The notes under the pieces: generated by a model
Database searches by the model: none
Told to the model about the DNA's origin: nothing
Seen by the model: the letters and a program-made list of their open reading frames with translations, nothing else
In this document: one piece after another, positions 1 through 64,000 of the stretch
How positions within the stretch are numbered: position 1 is the first letter of the stretch
How the letters are laid out: each line of letters opens with the position of its first letter
Program-made: the position numbers and the translations under genes
NCBI GenBank assembly: GCA_047946875.1
Contig: CP181398.1
Coordinates: forward strand, 463,818-527,817
Length of the DNA stretch: 64,000 nt
Source: Candidatus Kerfeldbacteria bacterium
Lineage (GTDB): Bacteria > Patescibacteriota > Patescibacteriia > UBA10025 > JAHIVO01
Direction: 5' to 3'

Positions 1-137
1 AGATTACTGAAAAAATACAGCTATTACTAAATAATTCAGAACTAGCAAATGAGTTAGGATTGGCTGGTAAAAAAAGAGCCCTAGAAAATTTTAACTGGGA
101 TATCGAAATTGAAAAGATAAAAAAGATTATTGATTAA
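1..137 (+). CDS. C-terminal fragment of a glycosyltransferase (GT1/GT4-like); partial at window start
   Basis: Frame 3 reads ...ITEKIQLLLNNSELANELGLAGKKRALENFNWDIEIEKIKKIID, with stop at 135-137. The C-terminal pattern (L..N.EL...LG..GRKR....F.W) is typical of GT-B family 1 glycosyltransferases. Confidence 0.45.
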   Translation, partial: ITEKIQLLLNNSELANELGLAGKKRALENFNWDIEIEKIKKIID

Positions 138-1269
138 TAATTTTATTAATCATTTTAAATCTTTCATTCCAGTCGTGTGGAATGACTGACTTTTGGCGAA
201 TGGATACTTGTTCTTCATTATTCTCATCAAGTGCTTCGCTTATTTTATTACTAAAATCTTTATTTGAATTTGAAATATATAGAACTTTAGAAAATATATC
301 AGTTCCAGATACAGGTGTAGTCACCACTGGTTTACCACTTGCTAAATATTCATACATTTTTTTTGGATTCATTGATTGAATAAACTCATTAGTATAATGG
401 GGGATTAGGCAAACATCATATTGACTAAATAGATATGGTAGTTCTTCGTAATATACAGGACCAATAAATTTAATGTTACTATATTCATTTATAAGTGATT
501 CACTTTTAAACCCACCCCAGACGGGTCCAGCAAAAACAAATTCTTTATCTGGGTTATCTATCAAGCATTGTTTAACAAGTTCAAAGTCAATCCTATCAGG
601 GTTAATTACACCCATATATCCAATTATTGGTTTGTTTGTTTTTTGTATTTTATTATCAATTTTATTTATTATTTCAGCTTTAGTTTCTTTACAAGATTTA
701 TAGTGGTTTATATCAACCCCATTTGGTATTAAATGTACTTTTTTAGAGTTGTTAAATATATTTTCTTTTAGTTTAATATTATTAACAAAGATGTGGTTAA
801 CTTTAGCATTTATTAGATTATAATTACTTTCGAGTTTATTTGTATAGGGTTTAAATGATATATTTTTCCTCCAATCATCAATTGTATAGAATACTTTTAA
901 CCCCTTTTTAACATCTAGAAAAGATATATCTAATGGATTAAAACTCCATAGCTCAATTTCATTTTGATTGATTTTATGAATAATTTTATTTATTCCAGAA
1001 TAACTAACTCCGGCATAATGGAATAGTTTATTATCAATTTTATTGACCTGATAGCTTATTGTAAGCATGTTCAATTGACTTGATAATTTAGCTTTTATGA
1101 AGTACTTGAGCTTGCCGATAAAACCAACTCTGTTAAAATCGATAAAATATATTTTATCTACGTCACTTCTATTTTTTAGCCAATTAAATACATGGGAATT
1201 AGTATTAGTAATACCTTGTTGATACTCGTTATATGTAAACATGGAAAAAACAAAAATTATTTTGTTCAT
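127..1269 (-). CDS. Glycosyltransferase, GT-B fold (family 1/4-like)
   Basis: 380-aa ORF. The C-terminal half reads ...IGYMGVINPDRIDFELV...FVFAGP...IPHYTNEFIQSMNPKKMYEYLASGKPVVTT, which resembles the GT1 nucleotide-sugar binding domain. It sits in the glycan gene cluster. Confidence 0.55.
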   Translation of the reverse strand: MNKIIFVFSMFTYNEYQQGITNTNSHVFNWLKNRSDVDKIYFIDFNRVGFIGKLKYFIKAKLSSQLNMLTISYQVNKIDNKLFHYAGVSYSGINKIIHKINQNEIELWSFNPLDISFLDVKKGLKVFYTIDDWRKNISFKPYTNKLESNYNLINAKVNHIFVNNIKLKENIFNNSKKVHLIPNGVDINHYKSCKETKAEIINKIDNKIQKTNKPIIGYMGVINPDRIDFELVKQCLIDNPDKEFVFAGPVWGGFKSESLINEYSNIKFIGPVYYEELPYLFSQYDVCLIPHYTNEFIQSMNPKKMYEYLASGKPVVTTPVSGTDIFSKVLYISNSNKDFSNKISEALDENNEEQVSIRQKSVIPHDWNERFKMINKIINQ

Positions 1270-1271
1270 AT

Positions 1272-2576
1272 TTATTTAATCCCTGTGCCAATGTAATTAA
1301 AACCTAATTGTTTTACTTCTTTGATATTGAGTAGGTTTCTCGTATCTACAATATTTAAACTATTCATTATTTCTTTAGTAGTATTGATATCTAGAGCTTC
1401 AAATTCGTCCCATTCAGTCATTATTACCATACAGTCAGAGTTTTTTAATGCTTCTTTTGCTGATGTAGCATATTTAATATTAAGATTATATTTCTTAAAA
1501 TTATCCATAGAAATAGGGTCATATACGATAATATTTTTATATCCGTCTTTAATTAATTTTTCAATAACAGTTTTTGACTGTGAATCTCTTACATCAGATG
1601 TATTTTTTTTGAATGATAGACCTAATATTGAAATTTTTGGGTTGTTAATATTTTCTACAAATAAATTTACTTTAGCAGCAACATTAAGTCTTTGTCTGTG
1701 ATTTATTTCGGAAACTACTTGTAGAAGTTTATTAGTATATCCAAACCTGTCTGATATTCCAACTATCGACAACACATCTTTTGGGAAACACATGCCTCCA
1801 AAACCTGGTCCGGGATTTAAAAATGCTTTTTTACCAATTCTAGTATCTAGTTTCATTATTTTACTAATATCCAATATGTTAATATTTAGTTTCTCACAAA
1901 TACTAGAAAGACTATTGATATATGAAATTTCTAGGGCTAAAAATGAGTTGCAAGCATATTTTGCAAATTCTGCGGTTTTATTGTCTGTGATCACAATCTT
2001 AGAATTAAAAGAATTAAATAATTTAGTAATTCTATTAATTAATTCTTGTGAAGCATCATCTTCAAAACCAATTACTTGTCGATCTGCATTGAGTGATGTT
2101 TCTACTGCTTTACCTTCTTGTAAAAATTCAGGTATTGAAATGACGTCGAATTTGTCTGAGTAATAATGACGCATAATTTCTCTTATTAATTTGCTCGTTC
2201 CAACAGGGGCAGTACTTTTATTAATAATTATTTTATATTCTGACATTAATTTACTAATTTCTTTAGATACTTCTCTTATGAATTTTAGGTCGGCATTACC
2301 ATCTTTTTTTGGTGGAGTAGGTAAACATAAAATTACAACATCGCTATTATCTATAGCATATTTTTTGTCAGTAGTTACTTCTACTAGATTTTTTGAAATA
2401 CCTTCAGTTAATAATTCTGCTAATCCTTCTTCGTGGATTGGCAATTTTCCGATCATTAAATTATCAAGCATTTGTTGATCAATATCATTGAATATCACTT
2501 TATTTCCAAATTTAACAAAACATGCTCCTGTAACTAAGCCAACATACCCTGAACCAATAATTGAAATTTTTTCCAT
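1272..2576 (-). CDS. UDP-glucose/GDP-mannose 6-dehydrogenase family (nucleotide-sugar dehydrogenase)
   Basis: N-terminal Rossmann motif MEKISIIGSGYVGLVTGACF and catalytic-region motif GFGGMCFPKD are present. The length is typical. I placed the start at the internal Met (ATG 2576), which removes the overlap with the upstream ORF. Confidence 0.85.
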   Translation of the reverse strand: MEKISIIGSGYVGLVTGACFVKFGNKVIFNDIDQQMLDNLMIGKLPIHEEGLAELLTEGISKNLVEVTTDKKYAIDNSDVVILCLPTPPKKDGNADLKFIREVSKEISKLMSEYKIIINKSTAPVGTSKLIREIMRHYYSDKFDVISIPEFLQEGKAVETSLNADRQVIGFEDDASQELINRITKLFNSFNSKIVITDNKTAEFAKYACNSFLALEISYINSLSSICEKLNINILDISKIMKLDTRIGKKAFLNPGPGFGGMCFPKDVLSIVGISDRFGYTNKLLQVVSEINHRQRLNVAAKVNLFVENINNPKISILGLSFKKNTSDVRDSQSKTVIEKLIKDGYKNIIVYDPISMDNFKKYNLNIKYATSAKEALKNSDCMVIMTEWDEFEALDINTTKEIMNSLNIVDTRNLLNIKEVKQLGFNYIGTGIK

Positions 2577-2577
2577 A

Positions 2578-3258
2578 TTATTTTTTTGTTTTAATAATAC
2601 TAAACATTTCTTCAACTAATTCTTTCCAATTGTAATCTGCAATTTTTTCTTTATTTGGATCAGTAATCCAATATGAATTATTATGCCCCATAAATATTTC
2701 CAATAAGTCATCTGAGGCGGTAAAAATAAAATCAGCTTTATCAGAAATTTCATTATAATTTTTTCTTAATACATCAATATAATCGATAGTTGATTTTTTT
2801 TTCAATGTTTTATATTTCTGCCAATCTTTATCTAGATATATTACTGAAGTTTTATTTTTAAAATAATCAAAATAGTCAACGTTTAAAGGATAGTGAGACC
2901 AAAGGATTAAATTATTAAATGCCAGTGTTTTAACTAAATTTGCTAAATCTTTGTATAACGATTTCCAATTAATTATTGAAAGTATGGTTGAATAATGATA
3001 TAACTTGTCTTTTTGTATTTCTTCACAGTAGCTAAATACACCTCTTTTAATTAAAGGTTTGAATTGTTTTATAAAAATTGTGAATATCTCCTTTAATGCT
3101 TGAATTCTTTTAACTGGCAATATATCAATAAATAAAATTTTACCAATATCATCTCTTTTTAAAAGTTCATGGATTATATAATAACCGTTACTATTATCTT
3201 TACTGATATTCAAATTGCTAAATTTATTCGTACCGAAAATTACTATATCGTATTTCAT
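2578..3258 (-). CDS. Hypothetical protein in the glycan cluster
   Basis: 226-aa ORF co-directional with the dehydrogenase and GT genes. I recognised no motif. Confidence 0.3.
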   Translation of the reverse strand: MKYDIVIFGTNKFSNLNISKDNSNGYYIIHELLKRDDIGKILFIDILPVKRIQALKEIFTIFIKQFKPLIKRGVFSYCEEIQKDKLYHYSTILSIINWKSLYKDLANLVKTLAFNNLILWSHYPLNVDYFDYFKNKTSVIYLDKDWQKYKTLKKKSTIDYIDVLRKNYNEISDKADFIFTASDDLLEIFMGHNNSYWITDPNKEKIADYNWKELVEEMFSIIKTKK

Positions 3259-3419
3259 ATATCTATAATATTTAAGAATGTGAAGTTAGGTTATCAAAAA
3301 ATATGTTTTTTAGCAATCCCTTTAGTTTCACTATTAGTTTTATAGTCTAAAGTTAGCCTATTTGCAAACTTTAAATTTTGTTGTAGTATTTTTATGTAGT
3401 CCCATTTTATATAATACAT

Positions 3420-3860
3420 ATGAAAATACGTAAATACAGCCAAAATGAGCATGATCAGGTCATTTTTGCATCCTTAAAAACATATGAGAAGTACTGGAAA
3501 AAGGGATATATTGTGAGTATAAATCCAGGTAATAAACTCTGCCATGATGTTGGTGGTGGTCATTTCCCAGATTTAGTAGTTTGGAAACCAAATGGCAATA
3601 TAGATGGAACATTTAACACAAATAATACTATAATAATTGAGGAAGTAGAAACTAACGAAACGATAAATGATGTTAAAGCGAAGCAATGGGAATATTATGC
3701 TAAAACTGGAGCTACTTTTTTTCTTATTGTACCGAGAGATTGCTATGAAAAAACAATAAAAATTGTACAGGGGAAGGGAATTAACGTAACTATGATTCAA
3801 TACTATTTTTTTGATGCAAAAGGTAATGTAAAATTTTCAAGTGAATTTGAAAACGTATAA
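3420..3860 (+). CDS. Hypothetical protein (possible PD-(D/E)XK-like fold)
   Basis: 146-aa ORF on the opposite strand to its neighbours. It contains PDLVVW...IIIEEVETNE...K, loosely reminiscent of a nuclease-like core. The assignment is weak. Confidence 0.25.
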   Translation: MKIRKYSQNEHDQVIFASLKTYEKYWKKGYIVSINPGNKLCHDVGGGHFPDLVVWKPNGNIDGTFNTNNTIIIEEVETNETINDVKAKQWEYYAKTGATFFLIVPRDCYEKTIKIVQGKGINVTMIQYYFFDAKGNVKFSSEFENV

Positions 3861-3906
3861 ACTAACTGTTGCAAAAAGTCAGTAAAATTTGTAGAATGGA
3901 TATTAT

Positions 3907-4776
3907 ATGGATGTATCAATTGTAATTGTTTCATGGCAAGTCAAAGAACAGCTTAAGAATTGTTTGACTTCGATATATAAAGAAACTAAAAACCTCGAAT
4001 TTGAGGTTTTTGTGATAGATAATAATTCTAGTGATAGTACTGTTGAAATGGTCTTGAATAATTTCAGTAAAGTCCATTTAATTGCAAATAAAAGCAATTT
4101 AGGATTTGCTAAAGCTTGTAATCAGGGTATTCAAAGATCTAAAGGTAAAAAAGTATTAATATTAAACCCTGATACAGAAATAAGAGATAATGCAGTTAAA
4201 AAAATATATAATTTTATGTCTAACAATCCTGACTGTGGTATTGCCGGATGTAAAATTAAAAATGAGGATGGAAGTGTTCAACCATCTGTTCGTAGATTTC
4301 CAGATATATTATCTCATATTCTTATACTACTAAAACTTCATAATTTCTTCCCTTCATTTAAACCACTTGGAAAATATCATTTTAATGACTTTGACTACAA
4401 TACTACTCAGATTGTAGATCAAGTTATGGGAGCTTTTTATATGTTAAATAGAGATATGTTAAAAAAAGTTGGAATCTTTGATGAACATTTTTATATATGG
4501 TATGAAGAAGTAGACTTGTGTAAAAGGGCAATTGAAAAAGGTTGGAAGACTTACTATATTCATGAAGCAACGGTAATGCATTTAAAAGGAGTAAGTTTTG
4601 GAAAAGCAAATGTTATTAAGAAACAAATAATATTTAACAGAAGTTTGTTGTATTATTTTTTTAAACATAAAAATATTGTAAGTTATTTTATTTTATTAAT
4701 TATATATCCTATCAGTATTTCATTATCATTTTTAGTACAAATAGTTGGGTATAAAAAAATAAGGAAAGACATCTAA
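3907..4776 (+). CDS. Glycosyltransferase family 2
   Basis: The N-terminus MDVSIVIVSWQVKEQLKNCLTSI...VFVIDNNSSDSTVEMV is the GT2 (GT-A) signature region. A DxD-like region follows. Confidence 0.75.
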   Translation: MDVSIVIVSWQVKEQLKNCLTSIYKETKNLEFEVFVIDNNSSDSTVEMVLNNFSKVHLIANKSNLGFAKACNQGIQRSKGKKVLILNPDTEIRDNAVKKIYNFMSNNPDCGIAGCKIKNEDGSVQPSVRRFPDILSHILILLKLHNFFPSFKPLGKYHFNDFDYNTTQIVDQVMGAFYMLNRDMLKKVGIFDEHFYIWYEEVDLCKRAIEKGWKTYYIHEATVMHLKGVSFGKANVIKKQIIFNRSLLYYFFKHKNIVSYFILLIIYPISISLSFLVQIVGYKKIRKDI

Positions 4777-6281
4777 TGCAAAATATATCATTTTTTGGAC
4801 AATACTTTAAAGTTACTTTTTGGATAATAGTTATATTCGAAATATTGTCTTTTTTAGGACATAATTTTAATATTGTAAATAGTATTATTTTTGGATTGTT
4901 AGTATTAACAACGTTAGTAATTACTATTTGGAAAGTTGAATTTGGATTTTGGATAGTCGCTGTCGAATTATTTATTGGATCTTTAGGATATTTATTTTTT
5001 ATAGATTTTGATGAATTTAGAATATCAATAAGGTTGGGGTTATTCTTAGCTGTGATGTTAGGTTGGTTAATAAATACAATTAGAACCAAAAAATTTGAAT
5101 TTTATAAATCGTACTATTGGAAACCATTGTTACTTTTAAGTGTTTTTCTTTTATTGGGATTAATTTTTGGGCTTAGAAATGGTAATGATCTAAAAGATAT
5201 TTTCTTTGATTTTAATGCATATTTATACTTTGGTTTAATATTTGTAGCATTTTCTGTAATTAAATCAAAAGAAAGAGTTAATAATCTTATACAAATATTA
5301 GTTGCATCAATTTCTGCATTATTTTTGAAAACTATATTTATATTATTTTATTTTTCTCATGTTTTCAATGAGAATTTGATAAGTATGGTTTATCGATGGA
5401 TTAGAGACACTAGAGTAGGGGAGATTTCTCCAATAGTAAGTAATTTCTATCGAGTCTTCTTCCAAGGGCATATTTGGGCTTTGTTTTTATTTGTAATTTT
5501 TTTATTAATTATTATTTTGTTGAATAAAGATCAAATTGGTAAAAGAAATTACATTTTTTCTTGGATAATTATGATTATTTCAAGTTTGATGATAATAATT
5601 AGTTTTTCTCGAAGTTTTTGGTTAGCACTATCAATAAATATCATATTAATTTTTTGGTATTTAATAAAAAAAGAAAAAATAAAGATTAAACAGGTTATAA
5701 AGATTCTTGTAATTTCATTATTAGTTTTAATTATTGAATTAGGTTTTATAACTGGACTCGTAAATATAAAATTACCTAACTTTGGAAATGATTCATCTGT
5801 ATCGATAGCTTCATTAATTAGAGATAGAATTTCGGATACTGATGAAGCTGCATTTGCAAGTAGATATGAATTGCTTAAACCGCTAACTTATAAATATTTA
5901 GAAAATCCATTTATTGGTTCTGGGTTTGGTACTACAGTGACATATGAAACAAAAGATCCAAGGAGTAAGGGTAACTATACTACTTATGCATTTGAATGGG
6001 GATATCTTGATATTCTAACTAAAATCGGTTTATTTGGATTCCTTGCTTATTTATTTTTTATATATAAAATATTTAAACAAGGGATTAACTTATTAAAAAT
6101 ATCTAGTAATAGAAATGAGTATGTCCTAATCCTCGGTTTACTATTTTCTTTGTGTATTTTATTATTAGTTCATATGACAACACCTTATTTGAATCATCCA
6201 TTAGGCATATTCCTATTGATAATTATTTCATCAATATTTTATAGTAAAACTACTCAACAATCTGTTAAACTTGAAGCTTGA
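4776..6281 (+). CDS. Polytopic membrane protein, O-antigen ligase/polymerase (Wzy_C)-like
   Basis: 501 aa with more than 10 predicted TM helices and a large extracytoplasmic loop near the C-terminus. It lies between two GT2 genes. The start ATG overlaps the upstream stop. Confidence 0.4.
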   Translation: MQNISFFGQYFKVTFWIIVIFEILSFLGHNFNIVNSIIFGLLVLTTLVITIWKVEFGFWIVAVELFIGSLGYLFFIDFDEFRISIRLGLFLAVMLGWLINTIRTKKFEFYKSYYWKPLLLLSVFLLLGLIFGLRNGNDLKDIFFDFNAYLYFGLIFVAFSVIKSKERVNNLIQILVASISALFLKTIFILFYFSHVFNENLISMVYRWIRDTRVGEISPIVSNFYRVFFQGHIWALFLFVIFLLIIILLNKDQIGKRNYIFSWIIMIISSLMIIISFSRSFWLALSINIILIFWYLIKKEKIKIKQVIKILVISLLVLIIELGFITGLVNIKLPNFGNDSSVSIASLIRDRISDTDEAAFASRYELLKPLTYKYLENPFIGSGFGTTVTYETKDPRSKGNYTTYAFEWGYLDILTKIGLFGFLAYLFFIYKIFKQGINLLKISSNRNEYVLILGLLFSLCILLLVHMTTPYLNHPLGIFLLIIISSIFYSKTTQQSVKLEA

Positions 6282-6342
6282 AAATATTGGCTAAATCTGG
6301 TAGAATTCGTTTACAAATTAGATACTAATATTTATATTTCTG

Positions 6343-7182
6343 ATGCTAGATTTATCAATTGTAATAGTAAATTATAATAATAGGGGGTTACTTAGACAAT
6401 GTCTGAAGTCTGTTTTTATAAATTTAAAAGATAGTAATTGTACCTATAAAATTGTCATGGTGGACAATAATTCTAGTGATGGTAGCGTACCTTTAGTTAG
6501 AGATGAATATCCCTCAGTAAGATTAATTCCTTTAGAAAATAATCTAGGATATGCCAAAGGAGTTAATATCGGCATCAAGTCATTAGAATCAAAATATTAC
6601 TTGGTTTTAAACATGGATACTACTATTGTTCAAGAGCATGCAATTGAAGATATGATCAAGTTTATGGATGATAAAAATAATTCAAATGTTGGATTAGCAG
6701 GTCCAAAACTTATTAATCCCAATGGCACAACTCAAGTGTCTTGCTGCATATTTCCGAAATTTATGTATCCTATATACAGAAGAACATTTCTAAGAAAAAT
6801 GCCATTCCCAAAAAAAGCTATACATAAGTACCTTATGTTTGATTGGGACCACAATGATAGCAGAGAGGTTGATTGGGTAATTGGGACAGGGATGATTGTT
6901 CGGAATAATGCCATAAAACAAGTAGGCTTGATGGATGAAAGATTTTTTATGTATTTTGAAGATGTTGATTGGTGTAGAAGATTTTGGGAGAATGATTGGA
7001 AAGTTAAGTATATGCATAATATTCAAATTGTTCATTATCATAGTAGGGGGTCAGCAACTAAAAGAGGATTGCCAAGTATCTTTATGAATAAATTAACCAG
7101 GGTTCATATAAGTTCTTGGATAAAATATTTTATGAAGTATTTAGGTAAGGAAAAACCAAATGTCAAACAAAAAAATAAATAA
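6343..7182 (+). CDS. Glycosyltransferase family 2 (paralog of 3907-4776)
   Basis: N-terminus MLDLSIVIVNYNNRGLLRQCLKSV...VDNNSSDGS. The architecture matches the upstream GT2. Confidence 0.75.
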   Translation: MLDLSIVIVNYNNRGLLRQCLKSVFINLKDSNCTYKIVMVDNNSSDGSVPLVRDEYPSVRLIPLENNLGYAKGVNIGIKSLESKYYLVLNMDTTIVQEHAIEDMIKFMDDKNNSNVGLAGPKLINPNGTTQVSCCIFPKFMYPIYRRTFLRKMPFPKKAIHKYLMFDWDHNDSREVDWVIGTGMIVRNNAIKQVGLMDERFFMYFEDVDWCRRFWENDWKVKYMHNIQIVHYHSRGSATKRGLPSIFMNKLTRVHISSWIKYFMKYLGKEKPNVKQKNK

Positions 7183-9112
7183 TTTTTTACACCCAAAAAG
7201 TAAAAAAAAATCAAAGTATAGAAAATATAAGAAAATAATAGTTCCTATTACAATTGTATTGGGTATTATTATATTTCTCAGCTTAATATTATATTTAGTA
7301 TATAAAGATACGGCGACTAATATATATCGCAATAGCTTAGATGGAAAAAATAATTTTTATCTTGCTCAAGAGAAGATTATTGAACAAGACTTTGATACAG
7401 CAAGTTATGCCCTTAGAGATGCTACAAACAACTTTAAAGAAGCGCATAGTGAGTTTGAAAAAGTACAGTGGTTAAAAATAATACCTTGGGTTGGAATTCA
7501 AGTAAATGCAATTGATAATTTGTTATTAGCTGGAATTTCAACAGGAGAGTCACTTAATGTCATAAGTGATACGGCCAGAGATATTATTACTCCTTTGCAG
7601 AAAAATGATGATATAAGTTTAAGTACTTTATCAGAATCAGAAACTAAAGAATTAATGAAGAGTATTTATGATTCTAAAGAAAATTTGGAAACTGCAAAAA
7701 AATCAATTGATATAGCAGTAGATTATCTTGAAAATATTTCTAAAAAAGGACTACTAGGTAAAATAAAAGAAGTAACTACTCCATTACAAGAAAATGTACC
7801 AGCATTACAAAATAGTATAGATGTGGCAATTTCTGCTAGTCAAATATTACCATCGATTGGTGGATATCCAGAAAAAAAGACATATTTATTTCTTTTACAA
7901 AATAATACAGAGTTACGACCTACGGGTGGGTTTATAGGTACGTATGGAATATTAAAAGTAATCAATGGGGATATAGATTATTTTAAAACTGAAAATGTTT
8001 ATAATCTTGATGAACCTGCAAAAGATTGGGTATATATTGAACCACCATGGCCACTAACTAGATATAATGCTGTATATAATTGGTATTTACGTGATTCAAA
8101 TTGGTCTCCTGATTTTCCAACAGCTGCAAAAAAAGCAGAAGAATTTTATCATTTAGAACGTGGACCAGAAAAAGATATAGATGGTGTAATTGCTGTTACT
8201 CCTACATTTATACAATCACTTTTAAAACTAACTGGAGAGATAACTATTAATGGACTCACTTTCACTGAAGAAAATTTTATTGATACTTTACAATACCAAG
8301 TTGATAAAGGGTTTTTAAGTATAGGATTAGAAGAAAGTGAAAGAAAAGAAATTATTGGATTATTATCAAAAGAGATTTTGGATAGAGTATTAGAATTACC
8401 TAAAAGTCAATGGCCAGATTTCTGGAAAGTTTTTGAAAAAGATATAACTGAAAAACAAATATTGATTTATGTTAAAGATGGTTATGTACAGGATTTTATT
8501 GAGAAAGAAAATTGGGGAGGAACTATAAAAGAAGTGGAACATGATTATTTATCAGTTATTGACGCTAATCTTGCAAGTCTTAAAAGTGATCCTGGTATAA
8601 AGAGAACTATCTCTTATACTGTAAATAGGGATGGAGATAATTTTATTGCTGATTTGAATATAAATTATAAAAATGAAGGAACTATAACATGGAAAACAAC
8701 AAGGTATAGAACCTATACAAGAGTATATGTCCCTGAGGGATCAAATTTATTAAAGTCGTCTGGCAGTATGATTGATTGTAAGATTGATGGTGAGAATGAC
8801 ATTTCTACAGAAGTTGAATTAGGTAAAACTGTATTTGGAGCATTTATTTGCATAGAGCCGGGTGAGGAAGGAAATTTGTCATATAAATATATTCTACCTG
8901 AAAATATTTCTGATAATTTTAAAGATGATCATTATAGTTTATTAGTACAGAAACAACCAGGAGCAGCAGGACACGTCTTGAATATAGAGTTAAAATTAAA
9001 GAAGAAACCAAATATTGCTATAAGTGATAAAGACATTGACATTGTACCGTCGAATGATATAGTAATAAATTCATTATTATCACAGGATCGATTAATTAAA
9101 CTTGAGTATTAA
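7160..9112 (+). CDS. N-terminally anchored exported protein, DUF4012-like
   Basis: 650 aa with a basic N-terminus plus one TM helix. The internal motif LLQNNTELRPTGGFIGTYG matches my memory of the DUF4012 ELRPTGGFIG motif. Such proteins are commonly found beside glycosyltransferases in small-genome bacteria. Confidence 0.4.
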   Translation: MSNKKINNFLHPKSKKKSKYRKYKKIIVPITIVLGIIIFLSLILYLVYKDTATNIYRNSLDGKNNFYLAQEKIIEQDFDTASYALRDATNNFKEAHSEFEKVQWLKIIPWVGIQVNAIDNLLLAGISTGESLNVISDTARDIITPLQKNDDISLSTLSESETKELMKSIYDSKENLETAKKSIDIAVDYLENISKKGLLGKIKEVTTPLQENVPALQNSIDVAISASQILPSIGGYPEKKTYLFLLQNNTELRPTGGFIGTYGILKVINGDIDYFKTENVYNLDEPAKDWVYIEPPWPLTRYNAVYNWYLRDSNWSPDFPTAAKKAEEFYHLERGPEKDIDGVIAVTPTFIQSLLKLTGEITINGLTFTEENFIDTLQYQVDKGFLSIGLEESERKEIIGLLSKEILDRVLELPKSQWPDFWKVFEKDITEKQILIYVKDGYVQDFIEKENWGGTIKEVEHDYLSVIDANLASLKSDPGIKRTISYTVNRDGDNFIADLNINYKNEGTITWKTTRYRTYTRVYVPEGSNLLKSSGSMIDCKIDGENDISTEVELGKTVFGAFICIEPGEEGNLSYKYILPENISDNFKDDHYSLLVQKQPGAAGHVLNIELKLKKKPNIAISDKDIDIVPSNDIVINSLLSQDRLIKLEY

Positions 9113-9114
9113 AT

Positions 9115-10122
9115 ATGTTTTCAAATAGAATCGCAATTGATTTAGGGACAACTTATTCTATAGTTCATATTCCAGGAAGAGGAATAGTAGTTAATGAACC
9201 GTCAGTAGTAGCAATTTCTTTGGTTGATAAAAAGGTAATGGCTGTTGGTAATGAGGCTAAAGATATGATTGGACGAACACCTAATACTATAGTTGCTTCA
9301 AGACCACTTAAAGATGGTGTTATTGCTGATTATAAGACTACTGAAGCGATGATAAAATACTTTATTAACAAAGCTTTAGGGGGTGTTAGGTTTTTCCGAC
9401 CTGAAGTTATGATCGCTGTACCCGCTGGAATAACCTCTACTGAGAGACGTGCTGTAATTGAAGCAACTCTTCAAGCTGGGGCAAAAGCCGCATATATCAT
9501 TAAAGAGCCCATAGCAGCCGCTATTGGGGCAAATATACCCATTGGATCAGCATCTGGACACATGATTGTTGATATTGGAGGCGGTACTAGTGAAATAGCT
9601 GTTATGTCATTAGGTGGCATAGTTGCAAATTCTTCAGTCAGAATCGGAGGAAATAAGTTTGATTATGCTATACAAGAATTTGTTAGAAAAAAATATAACT
9701 TAGCTATTGGGGAAAGAACAGCAGAAGAACTGAAAATCCAAATGGGATCAGCAGTCCCTGTTGAAGAAAAAATGTATATGGAAATTAAGGGAAGGGATTC
9801 AATTCAAGGTTTACCAAAAACTGTAACTGTTGAAAATAACGATATCCCTGAAGCAATTCAAGATGAGTTAGCTGGTATTATACAAGCAATTAAATCTGTA
9901 TTACAAGACACTCCTCCAGAGTTATCTGCAGATATAATGGATAAAGGTATGGTTTTATCCGGGGGTAGTTCATTGTTAAAAAACTTAGACATTCTTCTGT
10001 CAGAAGCAATTGGGGTACCTGCTTATGTTGCAGATGAAGCACAGCTATGTGTAGCAAAGGGTACAGGAATAGCACTAGAAAATTTAGAATCTTATAAAAA
10101 GAGTATTCTTTCTTCAAAATAA
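9115..10122 (+). CDS. mreB: Rod-shape determining actin homolog MreB (paralog 1)
   Basis: MFSNRIAIDLGTTYSIVHIPGRGIVVNEPSVVAI... carries the phosphate-1, phosphate-2 and adenosine motifs (DIGGGTSEIAV, LSGGSSLL). It is 335 aa. Confidence 0.85.
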   Translation: MFSNRIAIDLGTTYSIVHIPGRGIVVNEPSVVAISLVDKKVMAVGNEAKDMIGRTPNTIVASRPLKDGVIADYKTTEAMIKYFINKALGGVRFFRPEVMIAVPAGITSTERRAVIEATLQAGAKAAYIIKEPIAAAIGANIPIGSASGHMIVDIGGGTSEIAVMSLGGIVANSSVRIGGNKFDYAIQEFVRKKYNLAIGERTAEELKIQMGSAVPVEEKMYMEIKGRDSIQGLPKTVTVENNDIPEAIQDELAGIIQAIKSVLQDTPPELSADIMDKGMVLSGGSSLLKNLDILLSEAIGVPAYVADEAQLCVAKGTGIALENLESYKKSILSSK

Positions 10123-11324
10123 TGATAATTGGAATAGATGCCTCAAGAGCAAATAAAGAAAATAAAACTGGCACAGAATGGTATGCCTATAATGTACTAG
10201 AGGAGTTTAAAAAAATCATACCAAAAGAAGACCAAGTTATTTTATACTCTAAAGATAAATTAAGAGGGGATTTGTCAAAACTTCCAAATAATTTTTCTAA
10301 CAAAATACTAAGATGGCCACCAGGTTTTTTGTGGACTCAATTGAGACTTTCTTGGGAAGTCTTTTTTCATAAGCCAGATGTATTGTTTATTCCTGCACAT
10401 ACCATCCCATTACTTTCACCAAAAAAAACAGTCACAACTTTACATGATGTGGGTTTTGAAGAATTTCATGAGTTGTATTCAAAAAAAACAATTGGTCCAG
10501 AAAATTTTATTATAAATTTCATATTTGGAATAGCTTTTAGAATATTAACTTTAGGAAAGTACAAAAATAATGAATTAGAATATCATAGATGGTCTGCTAG
10601 ATTAGCGCTAGAGAAAGCAAAAAAGGTAATTACGATTTCAGATTTTTCTATAAATGAAATAAAAAAACATTTTAATATAAGTGGTGATAAACTAGTGAAT
10701 GTATATAATTCATATAATCCTATATTTCGAAAAATTAGTGATGAAAGTGAAATTAATAAAATATTGCAAAAATATAATATTAAAGATAATTTCTTTTTGT
10801 ATATAGGTAGACTTGAAGAAAAGAAAAATATTCCAAGATTGATTGAGGCATTTAGTATTTTTAAAAAAGAAAATTTTTGTGATACAAAATTAGTTTTAGT
10901 AGGGGCGCAAGGATTTGGATATGATAGAGTGAAAAGTAATATAATAAAATATAATTTAGAGAGTGAAGTAATAGAATTAGGTTGGATAGATAATATAGAT
11001 CTACCATATTTAGTAAATGCAGCTAAGATTTTTTGCTTTCCATCATTATACGAAGGTTTTGGTATGCCGATAATTGAAGCTATGGTTTGTGGCACTCCAG
11101 TTATTACGTCTGATTTCGGCGCAATGAAAGAGGTGGCTAAAGATGCTGCTCTGTTAGTTGATTCATATAATATAAAAAATATAGCAGACGGTATGAGTAT
11201 AATTTATAATGACAATGAATTGTCTGAAAAACTAGTACAAAAAGGTTTTGAAAGAGTTAAGAGTTTTTCTTGGGAAAAAACAGCTTCAATGATAAAAGAG
11301 GTAATATATAATGTAGCTAAGTAG
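10122..11324 (+). CDS. Glycosyltransferase family 1 (GT4-like)
   Basis: The C-terminal motif FCFPSLYEGFGMPIIEAMVCGTPVITSD is the GT1 EX7E region. It is 400 aa. Confidence 0.75.
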   Translation: MIIGIDASRANKENKTGTEWYAYNVLEEFKKIIPKEDQVILYSKDKLRGDLSKLPNNFSNKILRWPPGFLWTQLRLSWEVFFHKPDVLFIPAHTIPLLSPKKTVTTLHDVGFEEFHELYSKKTIGPENFIINFIFGIAFRILTLGKYKNNELEYHRWSARLALEKAKKVITISDFSINEIKKHFNISGDKLVNVYNSYNPIFRKISDESEINKILQKYNIKDNFFLYIGRLEEKKNIPRLIEAFSIFKKENFCDTKLVLVGAQGFGYDRVKSNIIKYNLESEVIELGWIDNIDLPYLVNAAKIFCFPSLYEGFGMPIIEAMVCGTPVITSDFGAMKEVAKDAALLVDSYNIKNIADGMSIIYNDNELSEKLVQKGFERVKSFSWEKTASMIKEVIYNVAK

Positions 11325-11417
11325 GTTAAATATATCAAAACATAAACTTGCAAAAAAATGCGATTTATGTTATGTTATAAATTATAAATTTATTAAATAT
11401 ATTGAAATTAGTACAGT

Positions 11418-12425
11418 ATGACTAAGTCTGAGAAAAATTTCTCATGGCCAATATTAGGTCATAGTCAAATTAAAAAGTATTTACAAAAGTCTATTGAGTC
11501 AAATAAAATTGCGCATGCATATTTATTTTACGGACCAGAGAACGTAGGTAAATCAGAAATAGCTGATATATTTTGTATGTCATTATTGTGCAAAAGTACG
11601 CTAAATAAGCCCTGTCATAAATGTAGTTCATGTAAGCAATATATTAAAGGTATTTATCCAGACGTAATAGTAATTGACAAAGAAGAAGACAAGCAAAATA
11701 TTACGATAAATCAAATTAGGAAATTACAACAAAAATTATCATTGAAATCTTTTTTAACTGATTATAAAATAACGATCATTAGAAATTCAGAGTTGATGAC
11801 TGAGCAAGCTTCAAATGCTTTATTGAAAACACTAGAAGAACCTTTTTCAAAAACAATATTTATTTTATTAACTGAAAACAAAAGTAAACTACCCGATACA
11901 ATATCTTCAAGGTGTCAAATAATAAATTTTAACCTAGTTCCAATTTTTCAAATTGAAAATTGGTTAATATTGCAAGGAATAGCTAAAAGAGATTCAAAAT
12001 TATTTGCGCATGCATCTAATGGAAGGCCTAAATTAGCAAAAGTATTCATCGATGATAAGAATTATACTGTAAATCAAAGAGAGTCCATAAAAGTATTGTT
12101 AGAAATTATAAAAAATAGTAACGTAAATGAAAAATTTTTGTTAGTTGATAAAATTATACCTAAAAAAACTGAAAATAGGATTGAATCATTAATATTTACT
12201 TTAGATCAATGGGAATATTTCATTAGAGATATTATGTTAGCTAAAAATCATAATATAAATATAATTAGTAATTACTACTTTAAAGAAACAATATCAAAAT
12301 TAGCAGAGTCTTTAAAAAATAAGAATCTAGTTACATTGTTAGAAAACATATATAAGTCAAAAAAGTTACTATTAAGTTCTGTTAATCCAAAATTAATTTT
12401 TGAAAATTTATCACTATCATTCTAA
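11418..12425 (+). CDS. holB: DNA polymerase III delta-prime subunit
   Basis: AHAYLFYGPENVGKSEIA (degenerate Walker A), the zinc module CHKCSSCKQY and the SRC motif (ISSRCQ) are present. The size is about 335 aa. Confidence 0.7.
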   Translation: MTKSEKNFSWPILGHSQIKKYLQKSIESNKIAHAYLFYGPENVGKSEIADIFCMSLLCKSTLNKPCHKCSSCKQYIKGIYPDVIVIDKEEDKQNITINQIRKLQQKLSLKSFLTDYKITIIRNSELMTEQASNALLKTLEEPFSKTIFILLTENKSKLPDTISSRCQIINFNLVPIFQIENWLILQGIAKRDSKLFAHASNGRPKLAKVFIDDKNYTVNQRESIKVLLEIIKNSNVNEKFLLVDKIIPKKTENRIESLIFTLDQWEYFIRDIMLAKNHNINIISNYYFKETISKLAESLKNKNLVTLLENIYKSKKLLLSSVNPKLIFENLSLSF

Positions 12426-12428
12426 AAT

Positions 12429-13478
12429 ATGAATAAAAAAATAATAGTTATCATATTTGTAATAATTTCAACTGTAATACTATCCGGATGTAGTATAAAA
12501 ACAAGCGCCACAAAAAGTGATGGGGGAATTTTTAAGACAACTGATTTTGGATCAAATTGGATACAAAAATCTTTTGTTGAAAACACTGAAGAAGGCGTTA
12601 TTACAATAGGTAGGACCAATACTAATTTTTTAGTTTTCGATCCAATAGATGAAGATACAATATACTTATCAACAACCGGTAACGGAGTGTATGCTACTAC
12701 TAATTCTGGGGATCAATGGTTTCCAACAACATTATCATCAGGAACCTATAAGAGCTTGAGTATTGATAGAAGAAATAATGATGTTGTTTATGTTACTGAA
12801 GGAAAAAATATATTTAAATCAGTTGATGGCTTTAAAACATGGAACAATATATATATCGAAAATAGACCAGGGCAAATTATTACGAGTGTAATTGTAGATC
12901 GTTTCAAGCCAAATGTAGTTTATGCAGCTACTACCACAAGTATTCTAAAAAGTTTTGATTATGGGAATAGTTGGGAATTACTTGACTGGGAAGGCATAGT
13001 TATAATATATATGGCACAAAGCGAAATAAACCCAAATAATTTATACGCGCTTACAAACTCAGGAATATATAAGTCTACAAACAATGCACTTGAATGGATA
13101 TTGATGAGTGAAGGTTTAACTGAATATCCAGGAGGTAATGTTATTACTTGGTTTCAATTTGATCCAAAAACTGAGAATATAATTCTCGGAACGAATTTTG
13201 GGATTATTAGAAGTACAGATGGAGCGAATACTTGGCATGATATACCAACATTATTTGAATTTAAAAAGATTGCAATTAAGCCAGTAATTTATAACCCAAA
13301 TGATTTAAGTGAATTAATTTTTGCAGTTGGTAATGTAATTTACAAAACAGACGATAGCGGTGCAACCTGGAAAACATTAAAAACAGTAGCAACTACACGA
13401 ACTATTAATTATTTAATTGCTGATCCGTATCATGATGATGTAATTTTTGCTGGTACGTATCAAGCACCTACAAAATAA
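12429..13478 (+). CDS. Lipoprotein with BNR/Asp-box repeats (beta-propeller)
   Basis: Signal peptide with lipobox LSGCS. It carries repeated S-x-D-x-G-x-(T/S)-W motifs (SGDQW, DGFKTW, YGNSW, DGANTW, DSGATW). Confidence 0.55.
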   Translation: MNKKIIVIIFVIISTVILSGCSIKTSATKSDGGIFKTTDFGSNWIQKSFVENTEEGVITIGRTNTNFLVFDPIDEDTIYLSTTGNGVYATTNSGDQWFPTTLSSGTYKSLSIDRRNNDVVYVTEGKNIFKSVDGFKTWNNIYIENRPGQIITSVIVDRFKPNVVYAATTTSILKSFDYGNSWELLDWEGIVIIYMAQSEINPNNLYALTNSGIYKSTNNALEWILMSEGLTEYPGGNVITWFQFDPKTENIILGTNFGIIRSTDGANTWHDIPTLFEFKKIAIKPVIYNPNDLSELIFAVGNVIYKTDDSGATWKTLKTVATTRTINYLIADPYHDDVIFAGTYQAPTK

Positions 13479-13492
13479 ATATTAAAAAATAT

Positions 13493-14044
13493 ATGAGTAT
13501 AATAAGTGATAAAGAGTTTTATTTCGAAGATGCAATTAATTATTTAAAAAATGAACTAAACCAAATAAGGACTGGTACAGCTAATCCTTCTTTAGTAGAA
13601 AATATTAAAGTTGATTATTATGGTACTTTAACGCCATTAAATCAATTGGCAAATATAAGTATTCCAGATCCAAAGTCTATAGTGATTCAACCTTGGGATA
13701 AAAACATCATGAAGGAAATAGAAAAATCAATTCAGCAAACCGATTTAGGGTTAAATCCAGTAAACGAAGGAGAACAGCTTCGCATACCAATTCCTCCATT
13801 AACAGAAGAGAGAAGAAAAGATCTAGCAAAAAAAGTTCATGAGAAAACTGAAGATTGTAAGATTAGTATTAGAAATACACGTGAAGAAATTTGGAAAGAA
13901 ATAAAAGAGAAGAAGAATAATGGAGAGATATCAGAAGATGATATGTTTAATCAACAAAAGGAATTACAAAAATTGATTGAAGAGAAAAATAACCTCACTA
14001 AAGAAATCGGAGAGGGGAAAGAAAAAGAAGTTTTAACTTTATAA
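13493..14044 (+). CDS. frr: Ribosome recycling factor
   Basis: 183 aa. The sequence ...LNQIRTGTANPSLVENIKVDYYGTLTPLNQLANISIPDPKSIVIQPWDKN... is the RRF signature. Confidence 0.9.
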   Translation: MSIISDKEFYFEDAINYLKNELNQIRTGTANPSLVENIKVDYYGTLTPLNQLANISIPDPKSIVIQPWDKNIMKEIEKSIQQTDLGLNPVNEGEQLRIPIPPLTEERRKDLAKKVHEKTEDCKISIRNTREEIWKEIKEKKNNGEISEDDMFNQQKELQKLIEEKNNLTKEIGEGKEKEVLTL

Positions 14045-14050
14045 CAAGAT

Positions 14051-15229
14051 ATGTTTCTTACCGTAATAATATTTATAGTAGTTTTAGGTTTAATAGTCTT
14101 TGTTCATGAATTAGGACATTTTTATTCTGCTAAAAAATTAGGTATTGGAGTAGAAGAGTTTGGATTTGGTTTTCCACCTAGATTATTTGGGATTCAGAAG
14201 ATTAATGGAACTAAAAAATGGAAATTTATAAAAGGGTCAAAAACTCCCGAAATTACTGCTGAAACAAAAGGTAATGTAATATATTCTTTGAATTGGATAC
14301 CTATTGGTGGATTTGTAAAAATTAAAGGTGAACAAGGTGATCAAAAAGATGAAGATGATAGTTTTTCAAGTAAAAAAATTTGGAAAAGGGTTGTAGTATT
14401 ATCAGCAGGTGTAGCTATGAATTTTATTTTTGCATTCATAATAATAAGTATAGGTTTTGGTATTGGTATTCCAAATGCAGTAGATCAAGATGTACCAGAA
14501 TCAGCAATAGTCTTTGAACAAAAAATTCAAGTAGTGGAGGTTGAATCAGAATCACCTGCAGAAGAAGCTGGTATTAAACTCGGTGACATTATTGTATCTT
14601 CCAAGGAAGTATTTTTTGTAACAACGCAGGATTTTCAAGATTTTGCTGGTCCAAATTTAAATAATGAAATTATTTTAACCATCGATAGAGCTGGTGAAGA
14701 AATTGTGGTGAATGTAATTCCTGAAGATTTGAATGATAACGGTAAAGGAGCAGTAGGTATTTGGTTAGCAGATATTGGACTTATCAAATATCCTTGGTAT
14801 ATGGCTATATGGATGGGGGCTAAAACCACCGTCCAAATAACTTGGCAGATTCTAGTTGCTTTTTTTGAACTAATTAAAAACTTAATTATAACTCAAGAAG
14901 CGGGAATGGAATTAGCAGGACCAGTTGGTATTGCAGTTTTAACTGGTCAGGTAGCTAAACTTGGATTTATATATTTATTGCAATTTGCAGCGATACTTTC
15001 AATCAATTTAGGTATTATTAATTTTATACCCTTTCCAGCGCTAGATGGAGGAAGAGTTCTGTTTTTATTAATTGAAAAAATTCGAAAAAAACCAATGAAT
15101 GAAAAGATAGAAGCGATGATGCACAACTTCGGATTTTTATTACTAATACTACTTGTCCTTTTCGTTACATTTAAGGATATTAGTAAGTATGGCGACTCAA
15201 TAAAAGGATTTTTTACAAATATATTTTAA
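14051..15229 (+). CDS. rseP: RIP zinc metalloprotease RseP (site-2 protease, M50)
   Basis: An HELGH motif sits in the first TM helix, a central PDZ-like region follows, and a C-terminal LDGGR motif is present. It is polytopic. Confidence 0.85.
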   Translation: MFLTVIIFIVVLGLIVFVHELGHFYSAKKLGIGVEEFGFGFPPRLFGIQKINGTKKWKFIKGSKTPEITAETKGNVIYSLNWIPIGGFVKIKGEQGDQKDEDDSFSSKKIWKRVVVLSAGVAMNFIFAFIIISIGFGIGIPNAVDQDVPESAIVFEQKIQVVEVESESPAEEAGIKLGDIIVSSKEVFFVTTQDFQDFAGPNLNNEIILTIDRAGEEIVVNVIPEDLNDNGKGAVGIWLADIGLIKYPWYMAIWMGAKTTVQITWQILVAFFELIKNLIITQEAGMELAGPVGIAVLTGQVAKLGFIYLLQFAAILSINLGIINFIPFPALDGGRVLFLLIEKIRKKPMNEKIEAMMHNFGFLLLILLVLFVTFKDISKYGDSIKGFFTNIF

Positions 15230-15247
15230 TTATAAGGAAATTAAACC

Positions 15248-16309
15248 GTGGGAATATTTAATAACTTTTTTGGAAAATTTTCTAGAGATATGGGCATTGA
15301 TTTAGGTACTGCAAATACCTTGGTTTATGTTAAGGATAAAGGGATAATTATAAATGAACCTTCGGTTGTAGCTGTTAATACAAGAAATGATCAAATATTA
15401 GCAGTTGGCGAAGAAGCTCAAAAAATGATTGGTAAAACTCCTGCTCATATAGTTGCATCACGACCATTAGTTGATGGTGTGATCTCCGATTTTGAAATAA
15501 CTGAGAAAATGTTAAAATATTTTATTGACAAGGTTCATCGTGAAAGTTTTTCTATTTTGCCTAGACCACGAATTGTAATTGGTATTCCATTGGGTGTAAC
15601 AGAAGTTGAAAGAAAAGCAGTAGAAGATGCCTGTTTGAGTGCTGGTGCACGTGAAGTATTTCTAATAGAAGAGCCAATGGCTGCTGCTATTGGTGCAAGA
15701 ATGCCAATACAAGAAGCCACTGGTAGCATGGTAGTTGATATAGGTGGTGGAACAACAGAAATCGCTGTTATCTCATTAGGTGGAGTTATTACATGGAAGT
15801 CTATACGAATCGCAGGTGATGAGTTAGATAAAAATATTATACAATACGCCCGGGACCATTTTAATTTGTTGCTTGGAGATAGAACAGCTGAGGTTATTAA
15901 ATTAAAAATTGGATCTGCTTTTTCTTCTGAGGATCCTTTGACAACCACTATGAGAGGTAGAGATTTAATAACAGGTTTACCAAAAGAAGTAGAAGTAAAT
16001 AGTAATCACGTTCGTGAAGCAATTTCTAGATCATTAAGACAAATTATTGAAAATATAAAATCAACAATTGAAATAACACCCCCAGAATTAGTAGCTGATA
16101 TATTTGAAAGAGGTATAGTGTTGACCGGTGGTGGTGCTTTATTGAATAATTTAGATAAATTAATAAACCGTGAAACTAAAATACCTGTACATATTACAGA
16201 TGATCCTTTAACAGCTGTAGCAAGAGGTACGGGTATAGTATTAGATGACCTTGAAGCTTTAAAAGAAGTATTAGCTGATTCAGTTGATGCAAATACTTTT
16301 AAAAACTAA
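15248..16309 (+). CDS. mreB: Rod-shape determining protein MreB (paralog 2, in mreBCD cluster)
   Basis: MGIDLGTANTLVYV...VVDIGGGTTEIAV...LTGGGALL are present. It lies immediately upstream of mreC. Confidence 0.9.
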   Translation: MGIFNNFFGKFSRDMGIDLGTANTLVYVKDKGIIINEPSVVAVNTRNDQILAVGEEAQKMIGKTPAHIVASRPLVDGVISDFEITEKMLKYFIDKVHRESFSILPRPRIVIGIPLGVTEVERKAVEDACLSAGAREVFLIEEPMAAAIGARMPIQEATGSMVVDIGGGTTEIAVISLGGVITWKSIRIAGDELDKNIIQYARDHFNLLLGDRTAEVIKLKIGSAFSSEDPLTTTMRGRDLITGLPKEVEVNSNHVREAISRSLRQIIENIKSTIEITPPELVADIFERGIVLTGGGALLNNLDKLINRETKIPVHITDDPLTAVARGTGIVLDDLEALKEVLADSVDANTFKN

Positions 16310-16312
16310 ACT

Positions 16313-17128
16313 ATGAAGAAGATTCTTGCTACAAAATGGGGAATGGTAATTTTAGGTATTATTATTGTTATTGTATTAATTTCTTTGACAAGATTTGGAG
16401 TATTTAAATTTGCCGACAGCACTATGTCATATGCATTTTCACCTATACAGTCATTTTTTTCGTCGAGTGCAGATAAAATTTCAAACTTTTTTGTATATTT
16501 TAGTGATATTAAAGATTTGCAAAAAGAAAACGAATCACTAAATGAAGAAATTTCATTATTAACTGTTGAAAATCTTCAATTGCAAAGTACAATCAAAAGC
16601 AGTGAAATAGTGCTTGAAGAATTAAAATATATTACTGAATATAATTATAATTCAGTTACTGCAAAAATTGTTAGTAGAGGGATAGGAGATTATTTAAATT
16701 CTATTATTATTAATAAAGGTTTAAATGATAATATACAAAAAGGTTTCCCAGTTATAGCAAATTCTGGTCATTTGATTGGTAAAATTATTGAAGTTAACGA
16801 TTATACTTCAAAAGTAATACTATTAAATGATAATCATAGTAAAGTGAGCGCTTTAATACAAAATAGTGATCTTAGTCCAGGTATAGTTGCTGGTCAGTAT
16901 GGAATTACGCTTAGGATGATTCTTGTACCACAAGATCAGCTGATTCAAAATGAAGAAATTGTTATAACTTCAGGAATTGAAGAATTTATACCTGCTGATT
17001 TGATTATAGGTAAAATATCAGGTGTGTTTAAAAAAGAAAGTGAGCTTTTTCAAGAGGCAGATGTAGAGCCAATTGTAGATTATAGTAATTTAAGTATTGT
17101 TTCAGTAATACTACCCGTTAATGATTAA
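16313..17128 (+). CDS. mreC: Rod-shape determining protein MreC
   Basis: N-terminal TM helix, a coiled-coil segment (LQKENESLNEEISLLTVENLQLQ), then a beta-rich domain. It follows mreB. Confidence 0.75.
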   Translation: MKKILATKWGMVILGIIIVIVLISLTRFGVFKFADSTMSYAFSPIQSFFSSSADKISNFFVYFSDIKDLQKENESLNEEISLLTVENLQLQSTIKSSEIVLEELKYITEYNYNSVTAKIVSRGIGDYLNSIIINKGLNDNIQKGFPVIANSGHLIGKIIEVNDYTSKVILLNDNHSKVSALIQNSDLSPGIVAGQYGITLRMILVPQDQLIQNEEIVITSGIEEFIPADLIIGKISGVFKKESELFQEADVEPIVDYSNLSIVSVILPVND

Positions 17129-17645
17129 AAAAATATTACTACCTTTAATAATTATTCTTGTCAGTTTATTTCAAGTAAGCTTTATTGGGGAATTTGATTT
17201 TTTAAGAAATAATTTACAATTACTATTAGTCATAGTTATTGTGTTAACTTTCTATAGTTCATATAAGTCTGTTTTAATTTTTAGTATAATATCTGGTTTT
17301 ATTGTAGATTTATTTTCAATTTATAATTTTGGTGTTACCACTGCAGCATTTTTAATTACATTTTTACTAATAAATTTATTATTTAAAAGATTAATATCAA
17401 ATAAAGAAACATACTCATTGATTTTAGTTACTTTAATAGGTACAGTAGTTTATAACGTTTTTCTTTTTCTAGTAACAAATTCATTATATATAATTAATTT
17501 AAATTCCGTAAGAATTATATTTTCTTTTGATTTTTTGTACTCAATAATTTGGCAATTGATTATTCATTCATTTCTTATAATCATTATGTTAGTTTTAACA
17601 AAATTCATAAATAAGAAGTTAGTATCGAAATTTTTTATCAGTTAA
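17121..17645 (+). CDS. mreD: Rod-shape determining protein MreD (polytopic membrane)
   Basis: 174-aa hydrophobic protein overlapping the mreC stop. Its position between mreC and PBP2 is the canonical one. Confidence 0.55.
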   Translation: MIKKILLPLIIILVSLFQVSFIGEFDFLRNNLQLLLVIVIVLTFYSSYKSVLIFSIISGFIVDLFSIYNFGVTTAAFLITFLLINLLFKRLISNKETYSLILVTLIGTVVYNVFLFLVTNSLYIINLNSVRIIFSFDFLYSIIWQLIIHSFLIIIMLVLTKFINKKLVSKFFIS

Positions 17646-17656
17646 AAACCTTTTGA

Positions 17657-19573
17657 ATGGGACAAGATATTTTTAATATACATAGTGATGTTAACGACAC
17701 AGTGGAACGTGATCATCATAAAACAAAGTGGATAGAAGAGTCATTTTCTCCAGGTGAAAAAGAGGATGACTATATATCATCAAATTTTGATATTGGTAAA
17801 TTAAGAATATTATTTTTTGTAATATTGGCAATATTTATTTTTATAATAATTCGATTAGCATTTTTACAAATATATAAAGGAGATGAGTATCGTATTGCAG
17901 CTGAGGATAATAGATTGAGAATTGAAGAAATTAAAGCACCAAGGGGAGAAATTTTAGATCGAAATAGTAATGTATTGGTAAATAATATTCCAAATTTCAT
18001 TTTGTACTTTATACCAGCAGATTTGTCAACGGACGAATATTTAAGGGAATCAATAATTAATAAAATATCAAGTATATTGGATGTTGATCCTTATAATATA
18101 AGACAAATAATTGAATCAGAACAGGATTTTACTTTTAATAAAGTAGTTATTGAAGATCATATTTCTTATGATAAATCTTTATTATTGAATATAGCTAGTT
18201 CTGAATTACCTGGTATTGTATTAGAAACAACAAGTTTTCGTAATTATCTGACAAGTAACAATTATTCTCATCTATTGGGTTATATGGGGAAGGTTACAGA
18301 AAATGATTTGGAAGATGAAGAATTAAATTTTTCTCGTGATGATTATTTAGGAAAATCAGGAATTGAATTGTTTTACGAAAAAGAATTAAAGGGGGTACAT
18401 GGACAAAAAGAAATTGAAGTAAATTCATTTGGTAAAGAAAATAAAATTGTAAATATTTTAGAATCTCAGTCTGGTAGTACTTTAGTTCTTACCATTGATT
18501 CAGGTTTACAAAATGTATTGGGTGATAATTTAGAAGAAGTAATAAATAGCAAAGAAAGTATAACTGGTGGTGCAGCTATAGCTATTAATCCAACAAATGG
18601 AGAGGTTCTAGCATTAGTTTCAGCACCAAATTTTGACTCGAATAAATTCACTTTAGGTTTAAATCAAGAGGAATATGATGAAATAATAAATAACCCTAAA
18701 AAACCTTTATTCAATAGAGCAATTACTGGAGAATACCCATCTGGGTCTACAATTAAACCGGTTGTCTCTTTAGCTGCTCTTGAGGAAGGGATAGTAACTG
18801 AAAACACCACTTTTTTAAGTACCGGTGGAGTGCGTATTGATAAATGGTTTTTCCCTGACTGGAAGGCTGGTGGACATGGTATTACTGATGTAAGAAAAGC
18901 TTTAGCTGAATCAGTTAATACTTACTTTTATATGGTAGGTGGAGGGGATAATGAAACTACAACTGGATTAGGTGTTAGTACACTAACTAAATACATGAGC
19001 ATGTTTGGCTTAGGCCATACTTCAGGAATTGATCTGGTCGGTGAGTCATCAGGTTTTTTGCCATCAAAAGAATGGAAAGAAGAAATTAAAAATGAGAGAT
19101 GGTATATTGGAGATACTTATCATCTAAGTATTGGACAAGGTGATTTATTAGTAACCCCATTACAAGTAGCAAATTATACAGCAACGATTGCTAATGGTGG
19201 TACAGAGTATAAGCCTAGATTGCTAAAATCAATTGTCCCTAAAGATGATTCTGAAGAACAATTAATTGAACCAATAATTGTTAAACAAGATTTTTTAACT
19301 AAATATTATTATCAAATTGTTAAAGAGGGACTACGTGATGGTGTGCTTTATGGAAGTTCGAGATCATTAGGATCATTACCTGTTAGTTCGGCTGGTAAAA
19401 CTGGTACTGCTCAATTTGGAAATAAGGGAGAGACACATGCCTGGTTTACTTCATTTGCTCCATATGAATCACCAGAGATAGTGATAACTGTGTTAGTAGA
19501 AGGTGGAGGTGGCGGAGAAGCTGTTGCATTACCTATTGCAAAAAAAGGACTCGAATATTGGTTTTCTAAGTAA
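17657..19573 (+). CDS. mrdA: Penicillin-binding protein 2 (elongasome transpeptidase)
   Basis: N-terminal TM helix followed by a PBP dimerisation region. The transpeptidase motifs SGSTIKP (SxxK), SIGQG (SxN-like) and KTGTAQ (KTG) are present. Confidence 0.85.
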   Translation: MGQDIFNIHSDVNDTVERDHHKTKWIEESFSPGEKEDDYISSNFDIGKLRILFFVILAIFIFIIIRLAFLQIYKGDEYRIAAEDNRLRIEEIKAPRGEILDRNSNVLVNNIPNFILYFIPADLSTDEYLRESIINKISSILDVDPYNIRQIIESEQDFTFNKVVIEDHISYDKSLLLNIASSELPGIVLETTSFRNYLTSNNYSHLLGYMGKVTENDLEDEELNFSRDDYLGKSGIELFYEKELKGVHGQKEIEVNSFGKENKIVNILESQSGSTLVLTIDSGLQNVLGDNLEEVINSKESITGGAAIAINPTNGEVLALVSAPNFDSNKFTLGLNQEEYDEIINNPKKPLFNRAITGEYPSGSTIKPVVSLAALEEGIVTENTTFLSTGGVRIDKWFFPDWKAGGHGITDVRKALAESVNTYFYMVGGGDNETTTGLGVSTLTKYMSMFGLGHTSGIDLVGESSGFLPSKEWKEEIKNERWYIGDTYHLSIGQGDLLVTPLQVANYTATIANGGTEYKPRLLKSIVPKDDSEEQLIEPIIVKQDFLTKYYYQIVKEGLRDGVLYGSSRSLGSLPVSSAGKTGTAQFGNKGETHAWFTSFAPYESPEIVITVLVEGGGGGEAVALPIAKKGLEYWFSK

Positions 19574-19737
19574 AATATTATTAACTCTATAATCAACTTG
19601 ACAAAATATTGATAAAGTAGGATTATAAAGAAGTAAAAATAATATATATAAATCAAGCAGAATAATAAATTGCCATGTGTTATATTTATTATGTTAAAAA
19701 TTGTAATATATATTTTTAATCAAGTAATTAAAGTATT

Positions 19738-20214
19738 ATGAATAAATTGAATGATCAGGTAACATTTATAACATCCGAAGGTAAACAAAAATTAATAGAT
19801 GAGTTGGATGATCTAGTAAATATTCAAAGGATTAAAATTAGTAAAAGAATTCAAGAAGCAAAGGAATTAGGTGATTTATCAGAAAATGCAGAATATGCAG
19901 AGGCTAAAAATGATCAAGCTTTTAATGATGGTAGAATTTTGGAAGTTAAAGCTACTTTAAGAACGGCAACTGTAATAAAAAAAGATAAAGGTAATAAAAA
20001 TAAAATTGGTCTGGGAGCTAAAATCAAGATCAAAGAAGATGATAAAACTTTGGAGTACCATATAGTGGGTTTTAATGAAGCAGATCCTGCGGGAGGTAAA
20101 ATTTCTAATGAATCACCAATCGGACAAGCTTTTTTAGGTAAAATTGTAGGTGATATAGTAGAAATAGACATACCTTCTGGTAAAAAACGATTTGAAATTC
20201 TTTCAATATCTTAA
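19738..20214 (+). CDS. greA: Transcription elongation factor GreA
   Basis: 158 aa with an N-terminal coiled coil (LSENAEYAEAKNDQAFNDGRILEV) and a C-terminal FKBP-like domain. Confidence 0.9.
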   Translation: MNKLNDQVTFITSEGKQKLIDELDDLVNIQRIKISKRIQEAKELGDLSENAEYAEAKNDQAFNDGRILEVKATLRTATVIKKDKGNKNKIGLGAKIKIKEDDKTLEYHIVGFNEADPAGGKISNESPIGQAFLGKIVGDIVEIDIPSGKKRFEILSIS

Positions 20215-20288
20215 ACGACACTAACCATGAACAGGCAGTTGCCTGATAGTATATTTTTTGGTATTCTTAAAATAATAAATACATAATT

Positions 20289-21767
20289 ATGAGTAGACTA
20301 GAAGAAGAATATTCGACAAGAAAAGAAAAATTAAACAAGCTAAAAAGTACTGATACTAATCCTTTTCCTGCAAAAGTTGAAAGAACTCACACAGTTAATA
20401 ATGCTTTAATGAATTTTGACCAGCTAGCAAAAAAAGATGCTACTATTTTTTTAGTTGGTAGATTAAAAAGTATTAGGTTACATGGAGGTTCGTGTTTTGC
20501 AAACATAGATGATGGATCTGATGCAATCCAAATATATATCAAAAAGGATATTGTAGGTGATGATAAATATAATGATTTCAAAGACTTATTTGACATAGGT
20601 GATTTTATTGAAGTAAATGGTAAATTATCACTTACTAAGAGAGGAGAAAAAACATTATTAGTATCTTCCTTCAGAATACTAACTAAATCATTACTACCTT
20701 TACCAGAAAAATGGCATGGTTTGTCTGATATAGAAATAAGATATAGAAAAAGATACCTTGATTTGATTTCTAATCCCGAAGTCAAAGATATATTTAAAAA
20801 ACGATTTGAAATAATTAAAACAATACGTGAATTTTTAGACGATGACGGTTTTATAGAGGTTGAAACACCGATTTTACAAGCAATACCTGGAGGCGCTAAT
20901 GCCAGACCTTTTTCTACTCACCACAACGCTTTAGATACAAATTTTTTTCTTAGAATTGCACCAGAATTATATCTCAAACGATTGATTATTGGTGGAATGG
21001 AAAAAGTGTATGAAATTTCTCGATGTTTTAGAAATGAAGGTATTGATAAAAATCATAATCCAGAATTTACACAAGTAGAGTTTTATGCTGCTTATTGGGA
21101 TTATGAAAAAATGATGAACTTTACAGAACAACTTCTTGAAAAAATAGTCATGAAAGTTCATGGAAAACTAACTTTTGAATTCGAAGGTAAAGAATTAAAT
21201 TTCACTCCACCATTTAATAAAATTTCATTTGCCGATGCATGTGTTAAATATGCAAAAATTGATATCGATAAATTAGATCATGACGGATTATTCAAAGAAG
21301 CAAAGAAATATAAACTTGACGTAGATAAATCTTTTAATAAAGCAAAGATATTAGATGAAATATTTAAGGATTTGGTAAGACCATATTTAATTCAACCAAC
21401 ATTTGTTACTGATCATCCATTAGAGTTATCACCATTAGCAAAGAAAAAAGAAGGTAATAAAAATTACGTTGAAAGATTTCAGATAGTTGTAGGTGGTTCC
21501 GTAGAATTGTGTAATGCCTTTTCCGAATTAAATGATCCAATTGATCAGGCAGAAAGATTTGATAATCAGGAAAAAATGCGTTCAGGTGGAGATGATGAAG
21601 CGCAAAGAATCGATAAGGATTTTATTGAAGCCTTAGAACATGGAATGCCTCCAACATCAGGGATCGGCATAGGTATTGATAGACTGACAGCCTTGTTAAT
21701 TGATTCGCATAACTTAAAAGAGGTTATATTATTCCCAACACTTAAACCAAAAAAAGAAAATGAATAA
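20289..21767 (+). CDS. lysS: Lysyl-tRNA synthetase, class II
   Basis: The N-terminal OB anticodon-binding region and class II motifs (EISRCFRNEG, ...GIGIGIDRL) are present. It is 492 aa. Confidence 0.9.
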   Translation: MSRLEEEYSTRKEKLNKLKSTDTNPFPAKVERTHTVNNALMNFDQLAKKDATIFLVGRLKSIRLHGGSCFANIDDGSDAIQIYIKKDIVGDDKYNDFKDLFDIGDFIEVNGKLSLTKRGEKTLLVSSFRILTKSLLPLPEKWHGLSDIEIRYRKRYLDLISNPEVKDIFKKRFEIIKTIREFLDDDGFIEVETPILQAIPGGANARPFSTHHNALDTNFFLRIAPELYLKRLIIGGMEKVYEISRCFRNEGIDKNHNPEFTQVEFYAAYWDYEKMMNFTEQLLEKIVMKVHGKLTFEFEGKELNFTPPFNKISFADACVKYAKIDIDKLDHDGLFKEAKKYKLDVDKSFNKAKILDEIFKDLVRPYLIQPTFVTDHPLELSPLAKKKEGNKNYVERFQIVVGGSVELCNAFSELNDPIDQAERFDNQEKMRSGGDDEAQRIDKDFIEALEHGMPPTSGIGIGIDRLTALLIDSHNLKEVILFPTLKPKKENE

Positions 21768-22320
21768 CATTAATAGAGTTGATGCAATCCAGTTATTAAA
21801 TAAATATGTAAAGAATGAAAATCTAAAGAAACATATGTTTGCAGTTGAATCAGCTATGAGATGCTATGCAAAACATTTTAATGAGGATGAAGATTGGTGG
21901 GGATTGGTTGGCTTATTACATGATTTTGATTACGAAAAATATCCTGATATAAAAGATCATCCAACAAAAGGTGCAGAAATATTAAGAGAAAAAGGTTATC
22001 CAGAAGACTTTATAAAAACTATTGTAGCTCATGCTCCACATACAGGTGAACCAAGAGATACATTGGTAAAAAAGACCATATTTGCAGTAGATGAATTATG
22101 CGGTTTAATAGTTGCTGTGGCATTAGTACGTCCAAACAAAAAAATATCTGAGGTAAAAGTAAAATCAGTTAAAAAGAAAATGAAAGACAAGGCTTTTGCT
22201 AGACAGGTAAATAGAGAGGAGATAATACAGGGTGCAGAAGAATTAAACAAAACAATAGATGAACATATTGAAATAGTATTAAATTCTCTAATTGTAATAG
22301 ATACAGAATTAGGTTTATAA
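21760..22320 (+). CDS. HD-domain metal-dependent phosphohydrolase
   Basis: H...HD pattern (LLHDFDYEKYPD...HPTKGAEIL...HAP). It is 186 aa. Confidence 0.55.
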   Translation: MNNINRVDAIQLLNKYVKNENLKKHMFAVESAMRCYAKHFNEDEDWWGLVGLLHDFDYEKYPDIKDHPTKGAEILREKGYPEDFIKTIVAHAPHTGEPRDTLVKKTIFAVDELCGLIVAVALVRPNKKISEVKVKSVKKKMKDKAFARQVNREEIIQGAEELNKTIDEHIEIVLNSLIVIDTELGL

Positions 22321-22336
22321 TTATTTAAGAAAATAT

Positions 22337-22801
22337 ATGGAAAACATTGATGTCATAATTAGAATAGTTGTTTCAATTGTCTTGTGTGGACTGATTGGAG
22401 CAGAAAGAAAAATATACCATAAACCTGCTGGTTTTCGTACAAATGTTTTAGTTGGGTTAGGTTCAACTTTGTTAATGATTTTAGGTATTAATATTTTTAC
22501 AGAATTTAATGATGGTAATACAGTTGATCTTACCAGATTAGCAGGACAAATAGTCACTGGCATTGGTTTTTTAGGTGCTGGTGCAATTATACAGAGTCGT
22601 GGTTCTGTTCATGGTCTAACAACAGCAGCAACTATTTGGGTTGTAGCAGCCATTGGTATGGCTGTAGGACTTGGTTTTTATTTTGAAGCAGTAGCTGTAA
22701 CTATTTCAACATTAATTGTATTAGTAATTCTTGGTAGATTTGAACATAAAATAGAAGAGGTAGTAAAACACAGTTCTGACAATAAAGATAAACTAATTTA
22801 A
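22337..22801 (+). CDS. MgtC/SapB family membrane protein
   Basis: LIGAERKI...GFRTNVLVGLGSTLLMI...GIGFLGAGAI matches the MgtC N-terminal domain. Confidence 0.7.
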   Translation: MENIDVIIRIVVSIVLCGLIGAERKIYHKPAGFRTNVLVGLGSTLLMILGINIFTEFNDGNTVDLTRLAGQIVTGIGFLGAGAIIQSRGSVHGLTTAATIWVVAAIGMAVGLGFYFEAVAVTISTLIVLVILGRFEHKIEEVVKHSSDNKDKLI

Positions 22802-22805
22802 AAAA

Positions 22806-24053
22806 ATGCTTGATATTAAATTAATTAGGGAAAATTCAGATAGTTTAGCTAAGTCTTTGGCAAAAAGAGGTGTTAAGATTAATTTTGATAATATAATAAA
22901 ACTAGATAACGAAAGAAAAGAAATTATTTTAAAAGTTGAGAAATTTAAAGAAGAACGCAATAAATATTCTAAGACCAAACCAGATACTGAAATTATAAAT
23001 AAAATGAAAAGTGTTGGTGCTAGTATTAAAGAATTGGATTTACAGTTATCTAAAACAAAAAAATTATTAAAAGATGAAATTTCAAGCATACCAAATATTC
23101 CTGCTGATGATGTGGTTGCTGGTGGTAAAGAGAATAATAAAGTATTAAAGACTTTTGGTAAAGCAAAAGACAGTGTTATTGCAAAAGACCATGTAGATAT
23201 CGGAGTTAAACTTGGGATAGTAGATTATAAAAAATCTGCCCAGATGTCCGGTAATGGTTTTTGGACATATGTAGGAGATGGGGCCTTGTTAGAATGGGCC
23301 TTGTTAAATTATTTCATTGATTTTCATCGTAGTCATTCGGAATATAAATTTATGATTCCACCTTACATGCTAAATGAAAATTCAGCATTTATATCGGGAC
23401 ATTTACCAAAATTTAAAGAGGATTTATTTTGGGTTGAAAAAGATAAATTATGTCTTAATGCCACTTCTGAAATGATGCTAGGTAATTATCATGCAAATGA
23501 AATACTAAATATTAAAGATCTCCCATTAAAATACTATGCATTTTCAACTTGTTTTCGAAGAGAGTCTGGTGCATACCGTAAAGAGGAAAGAGGAATGATA
23601 CGTGGTCATCAATTTAATAAAATTGAAATGTTTCATTTTATAAAACCAGAGGATTCGTGGACCGGGTTTGATGAATTATTAAAATATGCCGAAGAATTAG
23701 TAAATGGTTTAGATTTAGCATTTCAAACGGTTCAGTTAGCAGCTGGAGATTGTAGTGCAGCAATGGCAAAAACTGTTGATATTGAAGTTTGGATACCTTC
23801 TATGAAAACTTATAAAGAAGTATCTAGTGTCTCTAACGCACTTGATTATCAGGCAAGGCGCGGAAATATACGTTACAAAGACAAAGAAGGTAAGAATCAG
23901 TTCATTCATACTTTAAATGCTTCTGGTCTTGCTACAAGCCGTATTTTTCCTGCTATTCTAGAACAAAACTTACAGAAAGATGGATCAGTAAAAATACCTA
24001 AAGTTTTACAAAAATATATGGGCGGTGTAATCGAAATTAAACCTAAAAAATAG
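22806..24053 (+). CDS. serS: Seryl-tRNA synthetase
   Basis: N-terminal coiled-coil arm. Class II motif 2 region TCFRRESGAYRKEERGMIRGHQFNKIEMF is present. It is 415 aa. Confidence 0.9.
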   Translation: MLDIKLIRENSDSLAKSLAKRGVKINFDNIIKLDNERKEIILKVEKFKEERNKYSKTKPDTEIINKMKSVGASIKELDLQLSKTKKLLKDEISSIPNIPADDVVAGGKENNKVLKTFGKAKDSVIAKDHVDIGVKLGIVDYKKSAQMSGNGFWTYVGDGALLEWALLNYFIDFHRSHSEYKFMIPPYMLNENSAFISGHLPKFKEDLFWVEKDKLCLNATSEMMLGNYHANEILNIKDLPLKYYAFSTCFRRESGAYRKEERGMIRGHQFNKIEMFHFIKPEDSWTGFDELLKYAEELVNGLDLAFQTVQLAAGDCSAAMAKTVDIEVWIPSMKTYKEVSSVSNALDYQARRGNIRYKDKEGKNQFIHTLNASGLATSRIFPAILEQNLQKDGSVKIPKVLQKYMGGVIEIKPKK

Positions 24054-24055
24054 GT

Positions 24056-25201
24056 ATGCAAAATAATAATCATGTTAGCTGGCTAGAGATATCAAGCCAA
24101 GCTATTAAACATAATTTGAATCAAGTAAGAAAAGTAATAGATAAGAAAACTATAGTAATGCCGATAATCAAGGCCAATGCCTATGGGCATGGTTTTTTTG
24201 AAGTGGTAAGTATACTAAAGAAACTAAAGATTAAATGGTTAGGTGTTGCTAGTCTTGAAGAAGCATTAGAATTAAGAAGGCTAAATTATAAAGGACGAGT
24301 ATTAGTACTTAGTTTTTATAATCCTAATTTATTAGAAGATGCCATTGAAAATAAAATAACCCTGACAGTATATGGATATGGAGCAGCAAAACAACTAAAT
24401 AAATTATCTAAGAAATTAAAGATTAAAACATCTATACATTTTAAAATAGATACTGGGACATCAAGACTAGGATTATCTCCAGATAAAGCTATTACAGAGA
24501 TCTTAAATATTAAAAGTCTTAGTAATTTGAAATTAGAAGGTATATTTTCCCACTTAGCTGATGCTGAGAATACAAATCAAATTTTCTCGAGAAAGCAAAA
24601 CCTAGCATTTGATTATGTTGCAAAAGAGTTACAAAGAAAAGGAGTAGAAATACCTCTTAAGCACCTTGCTTGTTCAGCTTCTACTTTTCTCAATAAATCT
24701 ACTCACAAAGATATGATTCGATATGGTATTTCACTTTACGGTCTTTGGTCTATTGAAGAGAAAAAGTTTAGACAGAGATATATAAATAAGAATATTACTC
24801 TAAAACCAGTCTTATCTTGGTATACTAGAGTACTTCAAGTAAAGGAAATAAAAAAGAATTCTAACATTGGCTATGGTCAGAGTTATAAAACTAAGAAAAA
24901 AACTAAAATAGCTATAATACCTGTTGGTTATTATGATGGTTATGATAGAAAACTATCCAATAATGCCCAAGTTCTAATTAATGGTAAAAGATGTAGCGTT
25001 ATTGGGCGAGTATGTATGAATCTTACAATAATTGATGTTTCAAAAATACCTTCCATTAAACCAGGTGATATTGTAATATTAATTGGAAAGAATAAAGGAG
25101 AATATATATCAGTGGATGATCTTGCAAAAAGGATTGGAACTATTAACTATGAAGTAACAACTAGGATAAATAATAATATTCCTAGATTAATAATTAACTA
25201 A
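24056..25201 (+). CDS. alr: Alanine racemase
   Basis: PLP-lysine region VMPIIKANAYGHG is present, followed by a C-terminal beta domain. It is 381 aa. Confidence 0.85.
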   Translation: MQNNNHVSWLEISSQAIKHNLNQVRKVIDKKTIVMPIIKANAYGHGFFEVVSILKKLKIKWLGVASLEEALELRRLNYKGRVLVLSFYNPNLLEDAIENKITLTVYGYGAAKQLNKLSKKLKIKTSIHFKIDTGTSRLGLSPDKAITEILNIKSLSNLKLEGIFSHLADAENTNQIFSRKQNLAFDYVAKELQRKGVEIPLKHLACSASTFLNKSTHKDMIRYGISLYGLWSIEEKKFRQRYINKNITLKPVLSWYTRVLQVKEIKKNSNIGYGQSYKTKKKTKIAIIPVGYYDGYDRKLSNNAQVLINGKRCSVIGRVCMNLTIIDVSKIPSIKPGDIVILIGKNKGEYISVDDLAKRIGTINYEVTTRINNNIPRLIIN

Positions 25202-25207
25202 AAATAT

Positions 25208-25405
25208 ATGAGTGATTATAGCAAAGGAGATGTAGTAGATGAAGCAGGGAAATATGTATGTGTACCTTGTGGATTTCACCATGAGTATAAAATAGGGGAC
25301 GTTTTTGGGGAATGCACCTCTTGTTTAGCTGGTTCTAAGGATGGTCATGAAGATTATGTAGAGGGGACTGGTATTTGGGAAAAAGAGACTTCTAAACAAA
25401 CCTAA
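25208..25405 (+). CDS. Small zinc-ribbon protein
   Basis: 65 aa with CVPC...CTSC paired CxxC motifs. Confidence 0.35.
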   Translation: MSDYSKGDVVDEAGKYVCVPCGFHHEYKIGDVFGECTSCLAGSKDGHEDYVEGTGIWEKETSKQT

Positions 25406-25476
25406 GAGTAATTATTTAAACAAGATAGTTTAGTATTTTGCGACACCTTATTACTTATTAATCTTATTATACCCAA

Positions 25477-26331
25477 ATGCGTTGGAATTTTCGAAATAAA
25501 AAAATTGAAGAGAATTCAGAATCTGAAAAAAAACCATCCTTTAAAAATCCATTATTTATTAAATCAGATACTTGGAAGGATTTTATTATAGAGAATAAAG
25601 AGCTTATTGGATTAATGTTGTTATTGATTATCAGTATAATCATATATTTAATATTATATTCTTCTATATTCAAAATAAACAAAGTGGAATTAATCGGTTT
25701 TGATAAAATTTCTGCAAAGACAATTTCCAAAGAATATATAGGAACTCAGCTTAATAATTATAGACTATTGTTATTTAGACAAGATAATATTTTACTTTTT
25801 AACAAAGAAGATTTTGTTAGAAATATAAACAACAATTATAGTTTAGAAAGCATAAATATTGATAAAAAATTTCCTCATACTTTAATCATTACCATTCAAG
25901 AAAAAAGTCCTTTTCTAATATATAGTACGAATAATTCTAAATTTTATTTAGACGAAAATGGAATAATATCATCAAAAATAACTGACGATACAGATAACGA
26001 TAAAATAACTATAATAACAAATGATGCCAATGAGGAAGCATCTGCAAACGAAACTATATTTTCTAACGATAAAATTGTATTTATACTAAATGTAGTTGAA
26101 AAATTACCAAAAATCGATAGCATTAATGTAACTTCATATTCAATACCTAACAAAATTAGTTACCAACTTAATGTAAATGTAGAACAAGGATACTCAATAT
26201 ATTTTGATATGAATAAAGATATAAACGAACAAACAAATAAACTTCGTAGAATATTAGATGAATCAGAATCTGGTGACGCACCAACTGAATATATTGATCT
26301 AAGAATAGGTGAAAGAGTATATATAAAATAA
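25477..26331 (+). CDS. FtsQ/DivIB-like (POTRA) cell-division protein, single N-terminal TM
   Basis: Basic cytoplasmic N-terminus and one TM helix, followed by a region that begins like a POTRA domain (VELIGFDKISAKTISKEY...NYRLLLFRQDNI). The arrangement resembles FtsQ. Confidence 0.4.
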   Translation: MRWNFRNKKIEENSESEKKPSFKNPLFIKSDTWKDFIIENKELIGLMLLLIISIIIYLILYSSIFKINKVELIGFDKISAKTISKEYIGTQLNNYRLLLFRQDNILLFNKEDFVRNINNNYSLESINIDKKFPHTLIITIQEKSPFLIYSTNNSKFYLDENGIISSKITDDTDNDKITIITNDANEEASANETIFSNDKIVFILNVVEKLPKIDSINVTSYSIPNKISYQLNVNVEQGYSIYFDMNKDINEQTNKLRRILDESESGDAPTEYIDLRIGERVYIK

Positions 26332-26348
26332 ATTTAATTGCATAAAAA

Positions 26349-26786
26349 ATGATCCTTTTATCTCATGTTGTAACTGGGGCAGTTATTGGAGAAAAACTAA
26401 ACAACCCCTTTTTAATTTCTGCTATTGGACTTGCTTCGCATTATATTCTTGATAGAGTCTTACATTGGAACTATAAAGTACCAGGTAGTTTTAGTACATG
26501 GAAATTCATGCGAATTCTTCCAGATATAATTCCCAGTATACTGGTTTATTTATTTTTTATTTTTTCATATCCAGAAAAATGGTTTGAAATTAGTTTAGGA
26601 GTTGCCTTTGCAATCATGCCAGATTTTGCAACTTTATTTTCATATATTCCTTATATAAAAAAATTGTATAAACCTTTACATAAATTACACAAGAAAATAC
26701 AGTCTGAAACAACAAATGTTTTTTTAGGTCTTACAACACAAATACTATACATTGCTTTTTTATTATTAATATTTAAATATTTTTAA
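26349..26786 (+). CDS. Hypothetical polytopic membrane protein
   Basis: 145-aa hydrophobic ORF, 3 nt upstream of the nuclease gene and probably in an operon with it. Confidence 0.35.
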   Translation: MILLSHVVTGAVIGEKLNNPFLISAIGLASHYILDRVLHWNYKVPGSFSTWKFMRILPDIIPSILVYLFFIFSYPEKWFEISLGVAFAIMPDFATLFSYIPYIKKLYKPLHKLHKKIQSETTNVFLGLTTQILYIAFLLLIFKYF

Positions 26787-26789
26787 AAT

Positions 26790-27455
26790 ATGCCAACAAC
26801 TAAAAAAAAGATCTGGTTGTCTGCTACAGGCCTAGGTGCACTTAAAAGATGCCCCAGGTGTTTTTGGATTCAATATCATCATAAATTACGACAACCAGAG
26901 GGAATAGTTTCTCGTCTAGCAAATAGATTTGATGGGGTAATTAAAAGTTATTTTGATATATATCGTCCATTAGGAGAGCTTCCACCTATGATAGAAGGGG
27001 AAGTAGATGGTAAATTACAACATCCATTTCAAGAGGTGTATTTTTATCATCATGACAAAGATTATGGTATGATGGGCAAATTGGATGAATGTTTAGTAAG
27101 AGATGATGGAAAATACACTCCTGTCGATCATAAAACATCAAGTTCTGACCCAAACACAAGAACAATGATACCTGCATATCAAACACAACTTGACGTCTAT
27201 GCATTTTTACTTGAACAAAACCAAAGACCTTCAAGTGGCATTGGACATCTAATATATTTCTATCCAACAGAAGGCAAAGAACTTCACACAGGATTCCCAA
27301 TGCAAGTTACAATAAAAACTTTAAAAACATATACTGAAAATGCTAAAAAAGAATTTATTAAAGCAATTACAATTTTAGATAATCCAATGCCAAAACCATC
27401 TACCAAGTGCGCATTCTGTACATGGCACGAAGAAATAGGTAAGTATATAAAATAA
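26790..27455 (+). CDS. PD-(D/E)XK nuclease, Cas4/RecB-like with terminal cysteine pairs
   Basis: N-terminal CPRC and C-terminal CAFC fit an Fe-S ligand pattern. An internal ...VDHKTSS... fits the D/E...K core. It is standalone, with no cas genes nearby. Confidence 0.5.
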   Translation: MPTTKKKIWLSATGLGALKRCPRCFWIQYHHKLRQPEGIVSRLANRFDGVIKSYFDIYRPLGELPPMIEGEVDGKLQHPFQEVYFYHHDKDYGMMGKLDECLVRDDGKYTPVDHKTSSSDPNTRTMIPAYQTQLDVYAFLLEQNQRPSSGIGHLIYFYPTEGKELHTGFPMQVTIKTLKTYTENAKKEFIKAITILDNPMPKPSTKCAFCTWHEEIGKYIK

Positions 27456-27483
27456 TAATTGATTAATATATAAATTAATCTAA

Positions 27484-27520
27484 ACAAAAAGACCCTCTAA
27501 AAATAGAGGGTCTTTTCTCA
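27484..27520. terminator. Bidirectional rho-independent terminator between convergent genes
   Basis: AAAAAGACCCTCTAAAAATAGAGGGTCTTTTC is a perfect 8-bp stem flanked by A- and T-runs. It lies between the 26790-27455 (+) gene and hup (-). Confidence 0.7.
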
Positions 27521-27527
27521 ATAAGCT

Positions 27528-27809
27528 TTATAAAACTACTTCTTTAGCAGCTTTTGCTACTCTAAACTTAACTACAGTCTTAGCTGCAATTTGGATAGTT
27601 TCGCCAGTAGCTGGGTTTCTTCCCATTCTTGCATTACGATGTTTCTTTACTAATTTACCAATTCCTGGGAATGTGAATTCACCATTGGTTTTAACTTCGT
27701 TGTATGCTGTCTCAGTAATTAACTCCATGAAAGCAATTACGTCTTTCTTGGGCATTTCTGACTTCTCGGATAGATAAGTCATCAATTGAGACTTGGTCAT
27801 TTTGGCCAT
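27528..27809 (-). CDS. hup: Histone-like DNA-binding protein HU
   Basis: MAKMTKSQLMTYLSEK...GEFTFPGIGKLVKKHRNARMGRNPATGETIQIAAKTVVKFR is the HU/IHF fold signature. It is 93 aa. Confidence 0.9.
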   Translation of the reverse strand: MAKMTKSQLMTYLSEKSEMPKKDVIAFMELITETAYNEVKTNGEFTFPGIGKLVKKHRNARMGRNPATGETIQIAAKTVVKFRVAKAAKEVVL

Positions 27810-27983
27810 GTTGTTTTGTCCTTAATTAATTAGCTTATTAAATAACACTTTCTTGATAACATTATAGCAGATAGCTATTTAAAAGACCAGTGTTTATAGG
27901 GGTTTTATGACAGTGGATAAGTTATTAGCTAATGTTAGCTTAAATACGACTATTATTACAAAAAACCTCCTTAAAATATAGGA

Positions 27984-28013
27984 AAAATAAAAGTCGGGGA
28001 TTAGTCCGACTTT
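27984..28013 (-). terminator. Rho-independent terminator downstream of 28020-28310
   Basis: AAGTCGG...CCGACTT forms a 7-bp stem. It is followed on the minus strand by a T-rich run. Confidence 0.5.
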
Positions 28014-28019
28014 CTAAAA

Positions 28020-28310
28020 TTAATACATGAAACATTCTACTGCAATGCTGATTATTAAAACAGCAAAAGCAATAGTTCTTCTTTTTATCGCTTTTTTATG
28101 ATAACACCAGTACATTGCTTGAGTGGATATGACTTCCTCTTTCATAAACTTAGTAGAAGCAGATTTTATTCGCTTCCAAAAGGAATCAATTTCTGATTCT
28201 TTCTGATCTGGTGCTAATTTAACAATAAATGCATTATATGCAAATTTGTTAAATTTATTCACTCTAAATGAAAGAATGAAGAAAATTATTAAACCGACTA
28301 AAAAGTACAT
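28020..28310 (-). CDS. Small hypothetical membrane protein
   Basis: 96 aa with an N-terminal TM helix and a second hydrophobic segment. Confidence 0.35.
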   Translation of the reverse strand: MYFLVGLIIFFILSFRVNKFNKFAYNAFIVKLAPDQKESEIDSFWKRIKSASTKFMKEEVISTQAMYWCYHKKAIKRRTIAFAVLIISIAVECFMY

Positions 28311-28442
28311 ACTACCTCCATATTTTGTTTTTTTATTAACAAATTAGATTAGCATTATTAAACTCCCTTGTCAATAATAAATATATTGCCATCATATCAT
28401 AGTTATAATATACTATAATCATTAATAATTAATATTAAAACA

Positions 28443-28694
28443 ATGACAAACAACAATTCACTTAAAGAAGAATTAAAAGTATCAGGCGACCAGCTTGTAG
28501 CTACAGTAAAAAAACTTGTAAAAGAAGCAAACGTCCGAAGACTTATCATAAAAAATGAAAAAGGTGAGCAACTAATTGTCATACCTGTTTCTGCAGCAAC
28601 TGTTGGTGTAATATTATTACCAGTCTTAGCTGCTCTAGGTGCACTCGCTGCTATGGTAACCAATTGCACTATCGAAGTAGAAAAAATTAAATAA
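28443..28694 (+). CDS. Small hypothetical protein with C-terminal hydrophobic segment (DUF4342-like)
   Basis: 83 aa. ...IVIPVSAATVGVILLPVLAALGALAAMVTNCTIEVEK resembles DUF4342-type small proteins. That comparison is from memory. Confidence 0.35.
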   Translation: MTNNNSLKEELKVSGDQLVATVKKLVKEANVRRLIIKNEKGEQLIVIPVSAATVGVILLPVLAALGALAAMVTNCTIEVEKIK

Positions 28695-28973
28695 TAACAA
28701 TAACCATAGATTGTAAAAGGGGAATCTGTGATTTTATTATTGACAATATTATAATCCTATAGTAAATTATTCGAATACAAGGATATTTAATTTTTTGGAG
28801 GGGCACATGTTTAGACTGTATGTCATGCAAATGTTTTTGAGAATGTACTACAGAATACTGTATGCAAATCAAAATACGACATCAAGTTTTCTCCAAGGAA
28901 AGAGAGGAAAAAACACATTACACAAAGGTGGTAGGCCTGATACGAAAGCCAAAGGAAGAAAGAGGAATTATTA

Positions 28974-29255
28974 ATGCTAATAAAATTTCTAAAATTCTTT
29001 GTCTGGGCGTTAGTACTATTGTCCATAATAGGAACGATCAATATACTAATTACAGGAAAGGGAATTATCACAGGAGAAGAAAAATCCCTGCTTGATAAGA
29101 TTGTCTGTATTATTCTAGATTTAATTCTAATCGGATTGAGTCTAATCCTATCTATCAAAAGATGGCATGAATACTACTATGACTTTGTTACTGACAAGTG
29201 GTGTGATTTCAAGTGGTTCATTGAAGAAAAATTCAACACCCTACGAAAAGGATAA
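28974..29255 (+). CDS. Small hypothetical membrane protein
   Basis: 93 aa with two TM helices. It is preceded by SD AGAGGA, and terminator 29274-29306 follows it. I preferred it over the overlapping ORFs 28862-29095 and 28823-29158. Confidence 0.4.
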   Translation: MLIKFLKFFVWALVLLSIIGTINILITGKGIITGEEKSLLDKIVCIILDLILIGLSLILSIKRWHEYYYDFVTDKWCDFKWFIEEKFNTLRKG

Positions 29256-29273
29256 AAAAAGAATAAAAACTTT

Positions 29274-29306
29274 GGCGCAGATAAATTTAAATCTGCGTCT
29301 TTTTTA
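29274..29306 (+). terminator. Rho-independent terminator
   Basis: GCGCAGATAAATTTAAATCTGCG hairpin followed by TCTTTTTTATTT. Confidence 0.6.
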
Positions 29307-29380
29307 TTTATATATATTTGTAACTTCTTACAAAACAGGGTAAGCTAATACAAAATGTTATTTCACAAAAGGAGGTCAAT

Positions 29381-29707
29381 ATGTATATCGAGACTGTTAT
29401 GCAACCAGAAGCTGCAAATATTATATGCAACAGCGAAGTTACTGTAGTTACATATATAGCAAACGATATGTGTACTGGCATTATTAAATCACAAAGTGAT
29501 AAATCAGAACTTTTGCGAATAGATATCAATGGCGGAACGACTGATGAAATGAACCTCGCTATGACCTCAATACTTAAAACTGTTCACTCACATGTGAATA
29601 GTGGTTCATGGGATGGAGGACCAATCGACATCCGTCTCGATACTGAGACTTCGGTTGCCGATGCACTAAGGCAAAATGGAGTCGTTATCATAAAAGACGA
29701 CATGTAA
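29381..29707 (+). CDS. Hypothetical protein (GC-elevated, island)
   Basis: 108 aa. A strong SD AAGGAGG lies 8 nt upstream, and a terminator follows at 29716-29747. Its GC is higher than that of the core genes. Confidence 0.45.
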   Translation: MYIETVMQPEAANIICNSEVTVVTYIANDMCTGIIKSQSDKSELLRIDINGGTTDEMNLAMTSILKTVHSHVNSGSWDGGPIDIRLDTETSVADALRQNGVVIIKDDM

Positions 29708-29715
29708 TATATATA

Positions 29716-29747
29716 AGTGTAAGGATTAATTCTTTACACTTTTTTAT
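29716..29747 (+). terminator. Rho-independent terminator
   Basis: AGTGTAAGGATTAATTCTTTACACT hairpin followed by a TTTTTTATTT run. Confidence 0.6.
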
Positions 29748-29811
29748 TTGATATTTCAAACTATTACTAAAAAGACAAATTCTTATCTTTGAACTTTCAA
29801 ATACAAACCAA

Positions 29812-29843
29812 TAAAAAAGAGGCGACTCAGGTGAGTGCCTCTT
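29812..29843 (-). terminator. Rho-independent terminator downstream of 29854-30381
   Basis: AGAGGCGACTCAGGTGAGTGCCTCT hairpin preceded on the plus strand by AAAAAA, which is a U-run on the minus strand. Confidence 0.55.
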
Positions 29844-29853
29844 GATAGAAAAA

Positions 29854-30381
29854 CTATTTTCCTACTATAGATGAAAGACCATATACAGCCCAAATTGGCA
29901 GATCACCCTTGAAATGAATCTTTACACTGAGGTTGCTTAACTCTGGCATACGAGCGAACTCTTTGATAACAAAGCCAAGTTTATTAACATAAGCTTCGCC
30001 ATTATCACATTCCCAATGTTGAGAGCCAGACAACTCAATAACTTGACATATATCATCACCGCGATCGGTAATATTACATTCAAACTGAGCGCCGCCCCAT
30101 TTAAAACATAGATCCAGCACCATAGAAAAAAACTTTTTATTTTCTTTTTCTTCTTGAATCAACAACAAGTAAGGTTCTTTGTCTGGGCTGGTCAATATAT
30201 GAACTATTGAATAGCTACAACTATCATATTCAAACTGAACCTCGACCGGTCCCATCATCCAAGCAGGGATACTCAATTCATCATATTCTGCTGAGGTGAC
30301 TGTAATCTCGTCTATAGCAAATACTGTACTTGCCAACAACAAGGTTAAAACAAACGCAAATGCAATTTTCAATGCCTTCAT
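29854..30381 (-). CDS. Secreted hypothetical protein (signal peptide, Cys-containing)
   Basis: 175 aa. The N-terminus MKALKIAFAFVLTLLLASTVFA is a cleavable signal peptide, followed by an acidic Cys-containing domain. Its GC is higher than that of the core genes. Confidence 0.5.
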   Translation of the reverse strand: MKALKIAFAFVLTLLLASTVFAIDEITVTSAEYDELSIPAWMMGPVEVQFEYDSCSYSIVHILTSPDKEPYLLLIQEEKENKKFFSMVLDLCFKWGGAQFECNITDRGDDICQVIELSGSQHWECDNGEAYVNKLGFVIKEFARMPELSNLSVKIHFKGDLPIWAVYGLSSIVGK

Positions 30382-30583
30382 GAATTCCTCCTTAACCTTA
30401 AAAACCTTAAGGAAATTTATATTAGTCTTTCGTTATGTAATGTGCATCTATAATTAACTTAACAAGTATTAATAACATATAAAGAGGGTAGTGTCAATGG
30501 TTGAATATATAATTTGACAATATATTGAAGACAGCCTAAGATTTGTATGAATGAGTTGAACTTTCAAAAAATATGGAGGCACG

Positions 30584-30937
30584 ATGACTATAATAAAATT
30601 TCTGATTATGGTTGGAATTTTTTACCTAGTTATGCAATTAGAGGGAATCGCTGATGACTATATTGAGTCATTTAACCTACCAGGATGGGTTAAGTTAATA
30701 CTAGGCTCAGGAGTCCTATATTTCTTTTTTCTGACCGATCATGTTGATGACTTTATCACTAAATATCTAAATCACTTCATTTTAGAAGAAACATGCGTAG
30801 CTCAGAATCAAGTGAATAAATTGATATTATCTTACCAAAAAAAATATGCTTTATTGGCCCTAGATAAAAAATCTAGTTTCAAAAACATTGTAAGATATAA
30901 TCTTCTGGACATGAAGCAAATACTTTCAAAAACATAA
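30584..30937 (+). CDS. Hypothetical membrane protein
   Basis: 117 aa. SD GGAGG lies upstream, two TM helices are present, and a terminator follows at 30936-30969. Confidence 0.45.
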   Translation: MTIIKFLIMVGIFYLVMQLEGIADDYIESFNLPGWVKLILGSGVLYFFFLTDHVDDFITKYLNHFILEETCVAQNQVNKLILSYQKKYALLALDKKSSFKNIVRYNLLDMKQILSKT

Positions 30938-30969
30938 CAGACTTTTAATAATAGAAGTCTGTTTTTTTA
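30936..30969 (+). terminator. Rho-independent terminator
   Basis: CAGACTTTTAATAATAGAAGTCTG followed by TTTTTTT. Confidence 0.65.
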
Positions 30970-31035
30970 TTAAATAAAAAATACACCCATGACTAAATAA
31001 ATATCACAGGTGTAAACTTTTGATCCAAGATCATA

Positions 31036-31368
31036 CTACCAAGTAGTATCGATTTGAGAAGCAGTAGGTAGTCTCTCAATAGTCAACTCGAATCCTTGCG
31101 AAGCCAACTCCGTTCTGAGGTTTTTAATGACCTCCGGTGTTTCTCCACAATACCCATCGACCGTTGCTACTCCGTTTTCCCATTTGGTTGCATTCAGGCC
31201 CATTGTTTCGAGAATACTCACAACCATTGATTGACATGCAAAAAATGATGGTATGGGTACTCCCTTAGAATTATCGATAATGATACCGACTTCAAATTTG
31301 CCTGAAGGCAATTCGGAATTGAGGATATCAACCTCATTTAATTCCTTAAGAACAATTACGTTTGACAT
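31036..31368 (-). CDS. Hypothetical protein
   Basis: 110-aa ORF with island-like composition. I recognised no motif. Confidence 0.4.
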   Translation of the reverse strand: MSNVIVLKELNEVDILNSELPSGKFEVGIIIDNSKGVPIPSFFACQSMVVSILETMGLNATKWENGVATVDGYCGETPEVIKNLRTELASQGFELTIERLPTASQIDTTW

Positions 31369-31478
31369 ACTAGCTCCATAACAGAATAGGATTATGTAAA
31401 TGATTCTTGGTTCTATGTTAAGAGTGCAAACAATATAGACTAGCAGGAGGGTTATACATTGTCAAGGTCTAACGAGTT

Positions 31479-31511
31479 AAAAAAAACCTCCTGATATATA
31501 TACCAGGAGGG
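31479..31511 (-). terminator. Rho-independent terminator downstream of 31540-31923
   Basis: CCTCCTGATATATATACCAGGAGG has a 7-bp stem. It is preceded on the plus strand by AAAAAAA, which is a U-run on the minus strand. Confidence 0.6.
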
Positions 31512-31539
31512 GATTCTTAATCACTTAAATGGATCTTTA

Positions 31540-31923
31540 TCAATTTTCACGAATAGCTACTTTAACTAGTTTTTCTTCATCATCAGTCAAATTCCTGATG
31601 AATCCATCTGGGCCATATAAGCCAGCTAAATAGGGATGTGAGTCATAAAGAATATTTCGCCCTGAATTTAAAAAAGTACTTTCAGCAAAACATTCAGCTA
31701 TCCACTCAGTATCATAAGTCCAAAGTAATCTGCAATTTAGTGTTTGGCTGTAGATGATCCTTTTTGTTCTCATGTTATAAACAAAAAATTGGTGCTCATC
31801 ACTATAACCAGTCCAAACAACTTTAATATCATCGTATTCCGATTGACCATTAATGAAATATCCGTCTGTAAAACTAGCTAATGTTTTTTCAAAATCATTT
31901 TCAAAAACTTCTGGCATTATCAA
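31540..31923 (-). CDS. Hypothetical protein
   Basis: 127-aa ORF, acidic and aromatic-rich. I recognised no motif. Confidence 0.4.
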   Translation of the reverse strand: MIMPEVFENDFEKTLASFTDGYFINGQSEYDDIKVVWTGYSDEHQFFVYNMRTKRIIYSQTLNCRLLWTYDTEWIAECFAESTFLNSGRNILYDSHPYLAGLYGPDGFIRNLTDDEEKLVKVAIREN

Positions 31924-32108
31924 CTCCTATTTTTATAAAGATCTAATTAAATAATCTTATTACAACGGTTAAGAGTAGTCAAATACGTCTTGACCCTCAA
32001 AAAGGCCTATGTTATGATATATATATAACTGCGTATAATAACTCTTACACTCAGTTATATACATAGGTAAATACCCTATTAACTATATGTATATATCCTT
32101 TACCGCTT

Positions 32109-32152
32109 GTCATTCCGGGCTTGTCTGTCCGCCTCAGGAGGAATCCGGAATC
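32109..32152. repeat. GC-rich hairpin repeat (left copy; inverted partner at 34265-34289)
   Basis: GTCATTCCGGGCTTG[tctgtccgcctcaggagga]ATCCGGAATC. Apart from the 19-nt insertion it is the reverse complement of GATTCCGGATCAAGCCCGGAATGAC at 34265-34289. It contains the ATTCCGG/CCGGAAT palindrome. Confidence 0.6.
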
Positions 32153-32187
32153 TCTGATATAATTAAAACGTTAACTAACTTCCAAAT

Positions 32188-33126
32188 ATGTCACTACCTT
32201 ACATAGATGATTATCTATTAAACCTCCAAACTAATAACTACTCTGAAAAGACCGTTTACAACTACGAACGCGATTTAAAGGTGTTTGAGGAATACTTGGA
32301 TAAAGAGTCAAAGAAGCAGTTTAACACGCTTAAAAGGCGCGATATTGAGCTCTACAAGGCCTATTTGGTGTCTAGGGATCGAAATACTGCCAAGGGTGAG
32401 AAAAGCCTTAAAAAGCTAAATGCTTACTCCATGAATAGGATGTTATCTGCCTTACGCTCGTACTTGAAGTATATGATAGATAATGATTATAAATGTCCTG
32501 TTAACCCTCAAATGATCCGTTTATCGAAGACTACTAAGAAGCATCCTCAAGTTGCAGAATTAGAAGATATTGTTAGGTTGATAGAGTCCCCATCAAAATA
32601 CGAGAAAGCCAAACACATAGCTCTTCGTAACCGCGCCATGATGGAAGTATTATTCGCAACTGGCATGAGAATCTCAGAACTGATAAACTTGAATAAGAAT
32701 CAGATAGATGCAACTGGAAAAATATTTATCGAAGGTAAAGGACGCAAGCAACGTTTCGTTTATATGACAGAGAGAGCAAAACTTCATACAGAAAAATATT
32801 TAAACTCTAGAGGAGATAATCACCCTGCTTTATTCATCCCCTACCGTGGGTCTAATGCCGGTTCTATAAATTCGCGCATATCGCCTAATTACTTACAAAT
32901 GAAGATAAAACAGTACCGAGAGCGTTTAAAAATTAATGTTCCAACCTCAGCCCATAGCTTACGTCACGGGTTCGCTACATACTTAGCTGAGTCAGGCGCC
33001 AACCCCGCCGCGATCCAAATACTCCTAGGTCACGAATCACTAGATACTACTACAAGATATGTAAATGCCTCAGATAAATTCGCCGAAAAATCTCACCGGA
33101 AATTCCACCCCCTAAAAAACAAATAA
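32188..33126 (+). CDS. Tyrosine site-specific recombinase, XerC/XerD family
   Basis: 312 aa. The C-terminal catalytic region ...SAHSLRHGFATYLAESGANPAAIQILLGHESLDTTTRYVNAS supplies the R...H..R..Y residues. An N-terminal SAM-like domain is present. Its GC is higher than that of the core genes. Confidence 0.85.
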   Translation: MSLPYIDDYLLNLQTNNYSEKTVYNYERDLKVFEEYLDKESKKQFNTLKRRDIELYKAYLVSRDRNTAKGEKSLKKLNAYSMNRMLSALRSYLKYMIDNDYKCPVNPQMIRLSKTTKKHPQVAELEDIVRLIESPSKYEKAKHIALRNRAMMEVLFATGMRISELINLNKNQIDATGKIFIEGKGRKQRFVYMTERAKLHTEKYLNSRGDNHPALFIPYRGSNAGSINSRISPNYLQMKIKQYRERLKINVPTSAHSLRHGFATYLAESGANPAAIQILLGHESLDTTTRYVNASDKFAEKSHRKFHPLKNK

Positions 33127-33250
33127 CACACTCTTGTCACTCTGAGCTTATGCGAAGAGTCCCCTGACCGCAGGTCAGGAGATACTTCACTTCGTTCAGT
33201 ATGACAATCTAAAATTTCATCCACTTAAAGATAAATAATATATCAATCAT

Positions 33251-33421
33251 ATGAATGAATATAATCCAATAAAACATGAAAAAGAAATCAAAAAAACACA
33301 AAAAAAGAATTCACCCTTTAAAAACGTTATTATTATTCTAATCATTATCGGACTTTTATGTTTCTTACCTTTAATGTTTTATTTTGTTATGTTTTTTCGT
33401 CCAGATAAGATCTTTGGTTAA
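33251..33421 (+). CDS. Small membrane protein (56 aa), not in ORF track
   Basis: ATG at 33251 opens MNEYNPIKHEKEIKKTQKKNSPFKNVIIILIIIGLLCFLPLMFYFVMFFRPDKIFG. The stop is TAA at 33419-33421. It is preceded by the repeat CCACTTAAAGATAAATAA at 33221-33238. Confidence 0.3.
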   Translation: MNEYNPIKHEKEIKKTQKKNSPFKNVIIILIIIGLLCFLPLMFYFVMFFRPDKIFG

Positions 33422-33519
33422 TTTGATTTCTTATTAAGTATTCTCAAAAAAATAATCATGCATTAAAAGAACTTCGCAAAAAATTTCACCCACTTAAAGA
33501 TAAATAATTAATTTACCAG

Positions 33520-33561
33520 CCGTAACTTCATGCGAAGGCTGGACCACTTAAAGATAAATAA
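33520..33561 (+). repeat. 42-nt direct repeat copy 1 (CCGTAACTTCATGCGAAGGCTGGACCACTTAAAGATAAATAA)
   Basis: It is nearly identical to 34178-34219. It ends 1 nt before the ATG at 33563. The 18-nt core CCACTTAAAGATAAATAA also occurs at 33221-33238 and 33490-33507. Confidence 0.65.
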
Positions 33562-33562
33562 T

Positions 33563-34084
33563 ATGAAAAAAATTAATGACAAAAGTATTCTAATAATTGA
33601 AATCTTTTTCATGTCTCTTGGTACTTTTTTTATTATTTCCTCCTTATTTATCCCAAAACTTTTTTCCTGGTTAACCATAAATTATCAATTTGAAGCACCC
33701 CATTTAGTTATTCTCATCATCGGGCTTGCGGGGGTAGGTTTTGCCTGGTATCACAACATTAGAACAACTAATTTTAAAAGGCAGGATCATCCTAAGCAAA
33801 TTAGTTCTATTACACAAAGCTTTGTTAATATTGGTATTACTACAGGAAATATTTTACTGGGATATTTACTTGGTATCTTAGTTACCTACGTCATTAGTAT
33901 TTCAATAACTGAAACTCAACGAATAGTGTTTGGAATAGGTATAATGATGATTTATACTTCCTTATTAGGAATATTTGCAAAAAAAGATAAACAAAAGTTT
34001 TTAATAATGGTTTTAATAACATTAATGATTGCATGGCTTCTATCTATCGTATCTGGTTTATTGGACAATGCAATAAATAATTAA
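33563..34084 (+). CDS. Hypothetical polytopic membrane protein
   Basis: MKKINDKSILIIEIFFMSLGTFFII... has four or more TM helices. I chose the start at 33563 rather than the track start at 33530, because 33530 lies inside the direct repeat. Confidence 0.45.
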   Translation: MKKINDKSILIIEIFFMSLGTFFIISSLFIPKLFSWLTINYQFEAPHLVILIIGLAGVGFAWYHNIRTTNFKRQDHPKQISSITQSFVNIGITTGNILLGYLLGILVTYVISISITETQRIVFGIGIMMIYTSLLGIFAKKDKQKFLIMVLITLMIAWLLSIVSGLLDNAINN

Positions 34085-34177
34085 ATTCTTTTATGCCTCA
34101 GACAGGTTCGCTGAGAAGTCCCATCATAAATATCACCCTCTAAGCAAAAAAGAATAATTAACTAACAACTTTATCCG

Positions 34178-34219
34178 CCGTAGCTTTATGCGAAGGCTGA
34201 ACCACTTAAAGATAAATAA
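34178..34219 (+). repeat. 42-nt direct repeat copy 2
   Basis: CCGTAGCTTTATGCGAAGGCTGAACCACTTAAAGATAAATAA. Together with the copy at 33520-33561 it brackets the membrane-protein gene. Confidence 0.65.
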
Positions 34220-34227
34220 CTTTATAA

Positions 34228-34299
34228 AACATCCCTCATCCTGAACTTGATTAAGGATCCCCGAGATTCCGGATCAAGCCCGGAATGACAAACTAATAA
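34228..34299 (+). repeat. ~75-nt dispersed element, intact copy (AACATCCCTCATCC ... hairpin ... GAATGACAAACTAATAA)
   Basis: It contains the inverted hairpin copy at 34265-34289 and ends 1 nt before the ATG at 34301. Degenerate copies lie at 38524-38611 and 40194-40208. Confidence 0.55.
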
Positions 34300-34300
34300 T

Positions 34301-35152
34301 ATGAATGAAAACAAGCAAAAAATTATTGAACGATACTACCAATATTCCACACCATATTTATTGAAATACTGGTCTGATAAGGAAAGTATGAGTATTCATT
34401 ATGGTTTTTGGTACCCAGAAACAAAATCGCGTAGCGAAGCATTCTTAAACCAACACCGCTCAGTAGTCGAACTACTACAACCTTCGGCTGATGATTATAT
34501 CCTAGATATAGGTTGTGGAGTCGGCGGCGTTTCTACATGGCTCGCACAGCATACACCAGCACGCTACGTCGGTATCACTCTCGCTGACAACCAAATCCGT
34601 ATGGCCCGACAATTAGCCCAACGTCGAAAAGTGGCAGACCGTACAGCATACAGCCGTATGGATTTTTTTAAAACATCTTTCAATGATAATACCTTTACTA
34701 AGGCATTTGCTATTGAGAGTATTTGTCACTCTTATCCACGCCAACTTGAAGTATTTCGAGAAATGTACCGTATCCTTAAGAAGGGAGCAACTTTACTTAT
34801 TTCTGATTCTGCCCTTTTTCGGCAAGCAACCGGAAAGCAAGAATTAAAATGGGTAAAAAATTTCTGTAACGGCTGGGCCATGACTGATTATAGTACTATT
34901 AATGACATTGTAATTTCTTTAAAAAAGGCGCAATTTAAAAATATACGAATCATCGACCGAACAAAGCTTGTCTCACGTAATATTAATCAAATTTATTGGA
35001 TCGGCATCTGGTCATATCCATTGTTAAAAATCAAGCAACTACTTGGCCATCTTCCAAAAATAGTATTAGGTAACAACCTGGCCGCAGTTACCCAAAAGAA
35101 GTTAGTTAATGCCGATCTGGCCGGATATTTTTCAATTATTGCTCACAAATAA
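34301..35152 (+). CDS. Class I SAM-dependent methyltransferase
   Basis: The glycine-rich SAM motif ILDIGCGVGGVS is present, as is the downstream acidic residue typical of the Rossmann MT fold. It is 283 aa. Its GC is higher than that of the core genes. Confidence 0.7.
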   Translation: MNENKQKIIERYYQYSTPYLLKYWSDKESMSIHYGFWYPETKSRSEAFLNQHRSVVELLQPSADDYILDIGCGVGGVSTWLAQHTPARYVGITLADNQIRMARQLAQRRKVADRTAYSRMDFFKTSFNDNTFTKAFAIESICHSYPRQLEVFREMYRILKKGATLLISDSALFRQATGKQELKWVKNFCNGWAMTDYSTINDIVISLKKAQFKNIRIIDRTKLVSRNINQIYWIGIWSYPLLKIKQLLGHLPKIVLGNNLAAVTQKKLVNADLAGYFSIIAHK

Positions 35153-35155
35153 AAT

Positions 35156-36313
35156 ATGGCAAAAACAACATTAAACTACAAACTACTACTCCACTTATTT
35201 GATTCTGCATATATCAGAAGATGGAACGATCAAGTAAGGACAGCAGACTTCCGAGAGATTGATAAACAAGCACATAAGTTTATTATTGCTTTTTTGATTG
35301 GGAAACATAACAAGAGTAAAGACTTTGACTGGCAATCATTGATAGAAGCTGGGGTATACGAATTTTTTCATCGATTAGCGCTCACAGACCTGAAGCCTCA
35401 ACTCTTTCATAGAATCACAGAAGACAAAGCAACTTACAAAAAATTAATCACTTACTCAAAAAATAAATTAGCTGAATCTTTCAATGATAACGATTTTTTG
35501 AAAGCATACGAAGAATATTTCATAAAGAAATTAACCAAACCAAACATCTATAACCAGATCATGGACTCTGCCAACTATATTGCATCCAGAGAAGAATTTG
35601 AAATCATTAAGCAAACAAATCCAAAAGGATACAGAGTTGCATTAATAGATAAAGAAATCAAAAAGAATATTGATACTGCCTTAAAAATCGAAGGAGTTAA
35701 AAATATTGAGAATAATAAAAAACTACGAGACTTCATAAAACTTTGCGGTCAGCTAAGATTTCAGATCAGATGGAGCAATATGCATCGTGTACCAAAAACA
35801 TCTGTACTTGGACATATGCTAACAGTTGCGATCATTACATATTTACTTACCAAGGATGACAAAACCAAAATCAAGAATATTTACAACAATTTTTTTACTG
35901 GCCTATTCCACGATTTACCCGAAGCACTCACTAGAGATATAATGAGTCCACTCAAAGAAGTTGGCGGGATGTTAGATATAATTAAAAAGTACGAGCGTGA
36001 AGAGATGGAACAAACGGTATATCCCCTTCTACCCGCACATATCAAATCTGATATTAAACTATTCACCATGAATGAATTTGATATACTTAAAAAAGGTAAG
36101 AATATAACTAGAAACGGAGATTTATTAAAAGCCGTTGACCGTTTATCAGCTTATATAGAAGCATATCTAGCACTACAGAATGGTGTAAAAAATAAAGACC
36201 TAAAAGATGCACGAACTACCCTTGCAAAAAAATATACCAAGACACCTATTATCGGTGGTGTAAACTTCGGCAATTTTTATAAGGATTTAGAAAATAAATT
36301 TTTAATAATATGA
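35156..36313 (+). CDS. HD-domain phosphohydrolase, YfbR/HD_3-like (possibly internally duplicated)
   Basis: RW...H...HD pattern (IRWSNMHRVPKTSVLGHMLTVAI...GLFHDLPEALTRDI). The N-terminal half repeats an RW-containing segment. It lies 3 nt after the MT gene. Confidence 0.45.
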   Translation: MAKTTLNYKLLLHLFDSAYIRRWNDQVRTADFREIDKQAHKFIIAFLIGKHNKSKDFDWQSLIEAGVYEFFHRLALTDLKPQLFHRITEDKATYKKLITYSKNKLAESFNDNDFLKAYEEYFIKKLTKPNIYNQIMDSANYIASREEFEIIKQTNPKGYRVALIDKEIKKNIDTALKIEGVKNIENNKKLRDFIKLCGQLRFQIRWSNMHRVPKTSVLGHMLTVAIITYLLTKDDKTKIKNIYNNFFTGLFHDLPEALTRDIMSPLKEVGGMLDIIKKYEREEMEQTVYPLLPAHIKSDIKLFTMNEFDILKKGKNITRNGDLLKAVDRLSAYIEAYLALQNGVKNKDLKDARTTLAKKYTKTPIIGGVNFGNFYKDLENKFLII

Positions 36314-36759
36314 ACCCAGAACAACCAAAAATAACATCCACCTCCACTTATGAAGAAGATGCGTCATACACTGATCCTGTAGCAATTGAACAAGAAAGAA
36401 ATATATTATTATCAATGGATAAAGAAGAAAAATTATTTATTGCTCCTAATCAACCCTCTAAAGGTGAATTGGAAATGATGCAACTGCAATTATTTGAAGC
36501 ACGTGAAGATCTGGGCGGAAAGTCAGCCTACGATTATTTTGATAAAATTATTTTTGGGCACGGTGAAGGTCCTGCTAATATAGACCAACGAACATTCAAA
36601 GGTGCAAATGATTTAGATGAAAAATATCAGGGCACTATTGGTGATATCAAAGAACGTATTGGTGTAGACAATAAAAAAATACTAATCATAGTATGTGGAT
36701 CAAATAAAGAAGATAAAATGACGCTAACAAAAGCAATACAAGCATATTTTTCAAATTAA
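36310..36759 (+). CDS. Hypothetical protein
   Basis: 149 aa. Its start overlaps the previous stop (ATGA), so it is translationally coupled to the HD gene. Confidence 0.35.
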   Translation: MNPEQPKITSTSTYEEDASYTDPVAIEQERNILLSMDKEEKLFIAPNQPSKGELEMMQLQLFEAREDLGGKSAYDYFDKIIFGHGEGPANIDQRTFKGANDLDEKYQGTIGDIKERIGVDNKKILIIVCGSNKEDKMTLTKAIQAYFSN

Positions 36760-36801
36760 TATAAATAATGTTAAACATACTAAAAAGAAATTTAAAAAAA
36801 T

Positions 36802-37245
36802 ATGAAAAAAATTATTATCCCTCTCATCTTCATTAGCTTATTTATTATCATCCCATTAGTAAATGCAATTACCGTGGATTCAGCTTTAGGCACCAGTATG
36901 AGCGATGAACGAGTACCATATCCCGAATCCTCAACTATTAATGTAATGGATTTAATAATATTTTTCTTAATTATAATATCATTAATTAGTATAATTTATA
37001 GTATTATTTTTTTAATTACTACTAAATTAAAAATTAAAAAATTAACAATGAATAATAATCAAATACAATCTGAAAAAGAAATATCACCAGAATCAAAACT
37101 TGAATATGAAAAGTATAAAAAATTAACCAAACACTACAAAAGAATATTATTTGTTGGTTTAATAGTATTTATTGTAGCTGTAGCTTACGTGGTATTTATT
37201 ATTAATAATCCTTGCTGTAATTCACTTAATAGCGTTATATACTAA
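36802..37245 (+). CDS. Hypothetical membrane protein
   Basis: 147 aa with an N-terminal signal/TM segment, a central TM helix and a C-terminal TM helix. Confidence 0.35.
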   Translation: MKKIIIPLIFISLFIIIPLVNAITVDSALGTSMSDERVPYPESSTINVMDLIIFFLIIISLISIIYSIIFLITTKLKIKKLTMNNNQIQSEKEISPESKLEYEKYKKLTKHYKRILFVGLIVFIVAVAYVVFIINNPCCNSLNSVIY

Positions 37246-37310
37246 ATTTTATTCCCTACAAAAATAATTAAGAACGATTTAATAAATAAACTAAAAATAA
37301 AGAAAATAAT

Positions 37311-37862
37311 ATGGAAGAACACGTGGTATTGGTAAATAATAAAAATGAAGTATTAGGCACAGCCCCCAAATCCACCGTGCACACCAATGACACCCCTCTT
37401 CATCGAGCCTTTTCTTCATTTATTTTTAACCGCAAAGGTGAAATATTATTATCACAAAGGAGCGGTCAGAAAAAAACTTGGCCCTTAGTCTGGACAAATA
37501 GTTGTTGTGGTCATCCAGCACTGAACGAATCTAATACTGATGCAGTCAGACGAAAATTATTAGATGAGCTTGGACTCGAGATAGAAGAAATCCATGAAGT
37601 CCTCCCCGACTATCGATATAAAGCTGAAAAAGAAGGGCTAGTAGAAAACGAAATATGTCCGGTATTCATAGCCTTTACTAACAACCAACCAATACTTAAC
37701 AAACAAGAAGTAGAGTCTACTAAATTGATGGTGTGGCCAGAATTCATTAAGGAAATAAAAAACAATCCCAACAATTGGTCACCGTGGTGTGTAGAAGAAG
37801 TTATATTGCTAGAAAAAAATAATTTATTTAACAAACTACTTAAAAAATATACTACTATATAA
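37311..37862 (+). CDS. idi: Isopentenyl-diphosphate delta-isomerase, type 1 (Nudix fold)
   Basis: HRAFSSFIFN...WTNSCCGHP (the conserved Cys motif of IDI-1) plus a glutamate-rich Nudix-like region EICPVF. It is 183 aa. Confidence 0.7.
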   Translation: MEEHVVLVNNKNEVLGTAPKSTVHTNDTPLHRAFSSFIFNRKGEILLSQRSGQKKTWPLVWTNSCCGHPALNESNTDAVRRKLLDELGLEIEEIHEVLPDYRYKAEKEGLVENEICPVFIAFTNNQPILNKQEVESTKLMVWPEFIKEIKNNPNNWSPWCVEEVILLEKNNLFNKLLKKYTTI

Positions 37863-37874
37863 TATATTACCAAA

Positions 37875-38519
37875 ATGAATCAAAAAATTAAAACAATAAT
37901 ATATGACTTTGATGGCACTATAATTAATACCCTCCCTTGGCATTTACGAGCATATAGAGAATCTCTAAAAAAATTAGGAGTAGAATTATCCGATAAGAAA
38001 ATTATAAAGAATTGCTTCAACATCATCGATACTGTTGCGGCAAAAAACTTGGAGCTCGAAGATGTAGAATCTTTTTCTAAGTATTATCATCAAGGTGCTC
38101 GAGATGGTTTTAAACAAGCTGATTTGCATAAAAACATTATTATTACCCTAACTAAGCTAAACCAATTAGGATATACTGTTTGCCTTGGCTCTTTAGGAAG
38201 GAGATCAAACTTTGATCCAGCACTTAAACGATTTGATCTGGAAAAATATTTCAAAATAATCCTAAGTTATGATGAATGCCCACACGAAAAACCGATCATC
38301 CTGCAGACACTTGCTAAAAAAATAAACGCTAACCCGTCTGAAATATTAATAATTGGCGATGCCTATAATGATATTGAAGCAGCCAAGATTATGAATAGCA
38401 CTATAGCACTTTACCATCCTCCAGAGCATGAAAAATTTTATTCACGTGCCTCACTACAATTATTAAAACCAAATTTTATTATCGAAGATCATTTAGATAT
38501 AATTAAATTACTAAATTAA
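37875..38519 (+). CDS. HAD-superfamily hydrolase (subfamily IA-like)
   Basis: Motif I IIYDFDGTIINT and a late GDAYNDIEAA (motif IV) are present. It is 214 aa. Confidence 0.7.
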   Translation: MNQKIKTIIYDFDGTIINTLPWHLRAYRESLKKLGVELSDKKIIKNCFNIIDTVAAKNLELEDVESFSKYYHQGARDGFKQADLHKNIIITLTKLNQLGYTVCLGSLGRRSNFDPALKRFDLEKYFKIILSYDECPHEKPIILQTLAKKINANPSEILIIGDAYNDIEAAKIMNSTIALYHPPEHEKFYSRASLQLLKPNFIIEDHLDIIKLLN

Positions 38520-38523
38520 ACTC

Positions 38524-38611
38524 AACATAATCCTCTACCGTCCCTTGTTACTCTAATTCTAACAGCATAAAGGCTGGAATCTAGAACAATTCAAGAATGA
38601 CAAACTAATAA
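38524..38611 (+). repeat. Degenerate copy of the dispersed element (AACATAATCCTCTAC ... GAATGACAAACTAATAA)
   Basis: It shares its 5' 15-mer with 40194-40208 and its 3' 17-mer with 34283-34299. It lies upstream of an unrelated methyltransferase gene. Confidence 0.5.
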
Positions 38612-38625
38612 ATAATTATTTATTT

Positions 38626-39372
38626 ATGAAACTAAAAGAAACATTTAGTACAATTCCATTACAGTATGACAAAGTACGACCTGATTATCCCCCTACCCTT
38701 TTTCAGGATATTTTAAATTACAGTCAATTGAGTAAAAGTGATCCCATTTTGGAAATTGGTATTGGTACTGGTAAGGCCACGCTACCATTCGCCAAACATG
38801 GTAATCCTATTATAGCGAATGATATCAGCCGAGAATTAATTGGCGTAGCTAAAAATAAACTTAAAAATTACAAAAAAATTAAATATGTTGTCGGACAATT
38901 TGAAAAAATAATATTACAAAAAAATAAATTTGGACTTATATACTCCGCACAAACTTTTCATTGGATTAAGCCAAATATACAATTTACAAAAACCCACTCA
39001 TTACTCAGGCAAGATGGTGTGTTAGCTCTTTTTTGGAATCTAAATTATTATGATCAAGGTATCGGCAAGTGGGCTCTTAAACTCAATAAAAAATATTCTT
39101 CAGCAAAAAAAGGTAAAACACGATCTATTATACAACAATTTAAACGACACCGTCTTTTTAAAGATGCAATTATAAAAGAATACCGCCGTGAAATAGGAAT
39201 GAGCAAAATTAACTATATTAAAATGCAAACATCACATTCTTGGTACCTAGTACTATCAGATAAACGAAAACAGCTTGCTATGATTGATTTACAAAAAGCT
39301 CTTATTCATTACCCAAAAATCATAAAAATGCCAATAAAAACGATATTAGTAATGGCTAAAAAAAATAAATAA
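38626..39372 (+). CDS. Class I SAM-dependent methyltransferase
   Basis: ILEIGIGTGKATLPFA SAM-binding motif. It is 248 aa. Confidence 0.65.
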   Translation: MKLKETFSTIPLQYDKVRPDYPPTLFQDILNYSQLSKSDPILEIGIGTGKATLPFAKHGNPIIANDISRELIGVAKNKLKNYKKIKYVVGQFEKIILQKNKFGLIYSAQTFHWIKPNIQFTKTHSLLRQDGVLALFWNLNYYDQGIGKWALKLNKKYSSAKKGKTRSIIQQFKRHRLFKDAIIKEYRREIGMSKINYIKMQTSHSWYLVLSDKRKQLAMIDLQKALIHYPKIIKMPIKTILVMAKKNK

Positions 39373-39382
39373 TCCACTTAAC

Positions 39383-40177
39383 ATGGAAGATCTAACAACA
39401 CTATCTCAAAAATTTCGCTTTTCATATTTTTCCAGTAAGTACTGGCTTGAGTCTGTTTGTAAAATAGAAGAAAGAAATAATGAATCCCTGGCATTAATTG
39501 AAAGTCTTGATGAAAAAGGAAAATGGATATTACAGTATACCCCCGAAAAAACTGAAAATCTTTATGGTGCAGAGATTTTATGGGCAACACAATCAGAATT
39601 GGATCGTATTACTGACCAAGAGATTAGTATAATAAAAAATGAGAAATCCATGCAAGAATATTTTTTCAAAACTAGCGATCTTATTTCCCTAGATGGTAGT
39701 GCCAATAAACAGAAACGTAGGGACATTCGATTATTTGAAAAAAAATATTCGTTTAAATTAGTACATACATACGACAAACAAAAAACCATTGCCTTTCTCA
39801 AAGATTGGGATCAAAAACAAGAAATTAAGACAGCTCCATACAAACGTGGTTTAAACTTTTGCTATTACCTACTTGATTACATCGACTCAGATGATAATTT
39901 ACGAGCTAATTATGTATTAATAGATAATAATCTCGTTGGTTTTTCTATCGGTGAAAAACTGACCAAAGACCATTGGATTGGATTGCACCAAAAAACTGAT
40001 TATAAGTATTTAGGTATTGGTAGATGGATGATCCGAGAACGAGCCAAATTATTTGTCGATGTGCAAATGATAGCGTCAGGTGGATCTATGGCTGACAAAG
40101 GAATCGCCCAATTCAAAGAAAGTTTTAACCCAACAAAAATTGAACAATATTACCACGTAATATTAAATAAGAAATAA
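39383..40177 (+). CDS. Hypothetical protein (possible GNAT-like fold)
   Basis: 264 aa. I recognised no strong motif. It lies 10 nt after the MT gene. Confidence 0.3.
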   Translation: MEDLTTLSQKFRFSYFSSKYWLESVCKIEERNNESLALIESLDEKGKWILQYTPEKTENLYGAEILWATQSELDRITDQEISIIKNEKSMQEYFFKTSDLISLDGSANKQKRRDIRLFEKKYSFKLVHTYDKQKTIAFLKDWDQKQEIKTAPYKRGLNFCYYLLDYIDSDDNLRANYVLIDNNLVGFSIGEKLTKDHWIGLHQKTDYKYLGIGRWMIRERAKLFVDVQMIASGGSMADKGIAQFKESFNPTKIEQYYHVILNKK

Positions 40178-40193
40178 TATAACTAATCAACTT

Positions 40194-40208
40194 AACATAA
40201 TCCTCTAC
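40194..40208 (+). repeat. 5' 15-mer of the dispersed element (AACATAATCCTCTAC)
   Basis: It matches 38524-38538 exactly. It lies 10 nt upstream of the ATG at 40219. Confidence 0.45.
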
Positions 40209-40218
40209 TCATAACTTA

Positions 40219-41031
40219 ATGAATAAAGAAAATTTTCCAAATATAAAAGAACTATTCAAAAATTTTGAAGGGCGTAAAAAAATGCTACGTGGTATTAAAC
40301 GTTATAATATCCGTCCAGTGATGTTTTACCGACCAGATCTTTATACTCACTCATTACACTTAGGATTAATCCTGCATGACTTAGCGGATAATATTAACCA
40401 AGTTTTTGGAGACAAAGTAGATATTGAGAAAACTATCTTGATGGGACTTATCCATGATGATCTAGAATTAGTCATGGGTGATATACAAGCTGCGCACAAA
40501 GCAAGGATGACACCAGAGCAGACCGCAGAGCTCCTAGAAACAGAATCAAAAGCTATCACCGAGATAAGTCAGAAGTTCCCGAAGAAAATTGGAAACTATA
40601 ATTATGAATCATTGTTACGTGAAGGGAATGATAGAAAAACAATAGAAGCAAGATTAATGCATTTTGCTGACCAGTTGGACGGTTTATGTGAATCTCTTCA
40701 TGAAGTTTATGGAGGCAACAAAAAATTTGAGCTAAATATTGTCACGGATGGATACGGAGCACATCCATCTCCAACAAGATTCTATGTACAGATAATATCA
40801 GATTTTAGTAAAAATTATCCAGAGATTCAACCTTTGTTTGAAACAAAACATCCTTTTCTCACTCCCCTACCAACTATTAATTTTAAGAAAACCGTTTTGA
40901 AAAACAAACCACACACCAAACAATCCATACTAAATAATGTTGGATATACACTCTACGATCACTGGAGAAAAATCATACGTGAATATGCAGATGAAAAGTT
41001 ATACAGTAATTTATATTTAAAACAAGAATAA
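40219..41031 (+). CDS. HD-domain phosphohydrolase, YfbR/HD_3-like (paralog of 35156-36313)
   Basis: H...HD motif (HSLHLGLILHDLAD...MGLIHDDLELVMGDI). It shares the GL(F/I)HD(L/D).E..(T/M).DI block with the other HD protein. Confidence 0.5.
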   Translation: MNKENFPNIKELFKNFEGRKKMLRGIKRYNIRPVMFYRPDLYTHSLHLGLILHDLADNINQVFGDKVDIEKTILMGLIHDDLELVMGDIQAAHKARMTPEQTAELLETESKAITEISQKFPKKIGNYNYESLLREGNDRKTIEARLMHFADQLDGLCESLHEVYGGNKKFELNIVTDGYGAHPSPTRFYVQIISDFSKNYPEIQPLFETKHPFLTPLPTINFKKTVLKNKPHTKQSILNNVGYTLYDHWRKIIREYADEKLYSNLYLKQE

Positions 41032-41032
41032 T

Positions 41033-42151
41033 ATGAAAAAAATAATAATTATAGTAATTATTTCTTTATTAGTAATAGGAGCTTGCGCTTGGTATTTAAT
41101 TACAGATAAAGAAGATGGTAATAACTGGGAAATATCAGAAAATGAAACATTCGAGACATCAATAATTGCAAACGATCGGTTTGGTTTTTTAGTCGGTTCA
41201 TCGGCTAAAGAGATGGAATTAGCCCGAGAAACTGGCGCTGGTTGGATTCGACCTCATCCTGGTCCGTTTGTCTGGGGAGAGATGCAAGAAAATGCTTCAA
41301 GTGAAATAGATTTCTCAAACACTGATAACATGATCAAATCCAGTGCTACTTATGATATTAATATCCTTCCTACCATCTGGCACTACGCTGAATGGGATCA
41401 GCAAGATAATCCAAACTCTAACGAATGTATAGCTTCAACTAGTGAATTCAAAAGAGAATTTGGTGAGTATCGTTGTGTTCCATATCATTGGAAGGAATAC
41501 CTAGGATGGGTTTCGATGATCGTAGAACGATATGATGGTGATGGACTTGGTGATATGCCAGGTTTAAAAAAACCAATTACTCACTGGGAGATAATGAATG
41601 AACCAGACTTAGGTACCCCAGACAGTAGTCCTGGTCTGCAATTTTTAATTGGAGAACCTTCCGATTATGCTGAACTTCTGAAAAGGACAAGTAGTGCTAT
41701 CCGAACTTCCGATCCAAATGCTACTATTCTAATAGCTGGTGCTGCTGGCGGTGATGAATCTTTTTTAAATTATTTCAGAGAAGTATTTTCAGATAAAGAA
41801 ACGCTAGATACATTTGATATCGCTAATGTACATTGTATTTCAAATGGAGATGTTGATTCATTTAATACAGTTCCCTATGCAGCAATGCTAGCTGAGTTTA
41901 ATATCAATAAACCAATCTGGGTCACTGAAGCCGAAGCATTTCAAAAAGATTCTTTTGAACAAAGAAAATATACATTAGATGAGCAACTATTAGTTAGTAG
42001 TATAAATGCTTTCGCTTCCGGAGCTGAAAAAATATTTTTTACATCAATGAACTTAGATCATATACCTGGTGGTGATAATAATAAACCCTCCAAAAAAGAT
42101 GGACCTCAAGCATCAACTGAAGTTTATCAAAAAATATTCAATAATTTTTAA
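41033..42151 (+). CDS. Membrane-anchored glycoside hydrolase, clan GH-A (GH5-like)
   Basis: N-terminal TM helix. WEIMNEPD carries the acid/base Glu in an NEP motif, and IWVTEAEA carries the nucleophile Glu in a TE motif. This is the (beta/alpha)8 clan A pattern. Confidence 0.45.
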   Translation: MKKIIIIVIISLLVIGACAWYLITDKEDGNNWEISENETFETSIIANDRFGFLVGSSAKEMELARETGAGWIRPHPGPFVWGEMQENASSEIDFSNTDNMIKSSATYDINILPTIWHYAEWDQQDNPNSNECIASTSEFKREFGEYRCVPYHWKEYLGWVSMIVERYDGDGLGDMPGLKKPITHWEIMNEPDLGTPDSSPGLQFLIGEPSDYAELLKRTSSAIRTSDPNATILIAGAAGGDESFLNYFREVFSDKETLDTFDIANVHCISNGDVDSFNTVPYAAMLAEFNINKPIWVTEAEAFQKDSFEQRKYTLDEQLLVSSINAFASGAEKIFFTSMNLDHIPGGDNNKPSKKDGPQASTEVYQKIFNNF

Positions 42152-42405
42152 TTTAATTGTATAAAAAATACATAATTAAAAATGAAGATGTTAGAAAAAT
42201 ATCAAGAATAAAATAACTCCCTGAATATATAAATATACCCAGAGAGCTTCGCATTACGGATGATAATAAAGATCTATTATAAAGCCCTGAAAAGCAGGGA
42301 CGTAATAAAGTATATATTACTAAATCGTAAGTTAATTATAATATAAAATCTTTGAAACTAAAAGTAGCATTCGTAGAAGATACCTTAAATCATTAGAAAA
42401 ATAAT

Positions 42406-43041
42406 ATGAACACAAAACATTGGGACCAACTACATGACAACTATACCAAAGTTGATTGGATTGACACACCAACAGAATTCTCACAGTGGGTCATTAAACA
42501 TTTATCACCCAATGGAAAGCTACTAGATATTGGTGGTGGACAAGGCCAAGACTCACGCTTCTTTGCTGACAAAGGATATAACGTAACACTATTAGATATA
42601 TCACCACGTGGATTGGAACTAGCTAAAGAAAAAACTTCAAAAAAATTACAAAAAAATCTTTCTTTTTACCAACATGATATTAGTAAATTACTTCCCTTTT
42701 CTGATAGTTCTTTTGACTTTGTATATACACATTTAGCCATTCACTACTTCAATAAAAAAACAACAAAACAAATTTTTGATGAGATGTATCGAATATTAAA
42801 AAAAGATGGGATAATCGCGATTTTCACTAATTCAATAAATGACCCGGAATATAATACAGGGGTAAAAATCGAAAAAGATTTTTTCGAGATTAGTGGAGTT
42901 AGAAAGAGATACTTTTCTATAGAAACTATGATAGAATTTACTAAGGGATTTGATACTATTGCTATTGATGAAAAAGGCAGTACCCCTAAAGACCGCGCAG
43001 TAAATACAAATAATTTAATTCGTTATATAGGAAAAAAATAA
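42406..43041 (+). CDS. Class I SAM-dependent methyltransferase
   Basis: LLDIGGGQGQDSRFFA motif. It is 211 aa. Confidence 0.7.
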   Translation: MNTKHWDQLHDNYTKVDWIDTPTEFSQWVIKHLSPNGKLLDIGGGQGQDSRFFADKGYNVTLLDISPRGLELAKEKTSKKLQKNLSFYQHDISKLLPFSDSSFDFVYTHLAIHYFNKKTTKQIFDEMYRILKKDGIIAIFTNSINDPEYNTGVKIEKDFFEISGVRKRYFSIETMIEFTKGFDTIAIDEKGSTPKDRAVNTNNLIRYIGKK

Positions 43042-43074
43042 TATGTCCAAATTATTAACAATTAACAAATAAAT

Positions 43075-43335
43075 ATGCCTACTATAGACGAACTACAAAA
43101 CCAAATAAACGAAATCAAAGAACGTAATAAGAAAGTCGAAGCTGATAAAACTTGGGAAACAAGCTGGATAAGAAAAATAATTGTGTTTATACTCACCTAC
43201 TTAGTAATTGTAGTATTCTTCTTAATCTCAGAGTTACCTAGTCCATTTATCAATGCGATAGTGCCTGCTCTGGCTTTTGTAATATCTACTCTTACACTCT
43301 CACTATTTAAGAAGATATGGTTAAAAAATAATTAA
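43075..43335 (+). CDS. Small membrane protein
   Basis: 86 aa with an N-terminal coiled segment and two TM helices. Confidence 0.35.
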   Translation: MPTIDELQNQINEIKERNKKVEADKTWETSWIRKIIVFILTYLVIVVFFLISELPSPFINAIVPALAFVISTLTLSLFKKIWLKNN

Positions 43336-43719
43336 ATGGATCTTTTAGAATTTGAAGATACAATTAAACAAGCTGTAGAAGCAGTACCTACTGAAATAAG
43401 AAAAAATATGGTTAATATAGGTTTTGTAGTAGAAGATGATCCGCGAGCAGCTAAGAATACAGAACATGCTATAAAATCTAATGGTGTTTTACTTGGTCTT
43501 TACCAAGGAGTTCCTCTTCCTAAACGTAGTGCTTATTATAGTGGCGCTTTACCAGATAAAATAACTATATTCAAAAATTCTATTGAAAGAATATTTGGAC
43601 CTGATACAGAAAGTATAAAAAGAAAAATATTTGATGTAGTACATCATGAAATTGGTCATTATCTTGGAATGGATGAACATACGGTAAGAAAATGGGAAAA
43701 AAATAGGAATAATAAATAA
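43336..43719 (+). CDS. Zincin-like mini metallopeptidase (HExxH)
   Basis: HHEIGHYLGMDE is a C-terminal HExxH motif in a ~127-aa protein. This resembles the small zincin-like families. Confidence 0.45.
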   Translation: MDLLEFEDTIKQAVEAVPTEIRKNMVNIGFVVEDDPRAAKNTEHAIKSNGVLLGLYQGVPLPKRSAYYSGALPDKITIFKNSIERIFGPDTESIKRKIFDVVHHEIGHYLGMDEHTVRKWEKNRNNK

Positions 43720-43730
43720 ACATTATATTT

Positions 43731-44195
43731 ATGAAAATACAAAAAGCAACTGAATCAGATAAAGATGGAGTTTTAAAAATCCTTGACGAATTCAGGGACG
43801 CCTGTATGAAAATAATATCACCAGAAAAAGAATTTATTTCAACTACCGCCAAAAATCATGGCAGTAAAGTCTTTGATAATATTATTGACTCTCCATATTC
43901 AGCAATATTTATTGCTAAAGAAAAAAATGAGTACCAAGGCATAATTACCATTCATAAAGTACCGCGTCTCAGACGAGGAACCTACTATGCCGAAATAGAA
44001 GAAATATTTGTAAAAGATGAATTTCAAGGTACTGAAATAGCACAAAAATTAATAGAAGCCACTGAAAAATGGTCAAAAGAAAACAATATCGAAGTTATAC
44101 ATTTAAAAAGTGGCATTGAATTAAAACGAGCTCATTCTTTTTACAAAAAAGTAGGCTTCAGACATTATGCTGAGGGCTACGAAAAAATCCTTTAA
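43731..44195 (+). CDS. GNAT family N-acetyltransferase
   Basis: The acetyl-CoA binding region VKDEFQGTEIAQKLIEATEKW (Q/RxxGxG/A-like) is present. It is 154 aa. Confidence 0.65.
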   Translation: MKIQKATESDKDGVLKILDEFRDACMKIISPEKEFISTTAKNHGSKVFDNIIDSPYSAIFIAKEKNEYQGIITIHKVPRLRRGTYYAEIEEIFVKDEFQGTEIAQKLIEATEKWSKENNIEVIHLKSGIELKRAHSFYKKVGFRHYAEGYEKIL

Positions 44196-44200
44196 TACTT

Positions 44201-44503
44201 ATGTCTTCAAATCAATTTAAATTACAATCTAAAGTTTGGCAATCGCCAGGTAAGGATATTTGGCACTTCGTATCTCTGCCAAAAAAACAATCAAAAGATA
44301 TTATGATCTTTTTTCAAGGCTTAACTCGTGGTTTCGGTTCATTACCAGTTAATGTAACAGTTGGTAGAACAAAATGGAAAACGTCAATTTTTCCCGATAA
44401 GAAAAACGGTATGTATATTCTTCCACTTAAAAAAGAAGTAAGAAATAATGAAAATATTCAAAATGGTGATACAATTAACTTATTAGTTAAAATACTTATT
44501 TAA
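44201..44503 (+). CDS. DUF1905-like protein
   Basis: ...LPVNVTVGRTKWKTSIFPDKKNGMYILPLKKEVR resembles the DUF1905 core as I recall it. Confidence 0.4.
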   Translation: MSSNQFKLQSKVWQSPGKDIWHFVSLPKKQSKDIMIFFQGLTRGFGSLPVNVTVGRTKWKTSIFPDKKNGMYILPLKKEVRNNENIQNGDTINLLVKILI

Positions 44504-44539
44504 TATAGATTATAACCATAACGACAAACAAATAATACT

Positions 44540-44953
44540 ATGCCATTAGGAGAAGTAACCAAAACAGAAGATTCTAACAAAACTAGCTCTAAGACAAAGC
44601 GTCATCTTTTTTTTAAAAAAATAAAAAAGATATTTTGGCTTATAATCATTCTCATTATAATTATTCAAGGATACCTAATAGCAACCAATTTTTTTAGTAA
44701 ACAACCTAACTTAAAAATGTGTTATGACAGATTTACTTGTGTTGGATATTGTGGAGTAGATTCTCAAAAAGAATGTTACAGTCTTGTGAGCGATGAAGAT
44801 TATAAAAAAGAATATAACTTCGGACAACTAATCAAAGGCAAGATAAACATTATCGAATTTTTCAACAAAAATACCAAATACTGTTATTGTGATTATTCCT
44901 CAGACTTAAGTGACCATGAAGAATTATACAATTTTTACAAGAAAAACAACTAA
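44540..44953 (+). CDS. Membrane-anchored Cys-rich hypothetical protein
   Basis: 137 aa. A basic N-terminus and one TM helix are followed by a Cys/Tyr-rich extracytoplasmic domain. Confidence 0.35.
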   Translation: MPLGEVTKTEDSNKTSSKTKRHLFFKKIKKIFWLIIILIIIIQGYLIATNFFSKQPNLKMCYDRFTCVGYCGVDSQKECYSLVSDEDYKKEYNFGQLIKGKINIIEFFNKNTKYCYCDYSSDLSDHEELYNFYKKNN

Positions 44954-45165
44954 TTTGACTTACTTTCTCAATTTGCTATACTTTAATTGTCCCAAATAAA
45001 AGAGTATGCGGGACAGAAGGACATTTAGTTATTAACATGACTAACCCATAAGTGGATGCTTAGGATGCATTATTCCTAGTTTTAATGCTTTAATCCTAGT
45101 ACTATTATTTCAACTACGTAGTTTTCTACTTTTTGCACGATGTACTTATAGCATCACATATGGAA

Positions 45166-45207
45166 GCCCTGGATAGATTTATAAATATTATCCAGGGTGT
45201 TTTTTTT
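45166..45207 (+). terminator. Rho-independent terminator at the right edge of the island
   Basis: CCCTGGATA...TATCCAGGG forms a 9-bp stem. It is followed by GTTTTTTTT. Confidence 0.6.
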
Positions 45208-45374
45208 AAAAAATTTGTAATTAATGATAGTATTATAAAATATACTACTTTAAAAATATATAGTGTACAAAAAAACAAGGAGTCTTTGAGTGGAGAAAAC
45301 TCAAAATAAAACAAAAGTTAGTAAATCTAAATTCATTTACTATCCCGGCTAGATATTAATACGTATTTTCGGCT

Positions 45375-46376
45375 TTATTTTCTTCTACTTGTTGCTAATT
45401 GACCACATGCTGCATTTATTTCATGCCCATAACTAAAACGTTGTGTAGTAGGAATACCAGCATCTAATAATATTTTCATGAATCTACTTACGGTTTTACT
45501 GTCAGAAGCTTTAAATTTTCCAGTTTCATTATATTTAATAAGATTAACCATATACAATGGCTTAGCCATTAATTTAACTAATTCTCTAGCATGTTTATCA
45601 GAATCATTTACATCTTTAATCATAAGATACTCAAACATAACACGACGGGAGTTTTTTATAATATATTTATCAACCGATTTTAAGACTTTTGCTAAAGAAT
45701 AAACTTTATTTATTGGCATCAACTTAGTTCTCAATTCTTCATTTGGTGCATGTAGCGAAATTGCCAAATTGACTTGCATATCTTCATCTTTGAATTTCTC
45801 GATGCCTGGTACAATACCTGAAGTTGACACTGCCATTCTTCTGGCACCAAGTCCAAATCCTTCTTCGCTATTCAATAATTTTATAGATGTTATTAAATTA
45901 TCATAGTTTAAAAAAGGCTCCCCCATTCCCATAAATACAACGTTAGTTACTTTAGAATTTTCTTTTTTCAGTATTCGTCCAAAAAATGTTACCTGCATTA
46001 TTATTTCACTGACTGTTAAATTTCTACTGAAACCCATTTGACCAGTTGCACAAAATTTACATCCTACCGCACAACCAATTTGCGATGACACACAGACAGT
46101 ATTACGATCGTCTTTATGTTTCATCAAAACAGCCTCAATTTTCAATCCATCATCAAGCTCTATTAAAGCTTTTATTGTATTCCTATCATTTGACTCTACC
46201 ACTTCTGATTTTATACTTAGTGGTATATTTTTATTTAATTCTTCTCTAAGATCAACAGGTAAAGTGGTCACATCTTTCCAGTTACTAACAAAATCTTGAT
46301 AAACAGCCTTCATTGCTTGTTTAATTCGATAAGGTTTTTGATCTTTTAAAAATTTCCCTAAATTATCTATATTCAT
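45375..46376 (-). CDS. rlmN: Radical-SAM 23S rRNA (A2503 C2) methyltransferase RlmN
   Basis: The CxxxCxxC radical-SAM motif is in GCAVGCKFCATGQ. The conserved C-terminal Cys (CGQL) is present. It is 333 aa. Confidence 0.85.
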   Translation of the reverse strand: MNIDNLGKFLKDQKPYRIKQAMKAVYQDFVSNWKDVTTLPVDLREELNKNIPLSIKSEVVESNDRNTIKALIELDDGLKIEAVLMKHKDDRNTVCVSSQIGCAVGCKFCATGQMGFSRNLTVSEIIMQVTFFGRILKKENSKVTNVVFMGMGEPFLNYDNLITSIKLLNSEEGFGLGARRMAVSTSGIVPGIEKFKDEDMQVNLAISLHAPNEELRTKLMPINKVYSLAKVLKSVDKYIIKNSRRVMFEYLMIKDVNDSDKHARELVKLMAKPLYMVNLIKYNETGKFKASDSKTVSRFMKILLDAGIPTTQRFSYGHEINAACGQLATSRRK

Positions 46377-46378
46377 AA

Positions 46379-46732
46379 TTAATCAATAATAGTATCATCT
46401 TTATCATAACTTAATTTCATTGCCAAAAACTTAAATTCTTCCCCACTTTCATTAGCAACTGTATGTTTTTCACCCACATTAACTAATAATATATCCCCTA
46501 CCTCTAATCTTATATTTTCGTTATTTACAATAAAATATCCATTATTATTTATAAGATAAAATAATTCCGTTTGATTATCGTGGTGATGTATTTTTGCCCT
46601 AACGCCCGACTTCATTCTTATTTCTTGTATCAAAAAATTTCCTGCCTTCAAGTCTGTAGCATCTAATAATATTTTTTTAAAATAGTCAGCCCCTTCCTGC
46701 CAATCTTTTGCTTCTGCTCTAATTATTTTCAT
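46379..46732 (-). CDS. Cupin-domain protein
   Basis: 117 aa. The His-containing beta-barrel motifs (RAKIHHHDNQTELFYL...GEKHTV) match the cupin fold. Confidence 0.5.
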   Translation of the reverse strand: MKIIRAEAKDWQEGADYFKKILLDATDLKAGNFLIQEIRMKSGVRAKIHHHDNQTELFYLINNNGYFIVNNENIRLEVGDILLVNVGEKHTVANESGEEFKFLAMKLSYDKDDTIID

Positions 46733-46742
46733 GAAAAAATGT

Positions 46743-48035
46743 TTATGGCAAATAATCTAGTGGGTTTACAGGTATACCACCTGATCTTACTTCAAAATGT
46801 AAATGAGGACCAGTTGTCAATCTTCCAGCTCCTGGTGTACCAGGTGTACCCCCAACAGCTCCAATTATTTGTCCTCTAACTACATATTCATCTTCTATTA
46901 CATCTATACGGCTAGTATGACCATAAACAGTCGAGATTTCATTATTATGAACAATCATTATATAGCTATACCCAAGTCCGGCATTTTTTGCTCTAGCTAC
47001 ATAACCACTTTCTGAGGCTCTAATATTTGTTCCTTGTGATGCGGGTATATCTATAGCTGGATGTTCAAACAATCTACGAAATGGGTAAGATGGATCATGA
47101 AAATATGCTGAGATGCCACGTGTAGCTGGAATTGGCCACATCAGTACCGCTTCAATATCCAAATCAACACCACCTTCTTCAAGTTTGTCTCTAACTCTTG
47201 ACTCAAGTGTATTAATCTCACCTTCAGCTGCTTGTTGCTCTCTAAGAGCTTCGTCTAATAATATTGAAAATCTTTCTTCTGATTCTTGTGTATCTTCTAA
47301 CAAAGCAACTTTATAATCTTGCTGACTATTTAAATTCGAAATACTACTAGATAGTTTTTCTGTAAGTTCGTCAAGTTCATCTTTCTTTGCTATTTTTTCC
47401 GTTTGTTCATCTTCTAATGTTTGTTTTGTTATTTTTAATTCTGACAATGCATCCTTAACATTACTTTGTAAATCTTGTGTATGTTGCATGTCATCAAAAA
47501 AATCAGAAAATGATTGATTACTAATAATAACTTCTAAATAACTTTGTTGATCTTGCTCATCAATTAATCTTATATAATTTGCTAGTACATCTTGTCTGTA
47601 TGCCAGCTCAATATCCTTCTCGGCTAAAGTAATCTTTAATGTATCTAATTCAATTCCTACTTTATCAATTTCCTCTCTCACGGTCTCAATATCATTTTCT
47701 GTTTGACCGACCTGCAACTCAATCAATTGCATTTGGCTTTGCAAAGTTAGAGACTCTTGTTGTTTAACTTTAATATTTTTTGCATATATATCTGATTTCT
47801 TTTTTAATTCTTCAATAGCATCTTTTTTATCAGTTAATTCTTGATTCAATACATTCAAAGATTCTGTAGTAGTGGATTCCGTCTCTGTAGAATTTACTTC
47901 TTCTGTTATTTCTTCTTGAGCCATGACATAAACCGTAGGGATCAATAAAAAAATACCTAACAAAACAGTTAGGCCAGCAACCTTTAGCATATTTAAGCTT
48001 TCTATTTTTATTTTATTGATTGAAAATAATGCCAT
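46743..48035 (-). CDS. M23 family metallopeptidase (peptidoglycan DD-endopeptidase) with N-terminal coiled coil
   Basis: The C-terminal M23 motifs HxxxD-like (FHDPSY...) and HLHFEV are present. A long coiled-coil N-terminus follows a TM/signal segment. Confidence 0.75.
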   Translation of the reverse strand: MALFSINKIKIESLNMLKVAGLTVLLGIFLLIPTVYVMAQEEITEEVNSTETESTTTESLNVLNQELTDKKDAIEELKKKSDIYAKNIKVKQQESLTLQSQMQLIELQVGQTENDIETVREEIDKVGIELDTLKITLAEKDIELAYRQDVLANYIRLIDEQDQQSYLEVIISNQSFSDFFDDMQHTQDLQSNVKDALSELKITKQTLEDEQTEKIAKKDELDELTEKLSSSISNLNSQQDYKVALLEDTQESEERFSILLDEALREQQAAEGEINTLESRVRDKLEEGGVDLDIEAVLMWPIPATRGISAYFHDPSYPFRRLFEHPAIDIPASQGTNIRASESGYVARAKNAGLGYSYIMIVHNNEISTVYGHTSRIDVIEDEYVVRGQIIGAVGGTPGTPGAGRLTTGPHLHFEVRSGGIPVNPLDYLP

Positions 48036-48074
48036 TTTAGTCGTTTATTTTAACAACAAGAGTATAGCATAAAA

Positions 48075-49499
48075 TCAATTATTTTGCAACATTTTTAAAG
48101 CTTTTTCTACTCTTTTTAATGTATCATTTTTACCCAATACTTCCATCACTTCAAATACTCCAGGACTTTTTTCTAATCCAGTAACAGCAATTCTTAAAGG
48201 CCACAAGACAACTCTATTATTTAGATTATTTTTCTTTATCATCCCCTCAAATAGAATCTTAAGACGTTCAGTAATATAATCAGAATTAGTAATGTTGTTT
48301 AAAACTTCAAGTGATAGTTTTAAAGATTTTTCCGTATCTTCTTGGGTATCTTTCTTTGAGACAAGGATTGATGAATCATAATCCAACTCATCAAGGAAAA
48401 AAAATTCAATTGCATCTTTCAACTCATGAATATTTTTAATCCTTTCACGACCAAGTTCTATAGCTTTTTTTGTTTTATCATTATTTGGAATATTTATCAA
48501 AAATTCTTTACTTCTATCTACCAATTCATCCAAATCCATTTGACGAATATAATTTCCATTTAGCCAATCAAGTTTTTCTAAATTAAAAATCGCACTAGAC
48601 TTATTAACTTTCAATAAATCAAATTCTTTTATTAACTCACTAATAGTAAATAATTCTTTTTCAGTTTTCGGGTTCCACCCAAGTAAAGAAATAAAATTTA
48701 ATACTGCTTCAGGTAAATATCCCATTTTTTTATAATCAAGCGATGCTACTGCACCATGACGTTTAGAAAGTTTAGATCTATCCATCCCTAATACCATCGG
48801 TAAATGTGCAAACACTGGCATGGGCCAATCAAAAGCTTTATATAATATAATATGTTTTGGCGTTGAAGGAAGCCATTCCTCCGCTCGAATCACATGAGAA
48901 ACTTCCATTTTATAATCATCTACCACATTAGCAAGATGATAAGTTGGAAATCCATCGGACTTCATAAGTACTTGATCGTCAATATTTTTATTCTTAACTT
49001 TAATTTTTCCATAAATCATATCTTCAAATTCTGTCTCCCCATCTTGTGGAACTTTTAATCTAATAACATGAGATTCTCCATTGCTTATCCTTTTTTCTAC
49101 TTCTACTTTTGATAAAGATCGACATAAACCATCATATTTTGTTGCCTGCTTATTAGCTTTTTGAACTTTACGAACTTCATCTAATCTTTCAGAAGTACAA
49201 AAACAATGATAAGCATTATCACTATCAAGAAGCTGCTCAATATGTTTTTTATATATATCCAATCTCTCTGACTGAAAAATTGGACCTTCATCTATATCTA
49301 AACCATACCAATCAAGTGATTCTTGGATATTCTCTACTGCCCCTTCAACATATCTTTCCTGATCCGTATCTTCAACACGTAATATAAATTTGCCATTATT
49401 TTTTCTGGCCCATAACCAATTAAATAATGCCGTTCTTAAACTGCCTATATGTAAATATCCCGTTGGTGATGGAGCAAATCTTACGCAAACTTTTTTCAT
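48075..49499 (-). CDS. gltX: Glutamyl-tRNA synthetase
   Basis: RFAPSPTGYLHIGSLRTALFNW carries the HIGH motif, and KLSKRHG is the KMSKS motif. It is 474 aa. Confidence 0.9.
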   Translation of the reverse strand: MKKVCVRFAPSPTGYLHIGSLRTALFNWLWARKNNGKFILRVEDTDQERYVEGAVENIQESLDWYGLDIDEGPIFQSERLDIYKKHIEQLLDSDNAYHCFCTSERLDEVRKVQKANKQATKYDGLCRSLSKVEVEKRISNGESHVIRLKVPQDGETEFEDMIYGKIKVKNKNIDDQVLMKSDGFPTYHLANVVDDYKMEVSHVIRAEEWLPSTPKHIILYKAFDWPMPVFAHLPMVLGMDRSKLSKRHGAVASLDYKKMGYLPEAVLNFISLLGWNPKTEKELFTISELIKEFDLLKVNKSSAIFNLEKLDWLNGNYIRQMDLDELVDRSKEFLINIPNNDKTKKAIELGRERIKNIHELKDAIEFFFLDELDYDSSILVSKKDTQEDTEKSLKLSLEVLNNITNSDYITERLKILFEGMIKKNNLNNRVVLWPLRIAVTGLEKSPGVFEVMEVLGKNDTLKRVEKALKMLQNN

Positions 49500-49503
49500 A
49501 AAT

Positions 49504-50631
49504 TTAAAACCCTACTACAAAATAATAAACTTCTAATAAAACCCCTACTGCTAATAATAACATTATTGTTCTGCTAAACAATGTTAAAATGTTCATCTTA
49601 GTATACTTTTGCTGTTTTTTCATCTTCAAATATATCAATATAACTATTATACCATCAATACCGAGCATAACAGCGCCAGTAACTCCAATAACACTAATAA
49701 AATCTTGCATACCAATAATAAATAAAATTATTGGTATAAAACAAGCTAAAAACCAACCTAGTTTCTTTGGAAGTCCATAATCATACCAAAATAATTTTTT
49801 TATTGTAAGTCCCAAAGCAATAAACGAAGTAAAAGTTGCAATAATACCAAATATATATCCAATACTAAGTGCCCAGTTTCCCATACTACCTTCTAAGCCC
49901 GATATTGCATCAATAGCTGTTTCTTCACCAGAGATACCTACTATTAAAATTATAAATAATAAATATATTAATATACATATCGAAAGTCCAATAATAATCA
50001 ATTTCTTTATTTGTTGAAAATCACCTTTTAACTGCTCTTTAATTTCTGGGACGATAGATGCTCCCCATAAAGAAAATAATATTACACCGTATGGTAAAAA
50101 TAAATTCGAAGAATCAAAAGTTTGAAGATTAACAAATTCGATTTTTGGCATCCCATTTATAAATAGAAAAACAATTGCACCAAAAAAAATAAATAGCATG
50201 ATTAGTTCAACGGGCCCGATTGATTTTTTATCTTTCCAAATTAATATTGAACCAAAAATAAAAAATATAAAAGTGTATAGTATAGCAGACCCATCAAATA
50301 AATTTGCCAAAAACTGTCCACCAATAATCAAATAAGCAAGTAGAGATCCGAATATGGCAAATGTTTTTACAAAGAAAGCAACTGGTTTTGCTTTAGCTCC
50401 CAGATACATTGCAGCATAACCAGGTAATCTATGCATACCCTTTGTAGAAGATGCAATTTCACCATAAAAAATATTAATAGTCGCTGCTATAGCCCCAATT
50501 AATATCAAATAAAAAAAAATAGTTACAAAACCAGATTTAGATCCGACGTAAGGAAGTGCAAATAGCCCTACTCCCATAATAGTCCCTACATAAACAGCCA
50601 GTGCGTATATAAATGTTTTTTTATCTTTCAT
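49504..50631 (-). CDS. Amino-acid permease, HAAAP (Tyr/Trp/Ser transporter) family-like
   Basis: About 11 TM helices. The N-terminal IMGVGLFALPYVGSKSGF resembles the GAGMLALP motif of the TyrP/Mtr/SdaC family. Confidence 0.4.
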   Translation of the reverse strand: MKDKKTFIYALAVYVGTIMGVGLFALPYVGSKSGFVTIFFYLILIGAIAATINIFYGEIASSTKGMHRLPGYAAMYLGAKAKPVAFFVKTFAIFGSLLAYLIIGGQFLANLFDGSAILYTFIFFIFGSILIWKDKKSIGPVELIMLFIFFGAIVFLFINGMPKIEFVNLQTFDSSNLFLPYGVILFSLWGASIVPEIKEQLKGDFQQIKKLIIIGLSICILIYLLFIILIVGISGEETAIDAISGLEGSMGNWALSIGYIFGIIATFTSFIALGLTIKKLFWYDYGLPKKLGWFLACFIPIILFIIGMQDFISVIGVTGAVMLGIDGIIVILIYLKMKKQQKYTKMNILTLFSRTIMLLLAVGVLLEVYYFVVGF

Positions 50632-50705
50632 AAGTTAATATTATCACAAATTGAGTATAAAAAAAACTGTTTTTCAAGAAAATACAGCTTAACTAAATGT
50701 ATTAT

Positions 50706-51257
50706 TTACTGTGGTCTTTTAACAAATTTCTTTTGAATATATATTACCAAATAAATTAAAATAACAATAATTGTAAATAATATCAAATACTTACCGTAAA
50801 TTGGATGATGAGTTATAACGTAATACTCAGTTTCTCCTATTAAACGTAAAGTCAACCATATAGTAAAAAATAAATAAGCAATTCTTAATACCCTGTAATA
50901 TGAACTAAGTTTTTTATGTCGAATAGTCAATAAAATTATTAAACCTATAATCACAATTGGCATCAAAACATCTACATGAACCAACAATCGTAATCCTTCA
51001 TAACTCTTTAAATCACATTCTTCATTTAATACAATGTTATTCACCAAACTATTGCTAGTAGCTGAATAATGACAATCATTATACTCATTATTAAAATATT
51101 TATTAATATCACGTAAAAAAAGTTCCGATGTAAATATTGAAACAGATACTAAAAAAATCGCAAACAAAATAGCTACTCCTGAAGTCTTAATATTAATTAA
51201 AGGAGATTCTTTTTTGTCATTATGTATTTCTGGCTGTTCAAAAACTGGTACGGGCAT
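50706..51257 (-). CDS. Hypothetical membrane protein
   Basis: 183 aa with four hydrophobic segments. Confidence 0.35.
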   Translation of the reverse strand: MPVPVFEQPEIHNDKKESPLINIKTSGVAILFAIFLVSVSIFTSELFLRDINKYFNNEYNDCHYSATSNSLVNNIVLNEECDLKSYEGLRLLVHVDVLMPIVIIGLIILLTIRHKKLSSYYRVLRIAYLFFTIWLTLRLIGETEYYVITHHPIYGKYLILFTIIVILIYLVIYIQKKFVKRPQ

Positions 51258-51317
51258 ATAATTATTATATTAAATATAACAGATTACATTACAATATTAA
51301 ATAGTTATTGTCAAGTG

Positions 51318-52385
51318 TTATTTGATTAACCTTCCGGTTCCATTTGGATTATATCCATTTCTTATTTCATCTCCATCTAAAAAACCATCGTCATCTGTAT
51401 CTGCATTATCCTTATTAGTGCCAAATACATCTTCCCAAATCGAATACAAGTTATCTTGATCTGGATCATCTAAAATATATTTATCATCTATACCTACTAT
51501 ATATCCAAAAACTGAAAGGTCTAGAACGTTGGTTTTATCGAATAAATCTTCTATCATTTTATCAGTACTAATTCCATTTTCTGGTCTATCCAGAGCCACC
51601 GATTCATTAAATTCCGAAATAGTTAAGGTGTTGCTAAATTTTGCACCATCTTTCTTATGTTCGCTGGTTATTTGATAAGGACGAAAACTCTGTTTTCCAA
51701 TCCAGATTTCTATATCTAATTTATCCATACTACTAATATCAATTAAATTAAATTGATGGAACAAATTGGGAATATTCTGTATATTTAATGAAACTAAATA
51801 ATGATATGATATTTTTCCATTAACAAATTCGTCAGGAAGTCTCACAATATTATTAATATAATCATTAGTATATTTAGAATCTATTCCCAAAAAATTATCA
51901 TTAAATACCATTGAATCAGACCATTGATATTCATACCAATTATTATGAATTTTATTTAAATCAACAAAAGGAATCGCTGGTACTTCAGTGACTGAATAAT
52001 ATATTTTATCTTCTGTAAACCTACTTTCGACAGTTGTAAAAAAATTTAAACTTTGCATTTGTAACTCAACTCCTGTTGTCATCCTACCAATTGGCTTACC
52101 TATTAAATCACCTTCAAAAACTGAACTTAAATTGATATTAAATGTTTCATCATATACATCTAATTCAATAGCAGATTTCAGGTCATAACGAGCAGTAGAC
52201 AAAAGATTCATTTGCTTAAACATTTCATCAAATACTACCTTCGGGGCACTCTCAATAAATGGAGCTGTCACCACCTTGTCAATAATTGGAAAATTCTTCC
52301 CCTGCCAAAACATCATAGCCGCAACTGATGTTGAAGATAAGGCTAAGATGATAATAATAAATAATATAACAAATTTACCTTTCAT
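51318..52385 (-). CDS. Secreted hypothetical protein with C-terminal Asp-rich Ca-binding-like motif
   Basis: Signal peptide MKGKFVILFIIIILALSSTSVAA. A C-terminal DTDDDGFLDGDE motif is present (DxDxDG, thrombospondin-type-3/EF-like). Confidence 0.35.
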   Translation of the reverse strand: MKGKFVILFIIIILALSSTSVAAMMFWQGKNFPIIDKVVTAPFIESAPKVVFDEMFKQMNLLSTARYDLKSAIELDVYDETFNINLSSVFEGDLIGKPIGRMTTGVELQMQSLNFFTTVESRFTEDKIYYSVTEVPAIPFVDLNKIHNNWYEYQWSDSMVFNDNFLGIDSKYTNDYINNIVRLPDEFVNGKISYHYLVSLNIQNIPNLFHQFNLIDISSMDKLDIEIWIGKQSFRPYQITSEHKKDGAKFSNTLTISEFNESVALDRPENGISTDKMIEDLFDKTNVLDLSVFGYIVGIDDKYILDDPDQDNLYSIWEDVFGTNKDNADTDDDGFLDGDEIRNGYNPNGTGRLIK

Positions 52386-52442
52386 ATATATATTTTAGTA
52401 GTTTTTAACCAAAACAACAAGTAAAATAAAAACGTGTAAATT

Positions 52443-53153
52443 TTACTTTACACGTTTAAAAGCTGATGATTTTGGCATACCAAGTTTTTTTCGTATTTTA
52501 TTACAAGCAAACTCTAATTCGCCACGAATATAATCAGGTAGATATTTAAATCTACGTGGTATTTTATCTTCAAAAACTTCAAGAAGATGAGGATAGAGCA
52601 TTTCAGTTTCTCTCAATTGTCTAAGCATAAACTTTTTGGACATATGTAATATATTCCTGATATTATGTAGACGATCTGCCAATTTAACTAATATAATCCA
52701 CCAATCTCTTGGTTGAACATTTTCGATACCCAAATAATAATCCTTTTCATCTTCTTTTGAGATTATTCGTAAACCACGGTAAATGGTTTTCCCAAACATC
52801 CTTTGTATAGTCCACCATGTAATAGTTGGAGAATCTTTTTTGTTGTCAGATTTTTTATTGACATCCTCCATAATATCATGTAAAAAAGCAACAACTATTG
52901 GATTTACAAGGAAAACTTTGAATTCAAGTATAATTATCAAAGCCACAGATTTACAATGCTCAAAGTACTTTGCCATGTCACCACGAAATACATGCCAATG
53001 CATTAGTAGCGCCAATCCATAAGCCATCATTACCAATTGATAGTCATTGACATACAATTGTGACTTCATCAGAGATTCAATCTTGGATTTGGTATATCTT
53101 TTTTTTGTATACCCAATCCTTATCCTTCTTTTCTTTTTAGGCTTTTTTACCAT
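52443..53153 (-). CDS. HD-domain protein, small-alarmone-hydrolase-like
   Basis: AFLHDIMEDV motif in the HD_4 (RelA/SpoT hydrolase-type) context. It is 236 aa with a basic N-terminus. Confidence 0.45.
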   Translation of the reverse strand: MVKKPKKKRRIRIGYTKKRYTKSKIESLMKSQLYVNDYQLVMMAYGLALLMHWHVFRGDMAKYFEHCKSVALIIILEFKVFLVNPIVVAFLHDIMEDVNKKSDNKKDSPTITWWTIQRMFGKTIYRGLRIISKEDEKDYYLGIENVQPRDWWIILVKLADRLHNIRNILHMSKKFMLRQLRETEMLYPHLLEVFEDKIPRRFKYLPDYIRGELEFACNKIRKKLGMPKSSAFKRVK

Positions 53154-53229
53154 ACCGCACTCCTTTCCTATATTTTAAATGTACTATTGCTTTTCACTTG
53201 AAATTAGCAATATATTTACAATTAGTCAA

Positions 53230-53265
53230 ATAAAAAGACCTCGTTTTTTAACGAGGTCTTTTTTC
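53230..53265. terminator. Bidirectional rho-independent terminator downstream of trpB
   Basis: AAGACCTCG TTTTTTAA CGAGGTCTT is a perfect 9-bp stem flanked by A- and T-runs. Confidence 0.65.
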
Positions 53266-53274
53266 ATTTACCGC

Positions 53275-54471
53275 TTACTTCAATTGTAGATATTTCGCCA
53301 CATAATCAATATCCTTATCTCCTCGACCAGAAAGATTCATAATAATTATCCTATCTTTTTCTAAAGTAGAAGCTAGTTTAATAACTTCAGCTATAGCATG
53401 CGCACTCTCAAGAGCGGGAATAATTCCTTCCACCTTTGATAACATCTGAAAAGCTTCTATAGCTTCTTTGTCATTTGCCACCACATATTTTACTCGTTCA
53501 ATATCTTTCAAATATGAATGTATCGGTCCAATCCCTGGATAGTCTAATCCAGACGCAATAGAATGTACTGGATCAGGGTTACCGTCCTTATCTTGAAGTA
53601 AATAAGTAAACATTCCATGTATTGCTCCGGGACTTCCTTTTGTTAAAGTCGCAGCATGTTCCCCTTTCCTAAAACTTTTTCCACTTGGCTCTACTCCAAT
53701 TAAATTTACATCGTTATGTAAAAATTCATGAAATAATCCAATAGCATTAGATCCACCGCCTACACAAGCAACCAAATAATCAGGTAATCTTTTTTCAACC
53801 TTTATAATCTGCTTTTTTGCTTCTCTACCTACGACTGATTGAAAATATTTCACCATCATTGGGAATGGATGAGGACCAACTACTGAACCAATACCAAAGA
53901 AAATATTCTGTGGATCTTTTACAAACTCATTGAAAGCACTGTCGACAGCATCTTTCAGACAACGTCCACCAGATTCCACGGCCACCACCTTAGCTCCAAG
54001 TAATTTCATCCTTATGACATTCGGATGCTGTTTATCTACATCTATCGTTCCCATATGAATCTCACAATCTATACCTACTATCGCCGCCGCAGTAGCTAAA
54101 GCTACACCATGTTGACCAGCACCAGTTTCTGCTAGCAATTTTGTTTTCCCCATCTTCTTAGCTAATAGAGCTTCACCTAAGGTATGATTTATTTTATGAG
54201 CACCAGTATGATTAAGATCTTCTCTTTTTAGATATATCTTTGCTCCACCAAGTTTCCTAGTAAGATTCTTAGCAAAATACAATGGCGATGGACGTCCTAC
54301 ATACTCAGATAACAATCGCTGATATTCAGTCATAAACTCCTTATCATGCAATGCTTTTTTATATGCAATTTCAATATCATCAAAAATACTTTTTAATTGC
54401 GGTGGTATCTGCTGACCCCCATATTTGCCATACATTCCATCTTTATTTGGTAGATGTTTAATTTTTTTCAT
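53275..54471 (-). CDS. trpB: Tryptophan synthase beta chain (stand-alone)
   Basis: The PLP-lysine region [16 protein letters not shown] is present, as are GGGSNAIG and the C-terminal motifs. It is 398 aa. There is no trpA or other trp gene in this window. Confidence 0.9.
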
Positions 54472-54706
54472 AGTTTTAATTTATTTAATAAAATACTTAA
54501 GCAATAATTGATTGCCAATATTCTGTACAACGATTGTAAAATAAATATTTCATAATAAAAAAATACCCTGCCACCAGGCAGAGCATGCTTATAATTTTTT
54601 AGATACTACAGCACTACCCGGTGATTAGGGTAATGTTCCAATTGATTAAATTGTGCTGTAAATTTTTCATAAATATATATTATCATATTATCATACTTTG
54701 TCAATA

Positions 54707-55957
54707 TTATTCTTCTGCCTTATATATAGAATTACTTATTCCATCAAATTCTGCTTTCATGGTTTTTCGAAAGCCAATTCTATCTGGAGCGTGTATTTTA
54801 CCAAGTTTTAGAAGCATCCCTTGTACTATCATCTCCTCGCCATATCTATTATTAATATCATCCAGAGCTTTAGATAAAACTGGAGACATCCTCTTATCTT
54901 CAAAAAAGGAAAGCTGATTAACTCTTGGACCTATTCTGAACAATCCAACAGCAAAAAACCTAGGTCTATCCTGATTTAAATATTTACTCAATTCTTCCCA
55001 TGCATATTCATAAATTTGGGCCGTACTAATAATTGGTTGGTGTACTTTCTTACTGCCACCAACTTGTCCACGATATTCTAAATTAGTATAAAAATATATA
55101 CCATGTGCTTCCAATTTTTTTTCTCGCAACCGTCGTCCAGTCCGCTCACAAAGACGCATCAATATAGCCTGGTGAAATCTTTTATCCTTAGTATTTTTTC
55201 GTAAGACATGACTATGCCCAATTGATTTTGGTAATCTCTTGACTTCTACATTACCAATCTCTATCCCATTAACATTCGCCCACAGATAATAACCCCGCAC
55301 ACCCATAGAAGACATAAGGTTTTGTACAGGATAATCTGCTAATTGATCCAAGGTATAAATACCAAGTAAATTTAACCTTACAGCCGTAGCTGTAGCAATC
55401 CCCCAAGCTTCTTGCAGATCCATACCTTTTAAATAACTATATAAATTATTTTTGTTTAATATAACTATTCCGCCTTTTGGTGCAGTATCACCTGCAAACT
55501 TAGCCAACCACCGTGTTTCAGCTATACCTATAGAACATTTTAACCAAATACCAACTTCATCTTTTATCCGCTGTTGAATTTTTTTACCAATTTTTTTTGC
55601 CTGCTCAAATGTTTCTACCGTGCCAGTCAAATCCAAAAAAGCTTCATCTATAGAATATTCTTCAATATCCTCAGTATAATCAGAACATATACTAAATATT
55701 TTTTTGGTAGTAGAACGGTACTTAGGTGGATCAACTTCCACTAAATTTACTTTAGGATATAACTTCTTAGCATCAATCACTCGACATCCCGTCTTAATGC
55801 CAACTTTTTTAGCTTCTATAGATGATGCAATTATACAACCATTAGGCGTCATAGTAGCTACTACTCCTACCGGCTTACCACGCAACCAAGGATTAGCCTG
55901 TTGCTCTACAGAGGCAAAATACGAGTTCATGTCAAAATGTAAGATAATTTTTTGCAT
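54707..55957 (-). CDS. dinB: DNA polymerase IV (Y-family)
   Basis: ILHFDMNSYFASVEQ carries the catalytic Asp, and SIDEAFLD is present. It is 416 aa. Confidence 0.85.
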   Translation of the reverse strand: MQKIILHFDMNSYFASVEQQANPWLRGKPVGVVATMTPNGCIIASSIEAKKVGIKTGCRVIDAKKLYPKVNLVEVDPPKYRSTTKKIFSICSDYTEDIEEYSIDEAFLDLTGTVETFEQAKKIGKKIQQRIKDEVGIWLKCSIGIAETRWLAKFAGDTAPKGGIVILNKNNLYSYLKGMDLQEAWGIATATAVRLNLLGIYTLDQLADYPVQNLMSSMGVRGYYLWANVNGIEIGNVEVKRLPKSIGHSHVLRKNTKDKRFHQAILMRLCERTGRRLREKKLEAHGIYFYTNLEYRGQVGGSKKVHQPIISTAQIYEYAWEELSKYLNQDRPRFFAVGLFRIGPRVNQLSFFEDKRMSPVLSKALDDINNRYGEEMIVQGMLLKLGKIHAPDRIGFRKTMKAEFDGISNSIYKAEE

Positions 55958-55967
55958 AAGATTAGAG

Positions 55968-55996
55968 TTGACAAATTAAAAATATTTTGCTAGAAT
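55968..55996 (+). promoter_or_regulatory. Sigma70-like promoter candidate for 56047-56661
   Basis: TTGACA (55968-55973), 17 nt, then TAGAAT (55991-55996). It lies about 50 nt upstream of the ATG. Confidence 0.35.
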
Positions 55997-56046
55997 TAGA
56001 TGAAAATGTTAATATTTAATCATTATAATAATTAATATATAAAAAT

Positions 56047-56661
56047 ATGAATATGGACAATGAAAATAACTCTCAAGATCACCAAGATTTTAAATTTCCT
56101 CCTGAAGGATTTGAGGTCTTTAGTGCTCCAGAGATACCAGAAGACGGCGATGAAAATAATTATGAAGTGAAAGAAACTAAGAAACATATTATCCGAGATG
56201 CTAATGGAAATGAAATATTCAAACATGAATCAAATCCAGATAGCGATTGGCAGAAAAAAATGACTTATGATGAACAAAATCGTCTAACTGTAATGGAAAG
56301 TCAAAAACTAATACCCGGACAAGAAAGCCACACCTTAGATAAATTTGAATACGATGAAAAAACAGGAGAAGCTACTAAAACGGGTAGTATAGAATTTGGC
56401 CAAGATGCTGGTCATATATATAAAGAGTTACCAATTGTCGAAAAAAATCTAGGTAACGGTAGAGTTATTAAAACAATTACTACCGAGGTATTAGAACAAG
56501 GTGAAAATGGAAGTGGTAAAAAAGCTGAAAAAGGAACCATTATTACCAAAACTGTATTTATGAAAAATGGTAAATGGCAAGGAGATAAAGTCACGGGAAC
56601 TGATGATAGTGAATCTGAATGGTTGGCAGAAGGAGTTAAAGAACTGCCAAACTGGGAATAA
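56047..56661 (+). CDS. Hypothetical acidic protein
   Basis: 204-aa, highly charged ORF. An imperfect hairpin terminator follows at about 56680-56707. Confidence 0.4.
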   Translation: MNMDNENNSQDHQDFKFPPEGFEVFSAPEIPEDGDENNYEVKETKKHIIRDANGNEIFKHESNPDSDWQKKMTYDEQNRLTVMESQKLIPGQESHTLDKFEYDEKTGEATKTGSIEFGQDAGHIYKELPIVEKNLGNGRVIKTITTEVLEQGENGSGKKAEKGTIITKTVFMKNGKWQGDKVTGTDDSESEWLAEGVKELPNWE

Positions 56662-56705
56662 CATAAAATATTACTATAAGAAGCTCTCATTTGAGGGCTT
56701 TTTTG

Positions 56706-56960
56706 TTATCCATCCATTTGCACCTCCTTCAAAGTCCAAATTAAATTATCAGGGTCATAAAATAAAATATAATTATTAACCTCATCTGAGACAGCAAAAC
56801 ACCAATAATACCTATCCCCAATCTTTTTTTTATAAACCAAATTAACATTACTAATATCATAACGACGCCCAGCACTTCTAATAAAAGAAACTGGCTTAAC
56901 TTTTACTCCATTAAAATCAACAAATACACGCACTTGCTCATCTAATTTTTCTACATACAT
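56706..56960 (-). CDS. Hypothetical protein
   Basis: I preferred the internal start MYVEKLDEQ... (84 aa) over the track start at 57050, whose N-terminal 30 residues look non-protein-like. The call is weak. Confidence 0.3.
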   Translation of the reverse strand: MYVEKLDEQVRVFVDFNGVKVKPVSFIRSAGRRYDISNVNLVYKKKIGDRYYWCFAVSDEVNNYILFYDPDNLIWTLKEVQMDG

Positions 56961-57095
56961 AATACATTTATTATACCCGAATAAAAACCGAAAGTCAAAC
57001 AAAACAATAACACAGATTGACTTTCGCCCTGAATTCATGAAGGGCCTCAATTATAAATAAAAAGGGGGTCCGGAAGGACTCCCTATTATACTTAT

Positions 57096-57290
57096 CTACA
57101 TGATAATTCTAACTCTTTTACCAATTGTTTTATGATCACCAACCTGAAAATTTTCAGCGGTGCTTTCAAAAACATCTGGAACAACCCCTCCATGTCCATC
57201 TGGTAAAGTACTACCCGTGCAAGTAACCTCAATGTCACCTTCTTGATCTTGGATTTGCGTTAATTTTTCAATTACCTCACTAATTTTCAT
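57096..57290 (-). CDS. Small hypothetical protein
   Basis: 64-aa acidic ORF. Confidence 0.3.
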   Translation of the reverse strand: MKISEVIEKLTQIQDQEGDIEVTCTGSTLPDGHGGVVPDVFESTAENFQVGDHKTIGKRVRIIM

Positions 57291-57427
57291 TACAACCTCC
57301 TAACAAATATTAAAAATTCTAATTTATAATAACAAAACTTAGCTTAACTATTCATATTTGTCAAGACCAGAAGTTTCTACCTTACACACCTAACACTTCC
57401 TAAAAAACGTTGGTAATAATAAAATAA

Positions 57428-57898
57428 TTAATAATGATAAGTTTTGCCACTTAAAATCATTGTTCCTCTATATATTTGTTCTAACAAAATAACTCTGGCC
57501 AACTGATGAGTAAAAGTCATCTTAGATAATGATAATAATACTTTTGCTTTATTTAATATATCCATCGATAGTCCAAGAGGCCCACCAATAATGAAAGTAA
57601 TACTATTTCCAAATTTTGACCATTCTTCAAGCTTTGTAGACCAGACAGGTGAAGAAAATACCTCACCTGCAATATCCATTGCTATAATAGTAGTATTGTC
57701 AGGGATTATCTTTAATATTTTTTTAGCCTCTTTATCTAATATTCGTTTACGATCTGATGTGCTAGTAACTGGTTCTTCAGGAACTTCCCAAAATTCTAAC
57801 TTTGAGTATGGTTTTAATCTTTTGACATATTCATCAAGTGCTTCTCGCCAATAAGATTCCTTTATTTTACCAACTGATAATATTGTTATATTTAACAT
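57428..57898 (-). CDS. rlmH: 23S rRNA (pseudouridine1915-N3)-methyltransferase RlmH (SPOUT)
   Basis: MLNITILSVGKIKESYWREALDEYVKRL... matches RlmH end to end, and the length is about 156 aa. Confidence 0.85.
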   Translation of the reverse strand: MLNITILSVGKIKESYWREALDEYVKRLKPYSKLEFWEVPEEPVTSTSDRKRILDKEAKKILKIIPDNTTIIAMDIAGEVFSSPVWSTKLEEWSKFGNSITFIIGGPLGLSMDILNKAKVLLSLSKMTFTHQLARVILLEQIYRGTMILSGKTYHY

Positions 57899-57905
57899 AT
57901 TTATT

Positions 57906-58073
57906 TTAAAATTTATATTTCTTTATTATAACTTGTTTTTTCGTTTTATTAAAGTCGACTTCAACAGTCTCCCCTCTCTGCCAGCCCAATTCTTTTATTA
58001 AGTCTTTCGGTAAAGTAATTACATAACTATACTTACCAGTTTGAAAGATCTTACGCATTATTCTTGTTTCCAT
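57906..58073 (-). CDS. AbrB/MazE/SpoVT-type small DNA-binding protein (55 aa), not in ORF track
   Basis: The minus-strand ATG at 58073 opens METRIMRKIFQTGKYSYVITLPKDLIKELGWQRGETVEVDFNKTKKQVIIKKYKF. The looped-hinge-helix pattern (G.S..V.LPK..R..LG...GD.V) is present. It lies directly upstream of rlmH. Confidence 0.45.
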   Translation of the reverse strand: METRIMRKIFQTGKYSYVITLPKDLIKELGWQRGETVEVDFNKTKKQVIIKKYKF

Positions 58074-58102
58074 AGTATCATTATTTAATAATTAATTGAA
58101 TA

Positions 58103-58164
58103 CTATATGCTTATTATATAAGTAGTATATAATAGCTATATGCTTATTATATAAGTAGTATATA
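58103..58164. repeat. Tandem direct repeat, 2 copies of a 29-nt core with 33-nt period
   Basis: CTATATGCTTATTATATAAGTAGTATATA occurs twice, at 58103-58131 and 58136-58164, separated by ATAG. Confidence 0.7.
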
Positions 58165-58180
58165 CTACTATCAATATTTT

Positions 58181-58215
58181 GTCAATAAAAAAAGCCTCAC
58201 AAATGTGAAGCTTTA
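58181..58215 (-). terminator. Probable terminator downstream of 58221-58406
   Basis: GCCTCACAAATGTGAAGC is an imperfect hairpin preceded by AAAAAAA, which is a U-run on the minus strand. Confidence 0.35.
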
Positions 58216-58220
58216 AATAT

Positions 58221-58406
58221 CTATTTTAATCTAGATATTAATCCTATCATTAAGGTTGATATACCAGTTAAAAGAATAAATCCTTCAACCATTAATACTA
58301 CCATTTTGATAGAACCTTTTATCCTTCTTCGAGATCTTATTTGCTTTCTTTTTAAAGAGAGCAGGAGGATAAAACCACCGAAGAGGATAAGTATTTCATT
58401 ATTCAT
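58221..58406 (-). CDS. Small membrane protein
   Basis: 61 aa with two TM helices separated by a basic loop (RKQIRSRRRIK). Confidence 0.3.
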   Translation of the reverse strand: MNNEILILFGGFILLLSLKRKQIRSRRRIKGSIKMVVLMVEGFILLTGISTLMIGLISRLK

Positions 58407-58460
58407 ACTAATCCTCTTTTTACTTAATTAAACACTTTAATCAAGTTGGGAATTAGTATG

Positions 58461-58495
58461 TAAAAAGAGCTAACCTCCGCCTAGAGGTTAGCTCG
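58461..58495 (-). terminator. Rho-independent terminator downstream of the cyclophilin gene
   Basis: GAGCTAACCTC cgccta GAGGTTAGCTC is a perfect 11-bp stem preceded by AAAAA, which is a U-run on the minus strand. Confidence 0.7.
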
Positions 58496-58519
58496 ATTAA
58501 GTATTTATGTCAATACTAA

Positions 58520-59149
58520 CTACTTAGCTTCAATACTAACTTTTTTCATTACATCCCCTATTTCTATCTGCTTAACAATTTCGATACCAAAAGTAACTTT
58601 TCCGAAAATTGTATAATCTTTTGGTAAAGTATCATTATTATCTAACATTATAAAAAACTGAGAACCATTTGTATCAGGACCAGCATTAGCCATAGCAACT
58701 ACACCTAAATCATATTCCTTGGTTATTGGCTCATCTTCAAATTTATATCCTGGTCCACCAGTACCAGTGCCCAAAGGATCACCACCCTGAATAACAAAAC
58801 CTGGCTCTACTCTATGAAATGTTACTCCATCGTAATATCCTTCTTCTGTTAAATAAACAAAATTACTTACAGTTTTTGGTGCATCTTCTGGATATAGCTC
58901 AAATTCTATTACACCTTTAGAAGTTTCCATTTTAACTTTTTTATTAACTATCCTCTCATCTGGTAATTTACCAGGAAATGCGTATGTTTTAGCTTCTGAC
59001 ATATTTGTATTTATCGTATTAGTTGTTAAATTTGTATTTACATTATTATTAATTTTATTATCTTCGCTCTCAGTCATAAATAGCATCACTATTAAAAATA
59101 AAGCTGCGACTGCGATAATACCTAATATAATTTTTGCGCTATTATTCAT
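58520..59149 (-). CDS. ppiB: Peptidyl-prolyl cis-trans isomerase, cyclophilin type, N-terminally membrane anchored
   Basis: The cyclophilin core FHRVEPGFVIQGGDPLGTGTGGPGYKFEDE...GSQFFI follows an N-terminal TM helix. Confidence 0.8.
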   Translation of the reverse strand: MNNSAKIILGIIAVAALFLIVMLFMTESEDNKINNNVNTNLTTNTINTNMSEAKTYAFPGKLPDERIVNKKVKMETSKGVIEFELYPEDAPKTVSNFVYLTEEGYYDGVTFHRVEPGFVIQGGDPLGTGTGGPGYKFEDEPITKEYDLGVVAMANAGPDTNGSQFFIMLDNNDTLPKDYTIFGKVTFGIEIVKQIEIGDVMKKVSIEAK

Positions 59150-59176
59150 ATATATTTTGATTTATTAATTATTTAA

Positions 59177-60913
59177 TTACCAACTCCCTCCTCCACCTCC
59201 TCCAAAGCCACCTCCAGAAAATCCACCCCCACTACTAAATCCAGAAGTCCCACCCCCAGAACTATTAGGACGGCTAACCATGGCAGAATTTACATTACTT
59301 GTCATAGAGCTAAGAGAATTAGCAAGATATAATGCACCAAAAACATTGCCTGCATTACCCTCATACCAATCAGGTGGCGTTAGATATATATCGTCAAATT
59401 GACCAGCCCATTCTTTTTCTACTCCCAAGACCATGGCATAAGGTAGATTTTCTTCAAAAGATTTGGGTGATTTAGTCGGAGAATTATGAAATTTCAATCG
59501 CTCAGTCTCAGTTACAGACAAAAACCACTTAAATCCAAGAATTTTACTATGTGTTTCTGCTCCCTTAATAGTCTTCCTTGGCATAATGAATGCGAAGATG
59601 ATTGTTATTGCTACACCTACTCCTATACTAACAAATGTCAAAGTCCCAAGAGTGCTTGTAGCAGCTGCTAGTATAAACATAACTATTATAATTGAAATAG
59701 CACCAATACTACCGTACATTGTTCTTACTTTATCAGGGTTAGCAGGAAAATAATCATTTGTAACAACTAATTCATATATTGATTTTTTTATGCCTGGCAG
59801 ATGAGTATAAAATTTATTCTTTAGAGCTGATACTTTCTTTGTGTCATTTTTACCAAAAATTCCTTCAAGTACAAGTTTTTCAAATTCAATTAAACTACCA
59901 TCTGAATCTTTTAATTTTATCAATTCATAATCCTTACTCTTACCTATTAATTTTTTTAGATCAATTTCTTTTATTTTGATATAACCTTTTACTGCCAATT
60001 GAATTATAGTTGCAGATATATCTTTAAGATCAACCTTCTCATCAACAATTGTTCCTAATTCCCCTGCTGTCATCTTATTTGGAGATTCATAAATTGGAAT
60101 AATTGTATCTCGTACTTCTGGATCACGGCCTCGTGTGTACCACAAAAAATACATAACTATAAATATTAACAATGGAAAGAATATTGGCCAATTATCTTGC
60201 ATAAACCATAAAAATAATTGCATTCCATCTGGCTGTATAGTTATACCTTTTGGCCAGCCGAATACTACAGTTAAACCTTCATCTGAAGATAAAGTACTAT
60301 TAGAGGAAAACTCAATCCCCTCATCTATATTAGAAACTGTGCAATCCTGTTCTTCTGAACCATAAATACCTGTATAGCAAGCTGTTTGTAGTTCAGAATT
60401 TGAAATATTTTCTGATAATGAAACTAGAGCACCAGATTTTTTTATATCCAAATACCATTCATTACCAGTAACATTCCAATAAAATTCATCATAATCTTCA
60501 AAATAATTGATTGCCCGATCAACTTTGTATTCAATTACATAATTTTTAACACCTGAAACATACTTATCCGCATCCCCAATTTTTATTTCAAATTCACCGG
60601 AACTCTTGGAGACCGTATAAGTAAGAAAATTGTTATTTTCATCCACTACCGATAATACATTTATTCTCAAATTATATTTATAACCATCTCTTTCATAAGA
60701 ATAAGGAATTGTCCTATAGATACCATGTCTTTCCATTTTCTCAAAATTATAGGTAATATGCTCCACCACAGTGATACTACTATCCTGATTAATCGAAATT
60801 ACGCTATAAAATTGATCAATTTGTTCACCCGAAGGACCAGTATTAAGTCCAAGAGTCATTGTTGGGATAAAAAGTAATATGAATATTAGTACTAATTTTG
60901 TAATTATCTTCAT
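59177..60913 (-). CDS. Large membrane protein with C-terminal Gly-rich tail (DUF2207-like)
   Basis: Signal peptide MKIITKLVLIFILLFIPTMTLG (I placed the start at the internal Met, 60913), then an extracytoplasmic domain, several TM helices, and a C-terminal ...GGGTSGFSSGGGFSGGGFGGGGGGSW. The architecture resembles DUF2207 proteins as I recall them. Confidence 0.4.
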   Translation of the reverse strand: MKIITKLVLIFILLFIPTMTLGLNTGPSGEQIDQFYSVISINQDSSITVVEHITYNFEKMERHGIYRTIPYSYERDGYKYNLRINVLSVVDENNNFLTYTVSKSSGEFEIKIGDADKYVSGVKNYVIEYKVDRAINYFEDYDEFYWNVTGNEWYLDIKKSGALVSLSENISNSELQTACYTGIYGSEEQDCTVSNIDEGIEFSSNSTLSSDEGLTVVFGWPKGITIQPDGMQLFLWFMQDNWPIFFPLLIFIVMYFLWYTRGRDPEVRDTIIPIYESPNKMTAGELGTIVDEKVDLKDISATIIQLAVKGYIKIKEIDLKKLIGKSKDYELIKLKDSDGSLIEFEKLVLEGIFGKNDTKKVSALKNKFYTHLPGIKKSIYELVVTNDYFPANPDKVRTMYGSIGAISIIIVMFILAAATSTLGTLTFVSIGVGVAITIIFAFIMPRKTIKGAETHSKILGFKWFLSVTETERLKFHNSPTKSPKSFEENLPYAMVLGVEKEWAGQFDDIYLTPPDWYEGNAGNVFGALYLANSLSSMTSNVNSAMVSRPNSSGGGTSGFSSGGGFSGGGFGGGGGGSW

Positions 60914-61027
60914 AAATTTATTGATAGTAAATATTAATTTTATTATATCATAAAGAAAAATAATATATAACAAAACAGCCTAACATAAATTAGTTGCTAC
61001 CCTCCAGCAATTTTTTAGATATATGTA

Positions 61028-61213
61028 CTACTTATACTGCTGTTTCAGCCTAACATGCTCCACTTCATCTAGACACTCTTCACAATAGACTGGCTCATGT
61101 ATCTCTTCACCACAACCAGAACAATAATTGCGGATGTGTCGTATCCCCAAAAACCTCTTCATCTGTTGGAACTTCATGTCAGTTAACAACTCCTTACGGG
61201 TTTTTGTTCTCAT
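61028..61213 (-). CDS. Small zinc-ribbon protein
   Basis: 61 aa with CSGC...CEEC paired CxxC motifs. Confidence 0.35.
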   Translation of the reverse strand: MRTKTRKELLTDMKFQQMKRFLGIRHIRNYCSGCGEEIHEPVYCEECLDEVEHVRLKQQYK

Positions 61214-61300
61214 ATTTTTTATTTAGTGAATAGTTTCAGGCAGTGCCTGATCTCCTGCAAAGCCGGACCAGGCTCTGCCTGGCGGTTACAACTATGCCGG
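61214..61300 (-). promoter_or_regulatory. GC-rich structured 5' leader / candidate small RNA
   Basis: Hairpins CAGGCAGTGCCTG (61227-61239) and CCAGGCTCTGCCTGG (61258-61272) lie in an otherwise AT-rich 500-bp intergenic region. They sit immediately upstream (minus strand) of the zinc-ribbon gene. Confidence 0.25.
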
Positions 61301-61714
61301 AAATTATATATTTTAATAAGATATTGCTAGACAGGATCTTTTAAATAACTCTCTGACTTAAGTCCTGGTCACACACCAAGGAATCCGGATCAAGAACTCT
61401 AGATATTAGGAAAAACATCCATTTTCCCTGTTACCTGACTTGATACCTGCTTAATATAAAGAAAGCAATCCTGCCTAACAATCTATTATCAAATTTTTTA
61501 ATAAACAAAAAACCAACTACTATTTTTATTTCAAAATTTTGTGTTGGTATTTGTATTTAGTGTTTCGCAGCTATTTCTACTTGATCTAGCTTTAATCACT
61601 ATAATATTCGATTTTCCACTTCTTTGGCGTTTGGCACCTCAGTAAGTACCTACAATATAATATTGAACGGTTTTTTAGTCAAATACTGTCCTGTGGATAA
61701 GTATTTGGTAATAA

Positions 61715-62380
61715 TCAAGACAAAGAAAAAGGATTAAAATTTGTTTTTTCATCATAGACATCAATATTCTCCTTTTGCTTTAATTTATTTGTTATTAGAT
61801 AAGTCAAAGGTGTAGCCAAAGTTTCAAAACTAACTTTAAATATATAATTAGAAATAATAATTGATACCAACAAACTATCAGGTAGCACCCCATAAAAAGC
61901 AACCAAAACAAATATCGATGTATCTATCCCCTCACCTACAATCGTCGAGCTGATAGTTCTTAGCCACAACCTCTTTCCTTGAAAATACACTTTCATTTTT
62001 GCCATGATATATGAATTTGAAAATTCTCCAAAGAAATATGCAATCATCGAAGCAATTACAATCCTTGATGTTAATCCTAATATATTATCGTACGATTCCT
62101 GAAATCCCCAATCAGCTGCAGCTGGCAAATTACCAACAATAACCAAAACTAGAGACATTAATAATGCACTAAAAAAACCTGTCCAGATAACTCTTCGAGC
62201 TGCTTTGTACCCATATACCTCTGTCAAAATATCACCAAATATATATATGATTGGAAAAAGAATAGTTCCACCATCAAAAATAAATGGTCCAAGATCTAGA
62301 ATTTTGGTTGAAGCTATATTAGAAATCAGTAGCACTGCCACAAACAGGCCTAAGATTATATCGAAATATTTATACCTCAT
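61715..62380 (-). CDS. YhhQ/DUF165 family transporter (queuosine-precursor/vitamin uptake type)
   Basis: ...GGTILFPIIYIFGDILTEVYGYKAARRVIWTGF... matches the YhhQ-family signature. It has about 6 TM helices. Its start overlaps the upstream gene's stop (ATGA). Confidence 0.55.
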   Translation of the reverse strand: MRYKYFDIILGLFVAVLLISNIASTKILDLGPFIFDGGTILFPIIYIFGDILTEVYGYKAARRVIWTGFFSALLMSLVLVIVGNLPAAADWGFQESYDNILGLTSRIVIASMIAYFFGEFSNSYIMAKMKVYFQGKRLWLRTISSTIVGEGIDTSIFVLVAFYGVLPDSLLVSIIISNYIFKVSFETLATPLTYLITNKLKQKENIDVYDEKTNFNPFSLS

Positions 62381-63111
62381 GTTTTATTCTTAAGTACAGC
62401 TAAGCTAAATTTTACTACCGCAGTTATTATCCTAGGTAGACGCCAAGGTTGCTTGATTAATCTATAGAACCATTCTAAACCAATTTTCCTAATCATTTTT
62501 GGTGCCCTTTCTACATACCCGGATATATAATCAAATGACCCCCCTACTCCCATAGCAATTTTTACAGAAGGTATTTTTGATAAATTTTTCTTAATCCATT
62601 TTTCTTGTTTAACATGTCCAAAAGCAACAAATACAATGTCCGGCCTCCTTCTATTAATCATCTCTATTAATTTTTTATCTTTAAAACGTCTATGCCAACT
62701 ACGGTAGCCTTTCTCAGCTCCAACTATTTTAAGATTTGGAAATCTCTCTATTAATCTCTTTGCTGTAAAAGATGGAATATCATCTCTAGCTCCCAACAAG
62801 TAGATAGAACTCCCTTCTCTTTCTGCGACCTTAGTTATCTCTAACAATAAATCAACACCAGTAATTCTCTGCTTTAATTTCCATCCAAATCTTGGTGCAG
62901 CAAATTTAATTCCCATACCATCAGATAATGACATATCTGATTTATTAAGAATATCTTTAAATTCTTCATCTTTCTGTGCTGCCATTATAAATTCAGGATT
63001 AGTAGTTACTATATAATGCTGCTTTGTACTTTTTAAGTATAATTCAACATTCTCAATTACTTCTGCTAAATACAGATTATCTATTTTTACATTTAGTATT
63101 TTATTTTTCAT
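62377..63111 (-). CDS. WecB/TagA/CpsF family glycosyltransferase (GT26)
   Basis: 244 aa, typical of the family. ...IVTTNPEFIMAAQKDEEF...GVDLLLEI...IYLLGA... matches the conserved N-acetyl-mannosaminyltransferase-type core. Confidence 0.65.
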   Translation of the reverse strand: MKNKILNVKIDNLYLAEVIENVELYLKSTKQHYIVTTNPEFIMAAQKDEEFKDILNKSDMSLSDGMGIKFAAPRFGWKLKQRITGVDLLLEITKVAEREGSSIYLLGARDDIPSFTAKRLIERFPNLKIVGAEKGYRSWHRRFKDKKLIEMINRRRPDIVFVAFGHVKQEKWIKKNLSKIPSVKIAMGVGGSFDYISGYVERAPKMIRKIGLEWFYRLIKQPWRLPRIITAVVKFSLAVLKNKT

Positions 63112-63172
63112 AATTTTTATACCTTAACTTTTTTGCAATATATATATAATCTAATAATATATGTAATATTAA

Positions 63173-63718
63173 TTATACTTTCCATTTTTTCTTAACCTCA
63201 TTAACCAAACTATTACAACTCTTAAACTCATCCAATTGAGACCAATTTTTTTTTTTTGAATTTCTGATTACTAATTTGTATTTCCACATCATTTCGCTGA
63301 TTCTGAGCTTCTTTTTTATAATTGTGGAATAATATGGCAGATTATCTCGTGCATCAATCATTTTTATTAACCAACAATACTTACCAATCTTATTGATTCT
63401 TTTTTCTGCATTGCGCCATCTATCCTTATAATATTTATATTTATAATCTTGAGTTAAGGCTGAAACAATTCTACTTACTTTTTTTCCAAATTCTTTTTCA
63501 ATTTTCTTGTTAGTACACTTCGTATCTTCTACAACGTCATGCAAAAATCCAGCTACAACAATATCTAGCGGTATTTTTAGTTCCAATAATTTAGTCCCGA
63601 CATTCACACTATGTAAAATAAGTGGCTTCGGATTGCTGTTTGATTCAGTCACATATTTTACTAAGAATATTATTGACTTTTCAATTTTAAATAATTCTTT
63701 TTTTGTATATTTTTGCAT
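63173..63718 (-). CDS. HD-domain (p)ppGpp-hydrolase-like protein (small alarmone hydrolase-like)
   Basis: AGFLHDVVEDT is the classic RelA/SpoT hydrolase HD motif. The 181-aa single-domain protein has no synthetase domain. Confidence 0.55.
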   Translation of the reverse strand: MQKYTKKELFKIEKSIIFLVKYVTESNSNPKPLILHSVNVGTKLLELKIPLDIVVAGFLHDVVEDTKCTNKKIEKEFGKKVSRIVSALTQDYKYKYYKDRWRNAEKRINKIGKYCWLIKMIDARDNLPYYSTIIKKKLRISEMMWKYKLVIRNSKKKNWSQLDEFKSCNSLVNEVKKKWKV

Positions 63719-63817
63719 ATAAATATTATATCATTTTTCTAGAATATAGTCTTTATTAAACAGTCATTTTTTGATACAATACAAATCAGCAAAATACTTA
63801 ATAACTGAGAAAAATCT

Positions 63818-64000
63818 ATGATTAAAAGAGTTGCTAAGATTACAAAAAAAATAGTAATAATATCCTTTATTTCACTTCTAATTACGCCACAATTAACCAT
63901 GGCGCTTACTTTCAATCCAAATTTTATCATGTCGGATAACGACCTTGTAAATTCAACCTCTATGTCCGTAAATAGGATACAGAGTTTTTTGGATTCAAAA
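63818..64000 (+). CDS. N-terminal fragment of a secreted protein; partial at window end
   Basis: ATG at 63818 opens MIKRVAKITKKIVIISFISLLITPQLTMALTFNPNFIMSDNDLVNSTSMSVNRIQSFLDSK..., a signal-peptide-like N-terminus. It is in frame to the window end. I preferred it over the antisense ORF 63739-63930. Confidence 0.35.
   Translation, partial: MIKRVAKITKKIVIISFISLLITPQLTMALTFNPNFIMSDNDLVNSTSMSVNRIQSFLDSK

What the first reader, a model, noticed from the sequence alone, without database searches (positions are those of the whole stretch)
9115..16309. Two MreB paralogs 5 kb apart, one embedded in a glycosyltransferase/DUF4012 surface-glycan cluster
MreB copy 1 (9115-10122) is sandwiched between a DUF4012-like exported protein and a GT1 glycosyltransferase. 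It lies downstream of GT2-ligase-GT2 genes. MreB copy 2 (15248-16309) heads a canonical mreB-mreC-mreD-PBP2 operon. Both copies retain all actin-fold nucleotide-binding motifs, and by eye they are roughly 50% identical. A dedicated actin homolog co-transcribed with glycan-assembly genes suggests a cytoskeletal scaffold specialised for surface-polymer synthesis or placement. It could also be a second, elongasome-independent MreB function.
Basis: partly seen in the sequence, partly recalled or inferred. Interest (0 to 1): 0.5.

Follow-up and report, generated by a model that had tools for sequence, protein, structure and literature searches.

The report
Second MreB wired to glycan genes
This ultra-small (Patescibacteria) bacterium carries two old, distinct copies of the actin-like protein MreB, one in the usual cell-wall elongation operon and one kept next to a specific sugar-transferase gene and surface-glycan genes across many related species, which suggests, but does not prove, a filament devoted to building a wall sugar polymer.

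Summary
MreB1 (9115-10122) lies between a DUF4012 membrane protein and a GT4 glycosyltransferase, downstream of GT2, a Wzy_C protein and GT2. MreB2 (15248-16309) heads mreB-mreC-mreD-PBP2. The copies are 48% identical and both keep all nucleotide-binding motifs.

The window is from a Candidatus Kerfeldbacteria genome. In 80 species-level relatives:
- An orthologous GT4 directly follows MreB1 in 57 of 72 evaluable loci, with a median gap of 3 nt.
- DUF4012 directly precedes MreB1 in 41 of 70.
- One or the other flanks it in 60 of 64.
- The MreB1-GT4 pair stays together through at least four different gene arrangements.

MreB1 forms its own clade (bootstrap 100) and is never sister to MreB2. It is not Mbl or MreBH, and it is more conserved than MreB2 in all 1035 genome pairs. 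More distant MreB1-like genes in other Patescibacteria and Chloroflexota also sit beside GT4 or WecG/TagA transferases.

Best reading, which is inferred and not shown: MreB1 is a membrane filament that organises lipid-linked wall-glycopolymer synthesis alongside the MreB2 elongasome. A 2020 preprint already noted two CPR MreB clades. My literature searches found no report of the glycan linkage. I rate this a new variant of a known kind, of moderate interest.

The parts
127..1269 (-). TuaH-like glycosyltransferase. It is divergent from the cluster and its membership is possible, not shown.
   Evidence: NCBIfam TuaH 85 bits, below the cut-off, so this is family-level similarity only.
1272..2615 (-). 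UDP-glucose 6-dehydrogenase, which would supply uronic-acid precursor.
   Evidence: NCBIfam TIGR03026 nucleotide-sugar dehydrogenase 396.8 bits (cut-off 189.8). TuaD model 398 bits.
3907..4776 (+). GT2 glycosyltransferase with a C-terminal TM segment.
   Evidence: Pfam Glycos_transf_2 81 bits. TM-like segment at residues 262-280. Conserved upstream of MreB1 in 23 of 44 full-flank loci.
4776..6281 (+). Polytopic Wzy_C / O-antigen ligase-polymerase family membrane protein.
   Evidence: Pfam Wzy_C 52.6 bits. About 14 hydrophobic segments. Its start overlaps the GT2 stop by 1 nt.
6343..7182 (+). Second GT2 glycosyltransferase.
   Evidence: Pfam Glycos_transf_2 68.4 bits. Present in 27 of 44 full-flank loci.
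7160..9112 (+). DUF4012 bitopic membrane protein. It has a basic cytoplasmic tail of about 25 aa, one TM helix (26-44) and an ectodomain of about 600 aa. The ectodomain comprises helical hairpins, an alpha/beta domain and a beta-sandwich.
9036..9063 (+). Promoter-like element (TTGACA, 16 nt, TG-TATAGT) inside the 3' end of the DUF4012 gene, 52 nt upstream of the MreB1 start.
   Evidence: Best-scoring site in 2500-20500, 11 of 12 matches plus an extended -10. TTGACA followed after 17 nt by xATAxT recurs at the aligned position in about 17 of 24 class-A relatives, although the flanks are poorly conserved. The overall count of promoter-like sites is not above the shuffle expectation, so this is suggestive only.
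9115..10122 (+). MreB1: the glycan-cluster-associated MreB paralog, 335 aa.
   Evidence: Pfam MreB_Mbl 441 bits. NCBIfam MreB 454.6 bits. 373 bits to Geobacillus MreB 7zpt. Clade bootstrap 100. All nucleotide-binding motifs kept.
10122..11324 (+). MreB1-associated GT4 (Pfam Glycos_transf_1) glycosyltransferase. It is soluble or peripheral, and its start overlaps the MreB1 stop by 1 nt (TAATG).
   Evidence: Pfam 139 bits. No TM segment. Orthologs next to MreB1 in 58 loci score 208-444 bits to it, whereas other GT4 paralogs score 144 bits or less. Median stop-to-start gap 3 nt.
11418..15229 (+). Intervening housekeeping block: holB, a BNR-repeat exported protein, frr and rseP. It is not part of the system but forms a conserved spacer between the two MreBs.
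   Evidence: Pfam hits. The block is conserved in architectures A and B.
15248..16309 (+). MreB2: the canonical elongasome MreB, 353 aa, with an N-terminal extension (MGIFNNFFGKFS).
   Evidence: Pfam 482.6 bits. NCBIfam 509.4 bits. Followed by MreC in 44 of 47 loci.
16313..19573 (+). mreC, mreD and a PBP2-type transpeptidase.
   Evidence: Pfam MreC 122.4 bits. MreD 22.1 bits, below the cut-off of 24. PBP_dimer plus Transpeptidase.

Best explanation
The genome encodes two anciently diverged MreB lineages that do different jobs.

MreB2, with MreC, MreD and PBP2, is the ordinary peptidoglycan elongasome filament.

MreB1 is an intact, ATP-binding, polymerisation-competent MreB. It is genetically coupled to a specific cytoplasmic GT4 glycosyltransferase through translationally coupled start and stop codons. 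It is usually also linked to a DUF4012 bitopic membrane protein and to a Wzy-type, teichuronic-acid-like glycan cluster made up of GT2s, a Wzy_C protein and UDP-glucose dehydrogenase.

The proposed mechanism is inferred, not shown:
- MreB1 filaments bind the inner face of the membrane. They have no N-terminal amphipathic helix, so binding would probably go through the hydrophobic G-x-R-x-F loop.
- The filaments recruit or position the peripheral GT4 enzyme and the membrane machinery that builds a lipid-carrier-linked wall glycopolymer.
- Secondary-polymer synthesis and attachment would therefore be spatially organised, in parallel with or coordinated with MreB2-driven peptidoglycan insertion.
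- DUF4012 is the candidate transmembrane link to the outside. Its ectodomain is possibly LCP-like, and its basic cytoplasmic tail faces the MreB1 side.
For: Shown:
- The anatomy and domain assignments.
- An orthologous GT4 directly follows MreB1 in 57 of 72 evaluable species-level loci. DUF4012 directly precedes it in 41 of 70. One or the other flanks it in 60 of 64.
- Of 44 loci with 8 kb or more on both sides, all 44 have a GT4 and 34 have DUF4012.
- The pair persists in at least four architectures. A is DUF4012-MreB1-GT4-holB. B is GreA-MreB1-GT4-Bac_transf-GT4x3-DUF4012. C is a sugar-nucleotide enzyme block, a response regulator, then MreB1-GT4. D is DUF4012-MreB1 with the GT4 displaced 2-3 kb downstream.
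- The MreB1 stop to GT4 start gap has a median of 3 nt. It is 20 nt or less in 41 of 58 loci, and the genes overlap in 12.
- The adjacent GT4 is one orthologous family: 208-444 bits, against 144 bits or less for other GT4 paralogs.
- The MreB1 clade has bootstrap 100 and is sister to MreB2 in 0 of 100 replicates.
- MreB1 is more conserved than MreB2 in 1035 of 1035 genome pairs. All nucleotide-binding motifs are intact.
- More distant MreB1-like genes are followed by a transferase in 5 of 9 lineages sampled. It is a GT4 in a Chloroflexota genome and in another Patescibacteria lineage, and a WecG/TagA-family transferase in three others.
- MreB1 is nearly uncharged (mean net charge +0.6), whereas MreB2 averages -8.1 and the reference MreBs range from -3 to -10. 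The DUF4012 cytoplasmic tail has a median charge of +7.

Background:
- In B. subtilis the MreB isoforms orient the Rod complexes, and wall teichoic acids are needed for rod shape (PMC13270295).
- Physical association of MreB with LCP ligases and Tag enzymes is from my own knowledge (Kawai et al. 2011 EMBO J, the paper named in the title of PDB entry 2xxp). I did not re-read that paper here.
Against: - All functional evidence is gene neighbourhood. There is no expression, localisation or interaction data.
- In this window both MreBs lie in one same-strand 15-gene array, and MreB2 is within 10 kb of MreB1 in 37 of 44 loci. The linkage could therefore reflect a general envelope supercluster.
- MreB1-like genes elsewhere sit beside murA, murB and murC. 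That fits a general role in precursor synthesis as well as a glycopolymer-specific one.
- The nearest outgroup (L087) has MreB1-like followed by holB, with no GT4 and no DUF4012. Ten of 44 full-flank loci lack DUF4012 nearby.
- No priming transferase, flippase or sequence-recognisable LCP ligase is present in the window. The pathway as drawn is therefore incomplete here.
- The acceptor and product of the GT4 are unknown, since only generic GT4 similarities were found.
Confidence: 0.5

Rival explanations
1. MreB1 is a partly redundant second elongasome isoform, comparable to MreB/Mbl/MreBH in Bacillus. It would co-assemble with MreB2. Its position next to glycan genes would simply reflect the clustering of envelope genes in small, highly syntenic genomes.
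For: - Both genes lie in one same-strand array with gaps of 93 nt or less.
- MreB2 is within 10 kb of MreB1 in 37 of 44 loci.
- The order MreB1-(GT4)-holB-frr-rseP-MreB2 is old and is also seen in the outgroup L087.
- The Bacillus isoforms jointly orient Rod complexes (PMC13270295).
Against: - The MreB1-GT4 pair moved as a unit relative to holB-frr-rseP and to mreBCD in architectures B and C.
- The start and stop codons are translationally coupled.
- Independent lineages pair MreB1-like genes with a different lipid-linked-glycan transferase, WecG/TagA.
- The two paralogs are only 47% identical on average. They also differ in net charge and in the N-terminal membrane element.
Confidence: 0.25
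2. MreB1 organises the cytoplasmic and inner-leaflet steps of envelope precursor synthesis in general. This would cover the Mur enzymes, lipid II and any undecaprenyl-linked glycan, not one specific secondary polymer.
For: MreB1-like genes lie next to mur genes in several lineages:
- murA in L087 and in the Chloroflexota locus L085.
- murB in L083 and L091.
- murC and murB in L064.

The Chloroflexota order is atpGDC-murA-mreB-GT4. It recalls the murAA...spoIIID-mbl neighbourhood that I verified in Bacillus methanolicus.
Against: - In the ABY1-type clade to which the window belongs, the immediate and conserved partners are GT4 and DUF4012, not mur genes.
- No mur gene lies in the 3907-19573 array.
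Confidence: 0.15
3. The adjacency has no functional meaning. It would be inherited synteny or hitch-hiking in closely related genomes.
For: The 80 loci are phylogenetically related, so raw counts overstate independence.
Against: - At least four rearranged architectures keep the pair together.
- The partner GT4 is a single orthologous family.
- Similar pairings occur in lineages only 50-58% identical, including Chloroflexota.
Confidence: 0.05

Closest known systems
Two clades of CPR MreB (Takahashi et al., bioRxiv 10.1101/2020.05.13.095042, 'Phylogenetic origin and sequence features of MreB from ... Spiroplasma')
   Same: That phylogeny of 5,002 MreBs found that the CPR MreBs split into two clades. 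[quoted passage not shown] The two clades found here (B1 bootstrap 100, B2 bootstrap 94, never sisters) fit that picture.
   Different: In the passages I read, that work does not report gene context. It makes no link to GT4, DUF4012, WecG or glycan clusters, and it does not compare evolutionary rates. I did not map my clades onto theirs.
Bacillus subtilis MreB / Mbl / MreBH isoforms and their links to wall teichoic acid assembly
   Same: There are several MreB paralogs in one cell. MreB filaments orient wall synthesis, and teichoic acids are required for rod shape (PMC13270295). MreB association with LCP ligases and Tag enzymes is from my own knowledge (Kawai 2011; Formstone 2008).
   Different: - MreB1 is not an Mbl or MreBH ortholog. 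Its tree distance to Mbl is 0.83, against 0.67 to Geobacillus MreB. It does not cluster with verified Mbl. Against the MreBH model it scores 363.7 bits, below the cut-off of 515.
- In Bacillus none of the isoforms is encoded in an operon with glycopolymer enzymes. Here the coupling is built into the gene order.
Wzy-dependent anionic wall polymer clusters such as the B. subtilis teichuronic acid (tua) operon
   Same: The window has GT2 (TuaG-like), GT4 (TuaC-like), a TuaH-like GT, UDP-glucose dehydrogenase (TuaD-like) and a Wzy_C-family membrane protein.
   Different: - All Tua matches are far below the equivalog cut-offs.
- No TuaA-type priming enzyme, Wzx flippase or Wzz-like regulator was found in the window.
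- No tua operon contains an MreB or a DUF4012 protein.
LytR-Cps2A-Psr (LCP) glycopolymer ligases
   Different: - No sequence similarity was detected. A profile search of PDB sequences and Pfam scans of 57 members gave nothing for LCP.
- Foldseek returns only beta-sandwich matches with TM below 0.25.
- Catalytic residues were not compared.

Membership tests
MreB/Mbl family (Pfam PF06723; NCBIfam TIGR00904 / NF010539) | Full-length match above the curated cut-off. | tested here: met
   MreB1: 441 bits (cut-off 27), 447.3 (cut-off 365.75) and 454.6 (cut-off 293). MreB2: 482.6, 480 and 509.4.
MreB/Mbl family | Intact actin-fold nucleotide-binding motifs: phosphate 1, the connect region with catalytic Glu, phosphate 2 and the adenosine motif. 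| tested here: met
   IDLGT, KEPxAAAIGA, DxGGGTsE and LsGGs are conserved at 95% or more (or conservatively substituted) across 80 MreB1 sequences.
MreB/Mbl family | A membrane-binding element, either an N-terminal amphipathic helix or a hydrophobic insertion loop. | tested here: inconclusive
   MreB1 has no N-terminal extension. It does have a G-x-R-x-F loop at the position of the T. maritima GMNLF loop. MreB2 has the extension MGIFNNFFGKFS. Function is inferred from sequence only.
MreB/Mbl family | Assembly into membrane-bound antiparallel double filaments. | not testable with these tools
   Needs biochemistry or cryo-EM.
Canonical elongasome MreB (mreBCD operon member) | Encoded immediately upstream of mreC and mreD, commonly with PBP2/RodA. 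| tested here: not met
   This is the result for MreB1, which is followed by a GT4 and separated from mreC by five genes. MreB2 does meet this criterion: MreC follows it in 44 of 47 loci.
Mbl (Bacillales/Firmicutes isoform) | Groups with verified Mbl orthologs in a tree, and lies in the spoIIID-mbl neighbourhood. | tested here: not met
   Mbl orthologs were verified by context. They fall in a separate group. The B1-Mbl distance is 0.83, greater than the B1-Geobacillus MreB distance of 0.67.
MreBH | Score above the cut-off of the NCBIfam NF010540 exception model. | tested here: not met
   363.7 bits for MreB1 and 419.8 for MreB2, against a cut-off of 515.
Two-clade CPR MreB system (Takahashi et al. 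2020) | Two separate CPR MreB clades that co-occur in single genomes. | tested here: met
   B1 bootstrap 100. B2 plus two representatives, bootstrap 94. Sister in 0 of 100 replicates. Both are present in 47 of 80 loci. Correspondence to the published clades was not checked.
Wzy-dependent wall/surface glycopolymer pathway | Cytoplasmic GTs plus a Wzy-family polymerase or ligase. | tested here: met
   GT2, Wzy_C, GT2 and GT4.
Wzy-dependent wall/surface glycopolymer pathway | A priming phosphoglycosyl transferase and a Wzx-type flippase. | tested here: not met
   Neither was found among the window ORFs scanned. A Bac_transf priming enzyme is present in the Komeilibacteria version, L026. These genes may lie elsewhere in the genome.
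LCP (LytR-Cps2A-Psr) ligases, as a possible identity for the DUF4012 ectodomain | LCP fold with a conserved Arg/Asp pyrophosphate-binding site, and a sequence match to PF03816. | tested here: inconclusive

The most novel reading that the evidence does not exclude
MreB1, its partner GT4 and DUF4012 would form a dedicated, elongasome-independent machine for making wall glycopolymer. An actin-like filament would pattern the synthesis and LCP-like attachment of a wall glycopolymer in ultra-small Patescibacteria cells. The basic cytoplasmic tail of DUF4012 would dock onto the unusually uncharged MreB1. The pairing of MreB1-type genes with GT4 or WecG/TagA enzymes in other Patescibacteria and in Chloroflexota would then mark an ancient second cytoskeletal system for secondary cell-wall polymers.
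Probability: 0.25. Interest if true: 0.75.

Novelty: new variant of a known kind. Interest (0 to 1): 0.55.

Why it matters
MreB is the textbook organiser of peptidoglycan elongation. Links to teichoic-acid and other glycopolymer machineries are known only as physical or genetic interactions in a few model organisms. Here the link is written into gene order. A distinct, very strongly conserved MreB lineage is translationally coupled to one orthologous glycosyltransferase across a large part of the Patescibacteria, and looser versions occur in Chloroflexota.

If the inference holds, three things follow:
- It would assign a role to the second CPR MreB clade.
- It would assign a role to the CPR-enriched DUF4012 family.
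- It would identify an envelope polymer pathway in organisms whose surface mediates their episymbiotic lifestyle.

It also gives a defined three-protein set (MreB1, GT4 and the DUF4012 tail) that can be tested in vitro without cultivating the organism.

Tried and rejected
1. Mbl orthology. The Chloroflexota order atp-murA-mreB-GT4 recalled the Bacillus murAA...mbl neighbourhood. I retrieved Bacillaceae Mbl orthologs and verified one by its murA-spoIID-spoIIID-mbl-flhOP context. In the tree MreB1 does not group with Mbl, so I rejected this idea. My recalled Mbl query was only about 90% identical to real sequences. It served only as bait.

2. MreBH. Rejected on the NCBIfam cut-off.

3. Recent duplication of MreB2. 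Rejected. The copies average 47% identity and were sisters in 0 of 100 bootstrap replicates.

4. A specific function for the GT4. NCBIfam and PDB sequence searches gave only generic GT4 relatives such as BshA, MshA, PimA, TuaC and PglJ, all far below cut-offs.

5. DUF4012 function.
- There is no solved homolog by sequence and no Pfam link other than DUF4012 itself.
- Foldseek gives only weak beta-sandwich matches.
- I kept this as a lead, not a finding.

6. RNA elements. No Rfam family reaches its gathering score anywhere in the window.

7. Terminators. There is no convincing intrinsic terminator between 3907 and 19573. The two terminator-like sites on the + strand lie inside coding sequence.

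8. Literature. My searches for DUF4012, Patescibacteria or Parcubacteria with MreB, 'MreB paralog' with polysaccharide, and CPR with MreB and paralog found the two-clade remark. They found no report of the glycan linkage.

9. Limits of the trees. They are neighbour-joining trees on Kimura distances with 100 bootstraps. Deep branching order among the MreB groups is unresolved.


Full report
**What is there**

The window has low G+C, about 30%. The MreB1 protein is 100% identical to a protein annotated from a Candidatus Kerfeldbacteria MAG with a 1.31-Mb contig. Kerfeldbacteria belong to the Patescibacteria/CPR, Parcubacteria group.

ORF calling and Pfam/NCBIfam scans confirm every element of the finding. 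The + strand carries, in order:
- GT2 (3907-4776).
- A polytopic Wzy_C/O-antigen-ligase-family protein (4776-6281).
- GT2 (6343-7182).
- A DUF4012 protein (7160-9112).
- MreB1 (9115-10122).
- A GT4/Glycos_transf_1 enzyme (10122-11324).
- holB, a BNR-repeat exported protein, frr and rseP.
- MreB2 (15248-16309), mreC, mreD (weak Pfam match) and a PBP2-type transpeptidase (to 19573).

Gaps in this array are 93 nt or less and several genes overlap. The MreB1 stop and the GT4 start share a base (TAATG).

A UDP-glucose dehydrogenase and a TuaH-like GT lie divergently upstream. The cluster therefore resembles a Wzy-dependent, uronic-acid-containing (teichuronic-acid-like) wall polymer pathway. No priming transferase, flippase or recognisable LCP ligase is present in the window.

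**The two MreBs**

- They are 48% identical.
- Both match solved MreBs along their full length. Against Geobacillus MreB, MreB1 scores 373 bits and MreB2 403-406 bits.
- An alignment of 80 MreB1 and 47 MreB2 sequences with E. coli, Caulobacter, Thermotoga and Geobacillus MreB shows that MreB1 keeps all nucleotide-binding motifs. These include the catalytic Glu and a hydroxyl residue (Ser for Thr) in the phosphate-2 motif.
- MreB1 lacks an N-terminal extension but has a G-x-R-x-F loop where Thermotoga MreB has its hydrophobic loop. MreB2 has an E. coli-like N-terminal extension.
- MreB1 is nearly uncharged (mean net charge +0.6). MreB2 averages -8.1 and the reference MreBs range from -3 to -10.

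**Is the linkage conserved?**

A scan of one genome per species returned 80 loci whose MreB is 73-84% identical to MreB1. They are labelled Kerfeld-, Komeili-, Falkow-, Uhr- and Kuenenbacteria, plus unclassified Patescibacteria. I mapped the window proteins onto them.

- A GT4 is directly downstream in 57 of 72 evaluable loci.
- DUF4012 is directly upstream in 41 of 70.
- At least one of the two flanks MreB1 in 60 of 64.
- Among 44 loci with 8 kb or more on both sides, all 44 have a GT4 homolog and 34 have DUF4012.

The neighbourhood has been rearranged at least three times without separating MreB1 from its GT4:
- (A) GT2-WzyC-GT2-GT2-DUF4012-MreB1-GT4-holB...MreB2-mreCD-PBP2.
- (B) ...MreB2-mreC-PBP2-GreA-MreB1-GT4-Bac_transf-GT4-GT4-GT4-DUF4012 (L026).
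- (C) MreB2-mreCD, a PfkB kinase, a sugar epimerase-like protein, a HIT protein, a dehydratase and a response regulator, then MreB1-GT4, an S8 peptidase and an epimerase (L062).
- (D) GT2-DUF4012-MreB1 with the GT4 displaced 2-3 kb downstream and followed by murC and murB (L064).

The adjacent GT4s form one orthologous family. They score 208-444 bits to the window enzyme. Other GT4 paralogs in the same loci score 144 bits or less, apart from the four displaced orthologs of class D. The stop-to-start distance has a median of 3 nt, with 12 overlaps. By contrast MreB2 is followed by MreC in 44 of 47 loci.

**Phylogeny**

I combined representatives of 50%-identity clusters from a search of 1.84 billion proteins with solved MreBs and E. 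coli MreB. In neighbour-joining trees:
- MreB1 forms a clade with bootstrap 100.
- MreB2, with two representatives, has bootstrap 94.
- The two were sisters in 0 of 100 replicates.

The nearest neighbours of MreB1 are other Patescibacteria and Chloroflexota MreBs. Bacillaceae Mbl orthologs, one verified by its murA-spoIID...spoIIID-mbl-flhOP context, fall elsewhere. MreB1 is closer to Geobacillus MreB than to Mbl. The MreBH model is not met.

MreB1 is the slower-evolving copy. Within-clade identity is 78% against 66%. It is more similar between genomes in all 1035 pairs that carry both copies.

**Beyond the clade**

I read contexts for nine more distant MreB1-like proteins.
- A Chloroflexota locus reads atpGDC-murA-MreB-GT4-GT4-deacetylase-WecG-GT2-GT2.
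- One Patescibacteria locus reads MreB-GT4 (orthologous to the window GT4), a 729-aa protein, then GT4-GT4.
- In three related lineages a divergently oriented PEGA protein lies upstream of MreB, and a WecG/TagA-family transferase follows MreB (directly, after a 417-nt gap, or after a small ORF).
- Four have no adjacent transferase. One of these reads murA-MreB1-like-holB-frr-rseP-MreB2-like.

So this wider MreB lineage is repeatedly paired with enzymes that act on lipid-carrier-linked glycans, and also with mur genes.

**DUF4012**

- The protein has a basic tail of about 25 residues, one TM helix and a large ectodomain. The tail has a median charge of +7 across 56 homologs, and about half carry an N-terminal NF motif.
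- An AF2 model built from 57 homologs is confident, with pLDDT 85 and pTM 0.81. It shows long helical hairpins, an alpha/beta domain and a beta-sandwich.
- Foldseek and sequence or profile searches give no support for an LCP relationship. I treat the LCP resemblance as a lead.
- The literature describes DUF4012 as enriched in CPR and Gram-positive lineages and located in a Bifidobacterium EPS/CPS cluster (PMC6744442).

**Transcription**

The best promoter-like site in 2500-20500 is TTGACA-16-TATAGT with a TG extension. It lies 52 nt upstream of MreB1, inside the DUF4012 gene. A TTGACA followed after 17 nt by xATAxT recurs at the aligned position in about 17 of 24 class-A relatives, although the flanks are poorly conserved. 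This suggests that MreB1-GT4 can be transcribed as its own unit. The promoter scan as a whole is not enriched over shuffles, so this is tentative.

**Interpretation**

Established:
- A distinct, intact and strongly constrained MreB lineage.
- A conserved, translationally coupled partnership with one GT4 family.
- Frequent co-location with DUF4012 and Wzy-type glycan genes.

Inferred: MreB1 filaments organise the membrane-associated synthesis, and perhaps the attachment, of a wall glycopolymer alongside the MreB2 elongasome.

Rival readings that are not excluded:
- A partly redundant elongasome isoform sitting in an envelope supercluster.
- A general organiser of precursor synthesis, supported by the mur adjacencies.

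Pure chance or hitch-hiking is disfavoured by the rearrangements and by the independent pairings.

**Novelty**

A 2020 preprint already noted two CPR MreB clades that co-occur in some species, and suggested different roles. The searches run here found no report of the GT4, DUF4012 or WecG linkage, of the rate asymmetry, or of the charge difference. I classify this as a new variant of a known kind: MreB paralog specialisation and MreB coupling to glycopolymer synthesis. Interest is moderate.

Noticed in passing
window 26000-46000 (integrase at 32188-33126): Gene orientation switches from + (up to about 44 kb) to - (from about 45 kb). Cumulative GC skew peaks and plateaus between about 24 and 45 kb. 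A XerC/D-type tyrosine recombinase, with Phage_integrase plus an N-terminal SAM-like domain, sits at 32188-33126. It is flanked by a 4.7-kb stretch containing only small ORFs. This could be the replication terminus region or a small integrated element.
   Followed up: no
window 1-64000: No Rfam family reaches its gathering score anywhere in 64 kb. That means no tRNA, rRNA, riboswitch or leader family was detected.
   Followed up: partly
window 9036-9063, and aligned positions in L002-L069: A TTGACA hexamer followed after 17 nt by an xATAxT element is conserved inside the poorly conserved 3' end of the DUF4012 gene, 50-115 nt upstream of MreB1. It occurs in about 17 of 24 relatives. It may be an internal promoter for MreB1-GT4.
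   Followed up: partly
window 9115-10122 versus 15248-16309: MreB1 proteins are nearly uncharged (mean net charge +0.6). MreB2 averages -8.1 and the four reference MreBs range from -3 to -10. The neighbouring DUF4012 protein has a strongly basic cytoplasmic tail, so simple charge complementarity with MreB1 is not obvious.
   Followed up: partly
L083, L091, L092, L093: In another Patescibacteria MreB1-like lineage, a divergently transcribed PEGA-domain protein of about 400 aa lies upstream of MreB in four of four loci. A WecG/TagA-family transferase lies downstream in three of the four.
   Followed up: partly
L085 / L086 (Chloroflexota) and L090 (Bacillus methanolicus): The Chloroflexota order atpG-atpD-atpC-murA-mreB-GT4 resembles the Bacillus murAA-spoIID...spoIIID-mbl neighbourhood. 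Even so, the MreBs do not group together in the tree.
   Followed up: partly
L087 11445-12569: In the nearest outgroup of the MreB1 clade, the second MreB (374 aa) follows rseP as it does in the window. There it is followed by gatC and gatA, not by mreC.
   Followed up: no
window 34301-43041: This stretch holds a run of small-molecule enzymes on the + strand: three SAM-methyltransferase-domain proteins, two YfbR-like HD phosphohydrolases, a NUDIX protein, a HAD protein, a protein matching the C-terminal domain of LPG synthase, and a weak glycosyl-hydrolase match. It lies next to the integrase region and could be an accessory island.
   Followed up: no
window 58099-58171: A 33-bp AT-rich tandem repeat, 2.2 copies at 92% match, lies in an intergenic region.
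   Followed up: no
window 3420-3860 and 2578-3258(-): Two ORFs without a Pfam or NCBIfam match (146 aa and 226 aa) sit at the divergent junction just upstream of the glycan cluster.
   Followed up: no

Follow-up and report, generated by a model that had tools for sequence, protein, structure and literature searches.

Gene content between hup and rlmN

The stretch 28300–45210 lies between hup and rlmN on the chromosome of a Candidatus Kerfeldbacteria bacterium (Patescibacteria; GC ~30%). The window, that is, the whole DNA analysed, covers 64 kb of this roughly 1.3-Mb genome. The features of the locus are as follows.

27528–27809, minus: hup, HU-type DNA-binding protein (PF00216, E=8e-25), conserved left flank
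28020–28310, minus: small ORF for a membrane protein; the slot it occupies, with hup and DUF4342 on either side, is variable
28443–28694, plus: DUF4342 gene (PF14242, E=2e-23), conserved and syntenic
28700–31950, both strands: ORFan slot directly left of dif, seven small genes (28807–28974, 28974–29255, 29381–29707, 29854–30381 minus, 30584–30937, 31036–31368 minus, 31540–31917 minus)
31990–32018, plus: sigma-70-like promoter (TTGACC, 17 nt, TATGAT, with TG) 5' of dif and xer, from a promoter scan
32028–32055, plus: 28-bp dif-like site, ACTGCGTATAA-TAACTC-TTACACTCAGT, in the xer leader
32107–32160: small palindromic repeat element in the dif-xer interval (sequence reading, repeat search)
32188–33126, plus: xer, XerC/D/A-type tyrosine recombinase, 312 aa (Pfam, NCBIfam, PDB)
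33211–33239, plus: remnant 1 of a xer 3' end, encoding KFHPLKDK* (repeat family D1, six-frame motif search, tail alignment)
33251–33421, plus: mini-cassette A, an ORF of 56 aa for which one TM helix is predicted; it lies between remnants 1 and 2
33480–33508, plus: remnant 2 of a xer 3' end, …LRKKFHPLKDK* (repeat and motif search), followed by a hairpin at 33516–33542
33544–33562, plus: remnant 3, short, CCACTTAAAGATAAATAAT, abutting the ATG of cassette B (tail alignment)
33563–34084, plus: mini-cassette B, an ORF of 173 aa, predicted to have about five TM helices, with no family matches (ORF and TM prediction)
34093–34154, plus: remnant 4, long, from another xer allele's 3' end, …ASDRFAEKSHHKYHPLSKKE* (repeat D3), followed by a hairpin at 34175–34199
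34202–34220, plus: remnant 5, short, CCACTTAAAGATAAATAAC (repeat search, tail alignment)
34301–36759, plus: tightly coupled trio of MT1 (283 aa), HD1 (385 aa, YfbR-like HD domain) and a 149-aa protein (Pfam, NCBIfam)
36802–44953, plus: co-directional accessory block without Shine-Dalgarno (SD) sites and with GC3 as in the right-hand core; in order, TM protein, idi, HAD, MT2, LPG_synthase_C-like, HD2, GH, MT3, tm43075, Zincin_1, GNAT, DUF1905, TM protein
45375–46376, minus: rlmN (Pfam), opening the convergent core on the right, coding skew 0.27
46743–48035 and 48075–49499: M23 and gltX, lineage-conserved right flank

Most gene-content calls of the original prediction were borne out, namely three class I methyltransferases, two HD/YfbR-like proteins, HAD, GNAT, Zincin_1 and DUF1905. 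The type 1 Idi scored 220 bits against NF002995 (cut-off 127), the glycoside hydrolase call was matched, weakly, by Glyco_hydro_cc, and the hairpin with a T-run at 45166–45207 is present. The two HD proteins, which had been taken for paralogues, are not close (BLASTP E=0.054). The HMM searches proposed for the methyltransferases assigned them to no specific family: all fell below every specific-family cut-off (GPP C-methyltransferase, 42.7 bits vs a cut-off of 400), and their best solved relatives in a PDB search were of the generic RebM/MitM type.

The genes of the trio are separated by a 3-nt gap and a 4-nt overlap. Homologues of HD1 (59–62% identity) lie 3' of xer in two relatives, L164 and L165, where the neighbour is a different methyltransferase or none. 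It had been speculated that methyltransferase, HD, Idi and HAD proteins make up one isoprenoid or nucleotide pathway. This was not upheld, since the methyltransferases are generic, the closest idi homologues (71–74% identity) sit in unrelated neighbourhoods, and the HD1 family, which is widespread, has no methyltransferase link outside the clade. The enzymes of the zone probably represent independent accessory functions and not one pathway.

The dif-xer module and the probable replication terminus

The xer product matched PF00589 (8e-33) and PF02899, and its NCBIfam scores were 198 bits for XerC, 185 for XerD and 175 for XerA, against only 81 for integron integrase. Among solved structures it comes closest to XerA of P. 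abyssi (4a8e) and XerD of E. coli (1a0p), with E ~1e-23, and its sequence shows the catalytic R, K, HxxR, H and Y. The gene was present at 62–88% identity in 80 metagenomic loci; on sequence comparison, the locus is anchored by this conserved gene.

The dif-like site lies 133 nt upstream of xer and consists of two 11-bp inverted arms, which agree at 9/11 positions, and a 6-bp asymmetric spacer. An 11-6-11 architecture has been described for dif sites (PMC5357621), and the 28-bp site of the window has this layout. The site occurs once in the 64-kb window, with 0 copies expected by chance, and neither a second dif-like copy nor a flanking half-site was found in the 64-kb window. Moreover, a dif-like site lies 5' of xer, at 13–630 nt, in 68 of the 80 related metagenomic loci, and alignment revealed nucleotide-level conservation of the promoter in six relatives. 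The palindromic element has a 17-nt end, TTGTCATTCCGGGCTTG, with a perfect inverted partner at 34275–34291 (repeat D9), and L083, L084 and L087 have similar elements at this position between dif and xer. The earlier reading had identified neither 32188–33126 as a tyrosine recombinase nor the dif site. Promoter, dif and xer are likely to form a conserved single module, a putative chromosome-dimer-resolution system.

The third-codon GC skew of the plus strand flips sign at the dif site, from +0.225 in the left core, where minus-strand genes still show +0.18, to -0.454 in the right core. Within the 64-kb window, the cumulative skew has its maximum at 26–30 kb. Gene direction is rightward to the left of dif-xer and leftward to the right of it. 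With respect to the M23-gltX arm, the dif spacer pointed the same way in 32 of 35 loci, also where xer is inverted; dif polarity follows the chromosome arms. The sign change of the third-codon skew at dif-xer indicates that this locus is, with fair probability, the replication terminus of the chromosome.

Segments of the zone and their probable age

The original prediction described a compositionally distinct island of ~17 kb. GC contents of 38–41% were confirmed for several genes, with values of 0.388 (29381–29707), 0.377 (29854–30381), 0.408 (31036–31368), 0.390 (32188–33126) and 0.384 (34301–35152). Taken together, island genes differed from the rest in GC3 (0.263 vs 0.193; Mann-Whitney p=2e-6) and in coding-strand GC skew, which was near zero (0.03 vs 0.21; p=3e-8), and the gap in bulk GC was modest (32.3% vs 29.7%). 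However, GC3 was atypical at 28.97–36.3 kb only (~7.4 kb; mean 0.320 vs core 0.19, p=3e-6), being still raised in MT1 (0.33) and HD1 (0.30), whereas 36.3–45.0 kb did not differ from the right-hand core (0.228 vs 0.214; p=0.22). Strong SD sites and private hairpin terminators, which had been attributed to the island genes in general, were likewise limited to genes at 28.0–32.0 kb; the genes at 34.3–45 kb have neither, as in the core. Overall, island and core did not differ significantly in SD sites (p=0.85) or hairpin energy (p=0.39), and the terminator scan found 12 sites vs 9.3 expected.

On the left side, hup is syntenic at 73–86% identity in five clade relatives (L086, L087, L088, L108 and L164), and DUF4342 lies between hup and xer in the same five at 70–78% identity. 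Being conserved and syntenic, the DUF4342 gene is, as far as sequence can tell, not an island member. The ORF at 28020–28310 has its own GGAGG SD (6-nt match) and its own terminator (downstream hairpin, -16 kcal/mol), and it has no Pfam match and no counterpart in relatives. In the ORFan slot, the six measured genes (28974 to 31917) have GC3 of 0.23–0.38 and a hairpin 3' of each (-12 to -17 kcal/mol), and five of the six have SD matches of 4–8 nt. The gene at 31540–31917 scored 0 in the SD scan, yet its upstream sequence reads AGGAG 7 nt before the ATG at 31917; GGAGG also stands ahead of the ATG of 28807–28974. The slot genes had no match in Pfam, PHROGs or PADLOC and none was found in relatives; 29854–30381 matched only itself among 5.8 billion proteins. 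In L088, only ~450 nt separate DUF4342 from dif. The slot at 28700–31950 is the most foreign-looking segment, and together with that at 28.0–28.3 kb it looks like the newest, most foreign DNA.

The 34.3–45 kb block has a plus-strand third-codon skew of -0.20 to -0.24 (36802–44953, -0.195±0.04), and transcription of 36802–44953 is head-on to right-replichore replication. Since this skew has the right-replichore sign, the near-zero bulk skew of the block results from its orientation, and foreign origin was rejected as its cause. We consider it likely that this co-directional block, ~11 kb of small-molecule-modifying enzymes, has resided in the right replichore long enough to acquire its mutational skew. 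Homologues of HAD, MT2, HD2, MT3, tm43075, GNAT and tm44540 (30–81% identity) lie 3' of xer in relatives. The order HAD, HD2, tm43075, tm44540 is common to the window and L086; on the 3' side of xer, L164 carries HD1, MT2, HAD and tm43075, and L165 carries MT3-HD1. In nine clade genomes, 17 families are shared in varying order, and the first ORFs 3' of xer are always unique. About half of the 34.3–45 kb genes belong to a clade-wide pool 3' of xer, with gains, losses and some reshuffling.

The proposed synteny comparison supported an accessory stretch of variable content. Both hup-DUF4342-dif-xer and the M23-gltX flank, which is convergent, are retained in relatives, and the genes that separate xer from this flank differ and take up 0 to >10 kb; in L090, M23 lies directly 3' of xer with no genes between. 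The boundaries need adjusting, since conserved, syntenic DUF4342 and xer lie inside them. In many relatives, M23 and gltX adjoin xer, but rlmN does not. The view of one imported, compositionally uniform 17-kb element is unsupported. The recombinase gene inside it is a xer that is conserved in the lineage and is accompanied by a dif site of its own; the 34.3–45 kb part bears right-replichore mutational skew and lacks the SD and terminator traits of 28–32 kb; GC3 equals that of the right-hand core from 36.3 kb on; and in clade relatives about half of the 34.3–45 kb genes recur 3' of xer with part of their order kept, which also speaks against a single acquisition. A search of the window found no flanking repeats and no tRNA at the stretch. 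Every contig with identical proteins has the same arrangement, so that no strain-level presence/absence variant was seen, and no donor was found for any segment (best nucleotide identities ~75%). The stretch is more plausibly a flexible gene zone at the replication terminus, centred on the conserved dif-xer module for putative chromosome-dimer resolution, and it is probably a mosaic of segments differing in age.

Remnants at the xer 3' end

Of the five remnants in the window, three have the tail motif [FY]HPL, and the other two, which are shorter, are 18-nt repeats. The exact 18-mer was counted four times, vs 0.46 expected. Remnant 4 is 73% identical to 33065–33126 (tblastn E=6e-6). Similar remnants lie 3' of xer in L084 (four), L087 (two), L088 (one), L104 (two) and L165 (one), and in no relative with xer identity of 70% or less. 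It is thus rather likely that 33.1–34.2 kb holds two membrane-protein cassettes, each flanked by what is left of the 3' ends of former xer alleles. Repeated events of insertion or replacement at this end of xer may have left the remnants.

The highly conserved dif-promoter-xer sequence might serve as the anchor for recombination that brings new DNA in beside xer, with a donor segment, composed of the 3' part of xer and its downstream gene, replacing or extending the resident copy. The other end would join illegitimately, or a duplicated dif-xer copy would later be deleted; either route would strand the resident xer tail downstream, and repeated rounds would push older genes away from xer.

The alternative is site-specific recombination at a fixed DNA site, the tail repeats. 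A precise junction of tail stop, 0–3 nt and ATG recurs in different genomes, and it would arise more easily in this way than by illegitimate joining. However, the remnants differ from one another mainly at synonymous codon positions, and their lengths in the tail alignment range from 19 to >100 nt. In addition, the GC3 of xer (0.41) is the maximum of the window, and xer is also the highest-GC3 local gene in L086 and L088, although a cause other than transfer could explain this. These three observations argue for allele replacement, which we infer to be the favoured route, over a fixed DNA site.

The stretch at 28300-45210, between hup and rlmN, is a plasticity zone at the replication terminus around a previously unremarked dif-xer module, and it carries legible footprints of serial insertion at the 3' end of xer. 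The original prediction, which had described a single accessory island of about 17 kb, was partly right in its observation and largely not in its interpretation. Xer systems made up of a single module are already known, and so are hotspots adjacent to dif. The positions of the main features are as follows.

27528-27809, hup
28443-28694, DUF4342 gene
31990-32018, promoter TTGACC-17-TATGAT in the conserved block upstream of xer
32028-32055, dif-like site ACTGCGTATAA-TAACTC-TTACACTCAGT, 28 bp, 11-6-11
32188-33126, plus strand, xer
33251-33421, plus strand, 56-aa ORF (mini-cassette)
33563-34084, plus strand, 173-aa ORF (mini-cassette)
45375-46376, rlmN
46743-48035, M23, right-hand convergent core flank
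48075-49499, gltX, right-hand convergent core flank

The dif-xer module

Most of the original domain calls held, and three had been overlooked: an LPG_synthase_C-like protein (39383-40177), DUF4342 (28443-28694) and a tyrosine recombinase (32188-33126). The recombinase matched PF00589 (Phage_integrase) and PF02899 (SAM-like N-domain), and the catalytic residues R, K, HxxR, H/W and Y were readable in its translation (ATGMR, GKGRK, HSLRH, LLGH and TRY). The protein is a tyrosine recombinase of the Xer family, and its catalytic set is complete. Its best three NCBIfam scores were those of XerC (198 bits), XerD (185 bits) and archaeal XerA (175 bits), compared with 90 bits for XerS and 81 bits for the integron integrase; the three best all fell under the equivalog cut-offs, as is expected for a protein from a distant phylum. 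A PDB search returned P. abyssi XerA and E. coli XerD as the nearest solved structures.

A metagenome scan yielded 80 loci with the xer protein at 62-88% identity, and nucleotide comparison with relatives revealed a conserved non-coding block directly 5' of xer. The dif-like site was found through this conservation and not through the canonical XerCD pattern ATAA-N6-TTATGTNAA, which gave chance-level matches only. The 11-bp arms of the site are inverted repeats that agree at 9 of 11 positions, and its 6-bp spacer is asymmetric. Previously described dif sites are 28-31 bp long with arms of about 11 bp in partial dyad symmetry and a centre of 6-11 bp (PMC5357621), and sites of this architecture have also been reported elsewhere (PMC2958812). 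The site lay 13-630 nt upstream of xer in 68 of the 80 related loci, and positions 4, 6, 7, 9, 11, 18, 20, 23, 25 and 28 were invariant across 55 collected dif sites. Within the 64-kb window it was single-copy; the next-best full-site matches had at least 6 mismatches in 22 positions and were located elsewhere, and no dif half-sites were found at the zone boundaries.

Of the 35 loci in which M23 or gltX was visible, 32 had the dif spacer in one fixed polarity with respect to the M23-gltX arm. In one sub-clade (L119, L121-L124, L131, L136, L147, L150, L152, L154 and L156), xer was found inverted on the M23-gltX side of dif. The polarity of dif toward this arm was kept there, and therefore the gene was flipped around the site during evolution. 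The site thus follows the chromosome arms and not the gene, which is the behaviour expected of a functional dif.

Single-recombinase systems of a comparable kind have been described. XerS/difSL is the single-module dimer-resolution system of streptococci and lactococci (PMC1914069; reviewed in PMC5357621), and it resembles the present module in having one recombinase gene, a site immediately upstream that may lie in the recombinase leader, a single module at the terminus and a neighbourhood that varies by species. However, difSL is 31 bp long with an 11-bp centre, whereas the predicted site here is a 28-bp 11-6-11 near-palindrome, and XerS, at 90 bits, is a poorer match to the protein than XerC/D/A (198, 185 and 175 bits). 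Two further systems with a single recombinase each, XerA/dif of archaea and XerH/difH of Helicobacter (PMC2958812, PMC5357621), share the near-palindromic 11-bp arms and the 6-bp spacer, and P. abyssi XerA is the closest solved structure to the xer protein. The near-palindromic arms suggest that a single recombinase may bind both. Unlike the arrangement described here, the dif of Thermococcales is not adjacent to xerA (PMC2958812), and the host of the present module is a bacterium of the Patescibacteria. No published description of a Patescibacteria dif-xer module was found in the literature searched.

The GC3 of xer tops that of all neighbouring genes in the window (0.41 vs 0.19) and in the related loci L086 (0.54 vs 0.33) and L088 (0.46 vs 0.30), all three being low-GC genomes with GC-richer relatives. 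This elevation was not seen in more distant relatives, and it would fit an exchange of xer alleles among genomes. A small palindromic repeat family (GTCATTCCGGGC… and GTCACTCTGAGC… types) was observed in intergenic positions around xer (32107-32160, 33137-33205 and 34231-34291), with a decayed copy at 38577-38611. A perfect 17-nt inverted pair (32107-32123 / 34275-34291) brackets xer and the mini-cassettes, and related palindromic elements lie between dif and xer in L083, L084 and L087.

Composition and the replication terminus

The window has a GC content of about 30%. Up to about 27.5 kb nearly all genes lie on the plus strand, and beyond 45.3 kb nearly all lie on the minus strand, so the flagged stretch is the meeting point of two convergent gene blocks. 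Bulk GC is 32.3% in 28300-45210 vs 29.7% in the rest of the window, per-gene GC3 of the island is 0.263 vs 0.193 elsewhere (p=2e-6), and the high-GC genes cited in the original prediction were measured at 38-39% GC, as claimed. Composition was said to be distinct across 17 kb, which was confirmed for 28.97-36.3 kb, where genes 28974-36313 have a mean GC3 of 0.320 (p=3e-6 vs core), but not for 36.3-45 kb, where the mean GC3 of genes 36310-44953 (0.228) is indistinguishable from that of the right-hand core (0.214, p=0.22). The strong Shine-Dalgarno (SD) sites and private terminators ascribed to the island genes were likewise present at 28.0-32.0 kb only, with SD matches of 4-8 nt in most genes and 3' hairpins of -12 to -17 kcal/mol. 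They were absent from the genes at 34.3-45 kb, which are in this respect the same as the core genome, and the island did not differ significantly from the core overall in SD sites and hairpins (p=0.85 and p=0.39).

The cumulative GC skew reaches its maximum at 26-30 kb; from there it sinks slowly, levels off up to 45 kb and drops steeply thereafter. Third-codon skew on the plus strand is +0.225 in the left core and -0.454 in the right core; because it is still +0.18 for minus-strand genes at the far left, it tracks the strand and not the gene. The plus-strand genes at 34.3-45 kb have a third-codon skew of -0.20 to -0.24. They bear the signature of the right replichore and are transcribed head-on to its replication. 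The coding-strand GC skew of the island is near nil (0.03 vs 0.21 elsewhere, p=3e-8), and foreignness is not needed to explain the near-zero bulk skew of 34.3-45 kb, because gene orientation cancels the replichore skew. The third-codon skew switches from positive to negative within 27.5-34.3 kb, the interval that contains dif, and the dif-xer region is the replication terminus.

The genes at 28.7-31.95 kb are ORFans with strong SD sites in a host genome mostly without them, and their GC3 is 0.29-0.38, save that of gene 31540 (0.23). One ORFan left of dif matches itself alone among 5.8 billion proteins. The zone is not phage-like: PHROGs and PADLOC searches with the ORFans, the 149-aa protein, the two YfbR-like HD proteins (HD1 and HD2) and others gave nothing except a marginal PHROGs match (E=0.009), megablast of the island against phage genomes gave no match, and viral-contig scans with xer and the ORF at 29854-30381 as queries gave no relatives.

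The SerRS gene (22806-24053) shares 61-62% identity with L111/L127 but only 32-41% with the clade to which all the neighbouring genes are closest. A transfer of the whole dif-xer region, inferred from SerRS, was dropped, since genes 20289-22801, 26790 and hup agree with xer. Because its neighbours agree with xer, SerRS is the odd gene out, and its sequence suggests a gene replacement or a paralogue.

Accessory genes downstream of xer

In many of the related loci, the left genes 22806, 24056 and 25477 are followed by dif-xer and then by the convergent M23-gltX pair, and the left flank of the close clade additionally keeps 26790, hup and DUF4342. In L090, M23 follows directly after xer with no accessory genes. 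The close clade (L084, L086, L087, L088, L104, L108, L164 and L165; xer identity 77-88%) carries differing gene sets in the interval, and the interval from DUF4342 to dif measures about 450 nt in L088 vs 3.3 kb of ORFans in the window. Synteny in relatives bore out an accessory content between kept flanks, but DUF4342 and dif-xer are conserved inside the proposed island. A scan of a genome collection with RlmN returned Patescibacteria-type relatives only (best identity 58-60%) and no useful synteny, rlmN not being linked to xer elsewhere.

When the xer-downstream ORFs of nine genomes were clustered, 17 families proved to be shared; they include methyltransferases, inositol monophosphatase, the 86-aa transmembrane (TM) protein tm43075, HAD, HD1, HD2 and GNAT. 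The order of the families varies and is partly collinear: HAD..HD2..tm43075..tm44540 (the last also a TM protein) is common to the window and L086, and gene order is partly kept with L164 as well. A search with HD1 independently reached xer-downstream arrays in L164 and L165. Because homologues recur downstream of xer, about half of the genes at 34.3-45 kb form a clade-level pool linked to xer. For the 149-aa ORF, the TM protein tm36802, idi, the LPG_synthase_C-like gene, GH, zincin and DUF1905, comparison with the xer-downstream arrays of eight relatives gave no counterpart. The first 1-4 ORFs after xer were always genome-specific in the nine genomes, and most encode small multi-TM proteins.

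Exact-protein look-ups for strain-level variants showed the same arrangement in all contigs, and the protein of 44540-44953 had no exact match on record. Two MAG assemblies of the same population break in the zone or at its edge (~45269 and ~39111); one contig, SWBW01001516.1, stops 106 nt beyond rlmN, and the other, SWBX01003578.1, stops within MT2, one of the three class I methyltransferases. These breaks may reflect population heterogeneity or a change in coverage.

Stranded xer tails and the origin of the array

Downstream of the xer stop, the 18-mer CCACTTAAAGATAAATAA occurs in 4 exact copies vs 0.46 expected, and two of the copies extend to encode KFHPLKDK-stop. A segment of 62 nt (34093-34154) is 73% identical to the 3' end of xer and encodes …ASDRFAEKSHHKYHPLSKKE-stop. 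These pieces bracket the 56-aa and 173-aa ORFs, both of which are hydrophobic. Remnants of the xer tail also follow xer in L084 (four), L087 (two), L088 (one), L104 (two, one of them >100 nt) and L165 (one), and they are absent from every relative with an xer identity of 70% or less. Most differences among the remnants, and between them and the resident tail, fall at synonymous positions, and the remnants measure anything from 19 to >100 nt; for these reasons they are leftovers of real, differing xer alleles and not copies of a DNA site. The long remnant of L104 has 4 mismatches in 45 nt to the xer tail of L108 vs 7 in 45 to that of L104 itself.

We propose that new DNA would enter beside xer by recombination anchored in the conserved dif-promoter-xer sequence. 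The donor piece would bring the 3' part of xer together with its downstream gene or genes, leaving the resident tail stranded downstream, and repeated rounds would stack the genes with the newest nearest to xer.

A single acquired island of 17 kb, with a coherent pathway of methyltransferase, HD, Idi and HAD proteins leading to an isoprenoid- or nucleotide-derived metabolite, is very improbable, and this view is largely refuted. Taken as a whole, the island does have an elevated GC3, but it is not uniform in composition, SD use or terminators, the part at 34.3-45 kb bears the replichore skew, no flanking repeats and no tRNA are present, and the recombinase is the conserved xer. From a 3-nt gap and a 4-nt overlap, the genes of methyltransferase MT1, HD1 and the 149-aa protein are translationally coupled and probably form one transcription and translation unit; nothing links this unit to idi or HAD. 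A methyltransferase also lies directly upstream of the HD1 homologue in L165, but it is like methyltransferase MT3 and not MT1, and none is adjacent in L164; the neighbour of HD1 within the clade is a different methyltransferase or none. The HD1 family (~380 aa) is widespread in other phyla, and the one example inspected outside the clade had no methyltransferase neighbour. The two HD proteins, originally described as paralogous, are not close paralogues (E=0.054). In the HMM assignment of subfamilies, none of the three methyltransferases reached a specific family cut-off: the GPP 2-C-methyltransferase model NF041943 gave 42.7 bits vs a cut-off of 400, the nearest solved relatives of MT1 are generic RebM/MitM/sugar O-methyltransferases, and the PDB matches were RebM-like 3bus at E=4e-18 vs 3vc1 at E=7.5e-5. 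Idi is a genuine type 1 enzyme (220 bits vs a cut-off of 127), but idi is common in Patescibacteria, its closest homologues (71-74%) lie among unrelated neighbours, and the xer-downstream arrays of eight relatives hold no idi homologue. With generic methyltransferases, an idi in unrelated contexts and genes that occur singly or variously combined in relatives, one pathway is unsupported. Quite improbable, too, is a history with no horizontal input, in which vertical inheritance and fast evolution, with terminus-specific mutation or recombination and lagging-strand orientation, shaped the zone and the tails arose as local tandem duplications. Orientation does account for the bulk skew of 34.3-45 kb, in GC3 the part at 36.3-45 kb is level with the right-hand core, gene order is partly kept with L086 and L164, and a unit of hairpin and short tail is itself duplicated with 82% identity (repeat D2). 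However, such a history agrees poorly with the strong SD sites and GC3 of the ORFans at 28.7-31.95 kb, with the mainly codon-level changes that separate 34093-34154 from the resident tail and fit a different allele better than a recent duplicate made locally, with the L104 remnant that is nearer to the L108 allele than to its own, and with unique ORFs next to xer that differ by genome.

Capture of cassettes at the xer tail is a doubtful though possible alternative. The xer end (…[FY]HPLKxx-stop) would itself be the recombination site of an integron- or IMEX-like platform, promoterless circles of an ORF and a tail copy would be inserted site-specifically by Xer or another recombinase, older ones would be pushed outward, and expression would come by read-through from the xer promoter. 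In six genomes, namely the window and five relatives, units of a single ORF lie between direct repeats of the tail, the next ATG lies 0-15 nt past the tail stop, often as TAA-T-ATG with a recurrent tight junction of 0-3 nt, and 17 of 17 ORFs in 33251-44953 are co-oriented with xer, most without SD sites and promoters. The ORFs first after xer are genome-unique and deeper ones shared, and one tail-flanked ORF of L084 belongs to a family, F11, with a member deep in the array of L164. However, the synonymous variation of the tails speaks for conservation at the protein level and not at the DNA level, the remnants vary in length from 19 to >100 nt, and the tail shows no convincing inverted-arm core and does not resemble the dif site. 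Moreover, neither tail copies nor attC-like elements lie between the genes at 34.3-45 kb, many of which are only 0-12 nt apart, the recombinase is no integron integrase, and no circular or empty-site variants were seen among contigs with identical proteins. It is unlikely that the dimer-resolution recombinase of this Patescibacteria clade doubles as a gene-capture platform, with single-gene promoterless cassettes, most of them for small membrane proteins, inserted site-specifically where a site overlaps the xer stop codon, driven from the dif/xer promoter and gradually pushed outward. If this were true, capture at the xer stop codon would build the whole co-oriented terminus array, in an integron-like system based on Xer, not IntI, and without attC sites.

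Several known classes of element were compared with the zone. The integrative mobile elements exploiting Xer (IMEX), e.g. CTXphi, TLC, VGJ and the gonococcal genetic island (PMC5357621), are similar in placing accessory DNA beside dif/xer, in successive tandem additions and in having no integrase of their own. However, IMEX are flanked by dif or dif-like sites, whereas here the cassettes lie between repeats of the coding tail of xer; an IMEX was rejected on the single dif and the lack of half-sites or degenerate copies at the boundaries. A chromosomal integron was suggested by the recombinase, the co-oriented array and the hairpins; as in integrons, a tyrosine recombinase is followed by a co-oriented, mostly promoterless array, the recombinase-proximal genes are genome-unique and the order is shuffled among relatives. 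It was rejected on the IntI and attC tests, as the recombinase has no IntI-specific signature (TIGR02249, 81 bits vs a cut-off of 265 with a split match; NF011946, 44 vs 435) and no repeated structured element occurs between the genes at 34.3-45 kb. Islands that target tRNA or tmRNA genes restore the 3' end of the gene and leave displaced 3' remnants. The zone is alike in that an intact target gene is followed by partial 3'-end copies delimiting successive insertions, but the target here is the recombinase gene itself, the remnant length varies widely, and the inserts measure 0.05-0.7 kb with at most one ORF and no integrase. A tRNA/tmRNA scan of the window found none, so the zone is not a tRNA-targeted island. 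A classical integrase-mediated island was rejected as well: atypical composition does not span the whole element, no repeat pair brackets 28.3-45.2 kb and no island-specific integrase is present, xer being found in every relative, including L090 without accessory genes. The pdif modules of Acinetobacter plasmids, bounded by inverted pairs of XerC/D binding sites (PMC11705084, PMC12907356), are likewise small integrase-less gene modules thought to move by host Xer, but no XerC/D site pairs bound the units here.

What had been taken for a "biosynthetic island" is a plasticity zone at the terminus, and the enzymes encoded there are not to be read as one pathway. The dif-xer module is clear and testable for a large group of Patescibacteria, its predicted 28-bp site being conserved in the leader of xer in dozens of uncultured lineages. 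The site could serve as a simple marker of the replication terminus in fragmentary MAGs, and the module as a handle on chromosome segregation in organisms that nobody can culture. The succession of DNA additions at one hotspot can be read from the stranded 3' ends of xer, which is rare, and these ends hint that gene gain may be driven by Xer, or by recombination anchored on it, in genomes that are otherwise considered poor in mobile elements.

A candidate structured non-coding RNA was observed at 44955-45215 (plus strand), between the last gene of the array and rlmN. A promoter-like site at 44955-44982 (TTGACT, 16 nt, TATACT, with TG) is followed by about 215 nt without an ORF, and the candidate ends in a hairpin and T-run at 45166-45207. 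An Rfam scan of the whole window at gathering thresholds found nothing, a scan of 44850-45400 at an E-value threshold gave chance-level matches only and no Rfam family, and no similar sequence was present in the fetched related loci. The fold of the candidate has a minimum free energy of -61.5 kcal/mol vs -41±4.3 for shuffles (z=-4.75). In the otherwise tight plus-strand array, a gap of 254 nt (42152-42405) contains two terminator-like hairpins on the minus strand (42248-42215 and 42299-42285), and it might represent either a small antisense unit or what is left of a minus-strand gene since lost. In L088, the first gene after the stranded xer tail (10739-11584) encodes a 281-aa product, the C-terminal half of which, judged by eye, appears to resemble the TIR-like nucleotide-binding domains of defence systems.

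Follow-up and report, generated by a model that had tools for sequence, protein, structure and literature searches.

The direct repeats that follow the tyrosine recombinase gene (xer) of a Candidatus Kerfeldbacteria genome are, judged by their translations, in-frame copies of the C-terminal coding end of xer itself. Five such tail remnants, 5 to 22 codons long, lie downstream of the full-length gene, with two orphan ORFs for membrane proteins set between them. Remnants of this kind are foreign to the genomes that carry them, are found on one side of xer and in one orientation, are restricted to one clade, and accompany variable cargo genes; the gene that they follow is a housekeeping Xer beside a dif-like site. 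We consider it probable, though well short of certain, that foreign segments, each made of an xer end and the gene downstream of it, were acquired serially and with a fixed polarity at this gene; the joining mechanism is the part that we infer. In the window, that is, the whole 64-kb stretch of DNA that was analysed, the locus contains the following features.

31990-32018, plus strand: promoter-like site TTGACC-17 nt-TATGAT (with TG; 10 of 12 matches), directly 5' of the dif-like site.
32028-32055, plus strand: dif-like Xer site, predicted from sequence, ACTGCGTATAA-TAACTC-TTACACTCAGT (11-6-11), about 130 nt 5' of xer.
32107-32152, plus strand: GC-rich hairpin element with a TTGTCA head and the stem ATTCCGG/CCGGAAT, between the dif-like site and the xer start.
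32188-33126, plus strand: xer, a single Xer-type tyrosine recombinase of 312 aa, ending in RYVNASDKFAEKSHRKFHPLKNK and a stop codon (the "N" tail).
33134-33208, plus strand: 75-nt MITE-like element with the terminal inverted repeats TTGTCACTCTGAGC and GTTCAGTATGACAA and an inner hairpin, CCTGACCGCAGGTCAGG, at 33163-33179.
33212-33238, plus strand: remnant A, AAATTTCATCCACTTAAAGATAAATAA (KFHPLKDK-stop), near-identical to the native xer end of relative L001.
33251-33421, plus strand: cargo ORF of 56 aa with one transmembrane-like hydrophobic segment, without homologues in related loci.
33460-33507, plus strand: remnant B, ending in ALKELRKKFHPLKDK-stop, 28 of 29 nt identical to remnant A.
33508-33543, plus strand: spacer and H2 hairpin (CCAGCC-GTAACTTCATGCGAA-GGCTGG), 36 nt (z = -2.4), between two identical 18-mers.
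33544-33561, plus strand: remnant C, the 18-mer (PLKDK-stop), ending 1 nt before the next ORF start.
33563-34084, plus strand: orphan cargo ORF of 173 aa with about five transmembrane-like segments.
34092-34157, plus strand: remnant D, 22 codons, YASDRFAEKSHHKYHPLSKKE-stop (nhmmer E = 9e-13; tblastn E = 3e-4).
34158-34201, plus strand: spacer and second H2 hairpin copy.
34202-34219, plus strand: remnant E, the 18-mer (PLKDK-stop), 18 of 18 nt identical to remnant C.
34229-34291, minus strand: MITE-like element in reversed orientation, the head of which (34265-34291) is an exact inverted copy of 32107-32123 plus 32143-32152.

The recombinase is the conserved single housekeeping Xer of Patescibacteria (CPR), because a dif-like motif precedes its gene and the locus lies where gene orientations converge and the GC skew turns. 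Its product has a Phage_integrase domain (E = 8e-33) and an N-terminal SAM-like domain (Pfam PF00589 and PF02899), the domains expected of Xer-type enzymes, whose catalytic part is marked by R..HxxR..Y. It shares 62-70% identity with the Xer of other CPR phyla. The top NCBIfam matches are XerC, XerD and XerA, every one under its equivalog cut-off, and the nearest PDB entries are XerA (4a8e) and XerD (1a0p). Scoring below the model cut-offs for XerC, XerD, XerA and XerS, it represents a distinct CPR-wide lineage. No second recombinase or xer paralogue is found within the 64-kb window. A weak profile match at 45.6 kb sits within a radical-SAM RlmN-like gene. An earlier, sequence-only reading of this DNA had taken the gene for something other than a plain housekeeping xerC, a view that was to be given up if the recombinase clustered with housekeeping XerC/XerD and the genome had no other Xer copy. 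It does cluster with housekeeping Xer, given its identity across CPR, the conserved dif-like site and the convergence of skew and orientation, and the 64-kb window has no other Xer. The same reading had suggested looking elsewhere for a dif-like site that would point to the true chromosomal Xer; a dif-like site lies just 5' of the window xer.

This candidate cognate site is present as a single copy in the window and consists of two inverted arms of about 11 bp around a 6-bp centre, within the accepted range of 6-11 bp. It is embedded in an extended palindrome at 32018-32065 (21-nt arms, 86% complementary, 6-nt spacer). The same motif lies within 200 nt 5' of xer in about 110 of the 125 non-redundant CPR loci carrying a site, with the consensus (T)AACTGAGTATAA-TATCTC-TTATACTCAGTT(A) and some variants in the central region. 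None of 141 loci has a second one. The promoter-like TTGACC...TAnnAT also precedes the palindrome in L001, L005, L081, L082, L085, L086 and L168. The cumulative G-C curve of the window has its peak at 27.1 kb, stays level to 30 kb and falls steeply from 46 kb; the dif-like site falls in this turning zone of the skew, as expected of a terminus. Of 71 loci, 51 show convergent gene orientation around xer and none divergent, and the GC skew changes from plus to minus in 37 and from minus to plus in none. The promoter, the candidate 11-6-11 site and the single xer thus constitute a predicted chromosome-dimer-resolution module at the replication terminus of these Patescibacteria (Kerfeldbacteria-like). 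Single-recombinase dimer resolution is known from XerS/difSL of streptococci and lactococci, and from XerH/difH, XerA/dif and XerL/dif, which share with the CPR module the terminus location and arms of about 11 bp around a short centre. Unlike difSL, the CPR site, known here from sequence, has a centre of 6 bp, as in classical dif, rather than 11 bp. We found no literature on dif or Xer in CPR, Patescibacteria or Saccharibacteria, including any on a CPR dif-like sequence.

Downstream of xer, the 18-mer CCACTTAAAGATAAATAA translates as P-L-K-D-K-stop. The native xer end reads ASDKFAEKSHRKFHPLKNK-stop, and the remnants read KFHPLKDK, ALKELRKKFHPLKDK, PLKDK (twice) and ASDRFAEKSHHKYHPLSKKE, each followed by a stop codon. 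The 18-mer has exactly four copies, at 33221, 33490, 33544 and 34202, all on the plus strand; no further copy occurs elsewhere in the 64 kb even with three mismatches allowed (shuffle mean 0.46). The segments 33501-33571 and 34159-34229 are 82% identical over 71 nt. When the 64 kb was searched with a DNA profile of xer ends, remnant D was matched at E = 9e-13, and remnants A and B were the next-best matches. The hairpins, the four 18-mers, the longer repeat, the three ORFs and the hairpin at 33163-33179 that the sequence-only reading had listed were all recovered at the same positions. It had overlooked that the repeats are xer C-terminal ends, as well as the longer remnant at 34092-34157 and the palindrome at 32018-32065, which lies outside its left boundary. 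The 18-mer was also considered as a genome-wide promoter or leader motif; within the 64 kb it is confined to the xer locus, and it is absent from 27 upstream and 15 further-downstream genes. Between the array and 45 kb, a doubtful decayed tail (around 37244-37270) and a decayed hairpin (38577-38611) are the only possible signs of an extension. The 173-aa cargo ORF matched only itself among 5.8 billion proteins, and neither window cargo ORF has a homologue in 1.5 Mb of related loci.

Comparable arrays are found in the close clade, defined by an Xer identity of at least 75%, of which 17 genomes were compared. These genomes yielded 13 extra tail matches, all of them downstream of xer and on the xer strand; no match lies on the opposite strand, and the upstream side gave merely two noise-level matches. 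In about 125 more distant CPR loci (1 Mb), tail searches returned scattered noise alone. Codon differences between remnants and native tails are 50 synonymous and 26 non-synonymous, and the 35-codon remnant of L108 shows 17 synonymous and no non-synonymous differences. The remnants, differing mostly at synonymous sites, therefore come from other lineages. Compared with the native tail of L086, whose Xer is 94% identical to that of the window, remnant D agrees at 48 of 56 positions and the present tail of the window at 50 of 64, which makes the remnant the closer of the two. In a sliding comparison of the xer genes of the window and L086, identity falls from about 95% in mid-gene to about 78% over the last 120 nt, which is suggestive, if not decisive, of a swapped end.

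The DNA between native tail and remnants differs among relatives. L004 has an NYN-like ORF there, L081, L108, L003 and L088 have ORFs for membrane proteins, L085 has an ORF on the reverse strand, and L168, L169 and L005 have TIR (CAP12-PCTIR) genes. A tail-like peptide lies within 75 nt of the ORF start in 20 of 97 downstream ORFs versus 2 of 64 upstream ORFs, and two small membrane-protein families recur beside tails at distances differing between genomes. Tail and gene thus behave as a unit. In L086 the modules stand in another order: the same MITE and H2 unit are present, as is the N tail together with the sequence behind it (identical at 36 of 36 nt). Since direct repeats delimit gene-sized units, relatives differ in content and modules are permuted, the array is cassette-like and variable. 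This bears out the part of the sequence-only reading that had seen gene-sized units delimited by direct repeats, equivalent units with other genes being present after xer in close relatives. Of its description of the system as cassette- or shufflon-like, the first half stands and the second does not, all repeats being direct and no inversion being seen in relatives. As to a shufflon or other invertible segment, tail copies are on the xer strand in 13 cases and on the opposite strand in none, no relative differs in the orientation of xer and its flanks, and the two hairpin elements are the only inverted pair at the locus.

Another origin would be tandem duplication of the xer end in situ with subsequent decay, or an artefact of metagenome assembly in which strain variants were strung together. 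Remnants A and B (28 of 29 nt) and C and E (18 of 18 nt) are so alike that some copies are probably local duplicates, and the contigs of the closest relatives end right after xer; the one further contig of the same species obtained from other samples stops 85 nt 3' of it. However, most differences between the long remnants and native ends are synonymous, which requires separate evolution as working genes. An artefact would have to account for unique junctions between cargo and remnant in more than ten independent assemblies from different studies, and the window itself derives from a 1.31-Mb contig. We find this origin hardly credible.

The hairpins are a MITE-like family of 45-75 nt concentrated around xer in several relatives. 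The left hairpin (32109-32152) consists of GTCATTCCGGGCTTG, a 19-nt loop insertion and ATCCGGAATC. Its uninterrupted 25-mer has one copy, the exact reverse complement at 34265-34289, where no match is expected by chance, and the inverted identity reaches 17 nt, TTGTCATTCCGGGCTTG (32107-32123 versus 34275-34291). The 33134-33208 element folds stably as DNA (z = -3.96) and is identical at 69 of 73 nt to a copy in L086, there 3' of another xer tail. The H2 unit likewise follows xer tails in L086 and L168. Hairpins of the left-hairpin family occupy the gap between dif-like site and xer in L082, L086, L088, L003, L004 and L168. All four MITE-like elements of the 64-kb window lie within the 2.2-kb xer locus, three of them within 500 nt of xer, and the enrichment near xer in close relatives is about 15-fold. 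They resemble MITE- or REP-like repeats in their small size (45-75 nt), their terminal inverted repeats (TTGTCAYWCYGRRC ... GTTCAGNATGACAA), their stable hairpins, their several diverged copies and their non-coding nature. They differ from them in having no target-site duplication (none at the three copies of the window), no known parent element, and a striking concentration within 500 nt of xer; no transposase is seen in the 64-kb window. The hairpins had previously been read as brackets of a recombinase module; they are MITE-like copies clustering around xer, not demonstrable ends of a mobile module. As intrinsic terminators they are ruled out by the missing T tract, and a search for known RNA families gave no Rfam match in 27.4-35 kb.

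Hairpins beside tails recall an integron, and the Xer might insert cassettes at the end of its own gene, as an attI analogue, with H2- or MITE-like hairpins as folded attC-like partners. As with IntI, attI and attC, an Xer-related tyrosine recombinase gene adjoins small ORFs, most of them orphan or accessory, that form a one-directional array, co-oriented here with the recombinase gene. Repeats separate the ORFs, several unit borders have a hairpin with a short conserved core and the next ORF start directly behind it, and the order of downstream accessory genes is shuffled among relatives. However, the enzyme is a conserved housekeeping Xer with its own canonical site 130 nt upstream, and about 125 other CPR genomes have it without an array. 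Integrase-specific features are absent, the integron-integrase models scoring 81 bits (TIGR02249, cut-off 265) and 44 bits (NF011946, cut-off 435). Paired attC cores (RYYYAAC/GTTRRRY, 40-160 nt apart) were found on neither strand of 33101-34320, and the borders lack dif-like half-sites. Unlike in integrons, the repeats are pieces of the recombinase gene and the array lies 3' of it in the same orientation. Many borders have no hairpin at all (L004, L081, L108), and the hairpin-to-tail junction falls at differing codons in different genomes. We therefore strongly doubt an integron-like platform. IMEX and the pdif modules of Acinetobacter also link accessory DNA to an Xer system; in contrast to them, no unit here is bounded by a dif-like site and each locus has a single one. 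Tandem dif-xer intermediates, looked for as traces of IMEX-type integration followed by deletion, occur in none of 141 loci.

We favour recombination anchored in the conserved xer sequence over catalysis by Xer. The xer 3' end would act as a polar insertion point in this one clade. Incoming DNA from other lineages would start inside the donor xer 3' end and bring the donor's downstream gene. Upon integration, xer would read into a new, foreign C-terminal end, and the old end with its following gene would be pushed downstream as a remnant that has a ragged 5' edge but retains the stop codon and the context in which "its" gene starts. Repeated rounds would stack units of tail remnant and small gene. 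Recombination between tail copies could then delete or permute units, and an old remnant might become the working end again. The left joint would arise by homologous recombination in the highly conserved xer sequence, and the right joint either illegitimately or in an existing tail copy, so that tail copies would serve as portable homology arms. The GC-rich MITE-like hairpins (45-75 nt) have spread into the non-coding gaps flanking xer on either side, and it is by chance that two of them bracket the module. Nothing in the sequence data shows catalysis of array growth by Xer, and dif half-sites are not enriched at unit borders (7.3 per kb in 32100-34300 versus 7.7 per kb in the background). These insertion events are deduced from end states; no circular intermediates, empty sites or population variants were seen.

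Several observations count against this favoured mechanism. Homologous recombination at about 80% identity over 60-100 nt is inefficient. None of the 15 or so remnants is longer than 35 codons, and each preserves the 3' end exactly, whereas a purely illegitimate right joint should have left long remnants too, unless later deletions trimmed them. Such clustering at the exact 3' end would be expected from a site-specific event in the last codons. Moreover, the H2 unit between identical 18-mers looks like a defined insertion product, and H2 and the short tail meet at the same codon in three genomes (window, L086 and L168).

One site-specific alternative is that integrase-less "satellite" cassettes, with the last 15-20 nt of xer as attB, are moved by a recombinase acting in trans. 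Each would bring a matching core, alone or together with further xer sequence, and newcomers would push older units outward, as in islands that target tRNA genes. Consistent with this, direct repeats of the target-gene 3' end flank each unit while xer stays intact, every remnant keeps the last 5 codons and the stop, and the 36-nt H2 unit lies between 18-mers, with the combination of H2 and short tail recurring in the same three genomes. The tRNA/tmRNA-targeting islands and the tycheposons of Prochlorococcus indeed share partial copies of a target-gene 3' end, an intact target, the newest unit next to the gene with older ones outward, and accessory or defence-type cargo. They differ in that the target here is protein-coding and the cell's own Xer gene, in that the units are tiny (0.05-1 kb, often one ORF), and in that neither the window nor the arrays examined show an integrase carried by the elements. 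A crossover core could be sought in the last 15-18 nt or so that the remnants share; their 5' edges, however, are ragged, with lengths between 5 and 35 codons. The 64-kb window and those arrays of relatives that were examined contain no second recombinase, the tail DNA is no more conserved than its coding function requires (relatives differ freely in their codons for His, Pro and Leu), and a search of viral contigs for an isolated xer tail, as a possible attP, found none. Such cassettes thus seem unlikely to us. Quite improbable, in our view, is that one CPR clade uses the xer 3' end as a dedicated place for site-specific gene capture, with mini-cassettes passing in and out at a fixed position. 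Such a mini-cassette would combine a short core from the xer end with one ORF (often for a membrane or defence protein) and, in some cases, a GC-rich hairpin, and the catalyst would be Xer or a hairpin-recognising enzyme acting near the terminus.

CPR bacteria have tiny genomes with few recognised mobile elements and no cultured genetics, and their exchange of accessory and defence genes is therefore largely unknown. Acquisition of foreign xer ends at the housekeeping gene would make the xer end a clade-specific hot spot at which single-gene units of foreign origin (TIR, NYN, small membrane proteins) accumulate. Each insertion would leave a datable scar in the form of a displaced gene end, and the scars would record the order and the donors of transfers. 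Apart from the array, the CPR Xer appears to be a new single-recombinase Xer lineage, and the CPR-wide candidate dif site linked to this very conserved single enzyme could mark the replication terminus in MAGs. A dedicated capture site, if real, would be a functional integron analogue built on the dimer-resolution module of minimal-genome bacteria. If insertion is site-specific, the scars would define a new mechanism of gene capture.

All elements listed in the sequence-only reading of the locus are present at their places in the region 31800-34700. The three ORFs encode a tyrosine recombinase (312 aa) and hydrophobic products of 56 and 173 aa. The 18-mer CCACTTAAAGATAAATAA occurs in four exact copies, with no others in the window even at 3 mismatches, and a longer repeat matches 33501-33571 to 34159-34229 with 82% identity across 71 nt. 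Translated in all frames, the downstream region reveals these direct repeats as copies of the 3' end of the recombinase gene. The gene-sized units between direct repeats, as first proposed, are thus real, but they are delimited by displaced xer ends. The intact gene (native end) encodes ...ASDKFAEKSHRKFHPLKNK before its stop codon, and five partial tail copies (remnants A-E) follow it:

33212-33238, remnant A, KFHPLKDK and stop
33460-33507, remnant B, ALKELRKKFHPLKDK and stop
33544-33561, remnant C, PLKDK and stop
34092-34157, remnant D, YASDRFAEKSHHKYHPLSKKE and stop
34202-34219, remnant E, PLKDK and stop

When a DNA profile made from the native ends of 135 xer genes (the tail profile) was searched against the whole window, it matched the remnant at 34.1 kb with E = 9e-13; two remnants of 9-16 codons ranked next, and tblastn was concordant on the remnants. 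Farther out, a possible decayed tail (KFYSLQK and stop) lies at 37244-37270, directly after a gene ending at 37245, and an AT-decayed hairpin head with ACAAACTAATAA, 77% identical to 34265-34299, lies at 38577-38611, just 5' of a gene at 38626. These two may be older scars.

The recombinase has relatives at 62-70% identity across Patescibacteria (Sung-, Azam-, Uhr-, Davies-, Kaiser-, Nomura- and Kuenenbacteria), a conservation indicative of a core function. Among family models, XerC, XerD and XerA fit it best, each of them scoring under its equivalog cut-off, and the nearest solved structures are XerA and XerD; the integron-integrase model gives 81 bits against a cut-off of 265. Just beyond the left boundary first drawn for the module, a good promoter-like site and, after it, a dif-like palindrome, the latter occurring once in the window, together span 31990-32065, immediately 5' of xer:

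32028-32055, dif-like palindrome, ACTGCGTATAA-TAACTC-TTACACTCAGT, 11-6-11, extended arms 21 nt

Classical dif has this same 11-6-11 layout. In a set of 141 non-redundant CPR loci the motif (consensus (T)AACTGAGTATAA-TATCTC-TTATACTCAGTT(A)) is present in 125; in 110 of these it stands no more than 200 nt 5' of xer, and none of the loci has a second one. The asymmetric 6-bp centre is found in both orientations relative to xer, which disfavours the palindrome being a promoter element alone. Our literature search turned up no description of a dif site in CPR, and this motif adjoining xer in most Patescibacteria loci examined appears to be undescribed so far. A similarly tight linkage of site and gene is known for xerS/difSL (PMC5357621); the CPR linkage is, as a candidate read from sequence, a new addition to the known single-recombinase Xer systems. 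In three loci of related genomes (L169, at 4420-6942, L069 and L072), the promoter/dif-like site is separated from xer by a DUF8371 gene and another Xer-like recombinase (32% identity to Xer), and the palindrome arms are unlike (ACGTCGTATAA-TATATG-TTAAGCGATGT). This arrangement may represent a version of the system with two recombinases.

Of the 71 loci that extend 4 kb or more to both sides of xer, 51 have genes converging on the locus and none has them diverging; GC skew passes from positive to negative in 37 and from negative to positive in none. Within the window, cumulative G-C reaches its maximum at 27.1 kb, is level until 30 kb, declines slowly up to 46 kb and drops steeply beyond; gene orientation switches at ~45 kb. 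Given its conservation, its own dif-like site and its location at the terminus, we conclude that the recombinase is the predicted housekeeping dimer-resolution Xer, contrary to the initial doubt that it is a plain housekeeping xerC.

The surroundings are variable. Within 25300-46400, the 19 kb from the G-C peak to the steep fall are skew-neutral, and every gene at 32-45 kb is on the + strand. Accessory-type enzymes here comprise three methyltransferases, two YfbR-like HD proteins, NUDIX, HAD, GNAT, a zincin and a glycosyl hydrolase, whose homologues downstream of xer in relatives stand in different order. From the conserved DUF4342 gene to the dif-like site (28695-31990) there are four to five ORFs without Pfam match; the corresponding stretch in relatives measures 0.45-3.3 kb with different content, so variability extends 5' of the dif-like site as well. 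A 143-nt direct repeat (9475-9617 and 15641-15783, 71% identity, 6.2 kb between) lies within + strand ORFs and probably reflects paralogous genes.

The hairpins form one family with a common TTGTCAYWCYGRRC head:

32109-32152, split hairpin
33134-33208, hairpin unit, inverted termini matching, fold much stronger than in shuffles (z=-3.96)
34265-34289, inverted copy, exact reverse complement of the split hairpin; sole match in 64 kb, 0 expected by chance

The outer pair had been read as inverted brackets of a module. Both are family members in opposite orientation, and in no relative is the module found inverted or moved elsewhere. The 64-kb window has four heads, all of them inside the 2.2-kb xer locus. 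In close relatives the 500 nt around xer are enriched ~15-fold in heads, which sit mostly in the gap from dif-like site to start or just past the stop. Searches at the elements found no target duplication, Rfam match or T tract. Locus L003 has, ~60 nt 3' of its complete dif-like site, a partial second dif centre and right arm (CTCTTACACT, 5770-5800) joined to a TTGTCA hairpin head.

The tail profile was run on 142 non-redundant loci. The close clade (the 17 genomes whose Xer identity is 75% or higher) yielded 13 additional tail copies; each lies 3' of xer in the same orientation, and the opposite strand has none. The ~125 more distant genomes gave scattered noise-level matches only. The arrangements are:

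L004: xer, NYN-like ORF (166 aa), 29-codon remnant
L108: two membrane ORF blocks, a remnant of 23-35 codons after each
L081, L085, L088, L003, L005, L007: 1-4 remnants apiece
L168: xer, H2 (a GC-rich hairpin, in the window within 33508-33543), short tail, TIR (CAP12-PCTIR) gene
L168 7002-7856, L169 7520-8371, L005 6206-7051: CAP12-PCTIR-type TIR genes (defence-effector-like), among the first genes 3' of xer

Every remnant keeps its stop codon, usually with the next ORF start within ~20 nt, and 5' edges are ragged (5 to 35 codons). In close-clade loci a tail-like peptide is encoded within 75 nt of the ORF start in 20 of 97 downstream ORFs, compared with 2 of the 64 upstream. Next to tails, two families of small membrane proteins turn up repeatedly, at distances from xer that differ between genomes. 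Contigs of the closest relatives (L082-L084, L086, L089 and L167, one a second assembly of the window's species) stop 85-206 nt past the xer stop, within hairpin/tail repeats, which suggests assembly breaks from repeats or strain variation.

Five long remnants differ from their resident native ends by 50 synonymous and 26 non-synonymous codons, mostly at third positions, and one 35-codon remnant by 17 and 0. The copies therefore evolved apart, each as a functional gene in its own lineage, and one of them was imported. Remnant D matches the native end of L086, whose Xer is 94% identical to that of the window, at 48/56, compared with 50/64 for the window's present end; by our reading of the L108 and L112 sequences, the displaced copy is likewise the closer one there. 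The displaced copy would thus be vertical and the working end the newcomer. The window and L086 also share, in differing order, a 75-nt MITE (69/73), the H2 unit (55/63) and the window's present xer end with its following sequence (36/36), and the working end of the window is a downstream remnant in L086. This shows apparent deletion or permutation of units by recombination among tail copies.

These comparisons establish, at the sequence level, a polar and repeated import of segments made of a foreign xer end and a downstream gene, followed by reshuffling among tail copies. An array built by Xer itself or by an integron-like reaction is argued against by the lack of dif half-sites at unit borders, of a second dif-like site in all loci surveyed and of attC cores, and by other CPR genomes having the same Xer and no array. 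Membership tests placed the array outside integrons, shufflons and IMEX, and the shufflon-like system originally suggested is abandoned. We favour, with moderate confidence, a joining route in which recombination anchored in conserved xer sequence would join the incoming segment. Once a first scar arose in the clade's ancestor, existing tail copies could serve as right-hand homology, which fits the restriction to one clade. We rank second a site-specific integrase acting in trans to insert units at the xer end. Some site specificity is suggested by the last 15-18 nt kept in every remnant, by the absence of remnants longer than 35 codons, and by the 36-nt H2 unit lying between identical 18-mers and recurring in three genomes.

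In its mode of working, the scar array would resemble tRNA-gene islands, where new arrivals push older elements outward and incomplete tRNA copies lie dispersed across the island. It differs from them in that no element integrase is visible, that its units are single small genes, and that the gene targeted is xer.
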